Source of the DNA: Scenedesmus sp. PABB004
Lineage: Eukaryota
NCBI GenBank assembly: GCA_014905635.1
Contig: JABVCE010000020.1
Location: 124,001 to 188,000 of the forward strand
DNA length: 64,000 nucleotides
Reading direction: 5' to 3'
Position 1 is the first letter of the stretch. Every line of letters begins with the position of its first letter. Below are positions 1 to 64,000 of the stretch, one piece after another. Under the pieces are notes generated by a model. The model was given only the letters and a program-made list of their open reading frames with translations, did not search any database and was not told the origin of the DNA. The position numbers and the translations under genes were made by a program.

Positions 1-5
1 CGCAG

Positions 6-433
6 ACATGATGCCCAACCTGCGCGTCCTCCAGGCGCGGCGGGGGCGCAGCGCGGGCGCTCAGGCTCAGGCTCCGGTGCGAGGCCGCCGTCCCGGGCCG
101 TCAGACGCGTGACGCCGCGGCGCCCGCGCCGCCCGCCGCTGCTGCGTGCAGGTCACCGACGCGGCCCGCGCGGGCACCGCCGCCGCGGCCGAGGCGCCCG
201 CCGCGGCGGCCTCGCCCGTGGCCGCGCCTGCGGCCGCGGCCGAGCCCGGCGCGCCCGCGCCCGCGCCCGTGGCGGCGGCGGCGGCGGAGCTGGAGGTGGA
301 CGGCCTGGACGAGGTTGAGGTGTCGCCCGAGCTGCTGCGCACGCTCTCGCGGCGCATGAGCCTGAGGCGCAGCAGCATGCCCACGCCCGGCGGCCCGGGG
401 CCGCTGCGGCGCCAGTTCAGCAAGGCGTCGTGA
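6..433 (+). CDS. 3' end of a multi-exon gene entering from the left edge; unknown product
   Basis: cgcag|acatgatg...ctccag|GC intron to gtgcag|gtcacc at ~151; last exon VTDAARAG...LEVDGLDEVEVSPELLRTLSRRMSLRRSSMPTPGGPGPLRRQFSKAS*. Confidence 0.5.
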
Positions 434-816
434 GCCTCGCGGGGGAGACGGCGCGGCGGGCGGGCTGCGTTGCCGCTGCCGCTGCACGCACTGCGCAGGA
501 GTTGACCTATTTGCTTGCGCCCCATGCGCGCGTTCCGATCGAGTTGGGTGCTGGCCGAGTCGTGGGATGTGGGGCCTGGCCAAAAGAACAGAAAAGAAGG
601 GCAACGCACTGTCCACGGCGGGCCGCGCGGCGCTGCGACCGCAGAAGCGCAACAGCGGCGGCGCCGCTCCATCAAGCGTCCCATCGCAGCGGCGCTAGTC
701 CCGCCACTCGATCGCGCCCCGATCCGGCCCCCGCGACGCCCCGCGCGCGCCGGCGCGCAGCGCGCACACCCGCCGCTGCTCCCACACCCGTCGCCGCTGC
801 GCGGCTCCCTGCGGCC

Positions 817-2952
817 ATGCGGGCCGCCGCGGCGCTCTGGATTCTCGTGGCGCTGCTGGTCGCTCTGGGCGCCGCGGCGCAGAGCAGCCCGGCGCCGGCA
901 GCAGCGCGCGCCGCGGGCGCCGCGGCGCCGGCAGCAGCGCGCGCCGCTCGCGCCGCGGCGCCGGCGGCAGCGGGCGCCCCGGCGCCGGCAGCAGCGGGTT
1001 CGGCGGCGCCGGCAGCTCCGCCAGCAGCGAGCTCCGCCAGCAGCAAGCCGGCGCCGTCGGCCAAGCGCTCCTTCGCCCTCCCTCTCCGAACGGCGGGTCG
1101 CTGGATCGTCGACGCTAAAGGAGAGCGGGTGCGCCTCAAGTGCTCCTCTTGGAGCGGCGCGCAGGTAGGTTGGGATGGTCGTGCGCTGGCGGCGGCCGGC
1201 TGCGCGCGCGGCGGCTCGCTGCGGCCAGCCACCCGGCGCCGCCGCCGAATGGCGCCGCCGCCGCCTGTCCAGGAGCGCTGGTACGTCCCGAGCGGCCTCT
1301 GGGCGGTGCAGCGCGACGTCGTGCCCGCGCTCCTCCGGTCTGCGGGCTTCAACTGCGTGCGGCTGGTCTGGTCCCTCGAGATGGCGCTCGGCCGCGCCAA
1401 CGGCTCCGCCGCGGTCGTGCCGCCCGCCGCGGTCGCGGCCAACCCCGACCTGGTCGGCAAGCCGCCGCTGGCGGTGCTGGACGCGGTCATCGCCGCCATA
1501 GCGCGTGCGGGGCTGCTGGTGGTGCTCGACAACCACTCGTCCGACGCGATGTGGTGCGGCGGCGGCGGCGGCGGCGCTGTGCGGGGCGCGGGGCGCGGCC
1601 GAGCGGCCGGGCGGCGGGCGGCGGCTGGGCCCCTGACCGGCGCGGGGCGCGCCGCCCAACACGCAGGTGCTGCGGGCTGACCGACGGGAACGGCCTGTGG
1701 TACACGGACGCGTGGAGCGAGGCGCGCTGGCTGGAGGGCTGGGGCCTCATGGCGCGGCGCTACGCGCGCGTACAGGCTGTGATCGGCGTCGGCCTGCGCA
1801 ACGAGCCGCGGCCGACGTTCCGGCGCGGCGCGCTCGTGATGCCGACCTGGGGCGGCGCCGACCCCGCGACCGACTACGCGCTCGCGTTTGAAAAGGCCGC
1901 CGCCGCGGTGTTGGCCGTGCGCCCCGGCACGCTCGTGTTTGCCCAGGGCATGCTCGGCGGCCGCGACCTGCGCGGCGCGCGCCGCCGGCCGCTCGTGCTG
2001 CGCGCGGGCTGGCCGGACGGGCCGGTCGTGACGAACGCGACCGTGTACGAGGTGCGCGCCGCGCCGCGCCGCGCGCTCTGTGCACGCCCCGCGCAGGCCG
2101 CTCGCGCAGGCGGGCCGCCGCGCACCGCTTGAACGCGCTCGCGCCCTCACCCGCGCACCCCCCCCCCTCCCCCCTCCCTCTCCCCCGGGGCGGCACAGGT
2201 CCACGAGTATCCTTTCCTCTGGTGCGGCAGGCGGGCGGGCGGGCGGGCGGGCGGGCCCTCGCTGAGCGTGCTGCCCCACCGCACCCACCGCCCCCGCCGC
2301 CGCGCGCGCCGCGCCGCACTCGCTGCACCCACCGCGCCGCCGCCGTGCTCGCGCTCGCGACGACCGCCGCCACCGCCGCCGCTGCAGGGGCAGCTTTGAT
2401 TTCACTGACTATGCCTCCTACGCGCGCCGCCTGGACGAGGCGTGGGGCTACCTGCTGTCGAGCGGCGCCGCGCCGGTCTGGCTCGGTGCGCGCGGCCGCG
2501 CGCGCGCGCCCCGGCGGCGGGGCGCCGGCGGCAGCTGGGCCCGACGCCCGCGCCCGCCCCCGCGCCGGCCGCGCGCCCGCCCGCCCGCCCACCTGCGCGC
2601 CGCGCGCCAGGGGAATTCGGCACCGAGCACACCGCCGCTGGCCTGGCCAAGCCCTGGTGGCGCGCGCTCACGCGGTGCGGCGCGCCGGCGCGCGTGGCCT
2701 CGCTGCTGCGCGCGGGCGGTCGGCCCCGCGCGCCCGAGCTCACCGCCCCGCCACCGCCACCGCCACCGCCGCCGCCTCCGCCGGCGCAGCTACATAAAGG
2801 AGCGCTCGCTCGATTGGGCTTACTGGCCGCTGGATGGGCAACAGGGCCCGAGCCGGGCCTGGCGGGCGGAGGAGACATACGGGCTGCTCAACACGACCTG
2901 GAACGGCTGGGCGAGCGCGGCGCTGCTCGCGGAGCTGCAGGCGCTCATGTGA
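817..2952 (+). CDS. Secreted glycoside hydrolase family 5 (cellulase-like), multi-exon
   Basis: Signal peptide MRAAAALWILVALLVALGAAA, Ala/Pro linker, LRTAGRWIVDAKGERVRL, GFNCVRL, VVLDNH, catalytic LRNEPR, VHEY, VWL|GEFG nucleophile, DWAYWPLDG, ETYGLL; stop at 2950-2952. Confidence 0.9.
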
Positions 2953-3225
2953 CGGGGGCTCAGGCGCCGCATACGTATGGGTTTGAACAGGGGTTTATGA
3001 GGTTCCCTTGGACGCGAGTCGTTTTGGCCACTGCCCATGCTCGCTCCCCTCCCCCCACCTGCACCAACAAACCTGCGACCTGCAAACGCAATCACAGCGC
3101 CTCGTGCCGCGCCACACACGAAACACCTGAGAAGTAACCCCGTGCAACACCTGATCATTACTTGACCGCCTGCTGCCTGTGCACGTGAGTGCGGCGGCTC
3201 GCCGCCAGCGCGCGTGAGAGTTTGC

Positions 3226-5406
3226 TCACGCCCAGCCACCATACGTCGCGTACAGCCCCCACACCGCCAGCGGCTGCGCGCCCGCCGCGCCCACCACGCC
3301 CGCCTGCAGCGGCGCGGACCGCTCCTCCCCGGCGCAGCGAGCGCCGCCGCCCTCTGGCCCCGGCGCGCTCCGGCTGGGCTGCGCCGCCGACTCGCCAGCG
3401 CGTCGAGGCAGCTGGCCCCGCAGCTGCGCCAGCGCCCCTGCGCAGCCGAGGAGCGCAGCCAGGGCCGCAGCGCCAGCGGGCAGCAGCGCAGCCAGGGCGA
3501 CACGGTGCACCAGCGGGCGCGTGCGCGTGCGGCGCGTGCTGGGCTGCGCGCCGCCACGGGCCGGCGCTGCCGGCAGGGCCGCGCCCCCGGCCTGAGCGGC
3601 CGCGTCGCAGGCTGTGGCGGCTGCGGGCGTGCCGCTGGGCGGCTCAGCCGCGCCGGCGTCGGGCGCCTGGGCGAGAGCTGAGCACAGCTCCGGCACGGCG
3701 CTGGTGGCCGCCAGCAGGCTGCTCACTCCGCCTGCGGACAGCTGCCGCGACCCGGCCCCGCCGTCGCTGCTGCCGTCGCTGCCGCGCGGCGCCGCCGCCG
3801 CCAGCTCCTCTGCTGCCTCGCCGCCGCAGCTGCTGCCGCGCGACGAGGGGCGCGGGCTGAGCACCAGCGGGCTGCGCAGCGCGCGCGACGCGGTGCGCGG
3901 CCGCGGCGGCAGGCCCGAGTCGGAGCGCGCGCGAGCCCCCGCTGCGGCGCCGCCGGCGCTACGGCTCGCCGGCACGCGCTGCCGGAACACGGGTGAGCTG
4001 CGGTCCAACTCGGGCCTGCCGCCGCCGCTGCTGATGCTGCTCGCGCCCGACGCGCGGCGGCCCAGCTGCGCCAGCGGGCCGGCCACCGCGGCAAAGGGGC
4101 TGCGCTCGGCGGACGCCCGGGGCGGCGGCGCCTTGCCGGCCCTGAGCTCCGCCGCGCGGCGCGCCGCGTCGGCCGCCGCCGCCGCCGAGGCGCGCAGCAG
4201 GCCCTGGTCCAGCGGCCCGCCGCCGGCCGCGGTGAAGCTGGTGCGCAGCGTGCTGCTGGCGCGCGCGAGTGCGGTCATGCTGCCGCGCAGCCGCGCGTCG
4301 CGCTGCTCGAGCTTGGCCGCCAGGCCCGCCACCTCCGCCTCGAGCTGCGCGCGCGCGGCGGCTGCGGCCTCGGCGGCAGCGTGCGCGGCGCCGAGCTCGC
4401 CTGCGAGGCCGGCGGCCGTGCGCTCCAGCCCGGCGCAGCGCTCGGCGGACGTGGCCGACTCCTGCAGGCGCGCGCGGGGTGGGTGGGTGGGGGCGGGTGG
4501 GTCGGCACCTGCACACACGCACCACGGCGGCTGCTGGCGCATAACATGCCACACACACACCTGCTGCGCCACCAGCGCCCGGGTCCGCGCCACCACGAGC
4601 TCCAGCTCCGCGCGCGCGGCCCGGCACTGCGCCGCGGCCAGGTCTGACCGACACGCACTCAGCTCGCCCCTGAGCTGCTGCGCCGCCGCGGCCTCGTGCG
4701 CGGCCTCCGGCGCGCCCGCCGCGGCCGCGGCCGGGGCGCTGCGCAGGCGTTCCAGCCGCAGCTCCAGGCCCGCCGCCGCCTGCTGCGCCTGCGCCGCCTC
4801 TGCGGCCAGCTCGGCGTTGCGCGTGACCAGCGTCGCGGCGCGCTCGCCGGCCGCCGCCTCGCGCCCGCGCGCAGCCACGAGCTGGCCCTGCAGCGCCGCG
4901 TTGGCGTGCCGCGCCGCCGCGAGCTGCGCGCGCAGCGCGCACGCCGCGCCCTCGGCGTCGTCGGCGCGGCCGCGCGCCAGGGCCAGCTCTAGGCGGGCGG
5001 TCTCCAGGTCCACCAGGATGTCCTGCAGGTGGCCCTGCGTCGTCGTGAGCACGACCCAAAAGTCGAGCAGCGCGTCGCTCTCCTCCTCCGGCCGCTGCCG
5101 CCCCGGCGCCGGCGCCGCGCACTGCTGCCGGTGCAACGCGGCGAACTGCGCCTGCAGCGCCGCCTGCGCGGCCAGCTGGTCCGCCAGCTCGCGCTGGCCG
5201 CCACCTCCGACCTCGTGCACGGGGGAGGCGCTGCGCTCGGGCTCCGCGGGGCCGCCGCTGGAGCGGCCGCAGCGGCGGCGGCGCGCCGCGCGCTCGGCGG
5301 GGGCGGAGCCGGCCTTGTCCTTCAAGAGGTTTGACGACACCTGCAAGTCAGCCAGGGACGACTGGCAGGCATTGCCGTGCCCCGCAGGCGCGGCGGCGGG
5401 CTCCAT
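3226..5406 (-). CDS. Hypothetical long coiled-coil protein with a hydrophobic C-terminal segment
   Basis: Long ORF from MEPAAAP with heptad-like E/L/A/Q/R stretches (LQDILVDLETARLELALAR...); probable in-frame intron ~4468-4561 (CAG|GTGTGT...ctgcag); exact structure uncertain. Confidence 0.55.
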   Translation of the reverse strand: MEPAAAPAGHGNACQSSLADLQVSSNLLKDKAGSAPAERAARRRRCGRSSGGPAEPERSASPVHEVGGGGQRELADQLAAQAALQAQFAALHRQQCAAPAPGRQRPEEESDALLDFWVVLTTTQGHLQDILVDLETARLELALARGRADDAEGAACALRAQLAAARHANAALQGQLVAARGREAAAGERAATLVTRNAELAAEAAQAQQAAAGLELRLERLRSAPAAAAAGAPEAAHEAAAAQQLRGELSACRSDLAAAQCRAARAELELVVARTRALVAQQVCVWHVMRQQPPWCVCAGADPPAPTHPPRARLQESATSAERCAGLERTAAGLAGELGAAHAAAEAAAAARAQLEAEVAGLAAKLEQRDARLRGSMTALARASSTLRTSFTAAGGGPLDQGLLRASAAAAADAARRAAELRAGKAPPPRASAERSPFAAVAGPLAQLGRRASGASSISSGGGRPELDRSSPVFRQRVPASRSAGGAAAGARARSDSGLPPRPRTASRALRSPLVLSPRPSSRGSSCGGEAAEELAAAAPRGSDGSSDGGAGSRQLSAGGVSSLLAATSAVPELCSALAQAPDAGAAEPPSGTPAAATACDAAAQAGGAALPAAPARGGAQPSTRRTRTRPLVHRVALAALLPAGAAALAALLGCAGALAQLRGQLPRRAGESAAQPSRSAPGPEGGGARCAGEERSAPLQAGVVGAAGAQPLAVWGLYATYGGWA

Positions 5407-6205
5407 GGATGCCGCAGCCTTGGCCGGCCTCTCGCGGAGCGTGGGGGCGCCTCTGAGCCTCCGGCTTGCCGCGAGAGAGATCACTTTGATGTATGGTGTG
5501 TTTTGAACGCGCGTGGATGGGTTGGAAGGCGCTCGGCGAGGCGGTGGACCGCCTACTGCAGCTTGCTGTTTTTCTGCCTTGCGCGGGCAGCAGCGCAGCG
5601 CTGATTCGGGGCGCTGAACCTCTCCTATCCGTGATTCACGAGGTCTTCGCGCGTTTAAGGCTGCGTGCACGGCCCGGCGACGACTTGACTGCACGCCTCA
5701 GCGCGCCTCAGCGCCGGCAGCCCCCGCGCCGTCCGCCCACCGACAGTGGCGCCACAGGCGCGCCGCTGCTTCCGCCGCAGGGAGGAGCACTTAAGCGCTC
5801 GCGCGAGAGGCCCTCCCTGGGGCAGCTCCACACGCGCGCGCCCTCACGCGTGCCTCTGGCGCGCCGCCGACCAGCCCCCATACGCACAGTCCTGCCGCCT
5901 GCGACCGCAACCGCTCATCGTTGCTGGCACCACACCACCCGTGTGCACAGCCCAGCGCAGTGCCGCCGCGCACGTCAGTCTTGCAGGCACCGCGCGCGAG
6001 CGCACGCGCTTTGGGTTCCAGTCCAGCCCCAATCCCACGCCGCTGCCCTGTGTGCAGTGCAGTGCCGCCGTGCGCCAGGCCCGCCGCCGTGGTTTGCAGT
6101 GGTCGCCGCGCTTGCGTGAGTGCTGTGTGTGTGCAAGTGCGACCCTTGCCGGTGTGCTGGATCCCAGCGCTTGTCCCCCCAAGTGCACTCCCATGGCCGC
6201 AGCGC

Positions 6206-8982
6206 TCATGCCGCGCACAGGCCCGTGATGTTGGTGTTGCGCAGCGGGTGCGGTTCCAGCGCCGCGCCGCTCTCCAGCTCGCTGATCGGCACCCAACTCG
6301 TGCAGCCCCCAGGCTCCTCGCACACGCGCGGGTGCACCAGCACCTCCGTGCCGCGCTCGAGCCACGCGCGCGGCAGGCAGCCCGAGAGCCGCGGGTTGTC
6401 GCTGATGCCCAGGTTATTGAGCGGCATTGCCGCCCACTCTGCCGCTGGAAACTCACCCCGCAGGTCGCAGTAGCTCACATCCAGAGCACGCAGGCGCATG
6501 CCGCTCCACTCGGGCGGCAGCGTGGCGCCGAGCGGGTTGCCGGTGAGGTTGAGGCCGTTCAGTGTCGCCGACCAGGTGCCCCACTCGGGCGGCAGCGGGC
6601 CGCAGAGCTGGTTGTCGGCGAGATTGAGCCAGATGTATCCCGAGCAGCCTGGTGGCAGCAGGTGTGGATTTGGCGCTTAGTCAGGCAACCAGCCGGGCCT
6701 GACAGTAGCGCGCCGCCCGCCCAGCCGCCAGCAGCGGCAGCATGAGCGCACGTGGGCTGCCAGCAGCCCACCTTGACCGACATCCCAGCGTGCCCAGGCG
6801 GCCGGCAGCGTGGAGGTGAGGGCGTTGCCAGAGAGGTCGATCTTGCCAGCCCAGCCCCCTGGCGCCTCGGGCAGCGGGCCAGTGAGCTGGTTGTGGGCGA
6901 GGTTGAGCGCGCGTCCGCAAAGCCGAGGTGTGCTGCCAGCCGCCCACCCCGCCCAGCCGTCGATGGGGCCCGTCAGCTGCGGGCGGCGCGGGGCGGGTCG
7001 CACCGCAGGTCGGTCTGCGTCCGCGTGCGCCGTGCCGCCGCCTTGCCACCGCTGCCAGGCGACGCAGCGCACCTGGTTGTGGCTGAGGTCCAGGACCTTG
7101 ACATTGTTCATGAACACCCTGGGCGGCAGCGACCCCGACAGCGCGTTGTTTTGCAGGTACACAGAGCTCAGCGCTGCCATGCCGGCCCAGGCCTCGGGGA
7201 CTGCGCCGCTCAAGCTGTTGCTTGACAGGTCCAGCGTCGTGAGGTTGGCCATGCCGGCGCCCCAGGCGCTGGGCAGCGAGCCGGTCAGCACCTGGCCATG
7301 GAGGTCCAGCGACTGCAGCACGGTGAGCGCGCCCCACGACGCCGGCAGCGTCCCGCCGATGTGGTGCGCAGGGTCTTGAGAAACGCGCAGCTTGCGCAGC
7401 ACGGGCAGCGCGCCGGGTGCCAGGTCGTCGGCCAGGGAGGTGAAGCGGGCGTTGACGATTGTCACGCGGTCCACACGCGGCGGCAGCGCCGCCAGCGACA
7501 GCCGGCCAGTCAGACCCAGGCCGGAGAGGTCCAGCGTCTTGAGGCGCGCCATGCCGTGCCAGTCGGGCAGGGGCGCGTCGGCCGAAGAGAGCAGCAGCTG
7601 CAGGGCCAGCGCCTCCAAAGCGGTGAGTGCGCCCCACGTCGCCGGCAGCACGCCCCCGACGGGGAACGCACGGTCTTGCCGGACGCGCAGCGAGCGCAGC
7701 GCGGGCAGCGCGCCCGGTGCAAGGTCGTCGGCCAGCGAGGTGAAGCGGCAGTCGGCAAACGACACAGTCTCCACGCTCGACGGCAGCGCCGCCAGGGACA
7801 GTGCGCCGGTCAGACCCAACTCAAAGAGCTCAAGCTTCTTGAGGCTCACCATGCCACGCCAGTCGGGCAGGGGCGCGTCCGGCGAGGAGATTGCCAGGCT
7901 CAGGGCCAACTCCTCCAGCGCGGTGAGCGCGCCCCAGGACGCCGGCAGCGTCCCGTCGATGGAGTGTGCAGGGTCTTGATAGACGCGCAGCAAGCGCAGC
8001 GCGGGCAGCGCGCCCCGCGCCACGTCGTCGGCCAGGGAGGCAAAGCGGGTGCCGGCAAAGAACACACGCTCCACGCTGGGTGGCAGCGCCGCCAGCGGGA
8101 GCGGGCCGGTCACGCCCACGTTCTGGAGCTCAAGCGTCTTCAGGCCGGTGAGGTTGCGCCACTCCGCAGGCCACGACGGGGCGCTCAAGATCACGTCTGT
8201 CGCTTGAATCGCCCCAAGGCTGGCTGCCTCCAGCCCAGGGCCGAGCTCGCCCCAGGCGCGGGGGAGGCGGCCTGTCGACGGTTGGCTGAAGTACACGGCG
8301 ATCGTCGTCACCACGCGCGGCGCGCGGCCAGAGCACCTCCCTGCCAGGTGCACGGCTCGGTGCCGGCGCGCCAAGACTTGACGATTGGCTCGTTGCGCTG
8401 CAGGCCCAGCTCCTCCAGGCCGCGGCGCAGAATGGCCCCCAGCGGGTCGTCGGGCGGGCTGAGGGTCTCGTTGCATGCGGCCGCGCTCTTGGCGCCAGGG
8501 CCGGGCGTTGTCGTCAGCGCAGGGCAGGTGTTGCAGGGCCTGATGCCGGCCCCCGGCTTGGAGTTTGCCCACGTGCCGGTCGGGCAGGGCTCGCAGGTGC
8601 CGCCCGCGAGCGCCAGGCCGTAGCCGGCCCGGCAGTCGCTGCAGGCCGCCGGCGACGTCGTGCCTTCATGGGCTGTGGTGCGGCCCTTTGGGCAGCCCCG
8701 ACACCTGGCGTCCGGCCCGCCGGGCGACCACGAGCCGCGCTTGCACAGCGCGCAGTCGCCCGCGCCGGCCGACACGCCGCTGCCGGGCAGGCACTCAGCC
8801 GCGGGCGTGGCACTAGCGACCAGCAGGCTGCGGGAGCCACTCCCATCCGCCAGCAGGCCGCGCCTGCTGGGCCCGCGCGCCGCCGCGCCGCCGGCCGGGG
8901 CGGCCGCGAGCAGCAGCGCCAGCGCCGCCGCCGCCAGTGCGAGCGCGTGCCGCGCCAGCGCGCGGCCGCTGCGGCTGGGCAT
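6206..8982 (-). pseudogene. LRR cassette copy 1: signal peptide + Cys-rich (GCC2/GCC3-like) repeats + plant-type LRRs; frameshifted
   Basis: MPSRSGRALARHALAL..., CxxCxxGxWS repeats, EPCTWQG then frame switch at ~8335-8340 into CSGRAPRVV; LxxLDLSxNxLxG repeats; two introns shared with the paralogues; ends LRNTNITGLCAA*. Confidence 0.8.
7330..8150 (-). repeat. About three tandem 300-bp units, each 100 aa (four LRRs)
   Basis: Aligned landmarks recur at exact 300-bp period: ggcagcgccgccag at ~7482/7782/8082; gtcgtcggccag at ~7424/7724/8024. Confidence 0.9.
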
Positions 8983-9689
8983 GACTGGCCGGGAGGCGGA
9001 GCGCGTGCGGGCGAGGCGTGCCGGCCGCCCAGGGCGCGCTGCGACAGCGGACTGCGCGGGGTTGGTCTCGTGCCCACGGGGCCGCGGCAGCGCGGCGGTG
9101 CTAGAGTGTAAGTGTGTCGTGCGATGGATTCGAGTGGATGAAATGGATCGAGACCGGCGGTGCGGCCTGGTCGAGCGGGGCGGAGGCTGGCGCGGAAGCG
9201 CCCCAGAAGCGGAGCGGAGCCGTGCGGGCACCTGCCCGGCTGGCAGCGCTGTTGGGAGTTTTGACGCACACAGCGGCCGCACGGGGTGTGCGGGCAGGCC
9301 GCGACGAGCGTCACCGCGCGCCGCCGCTGCTCGCGACCTCTTGCAGCACAGCGCAGCCGCGTCCCCCTGGGCCGCGGCATCCCATGGTTGGGTGGCATGA
9401 GGCCAGAAGCGCACCCGGGCGGGCACGCGCCGGCGCACTGCGCTGCGCGCTGCGCTGCGCCCTGTGCTCCGGCCCCACCCGCCAGACGCCGCCTTGCTGA
9501 TGGGAATAGTGCCCCTCCACACGAGGCTGCGCCGCCCCTGCAGCGTCGGGAACGTCCCTGCAGACGCTTGAGAGCACAGCGGCGCAAGCGCGCAGCGCAT
9601 GCGTGCGTGCGTTGAGGCAGCCAGGCCAGGCGCTGCCTTCCGCCGTTGCTCGACTGTCAGCGGCGCCGCAGCGCACACGCGCCACTTTG

Positions 9690-11150
9690 CGCAACCCAAG
9701 CTCGGTCCCGCATGCGCAGCAACCCACACACATGAGTTGCGGAAGGCCGGCCGGCAGCGCACGCGCGCCGCCAGCAGCGCACCCCCACCAGCCCCAGCCC
9801 CACCAGCAGGGCTGCTGCCTGCTCAGTCCGGCGCCAAACCTGGCGGCCGCGCCTCCCGCGCCCCCGTGTGTTGAAAGCTCCCCAAGCGCAGTCACACTGC
9901 CAATGCATATGCCCCCTCGCTGCGGCGCAGAGAGGCGGCCCAGTGCCAGTGCGCGCGCGCCCAACTTGATTCTGGTGCCCCCCGGTCGCGCCACACCGCC
10001 CGACCCCCACGCAAGCTGGCCAGCTCAATAAATCCAGCCGGGCGGTTTGCACACATTGGCGCGCTGAGCGCGTCGGCGGCCCGCGCGAGTCAGGCTCTCA
10101 AATCGCCCGGCGCCCCGGAGACGCGGCCGCAGCGCCGCCCACGCAGCAATGTCGGCGCGCCGGGCTGGGGGGCGCTGCGCACCAATGAGGCCGGTGCATG
10201 CGTGCGTGCGTGGAGGCGGGGCCAGGCAGCCGCCTCGGGTCAGCCATCAAATGGCAGCGCGCCGCGCCACGCAGACCCCTGCAAACCCCAGCTCAATCCC
10301 ACCAGCACTCTTGAATTGGTGAACGCCCACGCCGGCAGCGCGCGCAGCCAGCGCCGCCCCCGCAGCGTGGTGGACCCCCCAGCAGTTGCTTGAGCGCACA
10401 GCAGACGCCGCGCCGCGCCCAGCCCCCACCCTAGTCAGTGCATTGCAAACAGTGCAAAAGCGCACATGCAGTGCAGCGGCACCGCGCCGGCGCGCCGCGT
10501 CCCACACCACGTCACCGCCGCCACCACCAGCGCTGTGCATGCGCCGCAGCCTTGGCCAGCAAGACCGATCTTGGTTGGGGCGAGCCGCCCAGTAGCCGTG
10601 CAGAGCCGGCATGCCGCCGGCAGCGCTCCCCGCCTGTCATTGAACGACCAAGCACATCCGCAGCCGGCCGCGGCCACCGCCACCAGCCCCATTGAACGAC
10701 CAAGCACACCCGCAGCCGGCGGCACCCACACCGACCCCCGCCACGCCAGCGCGAGCTTCCTGTTCAGTTCGGCGGCCCGCACCAAGCTTGGCGGCCGCGC
10801 CTCACGCGCCCCACGCCGTGCGCTGCTCGAGCACGCAGCAACACGTCTTGAGCTTCCCCAAGCGCAGTCATGCTGCCACATGCGGCAAAAGCCCCTCCTC
10901 CCCCAAGCCCCAAGCGCAGTGAGGCGGCCCCGTGCCTGTGCGCGTGCAAATTCAAGCCTCGGCGCGCGCGACCAGCGAGCGACCCACGCTAGCAGCTCCT
11001 GACCACCCGGCGCGCCAGTGGCCGCCCGCCGCCCACGCAGCAGCGCCACCGGGGGGGTCCCAGCGCCTGCCGCGCGCGCACCGCCGATCGTCAAAAGTGC
11101 ACCGGGGGTGCCAACACGCGCACGCCCCTCGCACCGACCAGCGACGGCTG
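9690..11150. repeat. Non-coding flank of the LRR cassettes, homologous (inverted) to 52990-53850 and 60490-61720
   Basis: caccacgtcaccgccgccaccaccagcgctgtgcatgcgccgcagccttggccagc (~10505-10560) matches the reverse complement near 53290-53345 and 61495-61550; 9690-9855 matches 61185-61350. Confidence 0.85.
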
Positions 11151-11154
11151 CTGC

Positions 11155-13674
11155 TCAGGGCGGGCAAATGCCGGCGACTTGGGTGTTGCGCAGCGGGTCT
11201 GGGTCCAACACCTTGCCGCTCGCCAGCTCGCTCACATCTACCAGCATGCTGCAGGTGCAGTTGGGCTGATAGTACAGCAGCGTTGAGTAACGCTCGGCCC
11301 ACGCGCGCGGGAGGCAGCCGGAGAGGTCTGGGTTGTCGCTGATGCCCAGATCGTAGAGCGTCATCGGTGCCCACGCTGCAGTTGGAAACTCGCCGCCCAA
11401 ACCGCAAGATCTTACGTCCAGCATGCCCAGGCGCATGCCGCTCCACTCGGGCGGCAGTGTGGCATTGAGCGGGTTGCCGGTGAGGTTGAGGCCGTACAGC
11501 GTCGTCTGCGAGGGCGATGACCAGTTACCCCACTCGGGCGGCAGCGGGCCGCGGAGCTGGTTGCCGGCGAGGTTAAGCGTGAAGCCCGCATAGCATCCTG
11601 CGGCAGCAGGCGAGGCGGCCGTGGGCTGCGGCTGGGATCGCCAGCGCGCCACGCGCCCAACACGCAGCCGCTGCCGCGCAGCCGCTGCCAGAGCAGGGGT
11701 TGCCCACCCTGGCAGAGGGGCCAGTTTGCCCAGGCGGCGGGCAGCGTGGAGGTGAGGGCGTTGTCCGACAGGTCAATGAGGCCAGCCCTGCGCCCCGGCG
11801 CCTCGGGCAGCGGGCCGGTGAGCTGGTTGTGGGCAAGGTTGAGGGTGGGGAATTCAACCTGATAGCAGTTCATGACCGTCGCCCATCCCGCCCAGTCGCT
11901 GACGCGGCCCGTCAGCTGCGGGGCGGCAGCACCGCGGCAGGGGAGCGCACAGGTCGGTGTGCACATATGCCGTCCGCGGTCAGCGAAACCCGCATGGGCC
12001 TGCCCTGCAAGCAGCACCTGCAGCAGCGCGCGCCGCGCCGCACCGCCCAGCCAGACGCCGCACCTGATTGTAGCTGAGGTCCACGCCCGGCACGTTGCTC
12101 AGCGCCCTGGCGGGGAGCGACCCACTGAGCGCGTTGTGCGACAGGTCCAGTTGCCTGAGCGCCGCCAGGCCGCCGGCCCAGGCCTCGGGGATGGGGCCGC
12201 TGAGTTTGTTGTACGACAGGTCCAGCCGCCACTCAATGCTGGCCAGGCCGCCCCATGCATCGGGAAGGGGCCCCGTGATGGCGTTGTGCGACAGGTCCAG
12301 CGTCGTGAGCGCCGCCATGCCGTCGCCCCAGGCGGCAGGCAGGGGCCCCGTGAGCGCGTTGCCGCTCAGGTAAAGAGTGGTCAGCGCCGCCATGCCGTCG
12401 CCCCAGGCGGCAGGCAGGGGACCGCCGAGCGCGTTGCCGTTCAGGTGCAGCTCTTGGAGCGCCGCCAAGCCGGCCCACGCCTCGGGCAGCGGGCCGCTGA
12501 GCGCATTGGCGCTCAAGTCGAGAGTCGTGAGCGCCGCCATGCCGGACCACGAGGCGGGCAGCGGACCGGTCAGCGCCAGGTTTTTGAGGCCCAGCTTCTG
12601 CAGCGAGGAGAGCGCGCCCCACGACGCCGGCAGCGTCCCGCCGATGGGGTGCGCGGGGTCTTGCTGTATGGTCAGCTCCACCAGCGCGGGCAGCGCGCCC
12701 GGTGCCACGTCGTTGCCCAGGGAGGTGAAGCGGTTGTTCATAAGGTCCACGCGCTCCACGCTCGGCGGCAGCGCCGTCAGCGGCGGCGCGCCGGTCATGC
12801 CCACATTGCCGAGGGAGAGGCCCTTGAGGCCGGTGAGGTTGCGCCACTCCGCGGGCCACGACGGGTCAGCGAGGCCGCTCCCTGCCTTGGTTTGGCCGTT
12901 GATGGTGATGCTCAGCCCCTCTAGCCCGGCGCCGAGCTCGGCCCACGCGCGCGGCAAGCGGCCGGTGCCTGCAACAGCAACGCCGACCCATTTCACCACT
13001 CGCGGCGTGCTGTCTGTGCAGAACACACCTTGCCAGGTGCACGGGTCTGTGTCGGGGCGCCACGTTGTGAGGAAGTTGGTGCCGAGCTGTCCTGGGGCCA
13101 GCTCCAGCAGGCCGCGCAGCAGCGCTGACGCCACCGGGTCGTCGGGGAGGGCGAGGGTCACGTTGCACGCGGCGATGCTCTTGGCGCCGGGGCCTGACGT
13201 TGTCGTCAGCGGGGGGCACGCCCGGCAGGGCTTGATGCCCTGCCCCGGCTTGGCGGAGCGCCACATGCCGGGCGGGCAGGGCGCACAGCGCCTGGCCTGC
13301 ACGTGGGGATCGCGCCCGTAGCCGGCCCGGCAGTCGCCGCAGGCCCACTCTGCCTGTGCGCCCTCGCCGGCGGTGTTGTAGCCCTTTCGGCAGGCCTGGC
13401 ACTTGGCGCCCAGCCCGCCTGGCGACCAGGTGCCGCGCTTGCACGGCGCGCACTCGCCGCCGCCCGCCGACACGCCGTTGCCGGGCGTACAGTTGGCCGC
13501 AGGCTCAGCTGTGGTGGCCAGCAGGCCACGAGAACCACTCACATCCGCCAGCAGGCCGCGCCTGGGCCCGCGCGCCGCCGCGCCGCCGGCCGGGGCGGCC
13601 GCGAGCAGCAGCGCCAGCGCCGCCGCCAGTGCGAGCGCGTGCCGCGCCAGCGCGCGGCCGCTGGGGCTGGGCAT
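11155..13674 (-). CDS. LRR cassette copy 2: intact secreted Cys-rich + LRR protein (PGIP/RLP-ectodomain-like, no TM or kinase)
   Basis: Continuous frame MPSPSGRALARH...DPCTWQGVFC (LRRNT cap)...repeated LTGPLPAAWGDGMAALTTLDLSHN; introns after SYNQ| and LCQG|; ends LRNTQVAGICPP*. Confidence 0.9.
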
Positions 13675-14229
13675 GACTGGCTGGGAGGCGGGGCGAGTGC
13701 GGGCGGGGCCTGCCGACCGCCCAGGGCGCGCTGCGACAGCGGATTGCCCGGGTTGGTCCCGCGCGCACGGTGGGCCGCGGCAGCGCACCGCTGGGCCGGT
13801 GCGGAGGTGACGGTGCGATAGAGGCGGGGCGAACGGCGCGGCTGCGCAGCGGCGGTGCGGCCTGGTCGAGCGGGGAGGGGCTCGCAAGCCCGAGCAGGGC
13901 CCCGGAAGCAGGGCCTGGCGGGCGCGTCCGGGGCTGGCGGCGCGGCTGGGCGTCTGGGCCGACCCACCACTGCGAACGGAGGCGGCCGCAGCCGCACGCG
14001 CAGCACGGGCGCGGCGTCACCGCAGCGCCGCCGCTGCTCGCGGGCGCTCCGCGAGCCGCGCGCTGGCGCAGCGGCCAGGCTGGGTCCGTGTGGGTCGCGG
14101 CGCTGATTGTGCCATTTGCAGCCAGGAAGCACCCACCCAAACGAATGCACGCGCGCGTGGCGTCGCCGCCGCGAGCACACGGCGCGAGGTCGCGCAATGC
14201 CCCCCGCCCTCCCCCCGCCGGCCGCTGTC

Positions 14230-17200
14230 TCACGCGCGGCGCGTGACCGTGAGCGGCAGGCCGTTGGCGGGCTGCGGCCCGATGCGCTGCCGCCAGGTGG
14301 TGTCGGTGTCGGCGGTAAAGTCGTACCCCCGCGCCAGCAGCGCCAGGAAGACCTGCAGAGCCGCGCGGGCGGGCGGGCGGGCGGCACGGGGTGGGCGGCG
14401 CGCGCCGTGCTGCCGCGCCCGGCTGCTGCACCCGGCCCGCCGCCAGCCGCGCGCCCCCGCGCCCCGCCGCCGCCAGCCCCGCCCCGCGCGGGGCAGCGCG
14501 TGTGCGAGTGTGCGTGCGTGCGTGCCTTCATCTCTGCCGTTGCCACCGCCCACCGCCCGCCCGCCTGCCTTGGCGCCTGCCTGGCCCGCTAAACCCTGAG
14601 CCCCCTAACACCTGCCTTCATCTCTGCCATTGCCACTGCATAGCCGGCGCAGAAGCGCGGCCCGCCGCCAAACGGCATCTGCCACCCCGGCCGCCCGCCG
14701 TCGGGGCCCAGCATGCGCTCCGGCCGGAAGCGCCACGCGTCGCCGTCGGCGTTGCCGTCGCCGCCGCCGGGCCAGCGCGGGTCAGAGCGGCTCAGCAGCG
14801 CGAGGGGCAGGAACAGGAACGAGCCGGCGGCGATGCTGCGGCGGGGGGAGTGACGCGGCGCGCGACGCGGCGGCGGGGCGGCGGGGCGGCGGGGTCGGCG
14901 GGGCCGCGGGGCGGGGGCGGGGCGACGCAGCGCGGCGCGGCGCGTGGGGGCGGCTGCATGTGCGGCACGCGCAGGGCGGCCGCGTGCGCGGCGCGCGGAG
15001 CCAGCTGGCGCTGGCCGCGCACCGGTAGCCGCCAAGCTCGAAGTCGCGCGCCGCGCGGCGCGTGAGCGCGGGCACGACGGCGCGCAGGCGCAGCGACTCC
15101 CTGCGGCGCAGCGCGGCGGCGGCGGCTTGCGCTGGGCTCGCGCGCGGGGGGCCGGGGCCGCGTGCGCGCGCCCCAGAACCAGCGCTCTCCCTGCCACCCG
15201 CTGGCTCCCACCAACACACGCGCACACACACGCGCCCGCACCTGATGACCGCGTCCGCCCACTCCATGTCACGCAGCGCGCTGCCGCTCAGCGCGGCGCC
15301 GTGCCGCGCCGCCAGCGCCTCCTGCTCCGCGCGCAGCCGCGCCCACGCCTGCGGGCGCGCGGCGGCGCGCGGGCTGGGCGCCGGCGCGCCCGCGCGCGCG
15401 CGCGCGCGCGGCCGGCTGCTGCGCCTGCGCCTGCGCCTGCGGCTGCACCTGCTGCTGTGCCTGCTGCTGCTGCTGCTGCGCCTGCTGCTGCGCAGCACCT
15501 GCGGGTGGTCTGACAGGTTGGCGATGATGGCGGTCAGCGACGAGGCGGACGTGTCGTGCCCGCTGCGCGCAGGCGGGCAAAGGTAGGGAGGCGGCGCGGC
15601 GCGGCGGCGTGGAGCGGTGCGGCGGTGCGGCGGCGTGCTCCCGCCCTGCCGTCCCCCGACTTTGCCCCGCACCCCCATGCGCGCGCGCGCTCCAGCCCCC
15701 AGCCATCGCCCCCCCTCACGCGAGGAGGAGCAGCAGCAGGTTGTCAGTGATCTCCTCGTCAGTGAGCCTGGTGTGTGTGTTGGGGGGGAGGGGGGGGGGG
15801 GGTGAGAAACACAACGGGGGCGCAGGGTTTGGGGTTAAAGGGTTGACCCCTCAAGCTCGAGGGTTGAGGGCGACGGTGCGCGCGAGCAGGCGGCGCGGGC
15901 GCCCGCGGGCGCGCACGTGTTGCCGCCGTCATCGACCGCCGCCACCAGGCCGCCCAGGATGCCGCCCACGGGCTGGCGCCGCGCGAGCGCTGCGCGCGCG
16001 CCGTCGACCGCGGCCTGCGCGGCGCCGCACGCGGCGGCGTGGGCGGCGCGCCTGCGTGCGCGCCCGCGCGGCGCCGCACCCCCCCCTCCCCCCCCCACAC
16101 ACACACACACACGCACACACAGACACACGCACGCACGCGCGCACACAGAGCACCCTGCGTGCCTGCAGCCAGGCGATGAGGTCGCGCCGCGCCGCGAGCG
16201 CGCGGCCGTAGCGCGTGAAGGGCAGGCTGACGTAGGGGAAGGCCAGCAGGCCGTCCGCCCAGGCCAGGTACAGGCGGCGCAGGCGCTGCACCTCGGCGGC
16301 CGGCGGGTCGGCGCCGAGGATGACCTGGAGAGGCGCCGGGGGGGGGGGGGGGGGGGGCAGGTCAGAGCGGCGTCAGGGTTCAAGGTTACAACCGTGAGGT
16401 TTAGGCGCCGCCCGCCGCCACGCTCGGACGCCCGGCGTCGAGCGCCGCCGAGCCGCCGCGCCGCCGCGGGGAGGACACGCAACGGCCGGGCGGGCCCGCA
16501 GCCCTCCGCCCTCCCTCACCCGCCACCCCTGAAGCCTAAACCCTAAACCCTGCCCGCGCACTGAGCCCCGCACCGCAATGATGAAAACAAAGGTCATCTC
16601 CTTGAAGCCGTCCGCCGCGCCGACCGCGCGCCCGGCGCCGCCGGCGGCCGCCCAGGCGGCCAGGTAGCGCCCGAGGACCTACGCGGGCGTGTGTGTGTGT
16701 GTGGGGGGGGGGGGGGGGAGGGGGGGGGAGTCAGTCGGTCTGTCACCTCGCCGGCGGCCGGCGGTCCCGCGCCCCGCCGCCCCGCCGCCCCGCTGCGCCG
16801 CCGCCGCGCCGCCCCGCCGCCGCGCCGCCCTGCCGCCCCGCCCCGCCGCCCCGCCGCCCCGCCGGGCGCGCCTCAGTCATGCGCGGCAGCAGCGCCTCGA
16901 TCGCTGCGGGGCTGAACGCGGGCATGATGAGCCCCCGCAGGTAGGCGTGGCGCGGCTCCTGCACGTTGACCAGGCTCTGCCGCCCCAGCAGCGCGCTGAA
17001 GCCCCGCAGCGCGCCGACGCCCTGCGCGACGTCGCCGCCGTCCGCCTCGGCCGCCAGCACCGCGCGGGCGAGGTCTCCGTCGGAGATCTGGATCTGTGCG
17101 GGCAGCCCGAGCTGCGCCGGCGCCGAGACGAGCGCGTGCGGCTCGGCCGAGGCGCGCTGGAAGCGCTCCGGGTCGAGGATCTGGAGCGGGCGCTGCCACC

Positions 17201-17621
17201 AGGCGTGCGCCGCGGGGGGCGGGGTCGGCAGCGCGGCCAGCACGGGGCAGCGCCCCGCGCCGGCGGCGGGCGCGGCGGCGGGCTCCGGCTCGACCGGCGC
17301 GGTCGCCGCGGCGCTGCCACCTGCGGGCGGGCGGGCGGGCGGCGGGGTCGCGCGCCGGTGGGCGGGAGGCCGCCACGCCAGATGGCTGCTGCTGCCGCTG
17401 CTGCCGGGAGCGCCGCTGCTGCCGGGGCTGCGAAGCCGCGGCGCCGCTGCTGCCGCTGCTCGCGCGCACGCCAGCGCACCACCGCGCTCGTAGCTGCGGC
17501 GCGTCCAGTTCTTCAGCGCCACGCGCGCCAGCTTGGGCGAGAACGGCGCGCTGCTGTGAGCGGCGGGCCGCTGCCCGAGCCGCGCGTGCGGCGGGCGCGC
17601 CGCCGCCGCCGCCATCGCCAT
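14230..17621 (-). CDS. Cytochrome P450 (CYP85-clan/CYP120-like), about 11 exons
   Basis: LIMPAFSP, LTDEEITDNLLLLL|AGHDTS (I-helix), ESLR (ExxR), FRPERM, heme motif FGGGPRFCAG, terminal PANGLPLTV. Confidence 0.93.
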
Positions 17622-17949
17622 CGCGACGCAGGGGCGGGCGCGCCCCTCACACGCCCGGCGGCTGGTGTGCTCGCTGCTCGCTGCTCGCAGCCCCCCGCGC
17701 TCCGCTGCCGGCGCGTGCGCCGGCGCTTGCGCCGGCAGCAGCGGCGTGTGTGGTGATGTAGGCGCGACAGGCGGGCGCCGCAGGTGAGCGGTGCGACCAC
17801 GGTGTCGGCCGCCGCCGGTACGGTCGGCGCCGCCGCAGCGAGCGCGTCGCGCCCGGCGGCGCCACTGAACCCCGAGTCGCGGTCGCCTTCGAGTGCTGCT
17901 GCCGCCCGCGGGTGCGTTGTGTAACAGGAGCGAGTTGCCGCAGCGAGCG

Positions 17950-18690
17950 GGGCTCAGCGCACCGCGCACACATTACCCGGGGGCCGTGCGCGCCGGCGCG
18001 GCATGCGTTTGGGTGGAGTAGTCGACCGGGGCAGGGGGGCAGGCGCGCGCGGGGGCCGTCCGCGTGGAGTGGCCGCCACGGCGTGGTTGTGAGGCAGAGA
18101 GGGAGCGTGGGTGTGTGCGCCGCGCGCCGGAGAGCCGTGCGCGCCGGCGCGGCGTGCGTTTGGGTGGAGTGGCTGACCGGGGCAGGCGCGCGCGGCCGCC
18201 GTTCACGGCTGCGCGGCCGCGGCGTGGTGCGTCGGCGCGAGGGTGCGTGGGTGGGTGCGCCATGCAACAGATGACTAGCAAGATGCCAACGGGTGTCTCC
18301 AAAGTGGGGGGCGGGCGGCACGTCAAGGTAGGTTTGACCAACCTTGGATCACAGGTGGCGGTGATGCGTGGGGGCCGTCATGCGACCATGGCTAGCGGCA
18401 GCGGGGCACCGCCAGGCCGGGGTGGCGGGCCCCGTGCCACTGCTATTGGTTCCGTGCGGGACGAAAGCTTCAACAAAGCAGTTGATTCCCCGTCGCGGGG
18501 CGCCGCGCCTGCGCAGGCGCGGCGCCCAGGGCACAGCCGCCAGCGGGAGAGCCTGCAGCTTGAAGGAGCCGTCAACTTCACAGCGCGGCCAGCCAGCCTG
18601 TCCGTGAGGCTTCTTCCACCAGGCAGTGCAGTGCATCCGAATGTGCGCGCGGGTCAGCGTCGGCAGCCCCCGCATGAAACGCCGCCGCAT
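17950..18690. repeat. Non-coding block, copy 1 (direct repeat of 23010-23782)
   Basis: Shared strings gccgtgcgcgccggcgcggcatgcgtttgggt, ggttccgtgcgggacgaaagcttcaacaaagcagttg, gtgcatccgaatgtgcgcgcgggtc, ccccgcatgaaacgccgcc. Confidence 0.9.
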
Positions 18691-19172
18691 GAAACAGTCC
18701 GCCAGCACCAGCGAGCATGCCGAGTGGTGGTGGCGCCAGAGCCCAGCCAGGTGGGGCGCGGGTGTGATCAGTGCTCCGCAGATTGGCCAAGGGGCCAGCG
18801 CTCGCCGCCGCAGTGCGCAGCAAGCAGTTCAGTGCGTGCCTCGCAGCGCGAGGGCCTTGGCCACACGCCCCTTACTCACCACCAGCCCACCAGCTCGCCA
18901 GCCCACCAGCACACCAACTGGTGGGCTCCACTTGCCTGAAAAGCGGCAGCAGTCATGTCCCGCAGCCAAGCATGCGGCACCGCGGCCGGTCCAAACCCAA
19001 AACCGGCCCCCCAGACAACGTTCGTGCGTCGCGCAGCCAGCTGCAACAGAGGCTTGCAGAGCAGTCTCGCAGCCCAGCCCCAGGCACCGTGAGCAGACAG
19101 CGGCCCACAGCGGGCAGCGCAGCGGCTAGTCAAGCGCGGGCGACAGATTGGTTGTGGCGGGCGGCCGCCGTT

Positions 19173-22100
19173 TCACAGCGGCTCGTCGCCGCCGCCGCCG
19201 TCTGCGGCCGCCGCGCCCTCGGCGGTCGGCGGCGCAGGAACGTACTTGAGCGCGATGCCGGAGAACGCGAGCGACCCCGGCACGCTGGTGTTGGTCTGCG
19301 GGCGCTGGTTCCAGCCCTGCTTCTGCCACAGCTCGGCGGGGTAGCCCCAGCCCTGCCGCTCCGCGGCGCGGTCGTTGAACGCGCCGACCGCGACGACGGT
19401 GGACGGCGACCCCGCGCTGGAGACCGCGACGAGCCTCTCCACGTCGCCCCCCGAGAACGGCGTGCCCCAGTAGCGGCCGTTGTAAGACATCACCAGGCCA
19501 TGCGACTCGCTGCCGGACTGCGACGACGCGCTCTGCGCGGCGGCGGGCGGGGCGGGCGCGGGCGGCGTCGCGGCGCCGCCGCGCGCGAGCAGCTGCAGCC
19601 ACGTGCGCGCGGCACCCGCCGTCGTCTGCACGCACGCGTGCGCGCCGCGCGTGCGCCGCGCCGCACCTGCCAGGTGCCGGCGGCGTAGATGTGCTCGTAA
19701 TCCACCGCCACGACGTCGCTCAGGCGCGCATACGGCAGCCCGCCCGCAGAGGCGTCGACGTGCTCCCACGTGCCTGTGCGGGGACGGGTGCGGCGCCGGC
19801 GGCGGCGCGCGGTCGGGCGGGCTGGTGGGAGGGCGGCCCCCGGGCGCTGGTGCGCCCTGCTCATCCCCGGAGCCGCCGCCCTGGAGCCCCCGGGGCGCGG
19901 CGCACCGTTGGTTGCGTTGTAGCTGAGGACCACGGCGCGCTGCTCGACGCGGCCACGGCTGGTGTAGCCGACTGCCCACGCGCCCTGCGCGTCCAGCGCC
20001 GCCACGCCGCGCAGCGTCGCGTTGCCCACCTCGACGGGCTCGCCCCAGCTGCGGGCCTGGTTCTGCCACCTGCGGCGGCGGCGTGACGCGGCGGCGGGTC
20101 AGTGACTCCTGCTAGAATGAATTGCGCTTGACAAAAAAGCATGAGTCATGCTGAAAGCGCCGTCAAGGGGCGCTTGCCCGCGCCGGCGGCCGGCGCGCAG
20201 CACTGCTGCTGCCGCGCCGCACTGGCCTGTAGATGTAGCCGTGCAGGTCGTTGGGGTCAGCCTCGTCCGCGGCGACCGCCCAGACCACGTCCGGCAGCGC
20301 GGCGATGCTCGTGATGTCGCGCCCGCCCGCCACGCTCACGTCGTCAAAGCCGCGGCCGTTCCAAAACAGAGCGGTGCCACCCTTGCCGCCAAACCACGCC
20401 TGGCGGCCGCGCGGCGCGCACGCACGAGGGCCGGCATCGGCGTGCGCGCGCGCAGACAAGGGCCTGCGCGGCTGCCGGCCGGGGCGCCGCCGCGCCGATC
20501 GCACGCAAGCGCGGCGCGGCGCGGCGCGGCGCGCGGCGCGCCTTGGTGTTTGAGAGCGCGGCGACGGCGAGCAGGTCGGGCGCGGCGGGGTCGGGCGCGC
20601 GCGCGACGGTCCACACGCCGGCAACGAGGCGTTTGATCAGCCCCTGCTGCCCCACCGCCCACGCGTTGTCTTCGTCCACGATGGCCAGATCATTCAGGTT
20701 GAGCGGCGTCGTGCCGTTGTCCTGCGCGCGGCGCGGCGGGGCCGACGCGGTCAGTCGGGCTTGCGGGCGGCAAAGCGCGGCGCTGGCGGGCGGCTCGTGA
20801 CCGCGGCGCGGCCGCGCGGCTGGCTGCGCGCCTGCACGATCCAGCGGGCGTTGCCGACGTCGCTCGGCCGGCGGGAGCCATACTTGAAGATCCAGCTGCC
20901 CGGCGGCGCGTCGACGGGCTGGCCAAGGGCGAGGCCGACGAGCTTGGCGGGCAAGCAGACCTTGGCGGTGCCGTCCCACCTGCAACCCGGCCACAGCGGC
21001 GGCGCCGGTCGCGCTCGGCAGGGGCGCGGCGGGTGGCCGCGTGACAGCGGGCGTCGCGGCAGGTTCACCGGATCCTCACATGTAGTAGTCGAGGCAGGTG
21101 CAGGAGTAGCTCTCGTTAAAGCGGATGGACACGCAGGAGTCGGGGATGGCGAATGCAATGTCGCGGCAGGGGTTGTCGCCGCACGCCGACGCTGCCAGCG
21201 GCGCGGCATGCCAGGGCGGGCGGCGCAGTGGCGTCAACGGGGCCCACGGAACGGCACGGGGCCAGGTGGACGCGCGCGGCGCCACGCAGCCCAGCACAGC
21301 ACGGCGCGGCGTGCCGCGGCGCACCGTCCTTGCAGTTGGCGGTCTGGTCCCACACCCACATTCCCGTTTTGTTGTCCGCGGCCAGCTGGCAGGTCGCAAA
21401 CGGCAGCGGGTCGCCAACGTACCTGCGGCGGCCACGCGGAGCTTTGCGGGACGAGCACGGGCTTGCGCACGCGCGCGTGGGGCGCGCACCCGTCGTCGCA
21501 CGTATAGCTGCAATTGGTTCCGAGTTCAGCTCCGTGGCGGCGGGGGAAGCAGGTGGCGTTGACGCGCGCGTGGTTGAACCCGGGCGGCCCGTAGCGGCAC
21601 AGTACCGGCGGCGGCGGGACGGGGATGCAGAGGCCGCCGATGTTGGTCGCCCACTTGCCCCAGCGCTTGTAGTACTGCGCACGCGCACGGCGGGCGTTGG
21701 CTCGTCGCAGGGGAGCGCGTGGTGTGGCGGCGGGGTTCAACGCTAGGGGCGCCCCCGGCCACCAAGCAGCGCGGCGGCGCGCACCTCCTCGTGGCAGTAG
21801 ACCCTCGGCGGGAAGGAGTAGCGCGGGGTGTAGTAGCCGGGCTTGCAGACGGCCGAGCAGTACTGGTTGGTGCGGGTGCCCATGCAAGACTGCGGCCAGG
21901 TCGCGGTCCAGTTCTTGGCGGTGTAGCCGGCGGGGTAGGGCGGGTGCCACTGCCATAGTGGCGGCGCGGACGAGCGGCGCGGCGGGCGGGGGCCGGCGGT
22001 GCGGCGGGCAGGCGGTGAGGCGAGGCAAGGCGCCGCGCGCGCGAGCGAGCGTCGGGCGCCACGTGGCGCCGCGCGGCTCGGGCGTGGCTGCTCGGCCCGA

Positions 22101-22283
22101 GTACCGCCCCCGGTGGCGCACATGGCAGGTCAGGTAGGCCTGCTCCGGCTTTGCTGCGGCGGGATCCGCCGCCGCCGCGGGCTCTGCAGCGGTGACCTCC
22201 GCGGCCTGCAGCGGCACCCGCGCCGCTGCCGCGGCAACCAGGGCCGCGGCGAGCAGGACGAGGTGCAGGTGCAGCCTGGCCAT
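19173..22283 (-). CDS. Secreted multidomain protein: two Sushi/CCP-like modules, an EGF-like module and a C-terminal beta-propeller-like region
   Basis: Signal MARLHLHLVLLAAALVAAAAA; CSAVCKPGY...C...GKW...C; CSYTCDDG|Y...C...GMW...C; CGDNPC...C...YSCTCLDYYM|WDGTAKVC; repeats of the LNDLAIVDEDNAWAVG / LRGVAALDAQGAWAVG type. Confidence 0.75.
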
Positions 22284-22706
22284 GTCGACGCGTCTCTGAG
22301 GGCGACTTGGATGCGGCTGTCGTGAGAAGCGGGTTGGGTGTGTTCCGCGTCGCTGGTCGGAGGGCGCAATTAGGCGCTGCAGGGGCGGTCGAGACACCTT
22401 GAGTTTACAGTCTACAGAAAGCACGGGCGGCGGAAGCACGCCGGCCAGCGGGCAGCGCGGGGGGCGACGCGGGCGCGAGGGATGGCTCCGCCCCGGGCTC
22501 GGCTCTCGGGCTGAAGCCCCTGGCCCTGTCGGCGTGCCCGGAGACGCGTCGTGGGCCCATAGTGCTGTCGCGACCATCAACACGAGGTGGACGGCTGCAC
22601 AGGCGCGGCGACGGCCGCCGACCAGGCCCGGCCGCTGCTGGCCGCGCCGCGCGGTGCGCCCGGCCCAGGCGGCGCCGCGGGGTGCACCGTCACAGGGCGC
22701 GCGCCC

Positions 22707-22776
22707 TCACTCTCGCCCCCGCCAGGCCAGCAGCTCCAGCGCCTGCGCTTGCGTGGCCGCGTCGCCCGCCGCGAGC
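22707..22776 (-). pseudogene. Orphan duplicate of the last ~22 codons of HISN7
   Basis: Encodes LAAGDAATQAQALELLAWRGRE*, near-identical to 25624-25693; 22400-22700 also matches 25340-25620. Confidence 0.85.
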
Positions 22777-23009
22777 CGGGCGGCTAGCGCCCGCTAGCCG
22801 CGTGAGCCGCCACAAAAGGAGCGCACGGCGCTTTCGTGGTGCTGCCCCTGGCTGTTAACGCGCACAGCCCCGCTCCGCTGCTGGTGCGGCGTCGGCTGCG
22901 GTGGCGGCGGTGTGGTGGTCGCGGCGCGTGGCGGCGCGTTGCGGCGGGTGCGGTTTGCTGGGGCAGCTGGTGCTCTCGCCGGCCCGCAGCTGTTGCACGT
23001 GGCGTCAGG

Positions 23010-23782
23010 GGGTCAGCGCGCCGCGCACACGTTGCATGGGGGCCGTGCGCGCCGGCGCGGCATGCGTTTGGGTGTGGAGTGGTTGACCGCGAGCGGGGCC
23101 GTCGACGCTTGAGCGCTCGAGCGGCCGCCACAGCGCGGTGGAGAGGGAGAGAGGGTGCGTGGGTGTGTGCGCCGCGCGCCGTAGAGCCGTGCGCGCCGGC
23201 GCGGCGTGCGTTGGATGCAGCGACTGACCGGACCGGGGTGAGGGGGCGCGCGGCCACCGTTCACGGCTGCGCGGCCGCGGCGTGGTGCGTCGGCGCGAGG
23301 GTGCGTGGGTGGGTGCGCCATGCGACAGATGACTAGCAAGCGGCCAGGCGCGCCGCCAGGAAAGCGGCGGGCGGGTGCGCCCCTGCCGCGGCATCATTTG
23401 TGGGTTGAGCCAACCTGCTCAGGTTGGGGCGGTGATGCGATGCAGTGATGAGCGGCGGTGATGCGTGGGGGCCGTCATGCGACCATGACTTGCGGCAGCG
23501 GGGCACCTCCAGGCCGGGGTGGCGGGCCCCATGCCACTGCTATCGGTTCCGTGCGGGACGAAAGCTTCAACAAAGCAGTTGGTTCCCTGTCGCGGGGCGC
23601 CGCGCCTGCGCAGGCGCGGCGCCCAGGGCACAGCCGCCAGCGACGAGCCTCCAGCTTGAAGGAGCCGTCAACAGTGCGGGGCGGCCAGCCAGCCTGTCCG
23701 TGAGGCTTCTTCCACCAGGCAGTTCAGTGCATCCGAATGTGCGCGCGGGTCGGCGTCGGCAGCCCCCGCATGAAACGCCGCC
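23010..23782. repeat. Non-coding block, copy 2
   Basis: Co-linear with 17950-18690, including the 30-bp palindrome. Confidence 0.9.
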
Positions 23783-24085
23783 AGTTGAGCAGCACCAGTT
23801 CACGTCATGCCTCGCTTGCAACGCTCTGGAGACCTTTGGTCACTCCCTGTCCCCTGCTCAGCACCAGTACACCTCAGCACCAGCACAGCCCCCTTGTGGG
23901 ACGAGCGACTCGTCCCGCGACCCACTGCACAGCACGAGGCACCGTGGGCGGTCAGGGCTCGCGGGCCGTTCCCACAGCTTGCTGGTCAAGCGCCAACGAC
24001 AGATAGGCGGAGGGCAGCCGCCCGGGCGCCCGGCGCGCCGCATGAGGGCGACCCCTGCCGCCTTATTGAGCGCACGCGCGGGCCG

Positions 24086-25121
24086 TCACAGGGGCGGGCC
24101 CGGCGAGGAGGGGCTCTCCTCGGGGACGCAGCCACCATCAACTGGCACCCAGTCCGCGGTCTTGCCGTCTTCGCTCTTCTCACACATCACAACCGGCGGC
24201 ATCGGCTCACCGACGTAGCTGCGGCGCGGTGAGCGGTCGCGCAGGCAGGCAGCGCCGCTGAGCGGGCGGCCCAGAGCGCGCACGGATCGGCGGCAGCAGC
24301 GGGCGGGCGGCGCAGGCAGGGCGGCCGCGGCACGCGGCAGCGCACGCAGCGCACGCAGCGCACGCAGCGCACGCAGCGCACGCAGCGCACGCAGCACACG
24401 CAGCGCGCGCAGCGCACCCCTTGACGCAGCGATAGAAGCACTCGGTGCCCAGGGGCGCGCCGCGGCGGAGACCATAGCAGCCCGGCAGAGCGCGTGCGTG
24501 GTCAAAGCCGGGGAGGGGCGCGTTGCAGACGGGCGGGATGGGGAGGCACACGCCGCCGATGTGCTTTGCCCACTGGCCGCGCGCGTGGTGCGGCCACGGG
24601 TGGCAGTAGATGGTCGGCGGGGACGAGTGCTTGGGTGTGAAGTATCTGCGCGGCCGCGGGACGGAGGTTGTGTGTCGCCCGCGGCGGCGGGGACAGCGGA
24701 GCGCACGCGGGCGTGCGCCGGCGCTCACCCCTCGTGGCAGTTGGCGACGCAGGCGTGGCCCACGACCGTCCCCATGCAGCTGAGCGGCCAGTCCGCGGTC
24801 CAGTTGTCGTGGGTGTAGCCCTCGGGCTCGGGCGGCATCCACTGTTGCGGGCGGCGCGCGCTTGTCAGGCTTTTACAAGGGCTTGCCCCGCAGGGAAAGC
24901 CGCGCGCTGCAGCAGCTCGAACGAGCTCGTGCGAGGCGGCGTTGACCGGCATGCGGCCGACCTGCGGCCCAAGCTGCGCGTGCCGTTCGCCGCACCTCGC
25001 AATGCTGGTCCATGGGCAGGGCTCCCGCCTCCGCGGCCGGTTCGGCCTGCAGCGGCACGCGCGCTGCGGCGACGGCGACGAGGGCCGCCGCGAGGGCGAG
25101 ATGGATGTGCAGCCTGGCCAT
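24086..25121 (-). CDS. Short secreted paralogue with only the two Sushi/CCP-like modules
   Basis: MARLHIHLALAAALVAVAAARVPLQA; NWTADWPLSCMGT...CVANCHEG; ARGQWAKHIGGVCLPIPPVC; CFYRCVKG|YVGEPMP...DGGCVPEESPSSPGPPL*. Confidence 0.75.
24336..24415. repeat. Intronic 9-bp tandem repeat (gcagcgcac)n
   Basis: About 9 units visible directly. Confidence 0.9.
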
Positions 25122-25623
25122 CGCTCGGAGGGACGTCAGACGGAGCTGCGCGGTCGCAGGGGCCTTTCTAGAAGTGTGCGTGTGGGCCGAAAGCAAGCGC
25201 GAGTTCGGGCGCGGCGCGTGCGGGCCGGGGGAGGGGCGCGAGTCTGAGCAACGCGTTTGGGTTCCGTGGCGCTGGGCCGGTGCGTTTGAGATGCTGCGGG
25301 CGCGCGTTCAAGATGAAAGAGTTCTGGGAAAGCCAACGGGAGGGCGGCGGAAGCACGCCGGGCAGCGGGCAGCGCGGGGGGCGACGCGGGCGCGAGGGAT
25401 GGCTCCGCCCCGGGCTCGGCTCTCGGGCTGGAGCCCCTGGCCCTGTCGGCGTGCCCGGAGACGCGCAGTAGGCCCATCGTGCTGTCTCGACGAACAATAT
25501 GAGGTAGACGGCTGCTCAGGCGCCGCGGCGGCCGCCGGCCAGGCCCGACAGCTGCTGGCTGCGCCGCGCGGGGCGCCCGGCCCGGGCGGCGCCGCGGGGT
25601 GCACCGTCACAGGGCGCGCGCCC

Positions 25624-27214
25624 TCACTCCCGCCCCCGCCAGGCCAGCAGCTCCAGCGCCTGCGCGTGCGTGGCCGCGTCGCCCGCCGCAAGCACCTCGC
25701 CCGGCGCCGCCGCGATCGCCGCCGCGACGTCGCCGCCGGCCACGCTCCAGCGCAGCAGCTGGCCCGCCCAGTCCGTGATCACGCCGCCGGCGCCCTGCGG
25801 GCAGCGGCCCGGGCGCGCGGGAGCGGCGGCAGCGCCTCGGCCGGGCGGCGGCGCGCGCCTGGCGGTGCGCGCCCCGCCACACTCCAACACGCGCCCGGCC
25901 GGCCCTGCCGAGCTGACAGCCAACGCGCCCCGCCATGGCCGCCGCGCCGCAGCGCACCGTGACGATCGGCACGAGCGCCATGTAGTCGTAGGGCTTGAGG
26001 TCTGCCTCGACCACCAGGTCCACCTGCCCCGCCGCGAGCAGGCCGTACGCGTAGCAGTCGCAGCCGTACAGCGGCACGCGCGCCGCGTCGCGCACGCGCG
26101 CAAACGCCTGCGCGCGCGCGCGCGGCGCCGGCGCCGGCGGCGGCTGCAGGCGTGGGCGGGCGCGGGCGGGCGGGGCCGGGGCCGGCCGCCGTGGGCGCGC
26201 CGCCGCGCCTGCTCGGTGCGCCCCGGTGCAAACATGTGGGGCGTCGTTGCGTAGAGGTAGGCGTCTCCCACGCTCGCGCAGCGCCGCGCCGCGACGGGCG
26301 CGCCGTTGAGCGCCGTGGGCTGCCCGGCCGCGCCGACCCAGCGCTCGCGCGTGATGGGCTGGTCAATGATGCCCAGCACCGGCGCACCGTCACGCAGCAG
26401 AGCGATGAGCGTGCCGAACAGCGGCTTGCCTGTTCGGAGCGAGCGGCGGGCGCGGCGGTGCGGGCCGCGCGGCGATGAGGAGCGGCGCGCCAGGCGCGCG
26501 CCGGCCGCCGCGCGCGCCGCTCCTGCCGCTGCTGCCGCGCGGCACGCGCGCCGCCGACGCGGCACGCGCGCCGTCGACGCGGCCGCGGCCGCCGCGGGCG
26601 GCGCGGCGGGGGCGCCCGCCCGCGCGCGGCGGCTCGCGGCGGGGCGCGAAGCCGCCCACCGGTGATGAACGACTTGGTCCCGTCGATGGGATCCAACACC
26701 CACAGCCAGCGCCCGTCGCCCGCCAGCGAGAGCCCCGCCTCCTCGCCAAACACGCTGTGCTCGGGGAAGGCGCCGGCGATGAGGCGCCGCATCTCCGCCT
26801 CAGCCTCGCGGTCCGCGATGGTCACGGGGCTCGCGTCGCTCTTGCTGTCCACGCTCAGCCGCGCGCTGCGGAAGTAGCGGCTCGTGATGCGCCCCGCCGC
26901 GTCCGCCAGCTCGTGCGCGAGCGCCAGGTGCGCCGCCGTGAGCGCGCCGTCGCCGCCGGCGGACGCGGCGGGCGCCGCCGCCCTGCGCGGCCCGGCAGCA
27001 GCGGCGTCGGCTGCGGCGGCTGCGGCGCCCACGGTGCGCGCCGGGCGGTGCGCGCCGGGCGGTGCGGCGCCGGGGAAGGGCGCGCCACAGCTCACATTGC
27101 CGATGGGGCGCGTGATCGGGGTCGTGCGGGCGCCCTGGGCGCGCCTGACGAGGGGGCCTGGCGAGGGCTGCTGCTGCAGTGCCGCTGCGCGCGCCCCAAG
27201 CGGCCCGCAATCAT
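25624..27214 (-). CDS. HISN7: Histidinol-phosphate phosphatase / inositol monophosphatase-like 2, probably plastid-targeted
   Basis: KSDASPVTIADREAE, FGEE, WVLDPIDGTKSFITG|KPLFGTLIAL, LYGCDCYAYGLLA, LKPYDYMALVPIV, GAGGVITDW; start inferred from an S/R/A/P-rich first exon MIAGRLGRAQ... Confidence 0.93.
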
Positions 27215-27566
27215 TCCTGGCACGTAGAGGTCGAGGTGGAGATGCTGCGACACCGGCTGGCGCGCCGCCTGGGCGTCGGAGCAGGCCGGCAGGGCGGAGA
27301 AGCGTGCGATGGCGTGCGGTCTGGCGGGCTGGCGGCGCTTGGCAGCGTCTGGCGGCCGGTGAAGGAGCTCCGCGATGCACTGAGCTGCGGGAAGACGCGC
27401 CCGCGCAATAGCGGTGGCCGGTCGCGGTGAACCCGTCGCAGCACCCGCCGACGGGTTACGACTGCCCGGCGCCCGGCGCCTCCGGGCCGCCTCGCACCGC
27501 GCGGCAGCGCCCCGCACATCCCGTCTCACGCGCCGTGCACCACGCCACGCAAACACGCCGGCCGCC

Positions 27567-28213
27567 ATGGCACCCGCCCGCGCGCTGACCGCGACCGCCG
27601 CCGCGGCCCTGCTCCTCCTGCTCGCCGCCGCCGCGCCCGCCGCCGCCGCGCCAGGCGGTGCGCGCGCGCTGCAGCGGCCCAACACGCCGCTGCAGGCGCG
27701 CCGCCGCGCCGCCGCCGCACCCACCCCACCTGCCGCACCCGCCGTCCGCGCCGCGCGCTGAGCCAGACACCGAGTCCAAGACGACGGTCCACACCGATGC
27801 CGGCGGCGGCGTGGCCCCGCTCTCGGAGCGCGTGGCCAAGGCGGTCGCGCTCACGGCGCCAACGCTGGCGCGCGTCAAGGCGGAGGCCGCCTGCAAGCGC
27901 GCGGGCGACGCCGCCTGCCCCGAGCTCGTGCGGCTCAAGCAGGCCGCCGCCGCGCCCGCGGCCGACGACGCCGGCGGGAAGGAGGTCAAGGCGCCCTGTT
28001 ACAAGAACACTTTCGCCTCCTGGCTCCTCGGCTCTACGGTGGGGCTGACCCCGGTCAGCCGGGGCCGCCGCCCTCCCGCGTCCGCACGCGCTGACCGCGC
28101 GCGGCCGCCCGCCCCAGGTGTGCGACCTGCCGCCCAACTCCACCAAGGACGCCAAGTACCGCCCCGCCAAGGCCAAGGCCACGGGCGCCGGCGCGCGCCG
28201 CCGCCTGTGCTGA
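27567..28213 (+). CDS. Small secreted hypothetical protein (3 exons)
   Basis: Signal MAPARALTATAAAALLLLLAAAAP; middle exon ...ACKRAGDAACPELVRLK...PCYKNTFASWLLGST|VCDLPPNSTKDAKYR...RRRLC*. Confidence 0.6.
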
Positions 28214-28598
28214 CCTGACCTGACCCCGCGCGCGCCGGCCGGCCGTCGGCGGGCGGTCGCCCGCTCGCGAGCACCCAGCGCTCGTGGGCAGGGCGTGAAG
28301 GTGGTGCGGCGCGTGGGCTGGGAGGCGTCCAGCCGCCACCGCCCGGAGCTCGGCCTCCCGTGCACCCGCTCCGCCGCCGCTGGTGACGCTTGCGCCCCGG
28401 CCCAGACCGGCAGCCGCGGGCGCCTGAAGCTCGCGCCCCATGCCCAGCGCGCCCCACTGGGCCCAGCCCGATCAGCGCAGCCGCGACCGCCGTGATCCCC
28501 CGGGCAGAGAGGCCGGCGCGAGCGCCGCCGCCGCTGGCGCTGCTGTCGAACGCTCGCCGGCACATCTGGCAGCCGGCCGTTTGATTGCGATTCACGGG

Positions 28599-31460
28599 AT
28601 GGAGCCAGCGGGCGGGGCCGTGTCTGGGGCGACGCAGGCGGTGCTGTGGGTGTTCGGTGCGTGCGGCGCGCGCGGCGGGCCGTTGGCGCTGCTCGCTGCT
28701 CACGCCGGATCGCCGCGCACAGGCGTCAGCGTGGCGGGCGCGGCGCTCTACGTGGTGGTTCTGATCGCGAGGGCCGTGAACAGCCTGGCGGCGCGGCGCG
28801 CGAGCGGCGGCGGCCGGTGCGAGCCGCAGCAGCGCGGCGCGCAACCGTCGCAACCGCCCGCGCGGCACGGGTGCCGCGCCGCCGACCGGCCAGCGCAGCC
28901 CTACTCACCGCTGCGGCCGCCGCGCCGCGCCGCAGCGCGCCGGGCAAGAAGAAGGCGGCCGCGCCGGAGCCGCCGGCGCCGGCGCGGCCGGCGGGCGCGC
29001 GGCAGCCCGACCTCAAGACGCTCATCAAGCAGAGCAAGGCGGCGAGCAAGATGTGAGGCGGGGCATTGTTTAGGGCCGCGCCGCGCGCGCGCCGCCCCGC
29101 GCCAGCACGGCGGCAGCGGGCCGCCCGGTTGCGAGGCGGCCGCGCCCGCGCTGCCGCGCCGCCCTGCGCCGCCCCGCAGCGCGGCGAGCAAGGAGGACAT
29201 GGCCGCCCATCACGCACTGTTCATCACGACGCTGGTCCACCAGGGCCCCAAGGTGCGCCGGGGCGGGCTGGGCAGGCAGACGCGGCAGCAGGCGCGGCGA
29301 CAGCAGGCGCAGCAGCAGCAGGCACAGCAGCAGGCGCGGCAGCCGAGCGGTGGCCGCCGGGTCCCGACAGCCCCTGCAACCGCCGCCGCCGCCCCCGCCG
29401 CCGGCGCAGGGCCACCCCGACGCGGTGACCGGCGTTGCGTGGAGCGCGGACGGCGGCCGCCTCGCGACGTCGTGCGAGGACAGCCAGCTGCGCGTGTTTG
29501 ACCTGTCCGCGCTCGCGCCCGGCAGCGCGCCGCGGTTCAAGGCCGCCCGCACGCCGCACCCGCCCGTGGGCGTCGGCTTCGGCGACGACGGCAGCAGCCT
29601 CGTCGCCGCGCTGCGCGGTGCGGGCCGCGCCGCGCGCCCGCGCGCCGCCCGCCCCGCGCGACACCACACGCCTGCCCTGCCGCCGCACTCCCGCTCCGGC
29701 TTAACCCTGCGCCCTGCCGCCCCGTCCATGCGTCCCCTGCTAAACCTTCGACCCTAACAGCCTACCCAGGCATCCAGCTCGCCCTCTTCACGCCCCACAA
29801 GGGCCCGGGCAAGGCGGCCGGCCCCCGCGACGTCGCGTGGGAGGCGGAGTGGACCCGGCCGGGCGTCGTCGACTCGCTGCTCGACCTCGCCGTCGTGCCG
29901 GGTGGCCAGGCGGCGGCCCTCGGCGCGCCGCACGCGGGCGGCGTCGCGGTGCTGCTGTCGGAGAAGAAGGAGGGCCGTGTGCTGCGCCTCAACGGTGCGC
30001 ACCCGCCCACGCCTGCCCTGCCCCTCGCCGCCGCGGGCCGCATGCCGCGCCTTGCCCGCGCTCCCACCCCCGCCCCCACCCCCGCGCCGCGCCGTGCTGC
30101 GCCTCCGTGCCGCGCCTCCGTGCCGCGGCTGCGGCGGCGCCGCAGGCGGCGCGGCGCTGGGCGAGTTCCGGCCCAACAGCTTCAGCAACCACGCGCTCGC
30201 GGTCAGCGCCAACGGGCGCTACATCGCGGTCGCGTCGTTCACGGCGGATGTCATGGTGCGCGGCGCTCAGGGGCGCGGCCAGGGGCACGCCACCGCCCGC
30301 ACTGCGCGCGCGCCGCGCCGCCGGCCCGCGCGGCGCCCCCTGCCGCCTGCCTCAACCCCCGATGCCGGCCCGCGCGCCGCGCCGCGCCGCGCGCAGGTGT
30401 GGGAGGTTCAGTGGGGGCGTGACGGCTTCAGGGGGTGCCCCAAGGTTATGGATCTGAAGGGCCACAGCAGCCAGGTGGGCGGCGGCGCGGGGGGTGGGGG
30501 GGGGGGGCTCAAGGGCCACGGCAGCCAGGTGGGCGCCCGGGGGGCCGGGGGCACGGGCTGAGGGAGCGGGGGCCCGGAGGGGGGCTGGGGGCGACCCCGG
30601 GCGGCTGGGGGCTCGGACGTGCGGGGGCTGCCGACCGCCGCGGCGCCCGGCAGGGCGGGCGCGCCGCAACTGCTACCAGCGGGCGAGGAGGTGCTGCGGC
30701 CGCCGCCGCGGCACTGCGGGCGGCCTGAGCTCACAACCCTGCATGCACACCGCGCCGCCACGCCACGCAGGTGATGAGCGCCGCGTTCTCCGCCGACGGC
30801 GGGCGCGCCGTGACGGCGAGCAAGGACGGCACGCTGCGCGTGTGGAACACGGCCGTGCGCCACCAGCTGCAGGCGCGGCGGCGGGCCGCGCGCGCACGCG
30901 TGCGGGGCTGGCGCTCCTGCGCTGGCGTCACCACGCGCGCGCACACCCTCGCCCACACTCACACTCACGCTGGCACACTCACACACTCACACCCACGCTC
31001 ACACACACGCACACAACAGGAGGACCCCAAGGCCCTGCTCAAGCTGCCCCTGCCCCTCCCCGCGGGCCAGGTCTTCGACCGCCTCGCGTGGGGCCCCGAC
31101 GGCACCATCGCCGCGGCGCTCGGCGGGGCGGTGCACTTCATCGACAGCGCCACCGGGCAGGCGCGCGCGTGCCGGGGTTTAGGGTTGACTGTTTAGGGCT
31201 TTAGGGGGGTCGTGGCTGGCCGTGCGCTGCCGGCACCCTGAGTGCGCGCTCTCGATGCGGCCGCCTGATTCCGCCGGCGGCGGGGGTGCCCGCAGGTGCT
31301 GGAGGTGCTGCACGCGCACGACGGCGGCATCACGGCGATGGCGTGGGCGCCGACGCGGCTGGCGCTGCCGGGCGGCGGCGAGCCGGTCGCGGTGCTGGCC
31401 AGCGCCGGCGCGGACGGGCGCGTGCGCCTCTGGCGCAGCCCCGCGGCGGCCGCGTCGTGA
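28599..31460 (+). CDS. TBL2: Transducin beta-like protein 2-type WD40 protein with N-terminal membrane anchor
   Basis: GHPDAVTGVAWSADG, NHALAVSANGRYIAVASFTADVM|VWEV, LKGHSSQ|VMSAAFS...TASKDGTLRVWNTAVRHQLQ|EDPK, HAHDGGITAMAW, ASAGADGRVRLW. Confidence 0.85.
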
Positions 31461-31540
31461 CGTGGCCCGCGGCGGGCTGCCTCCTCGGATCTCGGGCTGT
31501 GGTTACCTCTCGCCGGGCTGCCTCGCGGGCCGTGTCCTGC

Positions 31541-31542
<2 letters not shown>

Positions 31543-31624
<82 letters not shown>
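31543..31624. repeat. (cccgcg)n hexamer microsatellite between convergent gene ends
   Basis: About 13 units visible. Confidence 0.95.
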
Positions 31625-31641
31625 TGCGCGCGCCCGCCGCC

Positions 31642-32107
31642 TCACCGGCCGCCGGCGAGCACGGCGACCAGCCGCGCGGCCATCGCGGTGTGGACGGCCG
31701 TGTCAAAGCTGGTGCCTGCGGCGAACCAGGCCGCCTGCGCGGCGCCGTGCCGCGCGCGCCGCGCGGCGAGCCGCGGCGCGGCCGACATGTCCAGCACCGC
31801 CCGGCCGTGCGGCGTGTGCCAGGCAGCGAGGTACGCCGCGTGCAGCGCGGCGTGCGCGGCCAGCGCGGCGAGCAGGGCCGGCCCCGCCGCGGCGACGCGC
31901 GGGCCGCCGCCGCCGCCCCGCGCTGAGCGCCGCGAGCGACAGCCAGGGCGAGGCGAGGTCGAACGTGAAGTACGACCCGCGCTTGGACGACAGCTCCGAC
32001 GCGGACAGCTGGGGGCCGATCGGGAGGCAGAGAAGGACGCGCGCGTGCGTCGCCGCGAGCGCAAGCTCGCTCGCGAGCGCGAGCACGCGCCACGCGAGGA
32101 GCAGCAT
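31642..32107 (-). pseudogene. Small intronless membrane protein split by an apparent +1 frameshift (or an assembly error)
   Basis: MLLLAWRVLALASELALAATH...YFTFDLASPWLSLAALSA continues in another frame at ~31915 as ...LLAALAAHAALHAAYLAAW...GTSFDTAVHTAMAARL*. Confidence 0.5.
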
Positions 32108-32827
32108 CGCGAGCGGGGTGGGGCGCGAGCTGCGCGCGCGAGCGGAGTGGGGGCCGCGAGGCGCGTGCGGGCGCGCCGCCTGACCGCCGGGCGACGTCGC
32201 AGGCGCGACGTCGGCGCCGACCGCGCGCGCCGCGCCCCCGGCGTGCGCCAGGGGGCGCGGCGCCGGTTGATCGCGCTGGCCGGCGTGCGCAGAGCTCGCA
32301 GTCGCGGCGCGGAGGCAGCGCGCTGTCCTGTCATCCAGCTTCTTGCGCCGCCGCGAGTTCTGCTGCGCCGCCGCCGGGTGCCTCCTACTTAATCGCTCGC
32401 CCGCAACGCCCGTCGCAAGCCCCTCTTTTGCGACCGTCTGTTCGCGATCAGGACCGGCATCCCCGACAGCCCCAGGCGCCAGGCCGAGCGCCGCATTCGC
32501 CGCGCTCCTCCCGGCGCCCACAGCCGGCGCGCGCCGGCGAGGCCGCGCTTCCGAGTCAGGTGAGGGTGCCCAATGACTGCGCGCCGGTCCTGCCGGCCCC
32601 GCGGCGCGCCGCCAGGCAGATCGAGCACCAGCAGCTGGCGGCGCCCGCGCGATTATCCATATGTCAGAGGGCGCTCGTGGCCCGCGCCAGCTGCGCAGGG
32701 GGCCTCCCCGAGGTGTTACCCTCGTCTCCGCAGAGCCGCGCCCGGCGCCGGCGCGCCGCCGCGCGCCGACACGCCCCGCGCGCCGCCCGCGCGCAGGCAC
32801 GCCGCGCCCGGTGCCTCCTCGGGCTCC

Positions 32828-33682
32828 ATGGCGTCGCCGCTTCCCCGCCGCGGGAGCGGCAGTGCGCTGCCGCTGCTGCTCCTGCTCGCGGCCGCCGGCG
32901 CGGCGCGCGGGCAGTGGATGCAGCCTATGCAGCCGCTGCCGCCGCTGCAGCCGCTGCCCGGCATGGCCCCGATGGCGCCAATGCAGCCGATGCAGCCCAT
33001 GCAGCCGATGCAGCCGCTCCCGCCGCTGCAGCCGCTGCCCGGCGCCGTGACGGCGTCCGCCGACGCGGCGTCGGGCGGCCCCGGCGGCGGCGCGGCGAGC
33101 AGCTACGCGAGCAACGTCAACGGCGCGACGACGCGCTACACGGCGGCCAGCGGCGGCGGCGTCGCGGCCGCGTCGACGGGCACGGCCGGCCCCAACGGCT
33201 GCACCGTGCTGCGCTCGTCGAGCAGCGAGGGCTGCGCCGCCGGCGGCGGCGGGCCCTGCTGCGCGACGTCGCAGCGCGTGGCGCGCTGCCGCGGCTTCAC
33301 CGCCGCGACGGCCAAGGTCAACGGCGCGGCGGGCACGTGCTGCGTCGTGCTGCTGCGCGCGGACAGCAAGGCGCCGCAGCTCTTCTGCGCCGCGCCGGCG
33401 CCGGGCTGGGGCTACGCGCAGATGCCGGCGAGCGCGGTGGTCGAGCTCAAGCCCGCCTGCGCGGCCGGCCGCGCGGCGCTCGCGTGCACGGTCGCCTTCC
33501 CCAAGGGCCTCCCCCGCGGCTTCACGTACCCCGCCGGCTACACGTCGCGCGCGCCGCTCAGCCTCGCGGCGGACAAGCCGTTCGCGGGGTTCAAGCCCTG
33601 CCTCGGCGGCGGGCGCTTCCGGCGCATGATCCAGGCGGTCTCGCGCACGGCGCCGGTCGTGCTCACCGCAAAGTGCGAGTGA
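32828..33682 (+). CDS. Single-exon secreted protein with Met-Gln-Pro repeats and a Cys-containing C-terminal domain
   Basis: LPLLLLLAAAGAARG signal, MQPMQPLPPLQPLPG repeats, about 11 Cys downstream, strong GC3 bias. Confidence 0.75.
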   Translation: MASPLPRRGSGSALPLLLLLAAAGAARGQWMQPMQPLPPLQPLPGMAPMAPMQPMQPMQPMQPLPPLQPLPGAVTASADAASGGPGGGAASSYASNVNGATTRYTAASGGGVAAASTGTAGPNGCTVLRSSSSEGCAAGGGGPCCATSQRVARCRGFTAATAKVNGAAGTCCVVLLRADSKAPQLFCAAPAPGWGYAQMPASAVVELKPACAAGRAALACTVAFPKGLPRGFTYPAGYTSRAPLSLAADKPFAGFKPCLGGGRFRRMIQAVSRTAPVVLTAKCE

Positions 33683-34262
33683 GGGTCGGTCCGAGGCGTC
33701 GCCGCTCGTGCTCACGGCAGAGTGCGAGTGAGGCGTGGCAGGCGCGCGGCCGGCCGTTTGACCCGTGACCTCGTGGGCTTGTGGGCTCGAGTCGCTCGTG
33801 CGTGCTTGTGCGTGTGGCGCGTGCGCCGCACAGACGGCTGCAACACTGCCGTCTGTCTGGCGGTGACTGTGTGATGGGGCTCGCCCGTGGTGGTGCGCGC
33901 GTGGGGCCGGACGAGGGGGCGGTGTGCAACGAGCGGCAGCGTGCGGCGCGGCCGGCCGGTGCCGCCAGCCCCGAGCGCCCCAGCAGCCCGGCTGCCAGCG
34001 AGGCTCAGGTGCAGGAGTCGCCTGACGTGCTCTCCCGCGGCAGCAGCGGCTGCAGGCGGCGGCGGTGTGCCCGCGGGCGGCGCGACGGAAGTCGGGCGGC
34101 GGCGACTGAGGAGTGAGCCCTCTGGGCTCTGCGCTCGCCAGCGCTGCACTCACAGCTCAACCAACTCGCAGCCACCGCCGGACCCCTGTTTCGCCTTCAC
34201 ATCGCCCCACCTCCGCTCGAGAGCCATCGCGGGGGCCTGCCGCGAGCAGGGCAGCCGACGAC

Positions 34263-36378
34263 ATGGCCCGGGGCGCCGCCCTGGCGCTGGCGCTAGCGCT
34301 GGCCGTCGCGGTCGCCGCGGCGCAGCAGGCGCCCTGCCAAGAGGGATACGCGCGGGAGACGCCGGACTCGCCGGAGTGCACAGGTGGGCCCCGACCGGCC
34401 CGCGCGGGCGACGTGCGGCCGCGCTCCGCCGCGGACAGCGTACGCCGCGCGTCGGCCGACCCACAGCCGGGCGGACGCGCGCTGCGGCGCGGGCGCGCCG
34501 CTGCGGCGGCACTGCGGCCCGCCGCTGCCGCTGCTGCCGCGCCGGCGACGCGCAGCGAGCGGCCCAGGCCATGCAGCGCGGCCACGCCCGCGCTCCCGGC
34601 CGCCCCCTCCCGCCCGCTCGCAGTCTGCGCGCCCGGCTTTGGCGGCGCCGACTGCGCGCCGTGCAGCGACGGCAGCTATTCGCGCGGCGGCAGCAAGGCG
34701 GCGTGCAAGCCCTGCCCCGTCGCGAAGCTGACCGAGTGCGCCAAGACCAGCTACTGCGACCCCAAGAAAGGCTTCGTCGTGGAGTGGTGGCCGGAGGGCT
34801 CGCCCTGCCAAGAGGGCCGCGGGAGCTGCCGCGACAAGTGGTGCAGTGAGTCACGCGGCGGGGCAGGCCCCCGCGCACGGCATCGGCAGCGGCGGCCAGC
34901 GGTCGCGCGCTCGCGCGCCCACCTGCTGCGCCGCCCGCCGCAGGCTGCAACCCCGGCCGCGGCGGCGACACCTGCGCGCCGTGCCCGGCGGGCACGTTCT
35001 CCACCGGCAACGCCACGAGGGGCACCGAGTGCGCCAAGTGCCCGCCCCAGCCCATGTGCAAGCGCCGGCCGTCGCCGTGCGAGCAGGCGCCCGCGTGCGA
35101 CCCGGCGAGCGGCCGGCGGCGCTCGATGTGCTGGGAGGTGCGGGCGGCGGCCGCGCCGCCGCCGCCGCCGCGCGGCCGGCGCGCCTCGCCGGCCGGCTCC
35201 GCCGGCTCCGCCGACGCCGCCCCGCCCGCCCCCGTCGCGCGCGCAGCCCAAGCCCGAGGAGGCAGTCTGCACGCCGCGCGCCAGCGACCTGCCGGGCGGC
35301 AAGCGGCAGGAGGGCGGCGACGTGCCCTTTGTCTGTCGCGCCGGCGACTGCGTGGCGCGCGAACGTGAGTGTCCGCCGCGCCCGCTGGGGGCTTGCGCGG
35401 CTGCGCCGCGGCGCGCAGCTGTGCTGGCGCGCGCAACCGTGGCCCAGCCCCCCCCCCCCCCCCCCCCCCCGCCGTCCCGCCGCCGCCGCGCGCAGTCTGC
35501 CCCGTCGCGTGCAAGTCGCTGCCAAAGCCCTGCGAGATGCTGCCGCCCTGGTGCGCGCGAGCAGCGCGCCGCGGCGCCGCCCGCGCGCTGCGCGCCCGCC
35601 CAGCCGCGCGCCCGCGCTCACCCGCGCCACGCCGCGCCGCGCCCGCGCCCGCGCAGCGACGCCGAGGGCAAGCCCACCGACATGTGCTACGTGAGCAAGC
35701 CCTTGGGCACCGCCTGCACGCCCAGCGAGGGCAGCGAGGGCGCGTTCTCGTGCAACGAGGCCGGCGACTGCGTGGCACGCAAGAGTGAGCAGCAGCGCAC
35801 GCGCCCGCCGAGCGCCGCCGCGCCCGCCGCGCCCGCTGAGCGCGCCGCGCCGCCGCGCCGCCGCGCCGCCGCCGGCGCAGCCTGCCCCGCCGGGACGGGC
35901 GGGCTGAGCTGCGGGCCCTGCGCCGCGGGGACGTGGTCGCGCGGCGCCAAGGTGGGCGAGCCGTGCGCCGCCTGCCCCAAGCAGCGCCTGTGCAAGCGCA
36001 AGAAGTCACCCTGCGAGATGGAGCCGCCCTGGTGCGCGCGTGCACACGAGCGCGGAGCCGCCGCGGGATCGGCGCGCGCGCTCGCTCGGCGGGCTGCGCC
36101 GCGCCCGCGCGCCCGCGCCGACACACGCCGCCGCGCCGCCGCGCCGCCGCGCCCGCAGCGACCGCGTCTCCGGCCTCCCGACCGGCACCTGCTACGTGCG
36201 CAAGCCTGACGGCGAGCGCTGCGACGGCCTGCCGGGCTTCTGCAAGGCCGGCGGGTGCGTGGACGACCCAGGTCTCCCAGGTGCGCACGCGCGCGGCGGG
36301 GCCGCGCCCGCCGCCCTGCGCGCCTGCGAGGCCGCGCGCTGCGCGCCGCGCGCGCCGGCCCTGCCGGGCGCGCCGCCA

Positions 36379-36447
<69 letters not shown>

Positions 36448-36721
36448 AGGCGTCTGCCCCGCCGGCACCGGCGGCGAGGGCTGCCTGCCGTGCGAGGCCG
36501 GGACGTGGTCGCCGGGCGGGCCCGCCGGCGCGCCGTGCCGGGCCTGCCCCGCGGCGCCGCTGTGCGACCGGCTGCCCATGCCCTGCGAGCGCGCGCCGGG
36601 CTGCGACGCCGCGACCGGCAAGCCCGAGTCGGGCTGCTTCGTGGACAAGGACGACGGCGCGGAGTGCACCGACCAGCCGGGCACGTGCCGGGCCGGGAAG
36701 TGCGTGCCGCCCTCGCCCTAG
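34263..36721 (+). CDS. Secreted Cys-rich repeat protein (four GCC2/GCC3-like + disintegrin-like modules), multi-exon
   Basis: Signal MARGAALALALALAVAVAAAQ; repeated CxxGxGGxxCxPCxxGxW/FS...CxxCP...C...PCE..P.CD...C. Confidence 0.8.
36379..36446. repeat. Intronic (gcc)n trinucleotide run ending at the acceptor
   Basis: About 22 units followed by gcag|. Confidence 0.95.
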
Positions 36722-37362
36722 CTAGCGCGTGCGGCCGAGGGAGCGCTGTGCAACCAACAATATCAACCAGGGAGGGGATTGTCACTGTGGCGCCGCGCCG
36801 GGGGCGCGTGCGCCGCCACCAACAAACGCGGGGAGTTTTTGTGTGCGGTGGAGATGCATATTTTGCGAGCCCCGGGCGGCTGGGCATGGCCGAATTCTGT
36901 TGTCAGGTCGCGGGCGTGACCGAGTCAACTCGTTGACGGCGTCACCGGCCCGCCGCCGCCACGCCTCGCCTGCGCGCGAAAGCAGCCGGCCCTGCACCGG
37001 CGCCAGCTCAGGCGCGCAGCGGCCGCCGCGGGCGGCCGCCGCGGGCGGGCGCCGCGGGCGGCCGCCCCGGCGCTGGCGGCAGCTGGCGAGCGCAGCCGCG
37101 CTTCCGGCCCGCCGCCGCCGCCGCCGCCAGCTCCGCGCAGCTCCGCCGACGCGCGCCCATTTGTGCACACGCTGCCGAAGCTGCCAGCGGCCACAAAACC
37201 AATCTACGCACGCGCGACGCCAGCACCCTCGCATCGCCGCGCCTCGCTCTTCGCTCGCCGCGCGCCTGCCCGCCCAGCCTGCCCAGCGCTTGTGCCCAGT
37301 GCTGATTGATCCTTAACGTGCACCTCCGCGCCTTCACGTGCCGTGTACAAGGCGCCCGCAGC

Positions 37363-38809
37363 ATGGCGCGCTCTCGCCGGTCGCTCGCCGCGCTGGCGAT
37401 GCTGGCGGCCCTAGCGGTCGCGCAGGCAACCAGCCCCATGGGTGCGGCGCGCACGCTCGCGATCTGCAGCGGCGACTCTGCGGCGGCACCGCCGCGGCGG
37501 CAGCAGCGGCGCGCGGGTGCCGCCGCTGCTGCTCGCCGCCCTCTCTCACCGCCGGCCTCGCCGCCGCGCAGCCTGCGTCGCCGGCACGGGCGGCCCCAGC
37601 TGCGAGCCCTGCGCGCCGGGCACGTTTTCGCTGGGCGGCAGCACGGCGCCGTGCCAGGCGTGCCCGCCGCAGGCGATGTGCATGAAGATGTGAGTGGCGC
37701 CACAGGGGGGCAGGGGCGTTGTTGCAAAGGCCGTTGCAGGGGCGGCCAGCGGCTCCCCCAGCTCGGCCAGCTCGGCCAGCTCGGCGAGCTTGGCCGGCTC
37801 GGCCAGCTCGGCCAGCTCGGCCAACTCGGCCAGCTCGGCCAGAGCCCCCACAGCAGCCGCCGCGCCCGCGCCTGCAGGCCCGGGCCCTGTGACATGGCCC
37901 CCCCGTGCGACGCGAAGACCGCCGCGCCCACGGGCATGTGCTACGTGGTGCGCCGGCGGCGCCCGCCATGCGGCGCGCCGCGCGCGCGCGCGCCCGCCAC
38001 GCCGCGCCGCCGCCGAGCGTATCGCCCTGCGCCGCGCCTGCTGCCGCCGCAGCCCAAGAAGGATGGCGCCGCGTGCGCGCCCGACGTGCCCGGCGACCGC
38101 CCGCTGCCCGCGGGCGCGCCCGTGACGCACGCCTGCCGCGCGGGCGCGTGCGTGGCCGCGGCGCCCGCGCCCAAGCCCGCCGCCAAGTGCCCCACGGTCG
38201 CGATGTGCCGCCGCATGTGAGCTTCCGCTGGGGCGGCGGCGCCGCAGCGCGGGGGCCGGGCGCGGGGCGCCCCGCGTGACGCGCCGCGCCGCGCCGCCCG
38301 CGCCGCGCAGGCCCACGCCGTGCGAGGCGGCGCCCGCGTGCGACGCCGCGGGCCGGCCGCTGTCCAAGTGCTGGGTCGCGAAGAAGGAGCTGGCCGCGTG
38401 CACGCCCGGCACGGGCGCGGCAGGCACGCACGTGTGTGTCAAGGGGGCGTGCATCCCGCAGGCCCAGGCGCCGCAGATTCAGCCGACCGGCCCCATGGTG
38501 GCGCTGCCGCAGGTCCTGCCGCAGATTCAGCCGACCGGCCCCATGGTGATGCTGCCGCAGATCCTGCCGCAGATCCAGCCGACCGGCCCGGTCGCCACGC
38601 CGGCGCGGCCGGCGGCCGGCGCGGCGTCGCCGTGCGCGCCGCCGATGTGCCGCATGGCCCGCGGGCCCTGCGACGTCGCGCCGCCGTGCGACGCGAGCGG
38701 CAGGCCGACCTCGATGTGCTGGGTCGCCGCGCCCGAAGGTGCTCGGTGCTCGGTCGGCGGCGTGGCCGGCACGTGCAAGGAGCGCGTGTGCGTGCCGAGC
38801 AAGCCCTGA
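37363..38809 (+). CDS. Secreted Cys-rich repeat protein, paralogue of 34263-36721
   Basis: Signal MARSRRSLAALAMLAALAVAQA; CVAGTGGPSCEPCAPGTFS; three MC...PCD/E.AP.CDA..G.P..C modules; 48-bp repeat encoding PQIQPTGPMVxLPQxL. Confidence 0.8.
37760..37841. repeat. Intronic 9-bp tandem repeat (cagctcggc)n
   Basis: About 9 units between AT|gtgagt and ctgcag|. Confidence 0.9.
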
Positions 38810-39110
38810 GCCGCCCTGGGCGAGGCTGCCGAGCGCGCGCGCTGGCCGCGCCTGGCGCCAGCAACGCACGAGCGCCGTGAGTTTGCACGCAACGCATGAG
38901 CTAAACACCACTTTGCAGCTGCTGCTGGCTGAGTTGAGAGCTAGTGAGCTCTGGGGGCAGCAAGGCGCGCGCGTCCCGTGACGCCGCGGCGCCCCTCCCC
39001 GTCCCCCGCTGATCGGCTGGCGCACGCGGCGCGTCGTGGAGCATTCAGTCTTGGTAACCACTCGTTACCCGCGCGTGCGCGCCGGCTCGCTCGCCGCCGC
39101 TGGGCCGCGG

Positions 39111-42100
39111 TCACTCGAACCAGCGCTTCATCAGGCTCGCGCCCTGCTGCTGCTGCTGCTGCTGCTGCGCGGCGCGCGCGCCGCCCTTGCCGCCCTTGCC
39201 CTTGGCGGCGCCGTCGCCGGCGCCGCCGCCGTCGCCCCAGAGCTTGCTCTTGTATTCTGCGACCATCGCGTCCAGCCGCTCCTCCTGCGCGCGGCCGGGC
39301 TTGTGGCGCTTGCCCTTGCCCTCGCCCGCCGGCGCCGCGTCGCCGGCGGCGCCGCGCGGCGCGGGCCCGGGGCGATCGCCGTCCGCCGCGAGCCGGTCCA
39401 GCTCCGCGTCGGCGCGCCGCTTGCGGCTGGCCGCTGCCGCCTCCTGCGCCGCGGCCGCCTGCTGCCGTGACGCGCGCGCCGCTGCGGTGGCCGCCTTGGC
39501 TGCCGCCGCGGCGGCCGCCGCCGCGGCCGCGCTGGCCGCGGCGGCCTTGCGCGCCGACTTGGCGGCCGGCGCGGCCGCCTGCTGCTGCCTGCCCTGCTGC
39601 TGCCTCACCGCGCCCTGCGCCTGCTGCTGCTGCGCCGCCGCCGCCGCCTGCGGCTGCTTGCGGGGCTGCCCGTTGGCCTGCGCCAGCTTGGCCGCGCGCC
39701 GCTCCTTCTCTTTCTGACGCTTGACCTGCCGCTTCGACAGCGCCGCGCCCGCGCCGTCCGCCGCCTGCGGGCTCGCCGACGCGGGCTCGCCGCCGGCCGG
39801 CTGCTCCGCGCCGCCCGCGCCCCGCGGCCGCCGCTGCGCCGCGCCGGCCGGCACGGCGGCGGCGCCGCCGCGCCCGCCCTCAGCCTCGCCGTCGCCGCGC
39901 GCCGCAGCCGCCGCGGCGGCGCCGCCGCCGGCGTCGCCGCCGGTCGCGGCGCTGCGCTCGGCCTTCTTCTGCGCCGCGGCGGCGCGCTGTGCGGCGAGCT
40001 TGTCCTCGCGCGCGCGCAGCACCTTGACGTTGTCCACCGCAAACTCCACGATCGGGCGCCGCTCCGCGCTGAGCGGCGCGGGCGCGGCGCGTGGGCGCGC
40101 GGTGTGTGCGTGCGCGGCGCGCGAGCGCGGGCGGCGCGGACCGGGCGGCGCGGGCCGGGCTGCGTCGGCGCGGCGCACGGCGCGTGTCGCGCGGCGCGGC
40201 GGCGCACCTGCCAAACGCGGTGGGGTTGTTGTTGAGCTGCCGCAGCGCCGCGAGCGCGTGCGAGTGGTCACCAAACTCGACAAAGCCAAAGCCGCGGCTG
40301 CGGCCGCCCGGGTGGCCGCCCGGGTCGGGGCGCTCCGGGTCGCGCAGCAGCTTGACCTGCGCCCGGCGGCGAGCGGCGCGCGGCGCTCGGCCGCAGTGCC
40401 CGGGCGCGCGGCCGCCGGCGTGCGGGCGCGGCGCGCGGCGCTCGGGCGCGGCCGCCAGCGCGCGAGCCAGCGCGCGGGTGCGGCTCGCGGGCGCCGCCGC
40501 CGGCGGGTCGCGCCTGCTTGACGACCGGGTTCTCCTTGGTCGCGCGCTCCTTGACGCCCCGCACAAACGCGGCGCGCAGCTTGGCCTCGTCCCAGGCGGC
40601 CGGGATGTTGCGCACGGCGAGGCGCGTCGTGGAGACCTGGCGGGGGGAGCGGCGCGCGGGCGGCGCGCGGCGTGGGCTGCCTGTGCCCCCCCCCCCCCCC
40701 ACACACGCGCCCACACGCCCGCCCGCCCCGCCGCGCACCGCAAAGTTGGGCGACTTGAGCTTTTGGTTCTTCTCCTCCGCCGCCCGCTTGCGCTTGCGCC
40801 TGCGCACCGCGCCCCCGCGGCCGCGGCCGGTCAGCGCGGCGCCGCAGGCGCGCGCGCCGCCGCGCGCAGGCCGCGGCGGCGGCAGCCGGCCGGGCACTCA
40901 GGCGCCCGCGCGCACGCAGGCACACACACAGGCATAGGCACACAGGCAGACGCACACGCACCTGTCGTTGTCGCTGAGCGCCGCCCACTGGGCGCTGCCC
41001 TCCTCGATCACGCCCTCTTTGATTAGGTACAGGTTGCGCCGGTCGGCCCGCCCGCCGGCGCCCTGCACGCCGCCGCCGCCGCCGCCGCCGCGCGCGCCGG
41101 CGTGCTCCGCGCCGAGCGCGCGCGCGGCGTCCTGCGAGAGCGCGAGGTCGACCGACAGTGCCGCGCCGCGCAGCGACACGCCGGGGCCCTTGCCCGCGCG
41201 GCCGCGCGCGGACGCCGCTGCCGCCGCCGCCGCGCCCTCGGGGGCCCGGAACTCGACAAACGCCGTGCCCTTGGGCCGCCCCGTGGTCTTGTCGATCACC
41301 AGCCGGCACGCCTTCACGGGGCCAAAGCGCTCGAAGCGCGCCTGCGCGGCGGCGGTAGTGGCGGACGCGCGGCGCGCGGGGCGCGTGAGCAAGGCAGGCG
41401 CGTGAGCGAGGCAGGCGCGAAGCCCAGGCGCGCGCGCACGGCGCCCGGCGTGCAGCGCCGCGCGCCGCGCCTGCAGCTCCTGGCTGGTGGTGTCGAGGCC
41501 CACACCGCGCACAAACACAGTGCACGCCACCGCGCGGTCGCCGCCGGCGCGGGCGCCGCCGGGCGCGCCGTCCTTGGCGCCGGCGGCGGCCGCCTTGCCG
41601 GGCGCCGCGCCCGCCTGCTGCTTGCCCGCCGTCTGCTTGCCCGGCGCCGGCGCCCCCGGCGCCTGCTGCTGCTGCTCCTGCTCCGCCAGCACCGCGTCGA
41701 GCGCCGACGCCAGCACGCCGTGCTCCGCTGCAAAGTCGTCGCCGTCGCCGTCGCTGCCGCTGCTGCCGTCCTCCTCCAGCTCGCTGCCGCTGCCGCCCTC
41801 CTCCTCGACCGAGCCCTCCTCCTCGGAGCCGGACAGCTCGCCGGAGGGCTCGCCGCTGTCGTCTCGTCGCCGCTGTCGTCTCGCCTCGTCCCAGGCGCCC
41901 GCCTCCTCCTCCGACCCCAGCTCGGAGCCCTCCTCCTCCTCCTCCTCCTCCTCCTCCTCCTCCTCCTCCTCCTCCTCCTCCTCCTCCTCCTCCTCGTCCT
42001 CCCCCTCACTGCCGCTGCCGCCGCCGCCGCCGGCAGCGAGGCCCGCGTCGCCGCCGCCCGCCGCCGCCGCGGCCGCGGCCGCGGCCGCCGGCGCGCCGCC

Positions 42101-43934
42101 GGGCGCGCCCGCCGCGGCCGCGTAAGCCTCCTTCCCGAGCGCCCAGTCAGCCGCGACGGGGCGCTTGCGCACGGGCTGGCCGTTGGCCGCCGCGAGCGCC
42201 CGGGAGGCCTCGGGGTATGACGTGAACGACGCAAAGGCAAAGCCGCGCGGCCGGCCGTCGGCGCCGCGCGGCAGCGCCACCTCCCACACAAAAACGCCGC
42301 TCGGCGCAAAGAGCTTGCGCACGTCGGCCTCGGTCGCCTGCGCGGCACGGCGGGCGGCGCGGCACGGCACGGCGGGGGTGGGTGGCGCGCGGCGGCTGCG
42401 GCCGCCGGCGCCGGCGCGCACGGCCGGGCCGCCGCCGGCGCCCGCCGCACCCCAGGGCAGCGCGCCCCGCCCCCTCGACCCCCACACCTGGAATGGCAGG
42501 TTGCGGAGGATCAGGCGCCACTTCTTGACCAGCGCGCCCTCGCCCGACACGCAGCGCGCCCACAGCGTCGTCGCGCCGCCCTCGCCCGCGGCCGCGGCCG
42601 CCGCGGCGGCGGCCGCCTGCTGCTGCTGCTTCAGCGCGCGCGCCGCCGCCTTGGCCGCCTTGCCGCCCGCCGCCTTGCGCTGCTTGCCTGGCGCGGCGCC
42701 CGCGGCCGCCGCCGCGACCGCCGCGGCCGCCTCGGCCGCCGCTGCGTCGGCCGGCGAGACCACGCGGCCGTGCAGCTGCGTCACCGCGTGCGCGGCCTCC
42801 TTGACCTGCGCTTGGCGGCGGCGCTCAGGGTTGGCGCCCGCCGCGGCGCCCGCCCAGCGCAGCGCAGCACAGCGCAGCAACCCCTCGCGCCCGGCTGGCC
42901 CGCCGCCCACCCCGCGCGGCGCCCACCGAGGCGAAAACGCAGAACGCGACCTCGCCGCTGCAGCCGTCCTGCGCGAGGTGCGCGCGCGCCACCACGTCCG
43001 CTGGCGGCGGGCGCAGCACCTCCAGCAGCCCGCCCGCGCCGGCCGCCAGCGACAGCGCGTGCTCCGCGACCTCCGGCGTCAGCCCGCCCAGCGCAACGGT
43101 GCGCACCCACTTGTGCTTGTCCGCCGCCGCGCCCGCCGCGCAGCCGCCGCGCGGCGCCGCCTCCGGGCCGCGCTTGGGGCGCTTGGCGGCGGGCGCCGCG
43201 GCGCCGTCCGCGGCCGCGAGCGCCGCCGCGACGGCCCGCCCGCCCTTGCCGCCGCGCGCCGGCGCGCCATCGCCGCCGTCCTCGCCGTCGCCGCTGCCCG
43301 GCTCGCCCTCGCCATCGCCGGCCGCCTCGGCGGCGCCGCGCTTGCGCTGCTTGCGCTCCTGCAGCGGCGCGCGCTTCTGGGCGTGCTCGACCTGCGGCGG
43401 CGCGGCGTTCGGGGCGCGCCCGGTCGGCGGCGGCGGAGGCGGAGGCTGCGGCGCCCGCGGCGCGCGCCGCGCGGCCCCACGCGGGGCGCAGGGGCCTGGC
43501 CAGCGAGCCCGCGGGGTGCGCGCCGGCGTCGCGCGGCGGCGCGCCCGGCGCCGCGCGCAGCCGCCGGCGGCAGCAGCGGCGCGCCGGCGGTGGCGGCTGC
43601 CGCGCCCGGCGCCCGCGGCGCGCCCGCGCCGAGCGTCAGGCGTGGCCGGACCGCGCCGGACCTTGATGCGCCGCCCGCCGAGGTCCCTGCCGTTCAGCTC
43701 CTCCACCGCGCGGGCGGCGTCCTCCGGGATGGCGTACTGCACGAACGCGATGCCCCGGTGCCGCGTCGCGCCCTTGGGCGTGACCAGGAACGCCTGGCGA
43801 ACGGGGCCGAGCTCGCCGAACAGCGCCTCCAGCGCGGGGCCGTCCACATCGAAGGCCACGTTGCGCACAAAGAGCGTGCGCGCGTCCCTGTCGCCCTCCC
43901 CGCCCCCGCCGGGTGCGCCGTCGCTGCGAGCCAT
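39111..43934 (-). CDS. RBM28: RNA-binding protein 28 / Nop4 (multi-RRM nucleolar protein)
   Basis: TLFVRNV..RGIAFVQY; KKWRLILRNLPFQ..RGFAF; poly-Glu tract; TVFVRG..GRPKGTAFVEF; DRRNLYLIKEG; KLKSPNFA|VSTTRLAVRNIP; SRGFGFVEF..HALAALRQLNNNP; RPIVEFA; ends MKRWFE*. Confidence 0.93.
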
Positions 43935-44544
43935 CGCGCCTGCGACGCCGCGCGCTGCTGTGCCGGCGCCGCGGGCGCGCCGCCGGCACGTGCCGCTGCT
44001 CCGCCGCTGCGCCGCGTGCCCGAAAACCGCGGCGGCGCAGCGGGGTCCCGGGGTGGTGTCGGCTGCCGTCACGCCGCGCGGTCAGGCAGACGAGCGCCCG
44101 CCACGCGTTCAGCGAGCCCGTTTGGCGCGGCGCCACGCGCGAACGCTCGAACATCAGCAGCATGCTCGCCGGCTGAGCAGCAGCAGGCCCCAGCGCGTGG
44201 ACGTGCGGGACGTGGCCGATCGAAGCGACCAGGCGCGGGCGCAGGCCGCTTCGCTGGCGGGACGCGCGAGGTGCGGCAGCGCGCGCGAAAGGGGGCCTTC
44301 CAGGCGCCCGCCCCGGCCCTGGCGCGCTGCGGGGCGCTCGCCAGCGTGCTTGCGGTGCCGGCTCTCTCCATGGCGGGGGGCCAGGCGTGGCGCCGGGGCC
44401 GCGGGCGGTGTCGCGGGCGCTGTTCTGCATGATGCGGCCACGGCCCGCGCGCGCCCGGCGCCTGATCGCCCCTGCGCGCGGCCTCACGCCCGGCCCGCCT
44501 GGCCCTCCCTGACCCTCCGCCTCGCCACGCCGCGCCGGCGACAG

Positions 44545-45836
44545 ATGGCGGACCGGGAGGCGCTGCTGAACCAGATGAACGGGGCCGCCGAGTACGGCCG
44601 CGTCCACATGCCCGCGCTCTGGGCCGAGGGGGGCCCCACCTTCCTGCAGCTCCGCGGCGGCGGCGGCGAGCCCGCGATGGGCGCGCAGCACGGCGGCGCC
44701 CCGTGGGCGGGTGCCCCGCCGCACGCGGCCAACGGCGCCGGCGCGCCGCTGCAGCACCCGCACCCGCAGCAGCAGCACGGCTTCGGCGCGCCACCGCCGC
44801 CGCCGCCGCCGGGCAGCGCGGCGCGCTCGCCGCCCTCGGACGACACCGCGGGCGCCAGCAGCGACCAGCAGGGCGGCCGCAAGGCCGCCGCGGCGGCGGG
44901 CAAGCCCTGGGGCGCGCGCGCCGCCGGCAAGCAGCTCGGCGGGCCGCCGGCAGGCAACGGCGCCGGGCCGCCGGCAGCCAACGGCGACGCGCTGGGCAAC
45001 GGCTTCCATCCGTCCCAGCTCATCCCGGCCTGGCGCAGCGCGGGCGCCAACGGCGCGGCGGCGGCGTTCCACCCGCAGGCGCAGCAGCAGGCGCAGGCGC
45101 AGGCGCAGCAGCAGGCGCAGCAGGCGCAGGCGCAGCAGCCGGGCGGCGCGCACGCGCGCGGCGCGGCGCGCGGCGGCTGGGAGGTGCAGGACGCGCTCGG
45201 CCTGCTGCCGTCTGGCCTGCTGGACGACGTGTATGACCAGGGAGACGCGGTGGTCGAGGCGCCCTTCATGCCCGGCCCCGGCGCGGGCCTGAGCCTGGGC
45301 GGCAAGGCCGGCCGGCCGCAGCAGCCCGCGCCGCCGGGCGCGAAGCAGCAGGCGCCGCCGCCGCCGGCGCGGCCCGCGGCGCAGCAGCCGCCCGTGCCGC
45401 CGGCGCTGGGCCTCGCCCGCTGCGGCGGCGCGGCGCAGCTGGACGGGCCGGGCGCGTTGGGCTCGCCGCCGCGCGCGGCGGGCCTGGGCGGCCTCGTGGC
45501 CTTTGAGCAGCCCGGCGGCGTGGACCTGACGAGTCCCGTGGGCAGGCTGCAGCACCAGCGCGCGGCGCTCGACGCGCTCGTCGACCAGCAGCAGGCCGCG
45601 GCGCAGGCGCAGGCCGCGGCGCAGGCGCAGGCGCAGCAATTCCTGCTGCTCCAGCAGCAGGCGCGGCTCTACCAGCGCCAGGCGGCGGCGCAGGCGCAGC
45701 AGGAAGCGCACGCCGCGCAGCAGCAGCAGCAGGCGCAGCAGCAGGCTCACCACCAGGCGCAGTACGACAGCATGGGCGGTGCCGCCTGGGGCGGGCCGGC
45801 GCCGCTGGGCTACCCGTTTGCGCCGGGCATGGCGGT

Positions 45837-45868
<32 letters not shown>

Positions 45869-48130
45869 GCGACGCGGCGCCGGGCGGCCCGGGCCCCGGC
45901 CGCGGAGCGGCGCCGCCTGAGCTCGCGCCGGGCGCGCAGCCGCTGCAGCACGCGCCGGGGCCGGAGGCCGCGCCGGGCAGGCTGGGCTACGCGGCGGTCG
46001 CGGTCGCGGCGGCGCCGGGCGCCCAGGCGGGCGGCGGCGCGCCGGCCCTGCAGCCGCAGGCGCCGCCGCTCTTCCAGGGCGCCGCGCTCGACAGCCCCGT
46101 GGCGCCGCTGTCGCCGTACCCGAGCCCGATGCACCGCAGCCTGTCCGGCGCGAGCGCCGGCGCGTCGCCGGCCGCGCTCTGCGCGCTCGGCGGCGGCCTG
46201 CAGCCGGGCGGCATCCCGCCGTTCCACCTGCCGCCCCCGGCAGTCGGGGTGATTGGCAGCCACGGGCCGGCGCGGCACGCGGCGGCGTCGGGGCAGCCGC
46301 TCGCGCCGTGGTCGACGTTCGGCGCGCCCGGCGACGCGGCGGCGGCCGAGGAGGCGGCGCGGCTGCAGATGCAGGGCCTGGCGCTGCCGGGCGGCGCGGC
46401 GGGGCCGGCGGCCGACGGCAGCACGTGCTCCGCCGCATCGTCCGCGACGGCGCCGACCGCGACGTCGGTGGCCTCGACGCCGCACAGCCAGCAGGCGGAG
46501 AGCAGCAGCCCGCCGGCGCCGGCGTCGCCGCCCGACGCGGGCGCGCAGCTGGGGCCGGCGCAGCGCGGCGAGGCGCGCGGCAGCCCCGCGGCGGGCGGCG
46601 GCGCGGCAGCCGCGCCGGCGTCGCCGCCGGCGGCGCCGGCGCCAGCCAAGCCCCTCACGTGGGCACAGAAGCTGCTGGCGGCCAAGACCGCGGCCGCGGC
46701 GACGGGCGGCGGCGCCGCCGCGCCCGCGCCCGCGGCCGCGCCGGCCGGCGGGCACGGCCCGCGCATCGCCGCCGCGCCGCGCAGCGAGGCGGCCGGCCCG
46801 CCGCCGGCCGCGCCGGCCGGCGGCAAGGGCGGGCAGCACCGCAGCACCGGGCAGGCGCTGCTCGCGGCGGCCAAGGACGAGGCGGCCGCGGCGGAGGCGG
46901 CGGCCGAGGCCGCCGCGCTCGAGGGCGTCGACGCCGCGGCGTCCAAGGCGGCCGCCGCGACGGCTGCGGGGCGCATGCCGCTGCCCGCGAAGCTCATCGC
47001 CGCGTGGCGCAGCGGGCTGTGCCTGTCGAGCCTGGTCAAGCTGCTGCAGGCGTCACGGCCCGACCTCGCGGGCGCGCTGAACGAGCGCATCAAGGGCTGG
47101 CTCCTCCAGGACTGCGACCGCGCCACCGCGGAGTGCCTCGTGCTCTTTGTGCTGGTCAACCTCCGCCGCGACTGGCAGAGCTGCGCCAAGAATCCTGGCG
47201 CCTTCCTCATGGGCCTGCTGCAGCACCGCGCCGGCGTCATCGCGGGCGCGGGCCTCGCGCGCAAGCTGCTCGACACCGCGCGCCACACGCCCAACGTCGC
47301 CGTCTACATCGACAGCGACGTCCTGCAGGTCCGCGCGCGACACCCGCGCCGTGCCGTGCTGCGCGCTGCCGCTCTGCGCCGCGCCCCGCGCGCCGCGCCG
47401 CGCCGTGCTGTGCGCCACGCCGCCCTCGTGGCGCCGCCGCGCCGACGCCGCGGCGCCTCAACCCCGCCGCGCGCGTGCGCGCAGGAGCTGGCCGACATGG
47501 AGGCGCCGCTGCGTGTGTTCATAATGGACGAGTACATGACCAAGCAGCGCCACGACTGGCCCACGGGGCTCAAGTTCCCCAGCCAGTGCCTGCTCTCGTG
47601 CATGCGCAGCATCAGGCGCGCGCCTGCTTGCCACGCCGCGCCGGCCCCGCGCCTGCTCGCGCCCGCGCCTGCGCACGCGCGCCGGCCCTGCACCCCGCCG
47701 CGCCGCCGAGGCCCCCTCACCCGCGCCCCGCGCCGCCCCGCGCCGCCGCGCAGGTACGCCGACCCCGCCGTGCACCGCGCGTACGCGGGCCTGATGGCGT
47801 CGCGGCCCGACCTTGCGCCCGCGATGAACGGCGTCATCCTCTACGGCCTCTGCAAGGCCGACGCGGCGACGGGGCTGTCCGCAGTGCGGCGCCTCGGGGA
47901 GCTGCCCGAGGAGTGGACCGCCGCGGCGCGCGTCAACGCGAGCGCCTTCCTGTACCAAAAGGCGCGGGCGCCGGGGGCTGGAGGCGGGCGCGGGGGCGGT
48001 GGGGCGGGGTGGGGAGGGCAGCGGCAGGGAGCGCGCGCGCCCCGCGCGCGCGCGCGCCCGCGCCCGACGCGCGCCGCGCGCCGTGCGCGTCGCCCAGGTG
48101 CAAGAGCTGTGCGGCGGCGGCCACTACTGA
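44545..48130 (+). CDS. Large Q/P/A/G low-complexity protein with three C-terminal helical repeats
   Basis: Long open exon from MADREALLNQM; spliced C-terminus containing KNPGAFLMG, KFPSQCLLS, VNASAFLYQK|VQELCGGGHY*; start could lie in an upstream exon. Confidence 0.7.
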
Positions 48131-48662
48131 GGCGGCGCGGGCGCAGCGGGCGGGCAGCGGACGCTGGCGCGGCGGCGCGTTTTGATTAGAGGCGTGGCTT
48201 GCCGCTCGGAGGGAGGGCTTTTGTTTCCACCGGCCGCCGTAGCCCTTGTCCTAGGCGCGCGCCGTTCAAGGCGCCGCGCACTTCCGTGCACATCCACTGC
48301 ACACCAAGGGGAGGAGCAGAGCGGGAAGGGACGAGGCGGTTGCGCTTTAGTCGTCGGCGGCGCGCCGACTCCGTTCGTGTAAACCGCGCGCTTGCCGCTG
48401 GCTGGTCGCACCCGGCGACGGCGTGCCTTTCGATCTCGCGACGGCACACCCCCTCAGGCCCACAGCTTGCGCAGCAGCGGCGACGGCCGGGTCGTGCGGG
48501 CGCAGGGAGCAGGCCGAAAGCTTCTCAAGCGCGATTCACATAGCCGACGCTGCCCCGTACCCGCTCGTCCCGGCGCCGGGGTGCGTGGGCCCCGCGCGGC
48601 GGCGGTGGGCGCCGGGCATCAGCGGCGCGCCGCCGCCGGCCGCCTCTGCGCGAGCGGGGCCC

Positions 48663-49537
48663 ATGGGCGGCGTGAAGGCGCTCTTGCTCTACCGCCTGCC
48701 CAAGGGCGTGCCGCCCACCAAGGCCGACGCGGGTGCGGGCGTCGCGCAGCGGCGGGCAGCGCGCGCCGCTGCGCCGCCGCTGCGCCGCCGCCCGCCGCCG
48801 GCGCGGCGCGCGCGCCGCCCACCCGGCCCCGCGGCCCCGCAGAGCGCATCATCGGCGTGCTGGTGGACCAGCTCGCCTGCACGCAGGTCGACGCGCGCAG
48901 CGGCGGCGGCGAGAAGCAGCTCGAGGCGGTGATCAGCATCTTCAAGCAGGCGCCGGTGCGGCGGCCGCTGTGTGCGCGCGCGCCGCTCGCCGCTGCCAGG
49001 CCGGCGTGGCGGCTGCCCACGGCCGCCGCGGGCGCAAGCAGGCGCGGCGGGCGGCGGGCCCCCGAGCCCCGCCGCCTCGCGCGGCGCCCCCGCTGCCGCG
49101 CAGGCGCCCGACCAGAGCGCGGTCGCGTCGCCGGTGGCGCTGCGGGATGTGTGGCTCTTCCGGCTGCACCGCGAGGCGCCGGCCAAGGCCTTCCTGCTGC
49201 TCAAGTGAGGCGGCGGCGGCCCCGGTGCCGCGCGGCCAGCGGCGGCGGCCGCGGCCGCGGCGCCGCGCGCGGGGTGGTGCGCGCACGCGCACGCGCACGC
49301 GCGCGCGCACGCGAGCTGTGCGCGAGCGCGCCCGCCCCGCTGCCGCCGCCGCGCGCGCAGGGGCGGCAGCGAGCTGCGCGTGACGGAGGCGGAGCCCAAC
49401 GTGCGGGCCTTCCTGGAGCGGCGGCTCGAGTACCGCCAGCGCGCGCAGGTCGCCATCCAGGTGCGCCGCCGCGCGGCCGCTGCCCGGCCGCCGCCTCCGG
49501 GTCGCCGCCGCGGCTGGCGAGTGCGGGACGCCGCCCT

Positions 49538-49573
<36 letters not shown>

Positions 49574-50006
49574 ACCGCCGCTCACGCGTGCGGCCGCCGC
49601 AGAGCTACACCTGGGCGATGGGCGACAAGCACAGCGACGTGACGGTGAAGCTGCTGCAGGTGTCGCAGCAGGCGCAGACGCCCAAGGTGCTGGCGGTCGA
49701 GCTGACATACCACCCGGTCGCCGACTGCGCGGCGGGGCAGCCGGTGCTGGCGGGCCTCGCCGAGCGCATCGCGGCGCTGGTGCAGCCAGAGGCGGGGGGC
49801 TCGCCCGGCGCGTGAGTGTGGGCGCGGCGCGGCGCGGCGCGGCGCGGGATGGCGCGGCGTGGCCCAGCACATGCCGCCGCCACCGCAGGCTGGTGCTGCT
49901 GGACCCCAGGTACGGCAGCGTCGTGGAGCTCGCCGACGCGTTTGGCCCGCTGCACAGCGTGGTCGCGTACAACGAGCTGCTGGCGGAGGGCCTCGGCGCG
50001 CGGTGA
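48663..50006 (+). CDS. MED20: Mediator complex subunit 20
   Basis: Spliced product MGGVKALLLY...RDVWLFRLHREAPAKAFLLLK|..RVTEAEPNVRAFLERRLEYRQR..|..GD...LAVELTYHPV...LADAFGPLHSVVAY follows the plant MED20 pattern as I recall it (VKWLLYW, IVLEAD, EVEYLP, YTPQHTAV.Y). Confidence 0.75.
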
Positions 50007-50542
50007 CACGGCCAGCACGCCCCGCTGCGGGCTGAGCAGCACACCGGGCTGGGCAGCTCTGCCTGCCACGCGCTGGGCAGGCAGTATGTGTTACAGCCGC
50101 CACACCAGGCAACGCCGGCCCCACACGGACCCGCAGCGCCGCCACGCGCCTGCCGCGCGCCGAGCGGGCGAGCGACGAGCAGCGGCGGTGCGGTGACGTC
50201 CGCGCCCGTGCCGCACGCAGGCCGTGCGTTCGCCGCCGTTCCGCACTGCTGGGTCGACCCAGGCGCCCAGCCGCGCTGCCAGCCCCGGACGCGCCCGCCA
50301 GGCCCTGCTTCCCGGGCCCTGCTCGGGCTTGCGAGCCCCTCCCCGCTCGACCAGGCCGCGCCGCCGCTCCGCCGCCGTGCCGTTCGCCCCGCCTCCATCG
50401 CACCGTCACCTTCGCACTGGCCCAGCGGCGCGCTGCCGCGGCCCACCGCGCACTGCGAGACCACCCCGGGCAATCCGCTGTCGCAGCGCGCCCTGGGCGG
50501 CGGTCAGGCCTCGCCCGCACGCGCTCCGCAAGCCAGGCAGTC

Positions 50543-52952
50543 ATGCCCAGCCGCAGCGGCCACGCGCCGGCGCGGCACGCGCTCGCACTGGCGGCGGCGC
50601 TGGCGCTGTTGCTCGCGGCCGCCCCGGCCGGCGGCGCGGCGGCGCGCGGGCCACGGCGCGGCCTGCTGGCTGAGGGGGCCGGCTCGCGGGGCCTGCTGGC
50701 CGCCACCGCCGCGCCCGGCAAGGTGTGTAAGCCCGGCACCGGCGTGACGCTGGGCGCAGGCAAGCGCGGCACTTGGTGCCGGCCGTGCAAGGCCGGCACC
50801 TGGTCTGCCGGCGGCCTCAACGCCAAGTGCAAGGCCTGTCGGCAGGGCTACAAGACCGTTGGAGAGGGCGCGACGAGCTGCAGCGACTGCCGGGGCGGCT
50901 ACGGCCTGCCGTTGAACGCAACAGACGTCTGCGAGCCCTGCCCAGCCGGCACGTGGCGCGACGCCAAGCCGGGCGCGGGCATCCAGCCCTGCAACGCGTG
51001 CCCCATGCTGACGACGACAGCAGGCCCCGGCGCCAAGAGCGTCGCCGCCTGCAACCAGAGCCTGGCCCTCCCCGACGACCCGACCGCGTCGGCGCTCCTG
51101 CGCGGCGCGGCGGAGCTGGGCCCGCAGCCCAGTGATGGTGCGCTGGCGTCGTGGCGTCCCGACACCAACCCCTGCACCTGGCGAGGCGTGGTCTGCTCAG
51201 TGCCGCGCGTGGTTAATTGGCTCAACGTTGAACTCGCAGGGCCGTGCACCGGCCGCCTGCCGCGCGCGTGGGGCGAGCTCGGCCCCGGGCTGGAGTTGCT
51301 GGCCATCACTAGCTACGGCAGCGCCAGCCTCGCCGACTCGTCGTGGCCCGTGGAGTGGCGCAACCTCGCCGGCCTCAAGCGCATCCGGCTCGAAGGCATG
51401 GGCATGACCGGCGCGCTGTCGCTCGCGGCGCTGCCGCCCGAGTGTGGAGAGCGTGACGCTTATCAACAACCGCTTCACCTCCCTGGCCGACGACCTGGCG
51501 TCGGGCGCGCCCCCCGCGCTGGCTCAACTGGTCATCGTGCAAGATCCCCCTGCGCACCCCATCGGCGGGACGCTGCCGGCGTCGTGGGCCGCGCTCGCAA
51601 CGCTGCAGGCGCTAGTCCTCCGCAACCAGGCGCTGACCGGCCCGCTGCCTGCCGCTTGGGGCGCCGGCATGGTGACACTTAGAGAGCTGTACTTGGGCGG
51701 CAACGCGCTGACCGGCCCCCTGCCTGCCGCCTGGGGCGACGGCATGGCGGCGCTGATGTGGCTGGACCTGTCGCACAACGCCATCACGGGGCGCCTTCCC
51801 GATGCGTGGGCCGGCATGGCCATGGCCAACCTCACGTCGCTGGACCTGTCGTACAACAACCTGACCGGCCCCATCCCTGAGGCCTGGGCCGACGGCCTGG
51901 CGGCGCGGGGGGTGATGAAACCGCGGATGATGAAACTGGACCTGTCGCACAACGCGCTCAATGGGTCACTGCCCGCCAGGGCGCTGAGCAACGTGTCGGT
52001 CCTGGACCTCAGCTACAACCAGGTGCGGCGCCTGGCCGGGCGGCGGCGCGGCGCAGCAGCGCGCTGGCGTGGGCAGGCCCCGCGCGCGGGCTGCGCTGGC
52101 AGCTCACGGCAGGCTCGTGTGCGCACCGACCTGCGCCCTGCCATGCCGCGCTGCCGCCGCCCCGCAGCTGACGGGCCGCATCGACGGCTGGGCGGGATGG
52201 ACACCGGCTGTAAGCTGCTCCCTAAGCCTGAACCTCGCCCACAACCAGCTCACCGGCCCGCTGCCCGAGGCGCCGGGGGGCAGGGATGGCTTCATTGACC
52301 TGTCGTACAACGCCCTCACCTCCACGCTGCCGGCCGCCTGGGCACGCTGGGATGTCAATCAAGGTGGGCTGTCGCGCTGTGCTGTGACCACTGCCGCCGG
52401 TGCTCGAGCGCGGGGCATGCTGCTGGCAGGCCCAGCCGGACGCCATGTGACCATGGCGTCCGCCCCACATCTGCTGCCGCAGGCTGTGGCGTGGGCGTGA
52501 ACCTCAACCTCGCCGGCAACCAGCTCCGCGGCCCGCTGCCGCCCGAGTGGGGCGCCCGGTCGTCGCCCAAGCCGCACACGACGACGCTGTCCGGCCTCAA
52601 CCTCACTGGCAACCCGCTCGACGCCACGCTGCCGCCCGAGTGGGGCAACAGCACAAGCCTGAGGACGCTGGACGCGCGGTTCTGCGGCCTGCGGGGCTCG
52701 ATTCCAGCTTCAGCGTGGGCTCCGATGACGCTCTCTGCACTTGGCATCAGTGACAACCCAGACCTCTCTGGCTGCCTGCCCCGCGCATGGCTCAAGCTAA
52801 AGGGCTACACGTTGCTGCTGGTGCCACCGACCGGGTGCGAGCTGCCGGAGGGCTGCACCACGTCGGTGCCGCTGAGCGCGCTGGAGAGCGGCGCGCCGCT
52901 GGACCCGGACCCGCTGCACGGCACCAACGTTACTGGCATGTGCGCGCCGTAG
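50543..52952 (+). pseudogene. LRR cassette copy 3; +1 frameshift at ~51440
   Basis: Same signal, Cys-rich and LRR layout; ctgccgcccgagtgtggag has one extra base versus LPPSVE in the paralogues; ends HGTNVTGMCAP*. Confidence 0.8.
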
Positions 52953-52989
52953 CGCCTCTGTGCAGTGCGAGGGGCGCGCGCGTGCGTTG

Positions 52990-53850
52990 CTTGCACCACC
53001 AGAAGCACGCTTGTGCCGAACCGGCAAACGCATTGAGGACAAGCTGTTTGCGCCTGCCAGCATGACCGCGCTCGGGGGAGCTCATGGCGTGGGGCGCGGC
53101 CGCCAGGCTTGGCGTGGGCCGCCGCACTTAACAGGGGAGCATTCGCTGCTGCGGCGGGGGTGGGTGTGGTGTGGGCGCGGCTGGCTGCGGGAGGCGCTGG
53201 TTTTTCAATGACAGGTGGGAAGCACTCCCGGCGGCATGCCGGCGCTGCACGGCTGCTGGGCGGCTCGCCCCAACCAAGATCGGGGCGGCTGGCCAAGGCT
53301 GCGGCGCATGCACAGCGCTGGTGGGTGGTGGCGGCGGTGACGTGGTGCGGGGGACGCGACGCGCAGGCGCGGTGCCGCTGTGTTGCATGTGCGCTGGGGC
53401 ACCGGATGCACTGACCTGGCTGGGCGTGCCGGCTGCTGCGCTCAGGCAACCGCAGGGGCTTTCGTGACGTTTCATGGCGCTGGCTGTGCGCGTGTGCTGC
53501 AAGCTGGCGCGGGGCATTCACCAGACTGCCGAGGTGGGGGCCACTAGCCAAGGCTGCCGGAAAGTCCTGGACGTGGGGGGCTTGTGGCGCCGATCGGCGC
53601 TCGCGAGCCACCGTGCTGCATGTGCTGTGGTGGGACGCCGGATGCAAGTCCTTGGGTGGCGGCTGGGCACGGCGTCTGCTGTGCGCTCGAGCAACTGCTG
53701 GGGCGTCCACCGCGCTGCGCTGCAGGAGTGGCGCTGGCGGCGCGCGTCCGCTGCCGGGCCGGGCATTCACCAATTCATAGGCGTGGCTGCAGGATTGAGC
53801 TTCTTTTTGGACTGGCCTGTGCGGCGCACTGCCACTTGGCAATGGCGGCT
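52990..53850. repeat. Downstream flank of LRR copy 3, inverted homologue of ~10240-10875
   Basis: attcaccaattca (53765) vs tgaattggtgaa (10312); gtctgctgtgcgctcgagcaactgctgggg vs ccccagcagttgcttgagcgcacagcagac. Confidence 0.85.
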
Positions 53851-54325
53851 GCCCGCTCTACGCAACCCGCACGCCGGCTCGCGCGCGACGCGCACTGGCA
53901 GCCCTGGCGGGCCCTAGCGGAGCGCACCGCCCGTCCTCGGCGCGCGGTGAGCTGCCCCTGGGGACCGTCTGCGCCGCCGCCGTCGCCCCAGGCGCAACCG
54001 CCGCGAACCGCCGGCAAGTGAAGCAGCGGCACCAGCTAGTTACGCCGGGCGTGCGCCGCCTTGCGCCGGCCAAGCCTCGCCGCGCGCCGTGCCCCTGACC
54101 CTACGTAGACCCGGCACCACTCCCAGCCAACGCACAGCCGCCCACGTCCACCGGGCAGCGCGCATCGCGCAGACGAGTGCGCGCGACCCCGCGCTGCAGG
54201 CAGCTTCGGCCGCGTCTCATACCAATTCGAGGGCGACCCGCGGTCAGAGCGTTCTGTGCGGGCGGCGGGAGGCTGCAGGGCAGCGCTCGCGTGCGGGCCC
54301 TTCGTGGCACCGGCCGCGCCGGCCC

Positions 54326-57241
54326 ATGCGCCGCCGCGCGGCGTGCGCGTGGGCGGCGCCGCTGGGTGCCGCCCTGGTGCTGGCGCTGGCGCTGCCGGCG
54401 CGCGCAGCGAGCGGGTACGCCTGCACGCCAGCCGGCGCCAAGTGTTGCCCCGCCGGGCAGCGCTGCGGCGAGGGCGGGCTGCCCGGGTGCTCTGCCGGCT
54501 CCAAGCGTGAGCGCGCCGCGCGCGCGAGTCGCACGGCTGCGCGGCGCTGCGCCGCCGACCGCCGCACGCGCCGCCGCGCAGGCCCGTCGTGGCTCTACGG
54601 CTGCGCCGGCGAGTCATGGAACGCGGGCTCCGAGCGCCTGCCCGTCGACTGGAGCTACGCGGGCTACGCCGCGGGCGAGCGGCCCATCCCGAACAAGCCG
54701 GCATCGTCCGACGTCAGGGCGTTTGGCGCCAAGGGCGACGGCGCGAGCGACGACACCGCCGCGATCGCGCGCGCGGTCGCCGCGGCGCGCGACGGCGGCG
54801 TGGTGTTTTTCCCGCCCGGGCGCTACGTCGTGACGTCGCGCATTGACATCCGCAAGTCGGTCGTGCTGCGCGGCGCGGGGCGGCGCGCCACGGTGCTGTT
54901 CTTCCCCCGCAGCCTCGCCGACGCGCACGGCAACCGCGGCGGCTGGGGGCACGGCACGTGCTTCATCAACTTCTGGGGCTGGTGCGCTGAACGCAGACTG
55001 CGCGGCCGGGCTGGCCGCCTCCGCCGCCGCGCGCGCGCACGCGCGCGCGGGCGCGAGCGCCGGCCGCCGGCCGCCGGCACCGCAGGAACCCGGTGCGCTG
55101 GGACACGCAGCTCGCGCGCGTCACGTCGGGACGCCTGCCGCGCGGTGCCAAGACGCTCGACGTGGACAGCACAGCGGGCATCAAGCCCGGCGCGTGGGTG
55201 CGCCTCGTGCTGCGCGACTCGCGTGAGCGGCGCGCCGCGCCGCGCCGCGCCGCGCAGCAGGGCATCTGGGGGCCCAGCCACGGGGCGCCCACACCCGCGC
55301 CCAGCGCAGCCGTGACGCCGCCTGCACCTCTCGTGCGCCCGCGCGCTGCGCAGCTGAGGTCTTCAAGGCTGTGCTGATGAATGGTCTCATGGAGCCGGGC
55401 TGGTGCGCCGCGGGGGGCCTCCTTGGCCCTGCCGCCGGGGCGCCGGGGCCGTGGGGGACGGTGTGGACGCGCGGCAACCTCAGCCGCTCACACGCGCCGC
55501 GCCCGCGCCGCCCGCGTGTGTGTGCACATCAGGCCCAGCAGCGCCGCAAAGAACATCGTCCGCTTCACGAGCCGCGTGGCGTCGGTGGGCGGCGGGCGCG
55601 TGACGCTCGAGCGGCCCCTCCCCTGGGAGGTGCGTGCGCTGGCGGCCGCGCTGCGCCGCGGCCGCGCCGGCCTGGCCGCGTCCCGAGCGCCCGCCGCTGC
55701 CGTGGCAGGTGCGCGGCGAGTGGGGCCCGACGCTGCACGCGGTGCGGCCCACGGTCACCGAGGCGGGCGTGGAGCACATGACGCTGGAGTTCAAGTGGAC
55801 CAAGTGAGCCCGGGCGCACGCTGCGGGCCGCACGCGCTGCCCCCCCCCCCTGCGCACGAGCTGCCCGCGGCCGCATGAAGTCGCGTTGCTCGTGAGGTGC
55901 GTGCGGGCTGGCGCCCCTGAGCCCTCACCCCTTGAACCCTAAACCCCTGCCCCCCAGGTACAACGGGCACCTGAAGGAGGACGGCCTCAACGCGATCCAC
56001 TTCAACCAGCTCGCCCAGAGCTGGGTGCGCGACGTGGCCATAATCAACGCCGGTGGGCGCCGCGGCCGCGCCGGAGGCCGCGCCGGGGGCGGGCAGGCAG
56101 CGCGTGGGCAGCGCGGGGCCGCCGGCGCGCGGCGCGGCGCGCGGCGGCTGAGCGCGGAGGGCCGCGCCGCGCCGGGCGCAGACACTGGCATCTACATGTG
56201 GGGCGCCTCCTTCTGCACCATACAGGACGTCGAGCTGGGCGTCACCAGGTGCTGCGCGCGCGCGTGCCGGGCTGTGGGCGCGGGCCGGGCCGGACGAGGA
56301 GGGCGCGGGGGCGTGGCGGGACGGTGCACCCCAGGCCACCCCGCGCGCGCACCGACAGGCCGCCGCCGCCGCCGCCGCCGCCGCCGCAGCTTGCGCGCGT
56401 CTGCGGCGTACGACTACTGGGGCGGCCGCGACCGCAACGGCCACCGCGGGGTGTGGACCGAGGTGCGGCGCGGGCCCCTGTCCCCCGCCCCCGCCCCCGC
56501 CCCCGCCCCCGCCCCCCCCGCCCCCGCCCCCGCCCCTGCCTCGCCCGCCCGCTCGCGCCGCCGCCGTCGCCGCTGACGCGCCGCGCCCGTCCGGACGGGC
56601 GCAGTTTGGTGAGGCCAACCTGATGCAGCGCATCGCCGTCGCGGCGCCGTACGTTCACGACTTCAGGTGCGCGCAGCAGCGGCGCGCCCGCTCCTGCCCA
56701 TGCCCCCCGCTCCCCTGCTCACCGCGCCGCTGCTCACCTCCACGCCGCCGCGTCCGCGCGCCGCGCCGCCCCCGGCTCGCGGCGCAGCGTCGCAACGGGC
56801 GAGTTCAACAGCGTCTGGGCCGACTCCTGGGGCGCCGACCTCAACCTCGACTTCCACAAGGGCGGCCCGTACGCCAACCTGTGAGCCTGCAGGGGGGGGG
56901 GGGGGCAGCCGTGCCCCAGCTGCGCTGTGCGGCGTGGCGCGCGGACACGCGGGCGCGCGGCCCACGGCCCTGCACCCACCCGACTCTCTCCCCTCCGGCT
57001 TGGTCCCTCGCCGTGCCCGGCAGGTACACCAGCCTGGACCTGGGGCGGGGCACGCGGCCGTTCCGGTCCGGCGGCGGCCCGGGCGCCGGCCCGCACAGCG
57101 GCGCGCACCAGACGTTTTGGAACATTAAGGCACCCGCGCCCCTGCCGCTGCCGGACGCCGGCTTCGGGCCGGCGATGACGCTCGTCGGCGTGCCGACGCG
57201 CGACGCGGCCGCGAGCCGCGTCGCGGCGCGCTGGGTGCAGG

Positions 57242-57290
<49 letters not shown>

Positions 57291-57348
57291 GGCGAGCTTC
57301 CCGGCCAACCTGTGGGCAGCGATGCGGCGCCGCCGCCTGGGCTGGTGA
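54326..57348 (+). CDS. Secreted right-handed beta-helix protein (Pectate_lyase_3-type N-terminal motif), multi-exon
   Basis: Signal + small Cys-rich module; DWSYAGY, DVRAFGAKGDGASDDTAAI, VVFFPPGRY, VVLRGAG; GVEHMTLEF, SWVRDVAI, NLDFHKGGPYANL, HSGAHQTFWNI. Confidence 0.85.
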
Positions 57349-57855
57349 CGGCGCGCTGGACGTGGGGGCGGCGTGCCCAGGTCCGAGTGCGCTCCTCGGC
57401 GTCAGGCCGTCACCAGGCAACGCCGGCCCCACACGGACCTGCCGCGCCGCCACGCCTGGCGCGCACCGAGCGGGCGACCGGAGGAGCAGCGGCGGCGCGG
57501 TGACGCTGCGCCCGTGCCCCGCACGCAGGTCATGTGCGTCCACCACAGCTCCTCAGTGCTGATTCAGCCCAGCCCAGACGCCTAGCCGAGCTGCCAGGCC
57601 CTGGACGCGCCAGGCCCTGCTTCCCGGCCCGGGATCCCGGCTGTACCCGCTTTCTCCCGCTCGACCAGGCCGCACCGCCGCTCCGCCGCCGCGCCGTTCG
57701 CTCCGCCTCCATCGCACCGGCACCTCAGCGCTGGCCCAGCGGCGCGCTGCCGCGGGCCACCGAGCGCACGAGACCAACCCGGGCAATCCGCTGTCGCAGC
57801 GCGCCCCGGGCGGCGGGCAGGCCCCGCCCGCACGCGCTCCGCCTCCCAGGCAGTC

Positions 57856-60426
57856 ATGCCCAGCCGCAGCGGCCACGCGCTGGCGCGGCACGCGCTCGCA
57901 CTGGTGGCGGCGCTGGCGCTGCTGCTCGCGGCCGCCCCGGCCGGCGCCGCTGCGGCGCGCGGGCCCAGGCGCGGCCTGCTGGCGAATCAGCGTGGCTCCC
58001 GCGGCCTGCTGGCCTCCGCCGCTGCGCCCACCGTTACCTGTTCGCCCGGCAGCGGCGTGTCGGACGGCGGCGCCGGCGAGTGCGCGCCGTGCAAGCGCGG
58101 CACCTGGTCGGCGGGCGGGCCGGGCGCCAAGTGCCAGGCCTGCAAAAAGGGATATACCACGATCAAAGAGGGCTCTACATCATCGTGGCCTTGCCAGTAC
58201 TGCCAGGACGGCTACGGTCGGGGGGCGCCCGGCAAAGGCTGCGTTCTCTGCCCGACCGGCACATGGAGCGCCGCCACGCTGGGCTCGCGCATCAAGCCCT
58301 GCAACGCCTGCCCCTTGCTAACAACGACGGCAGGCCCCGGCGCCACGAGCGTGGCCGCGTGCAACGTGACCCTCGCCCTCCCCGACGACCCGCGCGCGTC
58401 GGCGCTGCTGCGTGGCCTGCTGGAGCTGGGCCCGCAGCTCGGCACTCCATACTTGGCACCCACCGACTGGCACCCCGGCACCGACCCGTGCACATGGCTG
58501 GGCGTGAGCTGCTCAAACAGCACGCCGCGCGTGGTCACAGGGGTCGACATCGCCCTCACAGGACCGCGGACCGGCCGCCTGCCGCGCGCGTGGGCCGAGC
58601 TCGGCCCCGGGCTGGGGGAGCTGAGCATCAACGTCCAAAACATCAGGGGCCAGAACTACAGCCAGGCTGGTCTCAGCAACGCGTCGTGGCCCGTGGAGTG
58701 GCGCAACCTCACCGGCCTCAAGAGCCTCTCCCTCGGCAACGTTGGCACGACCGGCCCGCTGTCGCTGGCGGCGCTGCCGCCGAGCGTGGAGAGCGTGTGG
58801 CTTTCTGACAATCGCTTCACCTCCCTGGCTGACGACGAGCCGGGCGCGCTGCCCCCGCTGTGTGGCCTTCTCGTCATCCAATACTCTGAGCTGACCTGCG
58901 CGTCGGTCAAGACTCTGCGCACCGCATCGGCGGGACGCTGCCGGCGTCGTGGGGCGCGCTCGATGCACTGCAGTCGCTCGACCTCCCCAGCCAAGCACTG
59001 ACCGGCCCGCTGCCCGGGGCGTGGGGCGGCATGGCGGCCCTCACCTCTCTCGACCTGTCGTACAACAACATCAGCGGCCCCCTGCCCGGGGCGTTGGGCG
59101 GCATGGCGGCGCTCACCACTCTTGATTTGCGCAACAACGCGCTCAGCGGCCCGCTTCCCGAGCCGTGGTCCGGCATGGCGGCGCTCCAAGATCTGCGCCT
59201 GAGCGGCAACGCCCTCGACGGTCCCCTGCCTGCCGCCTGGGGCGCCGGCATGGCGGCGCTCACGTTGCTGGACCTGTCGCACAACGCCATTATGGGGCCC
59301 CTTCCCGATGAGTGGGGCGGCCTGGCGAACCTCACATCAATGCAACTGTCGTACAACAACATCAGCGGCCCCATCCCTGACGCCTGGGCCGGCGGCCTGG
59401 CGGCGCTGCAAACTCTGCAGCTGTCGCATAATGCCTTCCATGGGTCACTGCCCGCCAGGGCGCTGAGCAACGTGCCGGTCCTGGACCTCAGCTACAATCA
59501 GGTGCGGCGCCTGCCTGGCTGGGCGGCGGCGCGGCGCAGCGGCGCGCTGGCGTGGGCAGGCCCCGCGCGCGGGCTGCGCTGGTCACGGCACGCTCGCGTG
59601 TGCACCGACCTGCCGCGGAACCGCCGCCCGCAGTTGACGGGCCGTATCAACGACTGGGCGGGGTGGATGCGGGTGGGGGTGGAGCATCAGTGGTGCTTGA
59701 GAGGGATGACATTCGATCCCACCCTCAACCTCACCCACAACCAGCTGACCGGCCCGCTGCCCGAGGCGTTGATCGGACGGTCTGGCGGCATCGACCTGTC
59801 GGACAACGCCCTCACCTCCACGCTGCCGGCGGCCTGGGCGCGTGGCGAAGGTGCGGACTGGCGGGCTGCCGCCGCTGGTGGTGTTCGAGCGACCGCCGCG
59901 GCTGCAAGCGCGGTACGCTGCAGGGGGCAGGCCCAGCCACATTGCATGACCGCGGCAAACTTGCCGCCGCCACCAGGCTGTGCCGAGGGCGTGAACCTTC
60001 ACCTGGCCAACAACCAGCTCCGCGGCCTTGCTGCCGCCCGAGTGGGGCGCCTGGTCGTTGCCCAAGCCGCAGACGACGACGCTGTCCGTCCTCAACCTCA
60101 CCGGCAACCCGCTCAACGCCACGCTGCCGCCCGAGTGGGGCAACATCACAAACATGTGGCCGCTGTATGCGAGGTCCTGCGGCCTGAGGGGCTCGATTCC
60201 AGCGGCGTGGGCGCCAATGCAGTTCATTGACCTGGGCATCAGCGACAACCCGGAGCTCTCCGGCTGCCTGCCGCGCGCGTGGCTCGACGGTGGCCTGACG
60301 CTGCTGTATTATCAGCCCAACTGCACCTGCACCATGAGCGTGCAGCTGAGCGAGCTGGCGAGCGGCAAGACGCTGGACCCGGACCCGCTGCGCAACACGC
60401 AAATCGTCGGCATTTGCCCTGTGTGA
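57856..60426 (+). pseudogene. LRR cassette copy 4; frameshifts at ~58895 and ~60028
   Basis: Frame switches from IQYSELT into LRVGQDSAHRIGGTLP; cgcggccttgctgccg has an extra base versus RGPLPP; ends LRNTQIVGICPV*. Confidence 0.8.
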
Positions 60427-60859
60427 GCGCCGCCGCTGCTCAGCGCGAAAAGCGTGCATGTTTTCGCACACCCGGCACGCTTGTGCCGACCCGCGGTGCG
60501 CGCGCTGCAGGCGCCGGGACCCGTGACGATGCTGCGTGGACGGCAGGCGGCCAGCAGCGCGCCGCGTGGTCAGGAGCGCCTAGCGTGGGTCGCCCGCTGG
60601 TCGCGCGCGTTGAGGCTTGAACTTTCTTCGTGCACAGGCACTGGACCGCCTCACTGCGCTTGAGGCTTGCAGGAAGGGGTTTTGCCGCGTGTGGCAGCAT
60701 GACTGCGCTTAAGGCAGAAGCTCAAGACGTGCTGCTGCGCGTGCTCGTGCAGCGCACGGCGTGGGCCGCGTGGGGCGCGGCCCCCAGACCTGGCGCCGGC
60801 CGCCGGACTGAACAGGAAGCATGCGCTGCTGTGGCGGGGGGTTGGTGTGGGCGCCGCCG

Positions 60860-61053
60860 GCTGCGGATGTGCTTTGGTCGTTCAGTGGCAGGGGCTGGCG
60901 GGGGCGAGCGCCGCTGGCTGCGAATATGCTTGGTCGGTCAATGGCAGGGGCTGGTGGGGGCGGGCGCTGCTGGCTGCGGATGTGCTTGGTCGTTCAATGG
61001 CAGGGGCTGGTGGGGGCGGGCGCTGCTGGCTGCGGATGTGCTTGGTCGTTCAA
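60860..61053 (+). repeat. 56-57 bp minisatellite (about 3.5 units) in the LRR downstream flank
   Basis: gctgcggatgtgcttggtcgttcaatggcaggggctggtgggggcgggcgctgctg; units start at 60860, 60917, 60973, 61029. Confidence 0.9.
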
Positions 61054-61934
61054 CGCCAGCGGGGAAGCACTGCCGGCAGCATGCCGAGTCTGCGCGGCTG
61101 GGCAGCTCGCTGGGCAGCTCGCCAAACCAAGGTGGTTGGGGCGGCCGGGGCGGCTGTGCCCGGCTGATTTAACTCAAGGCGGGCGTGAGGCGCGGCCGCT
61201 ACGTTTGGCGCGGACCGCCGGACTGAACATGCAGCATGCCCTTCTGGTGGGGGCTGGTGGGCGCCGCTGGCGCGCGTGCGCTGCCGCTCGGCCTTCAGCA
61301 ACGCATGTGGTGTGGGGGTCGGTGCGCGTGCGGGACCGAGCTTGGGTTGCACGAAGTTCAATGGGGCTGGTGGGGGTGGCCGCGGCCGGATGCAGATGTG
61401 CTTGGTCGTTCAATGACAGGCGGGAAGCGCTGCCGGCGGCATGCCGGCTCTGCACGGCTGCTGGGCGGCTCGTCCCAACCATGGTCGGGGCGGCTGGCCA
61501 GGGCTGCGGCGCGTGCGCGCGCTGGTGGGTGGTGGCGGCGGTGACGTGGTGCGGGGGACGCGGCTCGCAGGCGCGGCGCCGCTGTGTTGCATGCGCGCGG
61601 GGGCACCGGATGCACTGGCCTTGGACGGGGCGGGCTCGGCGCGGCGTCTGCTGCGCGCGCAAGCGACTGCTGGGGGGTCCACCGCGCGCGCGCTGCGCGG
61701 GCTGCATCGCGGCGCCTGGACCGCGGAGTGCCGCCGGCGGCGCACGCTCCACCGCCCGCGCGCAAGCGCCGCCCTCCCGTCGCCCAGCACCAGCGCCGTG
61801 CGCCAAACCCCGCGCACTGGCGAGGAGCCGGCGCGTCGCCGCCAGCAGCGGCGCCGGCACGTCGCGCCCCGCAGCCGCCTGCCGCGCCGCTGCGGGCCGC
61901 GCGGCCGCTGCATGGCGACCTCCCGGGAGCGCTG

Positions 61935-64000
61935 ATGGGCCGGGCAGTGGCGGCGGCGGCGACACGGCGCTGCGCGGGCGCCGGCGAGCGCCGGAGCAGC
62001 AGCGGCGGCGACGGCGCCGTGCCGCCCTGGGAGAAGGTGCTCTGGCGGGCGCAGCCCTACCCGGACAACCACACGGACGCTAGCTTCCTGCAGCACCTCG
62101 TGGGCCCCCCGCGCGCAGCGGCGGCGGTTGCGCCGGCGGTTGCGGCGGAGTGGCCCCGCCGCTGCTCGCGCCGCTGCTGGCGTCCGCCGCCGCCGCCGCC
62201 GCACCCCCACCGCGCCGCCGCCGCCGCCGCCGCCGCAGATCGTCAACGCCGACGTGCCGCAGCGCGACTTTTGGACCGTCGCGCTCGACTCGGCGGCCGT
62301 GAGCCAGCAGCTCGCGACCGTCGCGGCGGCGGTCGCCGTGCCCGTGCACCTGCGCCTCGGCCTGCTCAGCGCCCGCGCGCTGCTGGCCGCGAGCGCCGTG
62401 CTGCTGCTGGTCGGTGAGCCACGCGGCGGCGGGCGCGCGCGGCGGCGCGGGGCAGCGGCGGCTGGCGCGGCGCGGCCTGCCTGGCTGCGAGGAGCAGGGC
62501 TCACGGCGAGCGCCGCCGCGCGCCCCTCTCAGGCTATGCAGTGTGCGGGCTGCTCGGAGGCCACGTCCTGGGCGGCTCCCTGGTGAGCGGCGGGGGCGGC
62601 GCCGGCGTTGCGGCGGGAGCTGCCGCGCCTCCCGCCGCTGGCCCGCAGCTCACGACGGGCCTGCTGCCCCATCCGACCTCCCGCCGCCCGCAGCGCCGCG
62701 GCGTGCGCCAGGCGGCGCTGCTGTCGGGAGGTGCGCCGCCGACCGGGCGCCGGCGGCGCGGATCCCGCGCGGCGGCGGCGGCGTACTGCCGCCGCGCGGC
62801 CCGCCCGCGCGCACCGACTCACGCCCGCCCTCGCGCTCCCCGCGCTCGCCGCGCCCGTCTCCCGCCCTGGGTGCTCCCTAAACCCTGCGCCCCTGCTGGG
62901 CCGCCTAAACCCTGCACGCCCTCACCAGGCGTGTACCTCATGAGCCCCATGCTGCACAGCCTCACGCGGGCGGTCAGCGCCGACAGCGTCATCGCCATGG
63001 TCGCGGGCCTCTGCGGGCTGCACCTCTTCCTGCATGACTACAAGTGAGCACTGGCGGCTGTGTGGGCGTGTGACTGTGGGGGGGAGGGGGGGGGGCACAC
63101 AGGTGTCGGACCCGGCGCTAACCAGCCCGTGCGCCCGCTCGCCCCCCCCCCCCCCCCACACACACACACACCGCACATCGCCGCCGCCGCGCCGCAGCTT
63201 TGTCAACAGCGTGACGGAGCAGCTCACCGGCACGCTCTCGCTCGGCGCCGCTGTCTTTGCGTCGGTGCTGCTCGCGGGGCTGATGCGGTCCGAGTTTGAC
63301 GTGGTGCGGCGCGGCTGGCCGCCGCGCCGCCACGCCGCCGCGCCGCCGCGCCGCGCCGCGCGCCATCCCTCGATTCGCCGCCCCTTGACGCTGCGCCCCT
63401 CAGCGCTGCGTCCCTTCCCCACCCCCTTGCCCGCCCCCGCCCCTGCCCCTGCCCTGGCCCGCCTCTCAACCCCCCCCCCCCCCGCCGCCCGTCTGCCAGT
63501 TTGTGTGCGTGCTGTTCTGCCTGGAGCTCTACCTCCTCTCACCCTTCATGCGGCGCTACACGCGCAACGCCTCGCTCGCCGCGCACCTGCTGCTCACGGC
63601 CGCGATGGTGTGCGGCGCCGGGTGCGCGCTCGCGCGCCTCTCGCCCGCCGGCGGCGCCGCGTTTGCGCTCGCCGTGTGCGCGGTGTCGCTCGCGTGCCCC
63701 GCGGCGCTGGTGCGCACCCAGAAGTTCAAGGCCCAGATCAACGGCCCCTGGGACGAGGCGGTGCCGCACATGCCCACCAGCCTCCGCCCGCGCGGCGCCG
63801 AGCCGGACCGGCCGCGCGCGGGCGGCGAGCCGGCGGGCGGCGAGCCGGCACCGCACGCGGGCGGCGAGCCGGCGCGGCAACAGGTGGGCGGGGAGCCGGC
63901 ACAGCAGGCGGGCGGCGAGCCGGCGCGGCAGGCAGGCGGGGGGCGAGGCACGCCGCGGGCGCGGCGACAGCGGCGCAGCGAGGAGGCGCCTGGTGATGCG
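61935..64000 (+). CDS. PIGC: Phosphatidylinositol N-acetylglucosaminyltransferase subunit C (GPI2), runs off the right edge
   Basis: WEKVLWRAQPYPDNHTDASFL, LMSPMLHSLTRAVSADSV, HLFLHDY, SLGAAVFASVLLA, QKFKAQINGPWDEA; GGEPA-repeat tail. Confidence 0.93.

What the first reader, a model, noticed from the sequence alone, without database searches (positions are those of the whole stretch)
6206..60426. Family of four diversified secreted Cys-rich/LRR genes: candidate variable-recognition system
Seen: four paralogues (6206-8982 -, 11155-13674 -, 50543-52952 +, 57856-60426 +) share a near-identical signal peptide, Cys-rich repeats, LRRNT cap, intron positions and LRR scaffold, but differ in LRR number and at the xxLxLxxN strand positions (TTLDLSAN, QELHLNGN, TTLYLSGN, RELYLGGN, MWLDLSHN, QDLRLSGN). 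No TM segment or kinase is visible. Established: those positions form the ligand-binding face in PGIPs, plant RLP/RLK ectodomains and lamprey VLRs. Inference: a soluble non-self-recognition or inhibitor family diversifying by module gain/loss and recombination. I do not know this domain combination as a characterised algal family.
Basis: partly seen in the sequence, partly recalled or inferred. Interest (0 to 1): 0.8.

Follow-up and report, generated by a model that had tools for sequence, protein, structure and literature searches.

The report
Fast-evolving secreted LRR gene family in alga
Four neighbouring genes of a very GC-rich green alga encode secreted leucine-rich-repeat proteins whose predicted binding surface changes unusually fast and whose parts are swapped between copies, which looks like a recognition family under pressure to diversify, though nothing yet shows what they bind.

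Summary
The four paralogues are real (75-80% nucleotide identity). All have the same build: signal peptide, two ephrin-receptor-like Cys-rich modules, LRRNT_2 cap, 17-23 plant-type LRRs, a Cys C-cap, two shared introns, and no TM segment or kinase.

- A lacks 1 nt.
- C has 1 extra nt.
- D has a 29-nt insert and 1 extra nt.

Near-identical short-read metagenome contigs lack the extra base in C (2 runs) and in D (1 contig), so at least these look like assembly errors. Read through, all four are open.

Concave-face codons evolve at omega about 1.1-1.6, against 0.43-0.53 for the rest of the LRR. The excess lies in LRR1-9 (omega 1.4-3.2); LRR10-19 gives about 0.8-1.05. The copies are mosaics: 137 informative sites split 52/43/42 over the three topologies and cluster in space.

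Only one other organism, Scenedesmus sp. PABB004, holds full-length relatives, which are auto-named 'FLS2' or buried in chimeric gene models.

Verdict: a lineage-restricted, diversifying, secreted LRR family that works like PGIP or Cf-9. The recognition role is inferred and expression is untested.

The parts
6206..8982 (-). Gene A. Exons 7073-8982, 6772-6976 and 6206-6648; introns 6977-7072 and 6649-6771. Read-through product 852 aa with about 23 LRRs.
   Evidence: The frame breaks after 8339 (1 nt missing relative to B, C and D, inside the LRRNT CxWxG..C motif). I could not check this against reads.
7302..8145 (-). 300-nt tandem unit in 2.8 copies inside gene A. It encodes a block of four irregular LRRs present three times.
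   Evidence: Tandem Repeats Finder: 77% matches. Self-BLASTN 7299-7845 against 7599-8145. The PABB004 protein P0001 has two such blocks.
11155..13674 (-). Gene B, the only copy open as written. Exons 12064-13674, 11708-11915 and 11155-11597; introns 11916-12063 and 11598-11707. Product 753 aa with 19 LRRs.
   Evidence: Pfam. AlphaFold2 model of exon 1 has pLDDT 85-98 over residues 180-537. Foldseek top hits are plant LRR-RK ectodomains.
50543..52952 (+). Gene C. Exons 50543-52022, 52168-52363 and 52483-52952; introns 52023-52167 and 52364-52482. Read-through product 714 aa with 17 LRRs.
51437..51439 (+). CCC run with one base too many, which frameshifts gene C. Probably an assembly error.
   Evidence: Contigs of runs X1 (323 nt, 0 other differences) and X2 (327 nt, 0 other differences) leave out 1 base at 51437 (tables 4 and 8). 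The two runs belong to one study.
57856..60426 (+). Gene D. Exons 57856-59501, 59634-59850 and 59977-60426; introns 59502-59633 and 59851-59976. Read-through product 760 aa with 19 LRRs.
58861..58890 (+). 29-nt insert found only in gene D, unique in the window, 52% GC. If cut as 58862-58890 it begins GT, ends AG and restores the frame and collinearity.
   Evidence: No laid contig is reported across it, so its status is open: mini-intron, real disruption or artefact.
60028..60029 (+). TT with one base too many, which frameshifts exon 3 of gene D.
   Evidence: One X2 contig (depth 5.26 of 29.7) leaves out 1 base at 60028; X1 has no cover there (table 4). Weak support for an assembly error.
13675..14105 (-). 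Conserved 5' flank of gene B. Homologous flanks lie at 50110-50542 (C), 57418-57855 (D) and about 8983-9190 (A).
   Evidence: Self-BLASTN hits run about 430 nt upstream of the ATG. Upstream-400 K is 0.12-0.19 among B, C and D, lower than coding dS of 0.29-0.32.
10633..11154 (-). 3' flank of gene B, homologous only to the 3' flank of D (60427-60948).
   Evidence: 80% identity. p-distance 0.10-0.21 for B-D against about 0.5 for the other pairs.

Best explanation
The four genes encode secreted, ectodomain-only LRR glycoproteins, that is, 'receptor proteins' without a membrane anchor.

The order of parts is:
- a signal peptide;
- a conserved RGPRRGLL stretch;
- two TNFR/ephrin-receptor-like Cys-rich modules;
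- a plant-type LRRNT cap;
- a 17-23-repeat solenoid of the plant receptor-kinase ectodomain type;
- a Cys-containing C-cap.

Most likely mechanism: they act outside the cell as binding proteins. The concave beta-sheet of the N-terminal and central repeats (LRR1-9) would be the variable, specificity-giving surface. LRR10-19 (including the exon-2 module) and the caps would form a conserved part that docks to a common partner or to the wall.

The family diversifies in three ways: duplication, gain and loss of single LRRs and of a four-LRR block, and exchange of segments between copies (gene conversion or unequal recombination).

Shown: architecture, fold, absence of an anchor, mosaicism, and where substitutions concentrate.

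Inferred: secretion, binding, the split into a variable and a constant half, and any role in recognising foreign molecules.
For: Architecture and fold:
- Pfam finds Ephrin_rec_like x2, LRRNT_2 and LRR_8.
- The best PDB sequence hits are GSO1 (1e-88), FLS2, MIK2 and PEPR1 ectodomains.
- The AF2 model has pLDDT 85-98 over residues 180-537, and a beta-strand starts 2 residues after each LRR start I assigned.
- Foldseek top hits are ERL1/2, MIK2, FLS2, PXY and BRI1.
- There is one hydrophobic peak only (the N-terminus). The proteins have 21-23 Cys and 5-13 NxS/T sites.

Intactness:
- All four CDS are stop-free once the four lesions are read through.
- Short-read contigs lack the extra base in C (2 runs) and in D exon 3 (1 contig).

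Selection:
- Concave-face omega on its own codons is 0.82-1.31. The core positions give 0.24-0.59 and the rest of the LRR 0.46-0.66. pN at concave positions exceeds that of random non-core LRR codon sets (p<=0.0005 in 3 of 3 pairs).
- With LRR-wide dS, concave omega is 1.08-1.61, and the bootstrap interval excludes 1 in 4 of 6 pairs. Other positions give 0.43-0.53.
- By region, LRR1-6 gives 2.0-3.2 (interval above 1 in 3 of 3 pairs), LRR7-9 gives 1.4-3.2, and LRR10-19 gives 0.78-1.05.
- Concave dN (0.37-0.50) also exceeds the upstream and intron K values (0.065-0.38) in the B, C and D pairs.

Exchange between copies:
- The closest pair changes along the locus.
- 137 informative sites split 52/43/42 over the three topologies. 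Adjacent sites share a topology 67 times, against 45.1+-5.4 in shuffles.
- The Cys-rich module of C is 95% identical to unit b of PABB004 KAF8059384.1, while its C-cap is 44% identical. That unit's C-cap matches B and D at 79-81%.
Against: - No RNA or protein evidence of expression could be obtained.
- The lesion in A and the 29-nt insert in D are unverified, so one or two copies may be dead.
- Omega comes from four non-independent sequences with a Nei-Gojobori count in a genome with GC3 of 0.88. Codon bias can depress dS.
- On the concave codons' own dS, omega is only about 1, which fits relaxed constraint as well as positive selection.
- Repeat shuffling may make some aligned LRRs non-orthologous.
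- The non-LRR parts also evolve fast (omega 0.61-1.07), so the speed is not confined to a binding face.
- The Cys-rich modules are modelled poorly (pLDDT 25-59).
- No ligand or partner is known.
Confidence: 0.6

Rival explanations
1. These are structural or adhesive wall/matrix proteins, for example for daughter-cell or coenobium cohesion or for wall assembly. Their surface residues would simply be under weak constraint. The fast change would be neutral drift plus gene conversion, not selection for new specificities.
For: - Omega at concave codons on their own dS is about 1 (0.82-1.31).
- The Cys-rich and cap regions are equally fast (0.61-1.07).
- Half of the concave face (LRR10-19) is not elevated.
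- A secreted pectate-lyase-fold gene lies between C and D.
Against: - In LRR1-6 concave dN is 2-3 times dS, with bootstrap intervals above 1 in 3 of 3 pairs. Neutrality does not predict this.
- Concave dN exceeds the intron and upstream divergence.
- A maternal cell-wall proteome paper on S. obliquus that matched PABB004 proteins lists no LRR or 'FLS2' entry in its main text. This is weak evidence: it concerns another species and I did not see the supplements.
Confidence: 0.22
2. These are gamete or mating-type recognition or adhesion proteins. Reproductive surface proteins also evolve fast and are secreted.
For: The pattern of rapid, localised amino-acid change. A search listing shows diatom studies that link LRR proteins with sexual cues and positive selection (PMC5485032, listing only).
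Against: Nothing in the window points to a mating locus: the neighbours are housekeeping genes. Several tandem and dispersed copies with shuffled modules are more typical of defence-type families.
Confidence: 0.08
3. This is a decaying cluster. Three of the four copies are pseudogenes, and the elevated dN/dS reflects loss of function.
For: Frame breaks in A, C and D as the window is written. Whole-gene omega is 0.66-0.82.
Against: - Two of the four lesions are absent from near-identical short-read contigs.
- The same stretch shows further single-base indels outside the genes (50448, 50454, 55932, 57778, 57781), as an error-prone assembly would.
- No stop codon occurs in 714-852 codons after read-through.
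- Scaffold positions remain under constraint (omega 0.24-0.59), and all Cys of the modules are invariant.
Confidence: 0.06
4. These are membrane receptors whose TM or kinase exon lies further downstream and was missed.
For: None found. I considered it because the closest solved relatives are receptor-kinase ectodomains.
Against: - The stop codon and the last ~45 residues are conserved in all four copies and in PABB004 P0001, P0273 and P0274, which also end there.
- The 3' flanks are unrelated except between B and D.
- Among 1.84 billion representatives no TM- or kinase-fused form matched the N-terminal 345 aa.
Confidence: 0.03

Closest known systems
Plant polygalacturonase-inhibiting proteins (PGIPs) and related secreted LRR 'receptor proteins'
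   Same: - Secreted and anchorless.
- LRRNT cap, plant-type 24-aa LRRs and a Cys C-cap.
- Small clustered families.
- The variable residues sit in xxLxLxx, with dN at or above dS there.
- The class 'receptor proteins (GPI-anchored or secreted)' is named in passages of PMC12757656.
- That PGIP concave residues are under positive selection is recalled from memory, not from a call.
   Different: - 17-23 LRRs instead of about 10.
- An extra N-terminal pair of ephrin-receptor-like Cys-rich modules.
- W instead of L at the GxLPxxW position.
- The organism is a chlorophyte alga.
- No enzyme-inhibitor activity is known.
Plant LRR receptor-like proteins of the Cf-9/Cf-4 type
   Same: - A variable N-terminal LRR region and a conserved C-terminal LRR region.
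- Copy-number change of LRRs and sequence exchange between clustered paralogues.
- The Cf-9 features are recalled, not from a call.
- Conservation of the last four LRRs (C3) in RLPs is stated in passages of PMC10834447.
   Different: - No TM segment or cytoplasmic tail.
- No island domain of 30-90 aa before the last four LRRs. There are only short Cys-containing loop-outs in LRR13 and LRR15.
- No known SOBIR1 or SERK partners.
Plant LRR receptor-kinase ectodomains (GSO1, FLS2, MIK2, ERL1/2, PXY, BRI1)
   Same: They are the best sequence matches (E 1e-88 to 1e-58) and fold matches (Foldseek E 2e-18 and weaker, TM up to 0.55) for the canonical LRR region. LRRNT_2 is present.
   Different: No TM segment and no kinase. 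The name 'FLS2' on the PABB004 homologue is an automatic label. Identity to FLS2 is 29% over the aligned LRRs.
Kinetoplastid PSA/GP46-like surface antigens
   Same: Strong LRR-region hits: Leptomonas and Bodo GP46-like proteins at E 8.5e-68 and 1.5e-45, 32-34% identity over about 55% of the query. The repeats are of the same GxLPxxW type.
   Different: The organisms are unrelated. PSA carries a GPI signal or Thr/Ser-rich region (recalled from memory), while here the C-terminus is not hydrophobic. PSA has no ephrin-receptor-like modules.
Lamprey variable lymphocyte receptors
   Same: An LRR-only recognition scaffold with a variable concave face and variable LRR number.
   Different: Here the genes are complete germline genes with introns. 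No cassette arrays flank them: tblastn with gene B finds only the four loci in 64 kb. There is no evidence for somatic assembly.

Membership tests
Plant-type extracellular LRR domain (LRRNT_2 + plant-specific LRR) | N-terminal cap with CxWxGVxC (Pfam LRRNT_2) | tested here: met
   PF08263, E 7.9e-6, 26.5 bits against a cut-off of 20.7, residues 185-220 of B. The motif is conserved in B, C and D, and interrupted by the 1-nt gap in A.
Plant-type extracellular LRR domain (LRRNT_2 + plant-specific LRR) | Tandem 24-25-aa repeats LxxLxLxxNxLxGxLP that form a solenoid | tested here: met
   LRR_8 E 6.6e-37. 19 units mapped in B. The AF2 model has a strand in each unit. Foldseek matches plant LRR-RK ectodomains.
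Ephrin_rec_like / GCC2_GCC3 Cys-rich module (PF07699) | Profile match above the gathering score | tested here: met
   E 8.1e-11, 42 bits against a cut-off of 23.1, 2 stretches. All Cys are invariant in the four copies. The fold is not confirmed: pLDDT is 25-59.
LRR receptor-like kinase | Transmembrane helix and cytoplasmic protein kinase domain | tested here: not met
   No kinase Pfam hit. There is no hydrophobic 19-mer with KD of 1.5 or more apart from the signal peptide. The stop codon is conserved in homologues.
LRR receptor-like protein (RLP) | Single TM helix with a short cytoplasmic tail | tested here: not met
   no second hydrophobic peak in any of the four products.
LRR receptor-like protein (RLP) | Island domain of 30-90 aa before the last four LRRs | tested here: not met
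   Only short loop-outs of about 8-15 aa occur in LRR13 and LRR15 (translations). The criterion is taken from passages of PMC10834447.
PGIP | Secreted protein of about 10 LRRs with N- and C-terminal Cys caps | tested here: not met
   Caps and predicted secretion are present, but there are 17-23 LRRs and an extra Cys-rich region.
PGIP | Inhibits polygalacturonase | not testable with these tools
   This needs a biochemical assay.
Lamprey VLR-type somatically assembled receptor | Incomplete germline gene flanked by donor LRR cassettes | tested here: not met
   All four genes are complete from signal peptide to C-cap. tblastn finds LRR matches only inside the four loci.
GPI-anchored LRR surface antigen (PSA/GP46-like) | Hydrophobic C-terminal GPI signal | tested here: not met
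   Mean KD of the last 25 residues is -0.06 to -0.20. I used no dedicated GPI predictor.

The most novel reading that the evidence does not exclude
A chlorophyte alga carries its own extracellular defence layer. This would be a clustered family of secreted LRR proteins that bind or inhibit molecules of parasites, viruses, bacteria or grazers. The family would renew its specificities as Cf-9 or PGIP loci do, through positive selection on the N-terminal concave face, LRR-block gain and loss, and module swapping between copies. A conserved C-terminal half would hand the signal to a common, still unknown partner. It would have arisen independently of land-plant RLPs and would be coupled to an animal-like TNFR/ephrin-receptor-type Cys-rich module.
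Probability: 0.25. Interest if true: 0.75.

Novelty: new variant of a known kind. Interest (0 to 1): 0.5.

Why it matters
Almost nothing is known about how green microalgae recognise pathogens, grazers or each other. Surveys of plant cell-surface receptors count algal LRR proteins but do not characterise them (passages of PMC10834447 and PMC12757656).

This family is small and clustered. It shows the hallmarks of plant resistance-type LRR loci: a fast concave face, a variable and a constant half, and module exchange. That gives a concrete, testable entry point into algal extracellular recognition, which also matters for crashes of mass cultures.

It also shows how assembly indels and read-through gene models can hide such a family. 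In PABB004 three of the four models that hold these units are chimeras named HISN4, cypD and radA.

Tried and rejected
- **Whole genome.** None is held for this window, so I could not count family members genome-wide.
- **Expression.** No RNA holder is listed among public runs. This says nothing about expression.
- **Read laying.** No reported contig bridges the 29-nt insert of D (58861-58889).
- **JGI metagenome contigs.** The scan with the N-terminal alignment matched 599 pattern stretches, of which 0 were relatives. The scan with the exon-3 alignment found 1 weak locus, L001, with 28 residues matched. Neither added members.
- **Synteny with PABB004.** tblastn of the cypD, HISN4 and radA/PEBP parts of the chimeric PABB004 models against the window gave no hit at E<=1e-5. 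The P450 next to gene B is therefore not that cypD, and I obtained no baseline for species divergence.
- **Neighbour used as a taxon marker.** The best hit of the pectate-lyase-fold ORF is a Monoraphidium minutum MAG protein at 57%, with no PABB004 hit. Whether the window's organism is PABB004's close kin remains open.
- **Cell-wall proteome paper PMC11839794.** 'FLS2', 'LRR' and 'leucine-rich' each occur 0 times in the main text. I did not read the supplements.
- **Earlier notes of this scan.** None by place or by sequence.
- **Literature searches.** They found no paper describing this family. This covers the held library only.
- **VLR-like somatic system.** Rejected, because the germline genes are complete and there are no cassettes.
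- **Repeats at 17.9-25.7 kb.** I saw no clear coding frame and did not pursue them.

Full report
**Setting**

The window is 71-83% G+C throughout and has spliced genes, so it comes from a eukaryote. The best protein relatives are from chlorophycean green algae: Scenedesmus sp. PABB004 for the family itself and a Monoraphidium MAG for a neighbour. A table in PMC12571836 (passages seen) gives PABB004 a 39.8-Mb genome of 78.5% GC, the same extreme composition. No whole genome is held for the window.

- Self-BLASTN links the four loci at 75-80% identity.
- A four-way alignment and junction mapping give the same three-exon structure in all four genes, with GT..AG introns of 96-148 and 110-126 nt at homologous positions.
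- Gene B (11155-13674, minus strand) is open as written and gives 753 aa.
- Pfam finds two Ephrin_rec_like stretches, LRRNT_2 and many LRRs.
- Each product has one hydrophobic peak (the N-terminal signal-like segment) and no TM segment or hydrophobic tail. Each has 21-23 Cys and 5-13 N-glycosylation sequons. I used no dedicated signal-peptide predictor, so secretion is inferred.
- LRR number differs: B 19, D 19, C 17 (two units missing), and A 23 (my count on the translation). A carries a 300-nt unit, a block of four irregular LRRs, in 2.8 tandem copies.

As written, three of the four frames are broken.
- A lacks one base after 8339, inside the LRRNT motif.
- C has an extra C in 51437-51439.
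- D has a 29-nt insert at 58861-58889 and an extra T at 60028/9.

I laid Logan contigs of two freshwater-metagenome runs on 50400-60500. The runs belong to one study and may be the window's own source, so they are not independent.
- Contigs otherwise identical to the window (323 and 327 nt, 0 other differences) leave out one base at 51437 in both runs.
- One X2 contig leaves out one base at 60028 (depth 5.26 of 29.7). X1 has no cover there.
- Further single-base indels against the window appear outside the genes, at 50448, 50454, 55932, 57767, 57778 and 57781.

So the window looks like an indel-prone assembly, and at least the lesion in C, and probably the 3' lesion in D, are artefacts.

Read through, all four CDS are free of stops over 714-852 codons. 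The gap in A and the 29-nt insert in D remain unverified. The insert is unique in the window and 52% GC (lowest 3.5% of 29-mers in these loci). If cut as 58862-58890 it starts GT, ends AG and restores the frame and collinearity with all homologues. It could be a mini-intron, a recent disruption or an artefact.

**Fold**

I modelled exon 1 of B (537 aa) with an 8-row alignment.
- Residues 180-537 have pLDDT 85-98, with one short strand per repeat beginning two residues after each LRR start I had assigned. This supports the register used below.
- The Cys-rich part is poorly modelled (pLDDT 25-59).
- By sequence the closest solved proteins are plant receptor-kinase ectodomains: GSO1 at 1e-88, then FLS2, MIK2 and PEPR1.
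- Foldseek gives ERL1/2, MIK2, FLS2, PXY and BRI1.

**How the copies evolve**

Whole-gene NG86 omega is 0.66-0.82, with dS 0.29-0.46 and GC3 0.88.

| Codon class (19 LRRs of B's register) | omega |
|---|---|
| Concave positions 2, 3, 5, 7, 8, on their own dS | 0.82-1.31 |
| Hydrophobic/Asn core | 0.24-0.59 |
| Rest of the repeat | 0.46-0.66 |
| Non-LRR parts | 0.61-1.07 |
| Concave, with LRR-wide dS | 1.08-1.61 |
| Other LRR positions, with LRR-wide dS | 0.43-0.53 |
| Concave, LRR1-6 | 2.0-3.2 |
| Concave, LRR7-9 | 1.4-3.2 |
| Concave, LRR10-19 | 0.78-1.05 |

- pN at concave positions exceeds that of random non-core LRR codon sets (p<=0.0005 in 3 of 3 pairs).
- With LRR-wide dS the bootstrap interval excludes 1 in 4 of 6 pairs.
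- For LRR1-6 the intervals lie above 1 in 3 of 3 pairs.
- Concave dN (0.37-0.50 among B, C and D) also exceeds the divergence of the upstream 400 nt (K 0.12-0.19) and of both introns (0.065-0.38).
- Position 3 differs in 81% of comparisons, position 2 in 56%, position 5 in 49% and position 7 in 40%. The conserved scaffold positions (1, 4, 6, 9 and 13-20) differ in 8-24%; positions 8, 12, 21 and 22 are intermediate (27-42%).

Caveats: there are only four sequences and the pairs are not independent. The method is crude and codon bias is strong. Some central repeats may not be orthologous.

**Mosaicism**

- The closest pair changes along the locus:
  - C-D in the far upstream region;
  - B-C just upstream of the ATG;
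  - all four nearly identical over the signal peptide (5-9% difference);
  - B-D in the first Cys-rich module;
  - B-C in LRR10-12;
  - C-D at the end of exon 1 and intron 1 (4%);
  - B-D in the C-cap and 3' flank.
- Within CDS plus introns, 137 parsimony-informative sites split 52/43/42 over the three possible four-taxon topologies. Same-topology sites cluster: 67 adjacent pairs against 45.1+-5.4 in 10,000 shuffles, none reaching 67. The test on the whole locus gives 123 against 79.6+-6.9, but part of that signal comes from the B-D-only 3' flank.
- Across organisms the same pattern holds. The Cys-rich module of C is 95% identical to the second unit of PABB004 KAF8059384.1, including a private 4-residue insertion. 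LRRNT plus LRR1-5 are 73% identical and the C-cap 44%. That unit's C-cap is 79-81% identical to B and D.

**Distribution**

- Among 1.84 billion cluster representatives, the N-terminal 345 aa of B matches over its full length only P0001 (KAF8059413.1, labelled 'FLS2', Scenedesmus sp. PABB004).
- There is a partial match to P0122 (KAF8059367.1, 'radA') and to a 203-aa Logan fragment at 35% identity. All other hits cover only the Cys-rich repeats of giant unrelated proteins.
- A search with exon 3 for longer proteins adds KAF8059384.1 ('HISN4', which holds two units) and KAF8059389.1 ('cypD', one unit).
- All of these lie on the same 737-kb contig, and three of the four models are read-through chimeras.
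- So PABB004 has at least five units within about 47 gene models, and the family is otherwise almost unseen.
- Two scans of JGI metagenome contigs added nothing useful.

**Surroundings**

The two gene pairs (A, B on the minus strand; C, D on the plus strand) are about 37 kb apart. Between and beside them lie ordinary genes:
- a P450 fragment (14.6-15.3 kb);
- inositol monophosphatase (25.6-27.4 kb);
- a WD40 protein (about 29 kb);
- an RRM protein (41-44 kb);
- a secreted-looking pectate-lyase-fold protein between C and D (53951-55312);
- GPI2/PIG-C (61.5-64 kb).

**Interpretation**

The data fit a secreted, anchorless LRR binding-protein family. Its N-terminal and central concave face is the variable surface. 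Its C-terminal LRRs, exon-2 module and caps are conserved. It diversifies by duplication, repeat gain and loss, and segment exchange.

In logic it works like PGIP and Cf-9-type loci (features of those recalled from memory). It fails membership of RLK, RLP, PGIP, VLR and GPI-anchored PSA on defining features tested here.

A recognition or inhibitor role against foreign molecules is the most attractive reading but is inference. Weakly constrained wall or adhesion proteins and mating-recognition proteins remain rivals. A dead cluster is unlikely.

**Literature**

- I saw passages of PMC10834447 (LRR-RLPs are ancient; conserved C3 region; island-domain criterion), PMC12757656 (definition of secreted 'receptor proteins'; LRR-RLKs in Chlorophyta), PMC12571836 (genome table) and PMC11839794 (no LRR or FLS2 in the main text).
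- Other titles I saw only in search listings.
- I read no supplements; they could hold proteomic or expression evidence for PABB004 homologues.
- Three searches of the held library found no description of this family.

Noticed in passing
window 13594-13711 and the homologous 5' ends of A, C and D: The stretch from about -37 to +80 (signal peptide plus the start of the RGPRRGLL region) differs by only 5-9% between all six pairs, with pS 0.02. It is far more conserved than both its flanks and the rest of the CDS. The same peptide recurs in PABB004 units. It could be a gene-conversion hot spot or a constraint at the nucleotide level.
   Followed up: partly
window 50684-51139 (gene C residues 48-199): The Cys-rich module of gene C is about 95% identical to the second unit of PABB004 KAF8059384.1, while the rest of the two proteins is 44-74% identical. 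Either the two organisms are very close and the LRR part has been overwritten, or a module was exchanged. I could not obtain a baseline for species divergence.
   Followed up: partly
window 58861-58890: A 29-nt, relatively AT-rich insert in gene D with GT..AG ends whose removal restores the frame. It could be a mini-intron far shorter than the other introns (96-148 nt), or a fresh disruption.
   Followed up: partly
window 50448, 50454, 55932, 57767, 57778, 57781: Single-base indel differences between the window and near-identical short-read contigs outside the LRR genes. This suggests the assembly has frequent indel errors, so frameshifts elsewhere in this genome should be treated with care.
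   Followed up: no
window 17949-18686 vs 23008-23782; 22425-22776 vs 25342-25693: Direct repeats of 330-350 nt at 85-94% identity, 3-5 kb apart, in a slightly less GC-rich stretch. I saw no clear coding frame or Pfam hit.
   Followed up: partly
window 10344-10739, 53156-53440, 60851-61100, 61314-61705, 9684-9876: A repeated element (82-87% identity) lies downstream of genes B, C and D and near A, partly in tandem at 60832-61100. It may be a shared 3' UTR or terminator region, or a small repeat that travels with the gene family.
   Followed up: no
window 53951-55312 (+): An ORF with an N-terminal signal-like segment and a Pect-lyase_RHGA_epim domain (E 1e-16) sits between genes C and D. Its best relative is a Monoraphidium minutum MAG protein at 57%. 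It is another putative secreted wall-active protein in the cluster.
   Followed up: partly
PABB004 proteins P0122, P0273, P0274 (not in the window): Three public gene models named radA, HISN4 and cypD are read-through chimeras. They fuse housekeeping genes to one or two units of this LRR family, in one case by translating the signal-peptide region in the wrong frame.
   Followed up: yes
window 55221-55266, 56352-56581, 57233-57298: Simple GC-rich repeats that read laying skipped. In translation they give long Gly/Ala/Pro/Arg runs.
   Followed up: no

Follow-up and report, generated by a model that had tools for sequence, protein, structure and literature searches.

Segments with incompatible histories in a 17-copy family of probably secreted leucine-rich-repeat genes of a green alga, Scenedesmus

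The tomato Cf-4/Cf-9 (Hcr9) cluster is reportedly a patchwork of exchanged sequence, as Parniske et al. are said to have found in 1997, and receptor-like proteins of the Cf type end in a C-terminal transmembrane helix with a short cytoplasmic tail. One account describes Cf-4/Cf-9 as a five-gene locus (10.1101/2023.08.27.554972). For the PSA genes on chromosome 12 of Leishmania, chimeric genes, variable numbers of leucine-rich repeats (LRRs) and both intra- and intergenic recombination are reported (PMC2584048), and the description of Arabidopsis RPP8 includes conversion between genes, a distant paralogue among them (PMC6771003). Brown-algal ROCO LRR genes are presented as a repertoire diversified by shuffling and as proposed immune receptors (PMC11378527), and green algae are characterized as having few known immune receptors, intracellular ones being meant (PMC13315243).

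Land plants and Leishmania provide ample documented examples of LRR exchange between paralogues, so the process itself is a known one. The case described here is modestly new: a 17-copy, probably secreted LRR family in a chlorophyte, in which the C-terminal cap appears to have been exchanged repeatedly at a single structural boundary. In the main texts of the open-access literature, we found no chlorophyte family of such secreted mosaic LRR genes.

The family and its setting

The window, the whole stretch of 64,000 nucleotides analysed here, belongs to contig C14 of a 40-Mb assembly in 80 contigs (G000), with a GC content of about 77% and short GT-AG introns. Self-comparison of this 64-kb window uncovered four related LRR genes, c1 and c2 on the minus strand and c3 and c4 on the plus strand, and three genome searches placed them in a family of 17 copies, 16 of which lie on C14 and one (h327) on C25. 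The C14 copies span 37-406 kb (about 370 kb) in both orientations, and copies outside the window are labelled by position, from g037 to g403, plus h327. Some are same-strand tandem neighbours (c1/c2, g197/g201 and g244/g249/g253), and long stretches without family copies lie between exchange partners on the contig. Homolog searches returned close relatives only under the Scenedesmus label; because each scored only about 8000 candidates, this scarcity is weak evidence of restriction. We regard the four genes, with the 13 others, as one lineage-restricted paralogous family whose LRR proteins, judged by sequence, are probably secreted.

Each gene has three exons, whose limits were taken from GT-AG sites conserved across copies. 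Exon 2 encodes two LRRs, and exon 3 encodes four LRRs followed by a cap some 50 residues long. In eight of the 17 copies exon 1 reads open from ATG to donor, and in the other nine it is broken, truncated or without an ATG; one of the four window copies (c2) is intact, and c1, c3 and c4 carry frameshifts. The parts of the window on which the argument turns are as follows.

c1, 8982-6206, minus strand: exon 1 8982-7073, exon 2 6976-6772, exon 3 6648-6206
c1 exon 1: frameshift near 8330; three LRR blocks of about 100 aa
c1 exon 1 end and intron 1, 6977..7147, minus strand: 91% to the distant g037, at most 73% to any other copy
c1/c3 exact run, 6779..6827, minus strand: 49 nt at the end of exon 2
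Conserved block, 6337..6408, minus strand: encodes ISDNPxLSGCLPRAW and the next codons; the plant-type LRR match ends here
c1 cap, 6206..6365, minus strand: ancestral-type VHPRxCExPxGC; nearest copy g100
c2, 13674-11155, minus strand: exon 3 11597-11155; the sole window copy with three in-frame exons; about 750 aa
c3, 50543..52952, plus strand: exon 3 52483-52952; +1 frameshift near 51440; mostly g201/c4-like, with a putatively foreign cap
c3 breakpoint, 52809..52821, plus strand: the best supported in the window
c4, 57856..60426, plus strand: exon 3 59977-60426; frame broken near 58860-58910 and near 60028
c4 exon 3: derived mid-exon insertion and derived YYQPNCxC cap
c4 3' flank, 60427..61660, plus strand: 56-bp tandem repeats

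Exon 1 of c1 (7224-8145) is built of three tandem blocks of about 300 bp with four LRRs each, 76-79% alike and fewer in other copies, an arrangement pointing to putative intragenic unequal exchange.

A cap with the motif YYQPNCxC, accompanied by a 12-nt deletion, is present in four of the 17 copies (c2, c4, g201, g232), and a longer cap in the remaining 13, among them h327, the most divergent. A one-codon insertion in the middle of exon 3 is found in c3, c4, g188, g201, g232, g244 and g298, and all four combinations of cap type and insertion occur among the 17 copies. Pairwise identity in the family has a median of 70% and GC3 is 0.887, so that homoplasy is high.

Homologous stretches of the c4 3' flank lie 3' of at least eight other copies, and flank of this type belongs to the duplicated unit. 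Its reading as a genome-wide mobile element was rejected, 13 of 14 matches being on C14 and mostly next to family members. A match at G000:C14:222393-223281, with no LRR gene found alongside, is possibly the relic of a lost copy, and pieces of the 3' flank occur twice in the c2-c1 spacer (window 9400-10900), at 9684-9875 and 10344-10812, which suggests an old partial duplication. The 56-bp tandem repeat of the c4 flank runs to about four copies (window 60840-61060), and the c2 flank holds two copies of a 52-bp repeat (10638-10741).

Other local duplications pair 17949-18686 with 23008-23782 (83%) and 22202-22776 with 25043-25693 (82-93%); the members of the latter pair, on the minus strand, have similar signal-peptide-like starts, and a second small secreted family may sit between the LRR genes. 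A multi-exon gene at window 817-2951 also has a signal-peptide-like start, and its motifs recall what we take to be a GH5 glycoside hydrolase. Four public protein models of 1715-2177 aa, the four longest matched, combine a family LRR protein with unrelated domains; three are named HISN4, cypD and radA at their source, and the fourth is a hypothetical protein containing an AAA-type domain. They are probably gene-prediction fusions with neighbouring genes, and since these four longest models carry unrelated enzyme domains, the family is probably under-described. Three sequencing runs are listed as sharing words with the window, a small share each, and no RNA run is among those listed.

Partner switches along the genes

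The sequence-only reading of this DNA had proposed that similarity partners change in the middle of exon 3, c1 with c2 and c3 with c4 giving way to c1 with c3 and c2 with c4. All the LRR-gene motifs it quoted are present, and the mid-exon switch is confirmed by permutation (P 0.0002; 0.0008 with adjacent sites merged). Exon 3 has 48 informative sites, 15 of which group c1+c2 against c3+c4 (type A), 21 c1+c3 against c2+c4 (type B) and 12 c1+c4 against c2+c3 (type C). In the 5'-to-3' order of the gene they read AAAABCAABAAAACAAAACCCCCCABCC/BBBBBBBBBBBBBBBCBBBC, the slash marking the best break, between 6351 and 6337. Beyond it, 18 of 20 sites are of type B; at least 19 of these last 20 are not of type A, and 19 of the 21 type-B sites lie at or past 6353. 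When a single tree with site-specific rates was simulated, the merged statistic (18.5 observed) was reached in 0 of 384 replicates (maximum 18.45), and the unmerged statistic (30.6) in at least one (maximum 31.0). Between the A and B tracts stand six consecutive type-C sites (6443-6389), missed in the first reading.

The same reading had paired c1 with c3 at the end of exon 2. The 49-nt exact run is there (about 6827-6779), with a single site private to the pair, and from these sites a short conversion tract is possible. Triplets drawn from the four window copies alone gave none at P<0.01 in exon 3, and two at 0.009-0.010 in the longer region, non-significant after correction for 24.

Across the family, no one tree holds along the whole alignment, and the trees of the LRR part and the cap reject each other. 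Our own PHI-type test on exon 3 of the 17 copies gave 0.714 against 0.811 +/- 0.011 in permuted data (P 0.0005). The LRR-part tree joins g188 and g232 at 100 and holds a clade of c3, c4, g188, g232, g244 and g201 at 95; the cap tree unites c2, c4, g201 and g232 at 100 and g188, g197, g249 and g253 at 89, and AU tests reject both ways (delta-lnL 185 and 118). Because any segment favours its own tree, we calibrated this conflict by simulation: the summed delta-lnL of 304 compares with a null mean of 16 and a maximum of 82 in 384 no-recombination simulations, which contain no indels or multi-base changes and average 36 informative sites against 48 observed, the split point of the tree test having been fixed after the data were seen. 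Segments of the family genes have incompatible histories.

In the exact triplet test, corrected significance was reached in 3 of 4080 triplets for exon 3, all with g188 as child, and in 1 of 4080 for the longer region, for g232 only; c3 had a raw P of 8e-4 and a corrected P of 1. MaxChi over 2040 triplets gave a best raw P of 5e-5, which was unable to pass correction because it is the permutation floor. Synonymous-only counts in exon 3, with too few sites, left one of eight triplets at raw P<0.05 (c3 P 0.067). The 5' alignment used 15 of the 17 copies (g037 and h327 left out), the codon set 16 (h327 left out), and the non-coding comparison 14 (g037, g403 and h327 left out).

Segmental conversion or crossover between paralogues, as first proposed, is supported as exchange, but the implied partners were only half right. 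The pairs c3+c4 and c2+c4 are real kin, whereas c1+c2 stands at background identity and c1+c3 shares mostly ancestral state. With polarity taken from the 13 further copies, the state that prevails among six basal copies, read as ancestral-like, is the one shared by c1 and c3 at 16 of 21 B sites; for c1 and c2 this is true at 9 of 15 A sites. In the LRR part, identity is 258/300 (86%) for c3-c4, and that of c1-c2 (229/285, 80%) is at the same level as the background pairs c1-c4 (225/282) and c2-c3 (238/297). In the cap, c2-c4 (117/146) and c1-c3 (122/158, 77%) compare with 64-68% across types. There g100 is closer to c1 (84%) and to c3 (80%) than c1 is to c3, c2 and c4 are each closer to g201, and c2 and c4 share the 12-nt deletion and the 3' UTR. 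Direct exchange between c1 and c3, or between c1 and c2, is ruled out as the cause of the switch by polarity and identities.

A single putative replacement of the c3 cap by a foreign one explains the switch among the four. The best match of this cap is 115/141, at most 82% to any copy. Against g201, c3 agrees at 63/67 just before 52809-52821, where a 6-nt insertion is held in common, and at 88/129 after it, and its triplet counts (g201:g100) run 60:21 in the LRR part, 13:28 in the cap and 33:11 in the UTR. Because c3 matches g201/c4 up to 52809 and drops thereafter, it appears to be a g201/c4-type gene with a foreign cap, and it is the best-supported candidate recombinant in the window. Private sites of c3 and g201 number 23, with 22 in one tract of the Cys-rich region. 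Outside the window, g188 (g232:g197, 54:5 in the LRR part and 7:36 in the cap) and g244 (g232:g100, 70:9 and 9:28) show, by the same counts, an apparent c3-like cap swap with other donors. The counts for c2 (g201:c1) are 24:29, then 37:6 and 46:5, and since it is g201-like only from the cap onward, c2 is possibly a recombinant as well. Among the switch points of exon 3, the five strongest (g188, g244, c3, g232 and c2) fall at c1-equivalent 6408-6337 and are not all independent, because g188 and g232 reflect a single event seen from two sides.

Introns, promoter and UTR also switch partners, which argues against protein convergence. The non-coding partners of c3 are c4 in intron 1 (115/124), g201 in intron 2 (80/105) and g197 in the UTR (99/135); those of g188 are g100 in the promoter (207/234), c3 in intron 1 (103/119), g232 in intron 2 (110/121) and c1 in the UTR (100/154). 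The 91% tract of c1 at 6977..7147 reaches 96-97% to g037 in its first windows, with g037 93 kb away. Of 43 sites private to g100 and g188, 40 lie in one 265-column upstream tract. These two genes lie 88 kb from each other and have in common a distinct promoter tract, about 270 bp ahead of their start codons, which suggests that regulatory DNA was swapped too.

Probable gene conversion and its alternatives

Ectopic gene conversion between dispersed paralogues is the most likely mechanism, with a probability of about 0.72. Homologous repair would take another copy as template, and the copied tracts, of about 50 to 900 bp, would be transferred one way and end in conserved framework blocks, the cap being replaced repeatedly right past the conserved LSGCLPRAW block. 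Most parsimoniously, the YYQPNCxC cap would have arisen once, in the ancestor of c2, c3, c4, g188, g201, g232 and g244, and the one-codon mid-exon insertion later, in all descendants of that ancestor except c2. The copies c3, g188 and g244 would then each have acquired an ancestral-type cap from different donors, the direction again resting on parsimony. Swaps at the boundary between LRRs and cap probably endure because they leave the fold undisturbed. Partners often face opposite ways and stand 44-93 kb from each other, an arrangement better suited to conversion than to crossover, which between copies so distant or inverted would delete or invert the interval.

A less probable origin, though a fair rival, is unequal crossover or template switching at the birth of each copy, possibly in a once-tandem array that was later dispersed and inverted. 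Such an origin is consistent with the same-strand tandem neighbours named above, with the variable number of exon-1 LRR blocks (three of about 100 aa in c1, one in c2) and with the partnership of c4 and c2, which holds from the cap through the UTR (triplet c3:c2, 13:35 and 12:35) as a single crossover predicts, but it sits poorly with up to five partner changes per copy, with partners in either orientation, and with the return of c3 away from g100 past its cap (33:11). The variable LRR block number itself probably stems from unequal crossover or chimeric duplication.

It is very unlikely that assembly created the mosaics by joining similar paralogues or haplotypes, since chimeric tracts would be expected near 100% and most tracts stand at 77-97%, the c3 cap at no more than 82%. 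The exception is g197, g249 and g253, which have exact runs of 141-216 nt in common; their intron 2 is nearly identical (112/114), a product of either the latest exchange or copies collapsed locally during assembly. The nine of 17 copies with a broken or incomplete exon 1 or no start codon may include sequence errors, and independent contigs from two environmental runs have four gap letters each across 8069-8363, the interval with the c1 frameshift, which may reflect related strains with an intact allele or an assembly error. An independent contig nonetheless covers c1 6190-6381 with two differences, and another covers c2 11799-12022 with none; among the matches listed for contigs against positions 5900-14300 of the window, none spans both the A tract and the B tract.

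A single tree with the pattern produced by convergence, GC-biased homoplasy and rate variation is equally hard to sustain and, for the cap swap, largely refuted: homoplasy is high at this GC3 and identity and may account for the small c1+c2 and exon-2 c1+c3 matches, the 30-nt c1-c2 run could recur because the LRRs of these genes often contain WxGM, and the synonymous-only tests are weak, but the simulations never came near the observed tree conflict, and partner switches appear also in shared indels and in intron, promoter and UTR tracts.

Architecture, selection and described systems

The intact copy, c2, has an N-terminus that is hydrophobic by eye, Cys-rich repeats (Ephrin_rec_like, E 8e-11), an LRRNT_2 match (E 8e-6) and plant-type LRRs. 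Pfam LRR matches in its exons 1 and 3 are to LRR_8, LRR_1 and LRRNT_2, and no kinase, NB-ARC, ROC or COR domain was found in these exons. In most copies the signal peptide is followed by RRGLL and RGLL/RSLL motifs (window 13521-13565 and equivalents), which presumably resemble subtilase processing sites. Repeats such as LTTLDLSHNAITGPLPDAWGGL satisfy the plant-specific (PS) LRR pattern, described as LxxLxLxxNxL then SGxIPxxLxxLxx in 23-25 residues (PMC4030839). The translated copies show no transmembrane or hydrophobic stretch at the end of exon 3, a further exon being possible; because no transmembrane segment is seen in the sequence, the family does not appear to belong with Cf-type receptor-like proteins.

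Among solved structures, the best sequence matches are the ectodomains of GSO1, MIK2, FLS2 and HSL1 (E 1e-46 to 1e-33) and PGIP (5e-10), and the match of an exon-3 profile to solved plant receptors extends mostly to about position 99, where the GCLPRA motif lies. An alignment-based model (pLDDT 87; 16 of 17 copies, c4 left out; the single-sequence fold gave pLDDT 32) has a helix at 100-104 and then cap strands, and would place the switch at the first strand past the last LRR helix. The best Foldseek matches are plant LRR proteins (PGIP and LRR-RK ectodomains), none at E<=0.001, and the ESM Atlas returned generic LRR clusters only.

Exposed LRR positions (xxLxLxx) are more variable than the framework. 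In the first four LRRs (15 of 17 copies), pN/pS is 1.31 (1.03-1.70) at exposed positions against 0.71 in the framework, and a codon model places omega best near 1.5, only 1.3 lnL units above omega = 1. For the LRRs of exons 2 and 3 (16 of 17 copies), exposed positions give pN/pS 1.09 (0.76-1.57) and omega of about 0.5-0.75; over both sets, the framework gives about 0.7 by counting and 0.35-0.5 by codon model; all these estimates include broken copies, which could raise the values. From its architecture, a secreted ligand-binding role seems the likeliest, and an immune role of the family is put forward as a hypothesis. We consider it possible, although rather unlikely, that the family is a chlorophyte secreted recognition repertoire (for parasites, viruses, bacteria or cell recognition) in which intact copies take up modules from one another, and from broken copies too, via a recurring LRR/cap junction, with exposed residues of the first LRRs under diversifying selection. 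Were that so, it would be an extracellular counterpart, in a unicellular alga, of plant resistance-gene clusters, and if the proteins bind foreign ligands, the locus would provide a compact, testable system for studying how receptors diversify in a unicellular green alga.

Compared with known systems, the likeness to PGIP and to LRR-RKs (GSO1, MIK2, FLS2, HSL1) lies in the repeats only, since the algal cap and Cys-rich N-terminus have no counterpart in these matches and the alga shows no kinase. Brown-algal ROCO genes are described as having one LRR per exon and as ROC-COR GTPases, whereas most LRRs here are in one exon. Shuffling at introns of the ROCO type was not found, the genes having three exons and the switch lying about 300 nt inside exon 3. 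RPP8 encodes intracellular NLRs, and the evidence presented for it is from population alleles, whereas that for the algal family comes from one genome. The Leishmania PSA family, as published, resembles the algal one in its secreted or anchored LRR proteins, Cys-rich flanks and single expanded chromosomal subfamily; it differs in lineage and LRR class, and strong positive selection is reported for PSA. With Cf-4/Cf-9, as described, the algal family has in common a cluster of extracellular plant-type LRR paralogues that sequence exchange has diversified, and it differs in showing no transmembrane segment or cytoplasmic tail by sequence, in its N-terminal Cys-rich Ephrin_rec_like region and in its dispersal over 370 kb in both orientations.

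What the first reader, a model, noticed from the sequence alone, without database searches (positions are those of the whole stretch)
14589..62912. Telomere-like repeats seen only in introns, with consistent polarity
Seen: degenerate TTTAGGG/CCCTAAA tracts at 14589-14609, 15825-15870, 16376-16405, 16527-16551, 29068-29074, 29701-29758, 31176-31208, 55915-55948 and 62876-62912, all inside introns of four unrelated genes. In transcript orientation the G-strand lies just after the donor (14589, 16527, 29068, 31176) and the C-strand in the middle or 3' half (15825, 16376, 29701, 55915, 62876). One P450 intron (~16327-16573) has both, inverted. Established: TTTAGGG is the plant-type telomere; UAGGG binds hnRNP A1-type proteins; CUAAC resembles a branch point. 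Inference: either scars of telomerase-assisted break repair (both ends extended then rejoined gives this G-then-C arrangement) that build intron sequence, or telomeric repeats co-opted as splicing signals.
Basis: partly seen in the sequence, partly recalled or inferred. Interest (0 to 1): 0.75.

Follow-up and report, generated by a model that had tools for sequence, protein, structure and literature searches.

The report
Telomere-repeat scars inside algal introns
Short, worn copies of the plant-type chromosome-end repeat sit almost only inside introns of this very GC-rich alga-like genome, most likely as leftovers of DNA breaks patched with telomere repeats, and their fixed direction follows a strand bias that all introns here share.

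Summary
All nine tracts are at the stated coordinates. Exact TTTAGGG occurs 7 times against 0.36 expected. Telomeric 6-mers occur 66 times in predicted introns (4.6 expected), 11 times in unassigned DNA (8.3 expected) and once in exons. In transcript sense, G-strand tracts lie 8-41 nt after donors and C-strand tracts lie in the 3' part.

The polarity is not special to telomere motifs. TG/CA microsatellites and G/C runs show the same polarity, and introns run from G-rich to C-rich.

My best reading (about 0.5) is that these are short interstitial telomeric sequences added during double-strand-break repair inside existing introns. Supporting points:
- One tract (14589-14609) lies between two 24-nt direct copies of the exon-end/donor junction, which is a staggered-break scar.
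- 10 of 11 tracts have G-rich DNA on the priming side.
- Metagenome contigs of other protists hold fresh head-to-head telomere palindromes flanked by 16-39-nt duplications. Two of these behave as whole introns.

No hairpin, introner family or promoter telo-box pattern was found. Gene models are my own, and no RNA data or related genomes were available. This scan noted similar telomere-palindrome scars in rotifer introns before.

The parts
14589..14609 (-). Degenerate telomere tract, about 3 units. It reads as the G strand in the transcript and starts 8 nt after the donor of the last P450 intron (14353-14615).
14524..14547 (-). Intron-internal copy of a 24-nt direct duplication. Its partner is 14613-14636, at the exon end/donor. 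The telomere tract plus 45 nt of filler lie between the two copies.
   Evidence: exon-end 20-mer repeated with 1 mismatch; score 21, while 3 of 398 random intron positions reach 20.
14613..14636 (-). Exon-end/donor copy of the 24-nt duplication. The P450 Pfam alignment ends at this exon end (profile position 422 of 462).
15824..15870 (-). Degenerate C-strand tract (transcript sense) in the middle to 3' part of P450 intron 15768-15916.
16376..16405 (-). C-strand pieces (transcript sense) 51-76 nt before the acceptor of P450 intron 16325-16573. One piece abuts a CTGAC.
16527..16551 (-). Best-kept tract: 17 nt of perfect repeat, G strand in the transcript, 23-39 nt after the donor of intron 16325-16573.
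29068..29075 (+). Single G-strand unit 16 nt after the donor of WD40-gene intron 29053-29179.
29702..29758 (+). C-strand pieces in the 3' part of WD40-gene intron 29618-29769. They include the only CTAAC found before any acceptor in the window (A at -12).
31175..31206 (+). Four interrupted G-strand units 15-46 nt after the predicted (GC) donor of WD40-gene intron 31161-31295.
55930..55948 (+). C-strand tract of 1.7 units, 12-18 nt before the acceptor of intron 55804-55957 in the pectate-lyase-like gene.
62876..62913 (+). Two C-strand tracts 16-48 nt before the acceptor of GPI2 intron 62731-62928. Pfam supports the acceptor: the next exon starts at profile position 113.
30735..30741 (+). Lone AACCCTG in the 3' part of intron 30529-30770. 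A like one lies at 42826-42832 in intron 42806-42926 of the RRM gene (- strand).

Best explanation
The tracts are short interstitial telomeric sequences. A few units of the TTTAGGG repeat were added to a broken DNA end during double-strand-break repair inside transcribed genes. The likely agent is telomerase priming on a 3' end that ends in AG or in G-rich sequence.

The tracts landed in introns that already existed and made them somewhat longer. They survive only in introns because exons cannot hold them: GC3 is about 95% here, and the repeat carries stop codons.

Their direction is set, or filtered, by the strand bias of all introns in this genome. The sense strand is G/T-rich near the donor, so the upstream broken end is the good telomerase primer and a G-strand tract results. 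The antisense strand is G-rich near the acceptor, so the downstream end is extended and the transcript reads the C strand.

Shown: enrichment, intron restriction, polarity, the general skew, one duplication-flanked scar, and fresh analogues elsewhere.
Inferred: telomerase as the agent, and primer preference as the cause of the polarity.
For: 1. Motif-specific excess. Introns hold 66 telomeric 6-mers vs 4.6 expected. Telomeric rotations make up 25 of 40 and 20 of 43 same-composition 7-mers.
2. Tract 14589-14609 plus 45 nt of filler lie between two 24-nt direct copies of the exon-end/donor junction. This is the signature of a filled-in staggered break (3 of 398 random intron positions score as high).
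3. With each tract oriented as the G strand, its 5' (priming) flank is G-rich in 10 of 11 tracts (mean skew +0.31, Wilcoxon p 0.003). The other flank is weaker (+0.18, p 0.07).
4. Nine tract ends read AACCCTG, or CAGGGTT on the other strand (9 vs 3.19 expected). That is, the G strand starts in register after CAG, as expected for priming on an exposed AG.
5. The 8 tract-bearing introns are longer (median 153 nt) than the other 98 (median 133.5 nt; one-sided p 0.015).
6. Fresh events occur elsewhere. Among metagenome loci, 8 of 25 head-to-head G-then-C telomere palindromes have abutting direct duplications of 16-39 nt, against 0 of 8 C-then-G pairs.
7. L073, a GC-rich contig of the TTTAGGG type with a CAG|GTGCGG donor, has a 29-nt duplication of the donor junction around such a palindrome. 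It also has an unselected long C-strand tract just before the previous acceptor.
8. Precedent: passages of PMC7215372 describe short telomeric insertions at break sites in horse and human. They report target duplications, random filler, in-register AG/GG at the break, and no insertions in exons.
Against: - Unassigned (intergenic/UTR) DNA shows no excess (11 vs 8.3). Neutral break scars should also collect there, so either breaks or priming are intron-biased, or selection is keeping the intronic copies.
- Only 1 of 12 tracts keeps a flanking duplication.
- Exon-end versus intron-end repeats are no better than controls across the 105 predicted introns of 61 nt or more tested.
- The polarity is explained equally well by RNA-level selection.
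- The organism's own telomere repeat was not seen.
- No empty orthologous site could be examined.
- Introns are predicted, not RNA-verified.
- The random control for flank duplications in the metagenome loci is not clean (31 of 300 reach score 13), because many of those contigs are repeat-rich.
Confidence: 0.5

Rival explanations
1. The tracts are kept because they work in the pre-mRNA. G-strand copies (GGG, UAGGG) would act as intronic splicing enhancers, or as hnRNP-type binding sites, just after the donor. C-strand copies would act as branch-point and pyrimidine-tract surrogates before the acceptor, in a genome where A and T are scarce.
For: - Intron restriction with no intergenic excess.
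- Tight placement at 8-41 nt after donors and 12-93 nt before acceptors.
- The only CTAAC before any acceptor is made by a tract (29751), and AACC-CTGAC occurs in intron 16325-16573.
- Only 30 of 106 introns have any CTNAY 8-60 nt from the acceptor, so branch signals are weak here.
- An unselected C-strand tract lies right before an acceptor in L073.
Against: - Only 8 of 106 introns carry a tract of 3 or more hits.
- Positions and lengths vary, and the tracts share nothing beyond the core.
- 2 of 7 C-type tracts overlap a CTNAY. Two others lie 51-93 nt from the acceptor.
- The duplication-flanked tract shows origin by insertion.
- No conservation or RNA data are available.
Confidence: 0.2
2. 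No telomerase is involved. The tracts are ordinary low-complexity or microsatellite-like sequence that arises by slippage from chance seeds in skewed, G-run-rich intron DNA. They resemble telomere repeats because G3 plus the rare A/T bases favour such words.
For: - Introns also hold TG and CA microsatellites and long G and C runs with the same polarity: GTGTGT 11/7/2 vs ACACAC 0/1/18 by thirds, GGGGG 56/29/3 vs CCCCC 19/30/103.
- Composition alone predicts roughly 6-7 to 1 odds for the observed direction. This is my estimate from the frequencies.
Against: - Same-composition words are not enriched. The 7 telomeric rotations of 140 permutations take 25 of 40 and 20 of 43 counts.
- TTTAGGG in the first 60 nt occurs 5 times vs 0.01 expected.
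- A 7-nt unit repeated 2-4 times is not typical slippage.
- One tract has break-repair flanks.
Confidence: 0.12
3. The tracts are DNA-level telo-boxes: binding sites for telomere-repeat-binding Myb (TRB-type) proteins that tune transcription or chromatin, as in land plants and as this scan noted for Ostreococcus.
For: - The telomere core is the same motif class.
- Earlier notes e1-564507 and e1-567614 report telo-box-like motifs in a green alga.
- Passages of PMC3022908 report more telo-boxes in the first two introns of Arabidopsis genes.
Against: - The canonical AAACCCTA occurs once in the window.
- Unassigned DNA, which holds the promoters and UTRs, shows no excess.
- Tracts lie in internal and last introns of a P450, a WD40, a pectate-lyase-like and a GPI2 gene, not in translation genes.
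- A double-strand binding site does not predict polarity along the intron.
- In plants, introns overall are not enriched (PMC3022908 Table 1).
Confidence: 0.06
4. The tracts are ends of an intron-generating mobile element (introner or MITE) whose terminal inverted repeats resemble telomere repeats.
For: - A G-then-C order is what inverted termini give in either orientation. One intron has both arms.
- Introners are known from other algae. I saw this only in search listings and one passage of PMC9481584.
Against: - No similarity beyond the telomere core among tract introns.
- 7 of 8 tract introns have one arm only.
- No fixed-length target duplication at intron ends.
- In other organisms the duplications vary from 16 to 39 nt, even within one contig (L077: 16, 17 and 22 nt). 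That speaks against a transposase.
Confidence: 0.05

Closest known systems
Short interstitial telomeric sequences inserted at double-strand-break repair sites in vertebrates (Nergadze, Santagostino, Giulotto and colleagues; PMC7215372 passages read; PMC2246262 seen as a listing only)
   Same: - A few telomere units sit at internal sites, in one direction per tract.
- One case has a direct target duplication plus random filler.
- The tract starts in register after AG.
- None lie in exons.
   Different: - In human, the intron share fits random insertion (31%). Here the excess is intron-only.
- Here the direction depends on position along the intron.
- No empty orthologous site could be compared here.
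- The organism is a very GC-rich green-alga-like eukaryote with the 7-nt plant-type unit.
Plant telo-box (AAACCCTA) in promoters, 5'UTRs and first introns of translation-apparatus genes (PMC3022908 passages). Also telo-box-like motifs this scan noted in Ostreococcus (e1-564507, e1-567614).
   Same: The motif is derived from the same telomere repeat. The copies are short and inside genes.
   Different: - Not at gene starts.
- Not in translation genes.
- The canonical 8-mer occurs only once.
- Strong 5'-to-3' polarity inside introns.
Telomere-repeat palindromes in bdelloid rotifer introns, noted earlier by this scan (e1-2578116, e1-2593252, e1-2577722) and read there as breaks capped on both ends and rejoined
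   Same: Telomere repeats inside introns of intact genes, read as healed breaks. The head-to-head form also turned up in my metagenome loci.
   Different: In this window the tracts are one-armed, short and decayed. Only one intron has both arms, and they are far apart.
Intron gain by break repair or by introners that reuse a target duplication for a splice site. This is recalled from Li et al. 2009 on Daphnia and Huff et al. 2016; neither was read here. Farlow et al. 2011 was seen only as cited in PMC8226300.
   Same: In loci L077 and L042, an insert flanked by a duplication that contains CAG is bounded by GT and AG. Its removal restores an open, GC3-rich frame.
   Different: There the insert is made of the organism's own telomere repeats facing each other, not of a transposon or random filler. 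In the window itself, no whole intron of this kind is seen.

Membership tests
Short interstitial telomeric sequence of the break-repair type | Tandem units of the organism's own telomere repeat at an internal site | tested here: inconclusive
   TTTAGGG-type units are present and enriched. The organism's telomeres are not in the window and no genome is held. TTTAGGG is described as the ancestral green-algal type in PMC8226300.
Short interstitial telomeric sequence of the break-repair type | Repair signatures at the flanks: target duplication, deletion, filler, or in-register bases at the break | tested here: met
   Met for 1 of 12 tracts: a 24-nt duplication plus 45-nt filler at 14524-14636. 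An in-register CAG start occurs at 9 tract ends. The other 11 tracts have no detectable duplication.
Short interstitial telomeric sequence of the break-repair type | An empty orthologous or allelic site exists (insertion shown by comparison) | not testable with these tools
   No related genome was available. The metagenome scan with the window's own LRR family found nothing. The same-strain contigs gave no listed difference at the tracts.
Plant telo-box | AAACCCTA core placed in promoters, 5'UTRs or first introns | tested here: not met
   One AAACCCTA in 64 kb, inside an internal P450 intron. Unassigned DNA is not enriched.
Plant telo-box | Association with translation-apparatus genes and partner boxes (site II, TEF) | tested here: not met
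   Host genes are a P450, a WD40, a pectate-lyase-like and a GPI2 gene. Partner boxes were not searched.
Introner / MITE-derived introns | A multi-copy family with shared internal sequence | tested here: not met
   All-against-all comparison of 106 introns and alignments of the tract introns show only the telomere core in common. This covers the window only.
Introner / MITE-derived introns | Terminal inverted repeats with a target duplication of fixed length at the intron ends | tested here: not met
   Exon-end versus intron-end repeats match controls (mean 6.05 vs 5.90). Intron halves pair no better with each other than with other introns' halves.
Intronic splicing signals (G-run enhancers, branch point) | A fixed position relative to splice sites across many introns, or overlap with the branch site | tested here: inconclusive
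   Placement is tight, but only 8 of 106 introns carry a tract. 2 of 7 C-type tracts overlap a CTNAY. No lariat or RNA data are available.

The most novel reading that the evidence does not exclude
Telomerase healing of staggered DNA breaks is a recurrent maker of intron sequence in algae and other protists.

When both 3' ends are extended and the ends rejoin, the result is a head-to-head telomere palindrome between direct duplications. If the duplication carries CAG, the G arm supplies GT (G|GTTAGG in TTAGGG-type organisms) and the C arm supplies CTAAC, so the scar is a ready-made intron. L077 and L042 look like this.

In this TTTAGGG-type alga the same process only pads existing introns. Here telomerase's need for a G-rich 3' end writes the G-after-donor, C-before-acceptor polarity.
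Probability: 0.35. Interest if true: 0.85.

Novelty: new variant of a known kind. Interest (0 to 1): 0.62.

Why it matters
How introns are gained and grow is an old open question. Break repair is a favoured but thinly documented route. Telomere units are a recognisable signature left at a repaired break, so they mark repair events that would otherwise be invisible.

Here they indicate that at least some intron sequence in a GC-rich alga was added by break repair. The search they prompted turned up contigs where a telomere palindrome with flanking duplications appears to be the whole intron.

If this holds up, it gives a concrete, testable mechanism: cut a gene, then look for telomere-capped rejoining that is spliced out. 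It also gives a simple genome-wide search pattern.

If instead the tracts are kept for splicing, they would be a compact cis-signal in a genome where branch-point motifs are otherwise hard to see.

Tried and rejected
- Whole genome: none is held.
- RNA evidence: no RNA holder is listed.
- Laying the two DNA runs X1 and X2 gave only short same-strain metagenome contigs. No listed difference falls at a tract, and cover there is uncertain, so this is no evidence either way.
- Homologues of the P450 N-terminal exon: none found.
- Metagenome scan with an alignment of the window's four LRR paralogues: the patterns fell on the signal peptide and no relative was confirmed. It did not even find the window itself, so this organism seems absent from that collection.
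- Protein atlas on the GPI2 exon, tried for taxonomy: no usable hit.
- Hairpin idea (G arm pairs with C arm): intron 16325-16573 folds no better than shuffles (z +0.56) and the arms do not pair in the minimum-energy fold. The 5' halves of 93 introns pair no better with their own 3' halves than with others' (my length normalisation there is crude).
- Introner family: rejected for the window.
- Target duplications at intron ends in general: none.
- Duplication around the two-armed intron: none.
- Calpain-motif continuity across the L042 palindrome: the motif was my recollection, and Pfam gave no hit on the two short flanks. Only a downstream Peptidase_C2 hit and frame and GC3 continuity support that intron.
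- The second L077(+) palindrome (74 nt) gives no frame-consistent canonical splice.
- Literature: the six searches aimed at telomere-repeat introns, out of nine searches in all, found no paper describing telomere-repeat palindromes as introns or polarity of telomere motifs within introns. Subscription journals are not covered.

Full report
**What the window is.** The 64 kb are 77% G+C with no N and carry intron-rich eukaryotic genes. No genome is held and no RNA run was listed. I therefore built a small hidden-Markov gene finder trained on the window itself. It gives 18 genes and 106 introns of 40 nt or more, with 32.6 kb exon, 16.3 kb intron and 15.0 kb unassigned. The learned donor is CAG|GTGCGC and the acceptor is GCAG|G. 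Pfam hits on single exons fit the models in order along the profiles. The P450 exons match profile positions 274-294, 330-355 and 382-422. The GPI2 exons match 27-81, 113-149, 154-185 and 185-270. Some models are imperfect: some neighbouring genes are merged, there are two tiny false introns, and 18% of donors are predicted as GC. Boundaries may be off by a few bases. The green-alga label is an inference from the TTTAGGG motif, the splice consensus and the gene content, not a tool result.

**The observation.**
- Exact TTTAGGG occurs 7 times against 0.36 expected.
- Of 78 telomeric 6-mer hits, 66 lie in predicted introns, 1 in an exon and 11 in unassigned DNA.
- Against 200 dinucleotide shuffles per compartment, introns hold 66 vs 4.62 +/- 2.31, unassigned DNA 11 vs 8.28 +/- 3.17, and exons 1 vs 15.13 +/- 4.59.
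- The excess is specific to the motif. Among the 140 words with the composition of the unit, the 7 telomeric rotations take 25 of 40 counts in the G-type class and 20 of 43 in the C-type class.
- In transcript sense, 32 of 33 G-type hits lie 8-41 nt after a donor (4 introns). All 33 C-type hits lie 12-93 nt before an acceptor (7 introns).
- The hosts are a P450, a WD40 protein, a pectate-lyase-like protein and GPI2, with single weak hits in an RRM gene and an LRR gene.

**The polarity is general.**
- Introns here run from GC skew +0.19 in the first tenth to -0.29 in the ninth. T exceeds A at the start and A exceeds T at the end.
- Other strand-asymmetric words behave like the telomere motif. 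By thirds of the intron, GTGTGT counts 11/7/2 and ACACAC 0/1/18. GGGGG counts 56/29/3 and CCCCC 19/30/103.
- From the base frequencies alone I estimate 6-7 to 1 odds for the observed direction at each end.
The first refuter is not met, because the motif is not enriched outside introns.

**What the tracts are not.**
- They share nothing beyond the telomere core, so no introner family is visible.
- The one intron with both arms (16325-16573) folds no better than shuffles (z +0.56) and the arms do not pair.
- Intron 5' halves pair no better with their own 3' halves than with others'.
- The canonical telo-box 8-mer occurs once. The tracts are in internal or last introns of non-translation genes, unlike plant telo-boxes (PMC3022908 passages).
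- Branch-point overlap is limited. Only 30 of 106 introns have a CTNAY 8-60 nt before the acceptor. Tract sequence contributes the only CTAAC (29751) and one CTGAC (intron 16325-16573).

**Evidence for break repair in the window.**
- In the last P450 intron, the final 24 nt of the exon-end/donor junction (14613-14636) recur with one mismatch at 14524-14547. The telomere tract (14589-14609) and 45 nt of GC-rich filler lie between the copies. Only 3 of 398 random intron positions reach that score.
- The tract abuts the exon-side copy. So the exon-side 3' end was the one extended.
- An in-frame stop in the tract means the upstream donor must be used (read).
- A second junction duplication without telomere units lies at 30461-30530 in the WD40 gene.
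- With each tract oriented as the G strand, its 5' flank is G-rich in 10 of 11 cases (mean +0.31, p 0.003), more so than the 3' flank (+0.18, p 0.07).
- Nine tract ends read AACCCTG/CAGGGTT (9 vs 3.19 expected, all in tract introns). This means the G strand begins in register after CAG.
- Tract introns are somewhat longer: median 153 nt for 8 introns vs 133.5 nt for the other 98 (p 0.015).
- The other 11 tracts show no duplication, and intron ends in general show none.

**Related sequences elsewhere.** Most are true telomere or subtelomere arrays of many organisms.

A subset holds tight head-to-head palindromes, with the G strand followed by the C strand.
- With a spacer of 60 nt or less there are 25 G-then-C pairs and 8 C-then-G pairs.
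- 8 of the 25 have direct duplications of 16-39 nt abutting both sides (score 13 or more). None of the 8 reversed pairs does.
- A random-position control reaches that score in 31 of 300 trials, inflated by repeat-rich contigs.
- Duplication lengths differ within one contig (L077: 16, 17 and 22 nt). This argues for staggered breaks rather than a transposase.
- A direct duplication cannot come from an assembler folding a telomere back on itself.

Two palindromes behave as whole introns.
- L077 minus strand, 77 nt. It starts GT right after a duplicated CAG and ends at the second CAG. Removing it joins open frames of 214 and 121 codons with GC3 of 0.90 and 0.92, next to a Sel1-repeat hit.
- L042, 147 nt. 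It runs from GTGAGG to CCAG. Frames of 300 and 46 codons join with GC3 of 0.96 and 0.91, and a calpain-domain hit lies downstream.
- A third case (L077 plus strand, 94 nt) is weaker. A fourth (74 nt) gives no consistent splice.

L073 is the closest analogue to the window.
- It is a 62% GC contig of the TTTAGGG type whose exon ends CAG|GTGCGG.
- A 29-nt duplication of that donor junction flanks a G-plus-C palindrome that starts 26 nt after the donor.
- The preceding intron, which the search pattern did not select, carries about 60 nt of C-strand tract up to 12 nt before its acceptor.
- L015 adds an unselected G tract 6 nt after a GTGAGC donor.

These loci come from other organisms. They show that the mechanism exists, not that it made each tract in the window.

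**Mechanism proposed.** A staggered break leaves 3' overhangs. Telomerase extends a 3' end that ends in AG or G-rich sequence. Fill-in and end joining follow. If both ends are extended, the product is duplication-G arm-C arm-duplication. If one end is extended, the product is a one-armed tract plus filler, as at 14524-14636.

Near donors the sense strand is the G-rich primer. Near acceptors the antisense strand is. This yields the observed directions.

Exonic events are lost unless they splice out. This explains the exon void, together with the codon bias.

The lack of an intergenic excess is the main weakness. It requires either that breaks or priming favour G-skewed transcribed DNA, or that selection keeps intronic copies, which is the main rival reading.

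**Known context.**
- Short telomeric insertions at break sites are described for horse and human in PMC7215372 (passages). They report target duplications, filler and in-register bases, and no insertions in exons. There the intron share fits random insertion, and the effect on splicing is left open.
- PMC6549138 (passages) mentions interstitial repeats in Chlamydomonas without locating them in introns.
- PMC8226300 and PMC12633428 (passages) give telomere types of green algae.
- The six literature searches aimed at this question found no paper on telomere palindromes as introns or on polarity within introns.
- Earlier notes of this scan report telomere-repeat palindromes in rotifer introns read as healed breaks, and telo-box-like promoter motifs in Ostreococcus. 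The first set agrees with my reading. The second is a rival that the window's data do not support.

**Verdict.** The tracts are best filed as a new variant of short interstitial telomeric sequences: intron-restricted and skew-polarised, in a GC-rich alga. Confidence is about 0.5. A bolder link to intron birth is open and testable.

Noticed in passing
window 30461-30530: The exon end plus donor of a WD40-gene exon (about 27 nt) is duplicated in tandem with about 25 nt of G-run filler between the copies. My gene model read through the first donor. This is a second staggered-duplication scar at a donor, without telomere units.
   Followed up: partly
L077 4376-4452 (- strand), 6265-6358 and 6416-6489 (+ strand); L042 986-1132: In GC-rich contigs of the TTAGGG type, head-to-head telomere palindromes flanked by 16-22-nt direct duplications interrupt GC3-rich open frames. 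They are bounded by GT and AG, so they appear to be whole introns made of telomere repeats.
   Followed up: partly
L073 3087-3328 and 3372-3501: A 62% GC contig of the TTTAGGG type shows two features. A long C-strand tract lies just before one acceptor. In the next intron, a G-plus-C palindrome lies between 29-nt copies of the donor junction. This shows the same polarity as the window, in another organism.
   Followed up: partly
window 6206-8982 (-), 11155-13674 (-), 50543-52952 (+), 57871-60426 (+): Four paralogous receptor-like genes (signal peptide, Ephrin_rec_like cysteine-rich modules, LRRNT_2, LRR repeats) are 67-69% identical in the first exon. Their paralogous introns are still alignable (up to 91%).
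   Followed up: partly
window, all introns (for example 16046-16140, 30940-31010, 16330-16360): TG microsatellites and G runs cluster in the 5' third of introns. CA microsatellites and C runs cluster in the 3' third. The cause of this general strand gradient is unknown.
   Followed up: partly
window 14615 and 31161 (intron 5' ends): About 18% of predicted donors are GC rather than GT, including two of the tract-bearing introns. Without RNA data this may be partly a model artefact.
   Followed up: no
window 60891-61460: A 56-nt unit is repeated three times, with a fourth diverged copy 360 nt on, in the unassigned stretch upstream of the GPI2 gene.
   Followed up: no
window 24328-24426: A 9-nt unit is repeated about 10 times inside a predicted intron of a small gene on the minus strand.
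   Followed up: no
window 44545-47328: A single exon of about 930 codons, rich in Gln/Ala repeats and with strong coding periodicity, has no Pfam match.
   Followed up: no
L015 3914-3929; L057 (9 tracts in 14 kb): Contigs of about 58-60% GC carry many short interstitial TTTAGGG tracts. One starts 6 nt after a GTGAGC donor, and two form head-to-head pairs.
   Followed up: no
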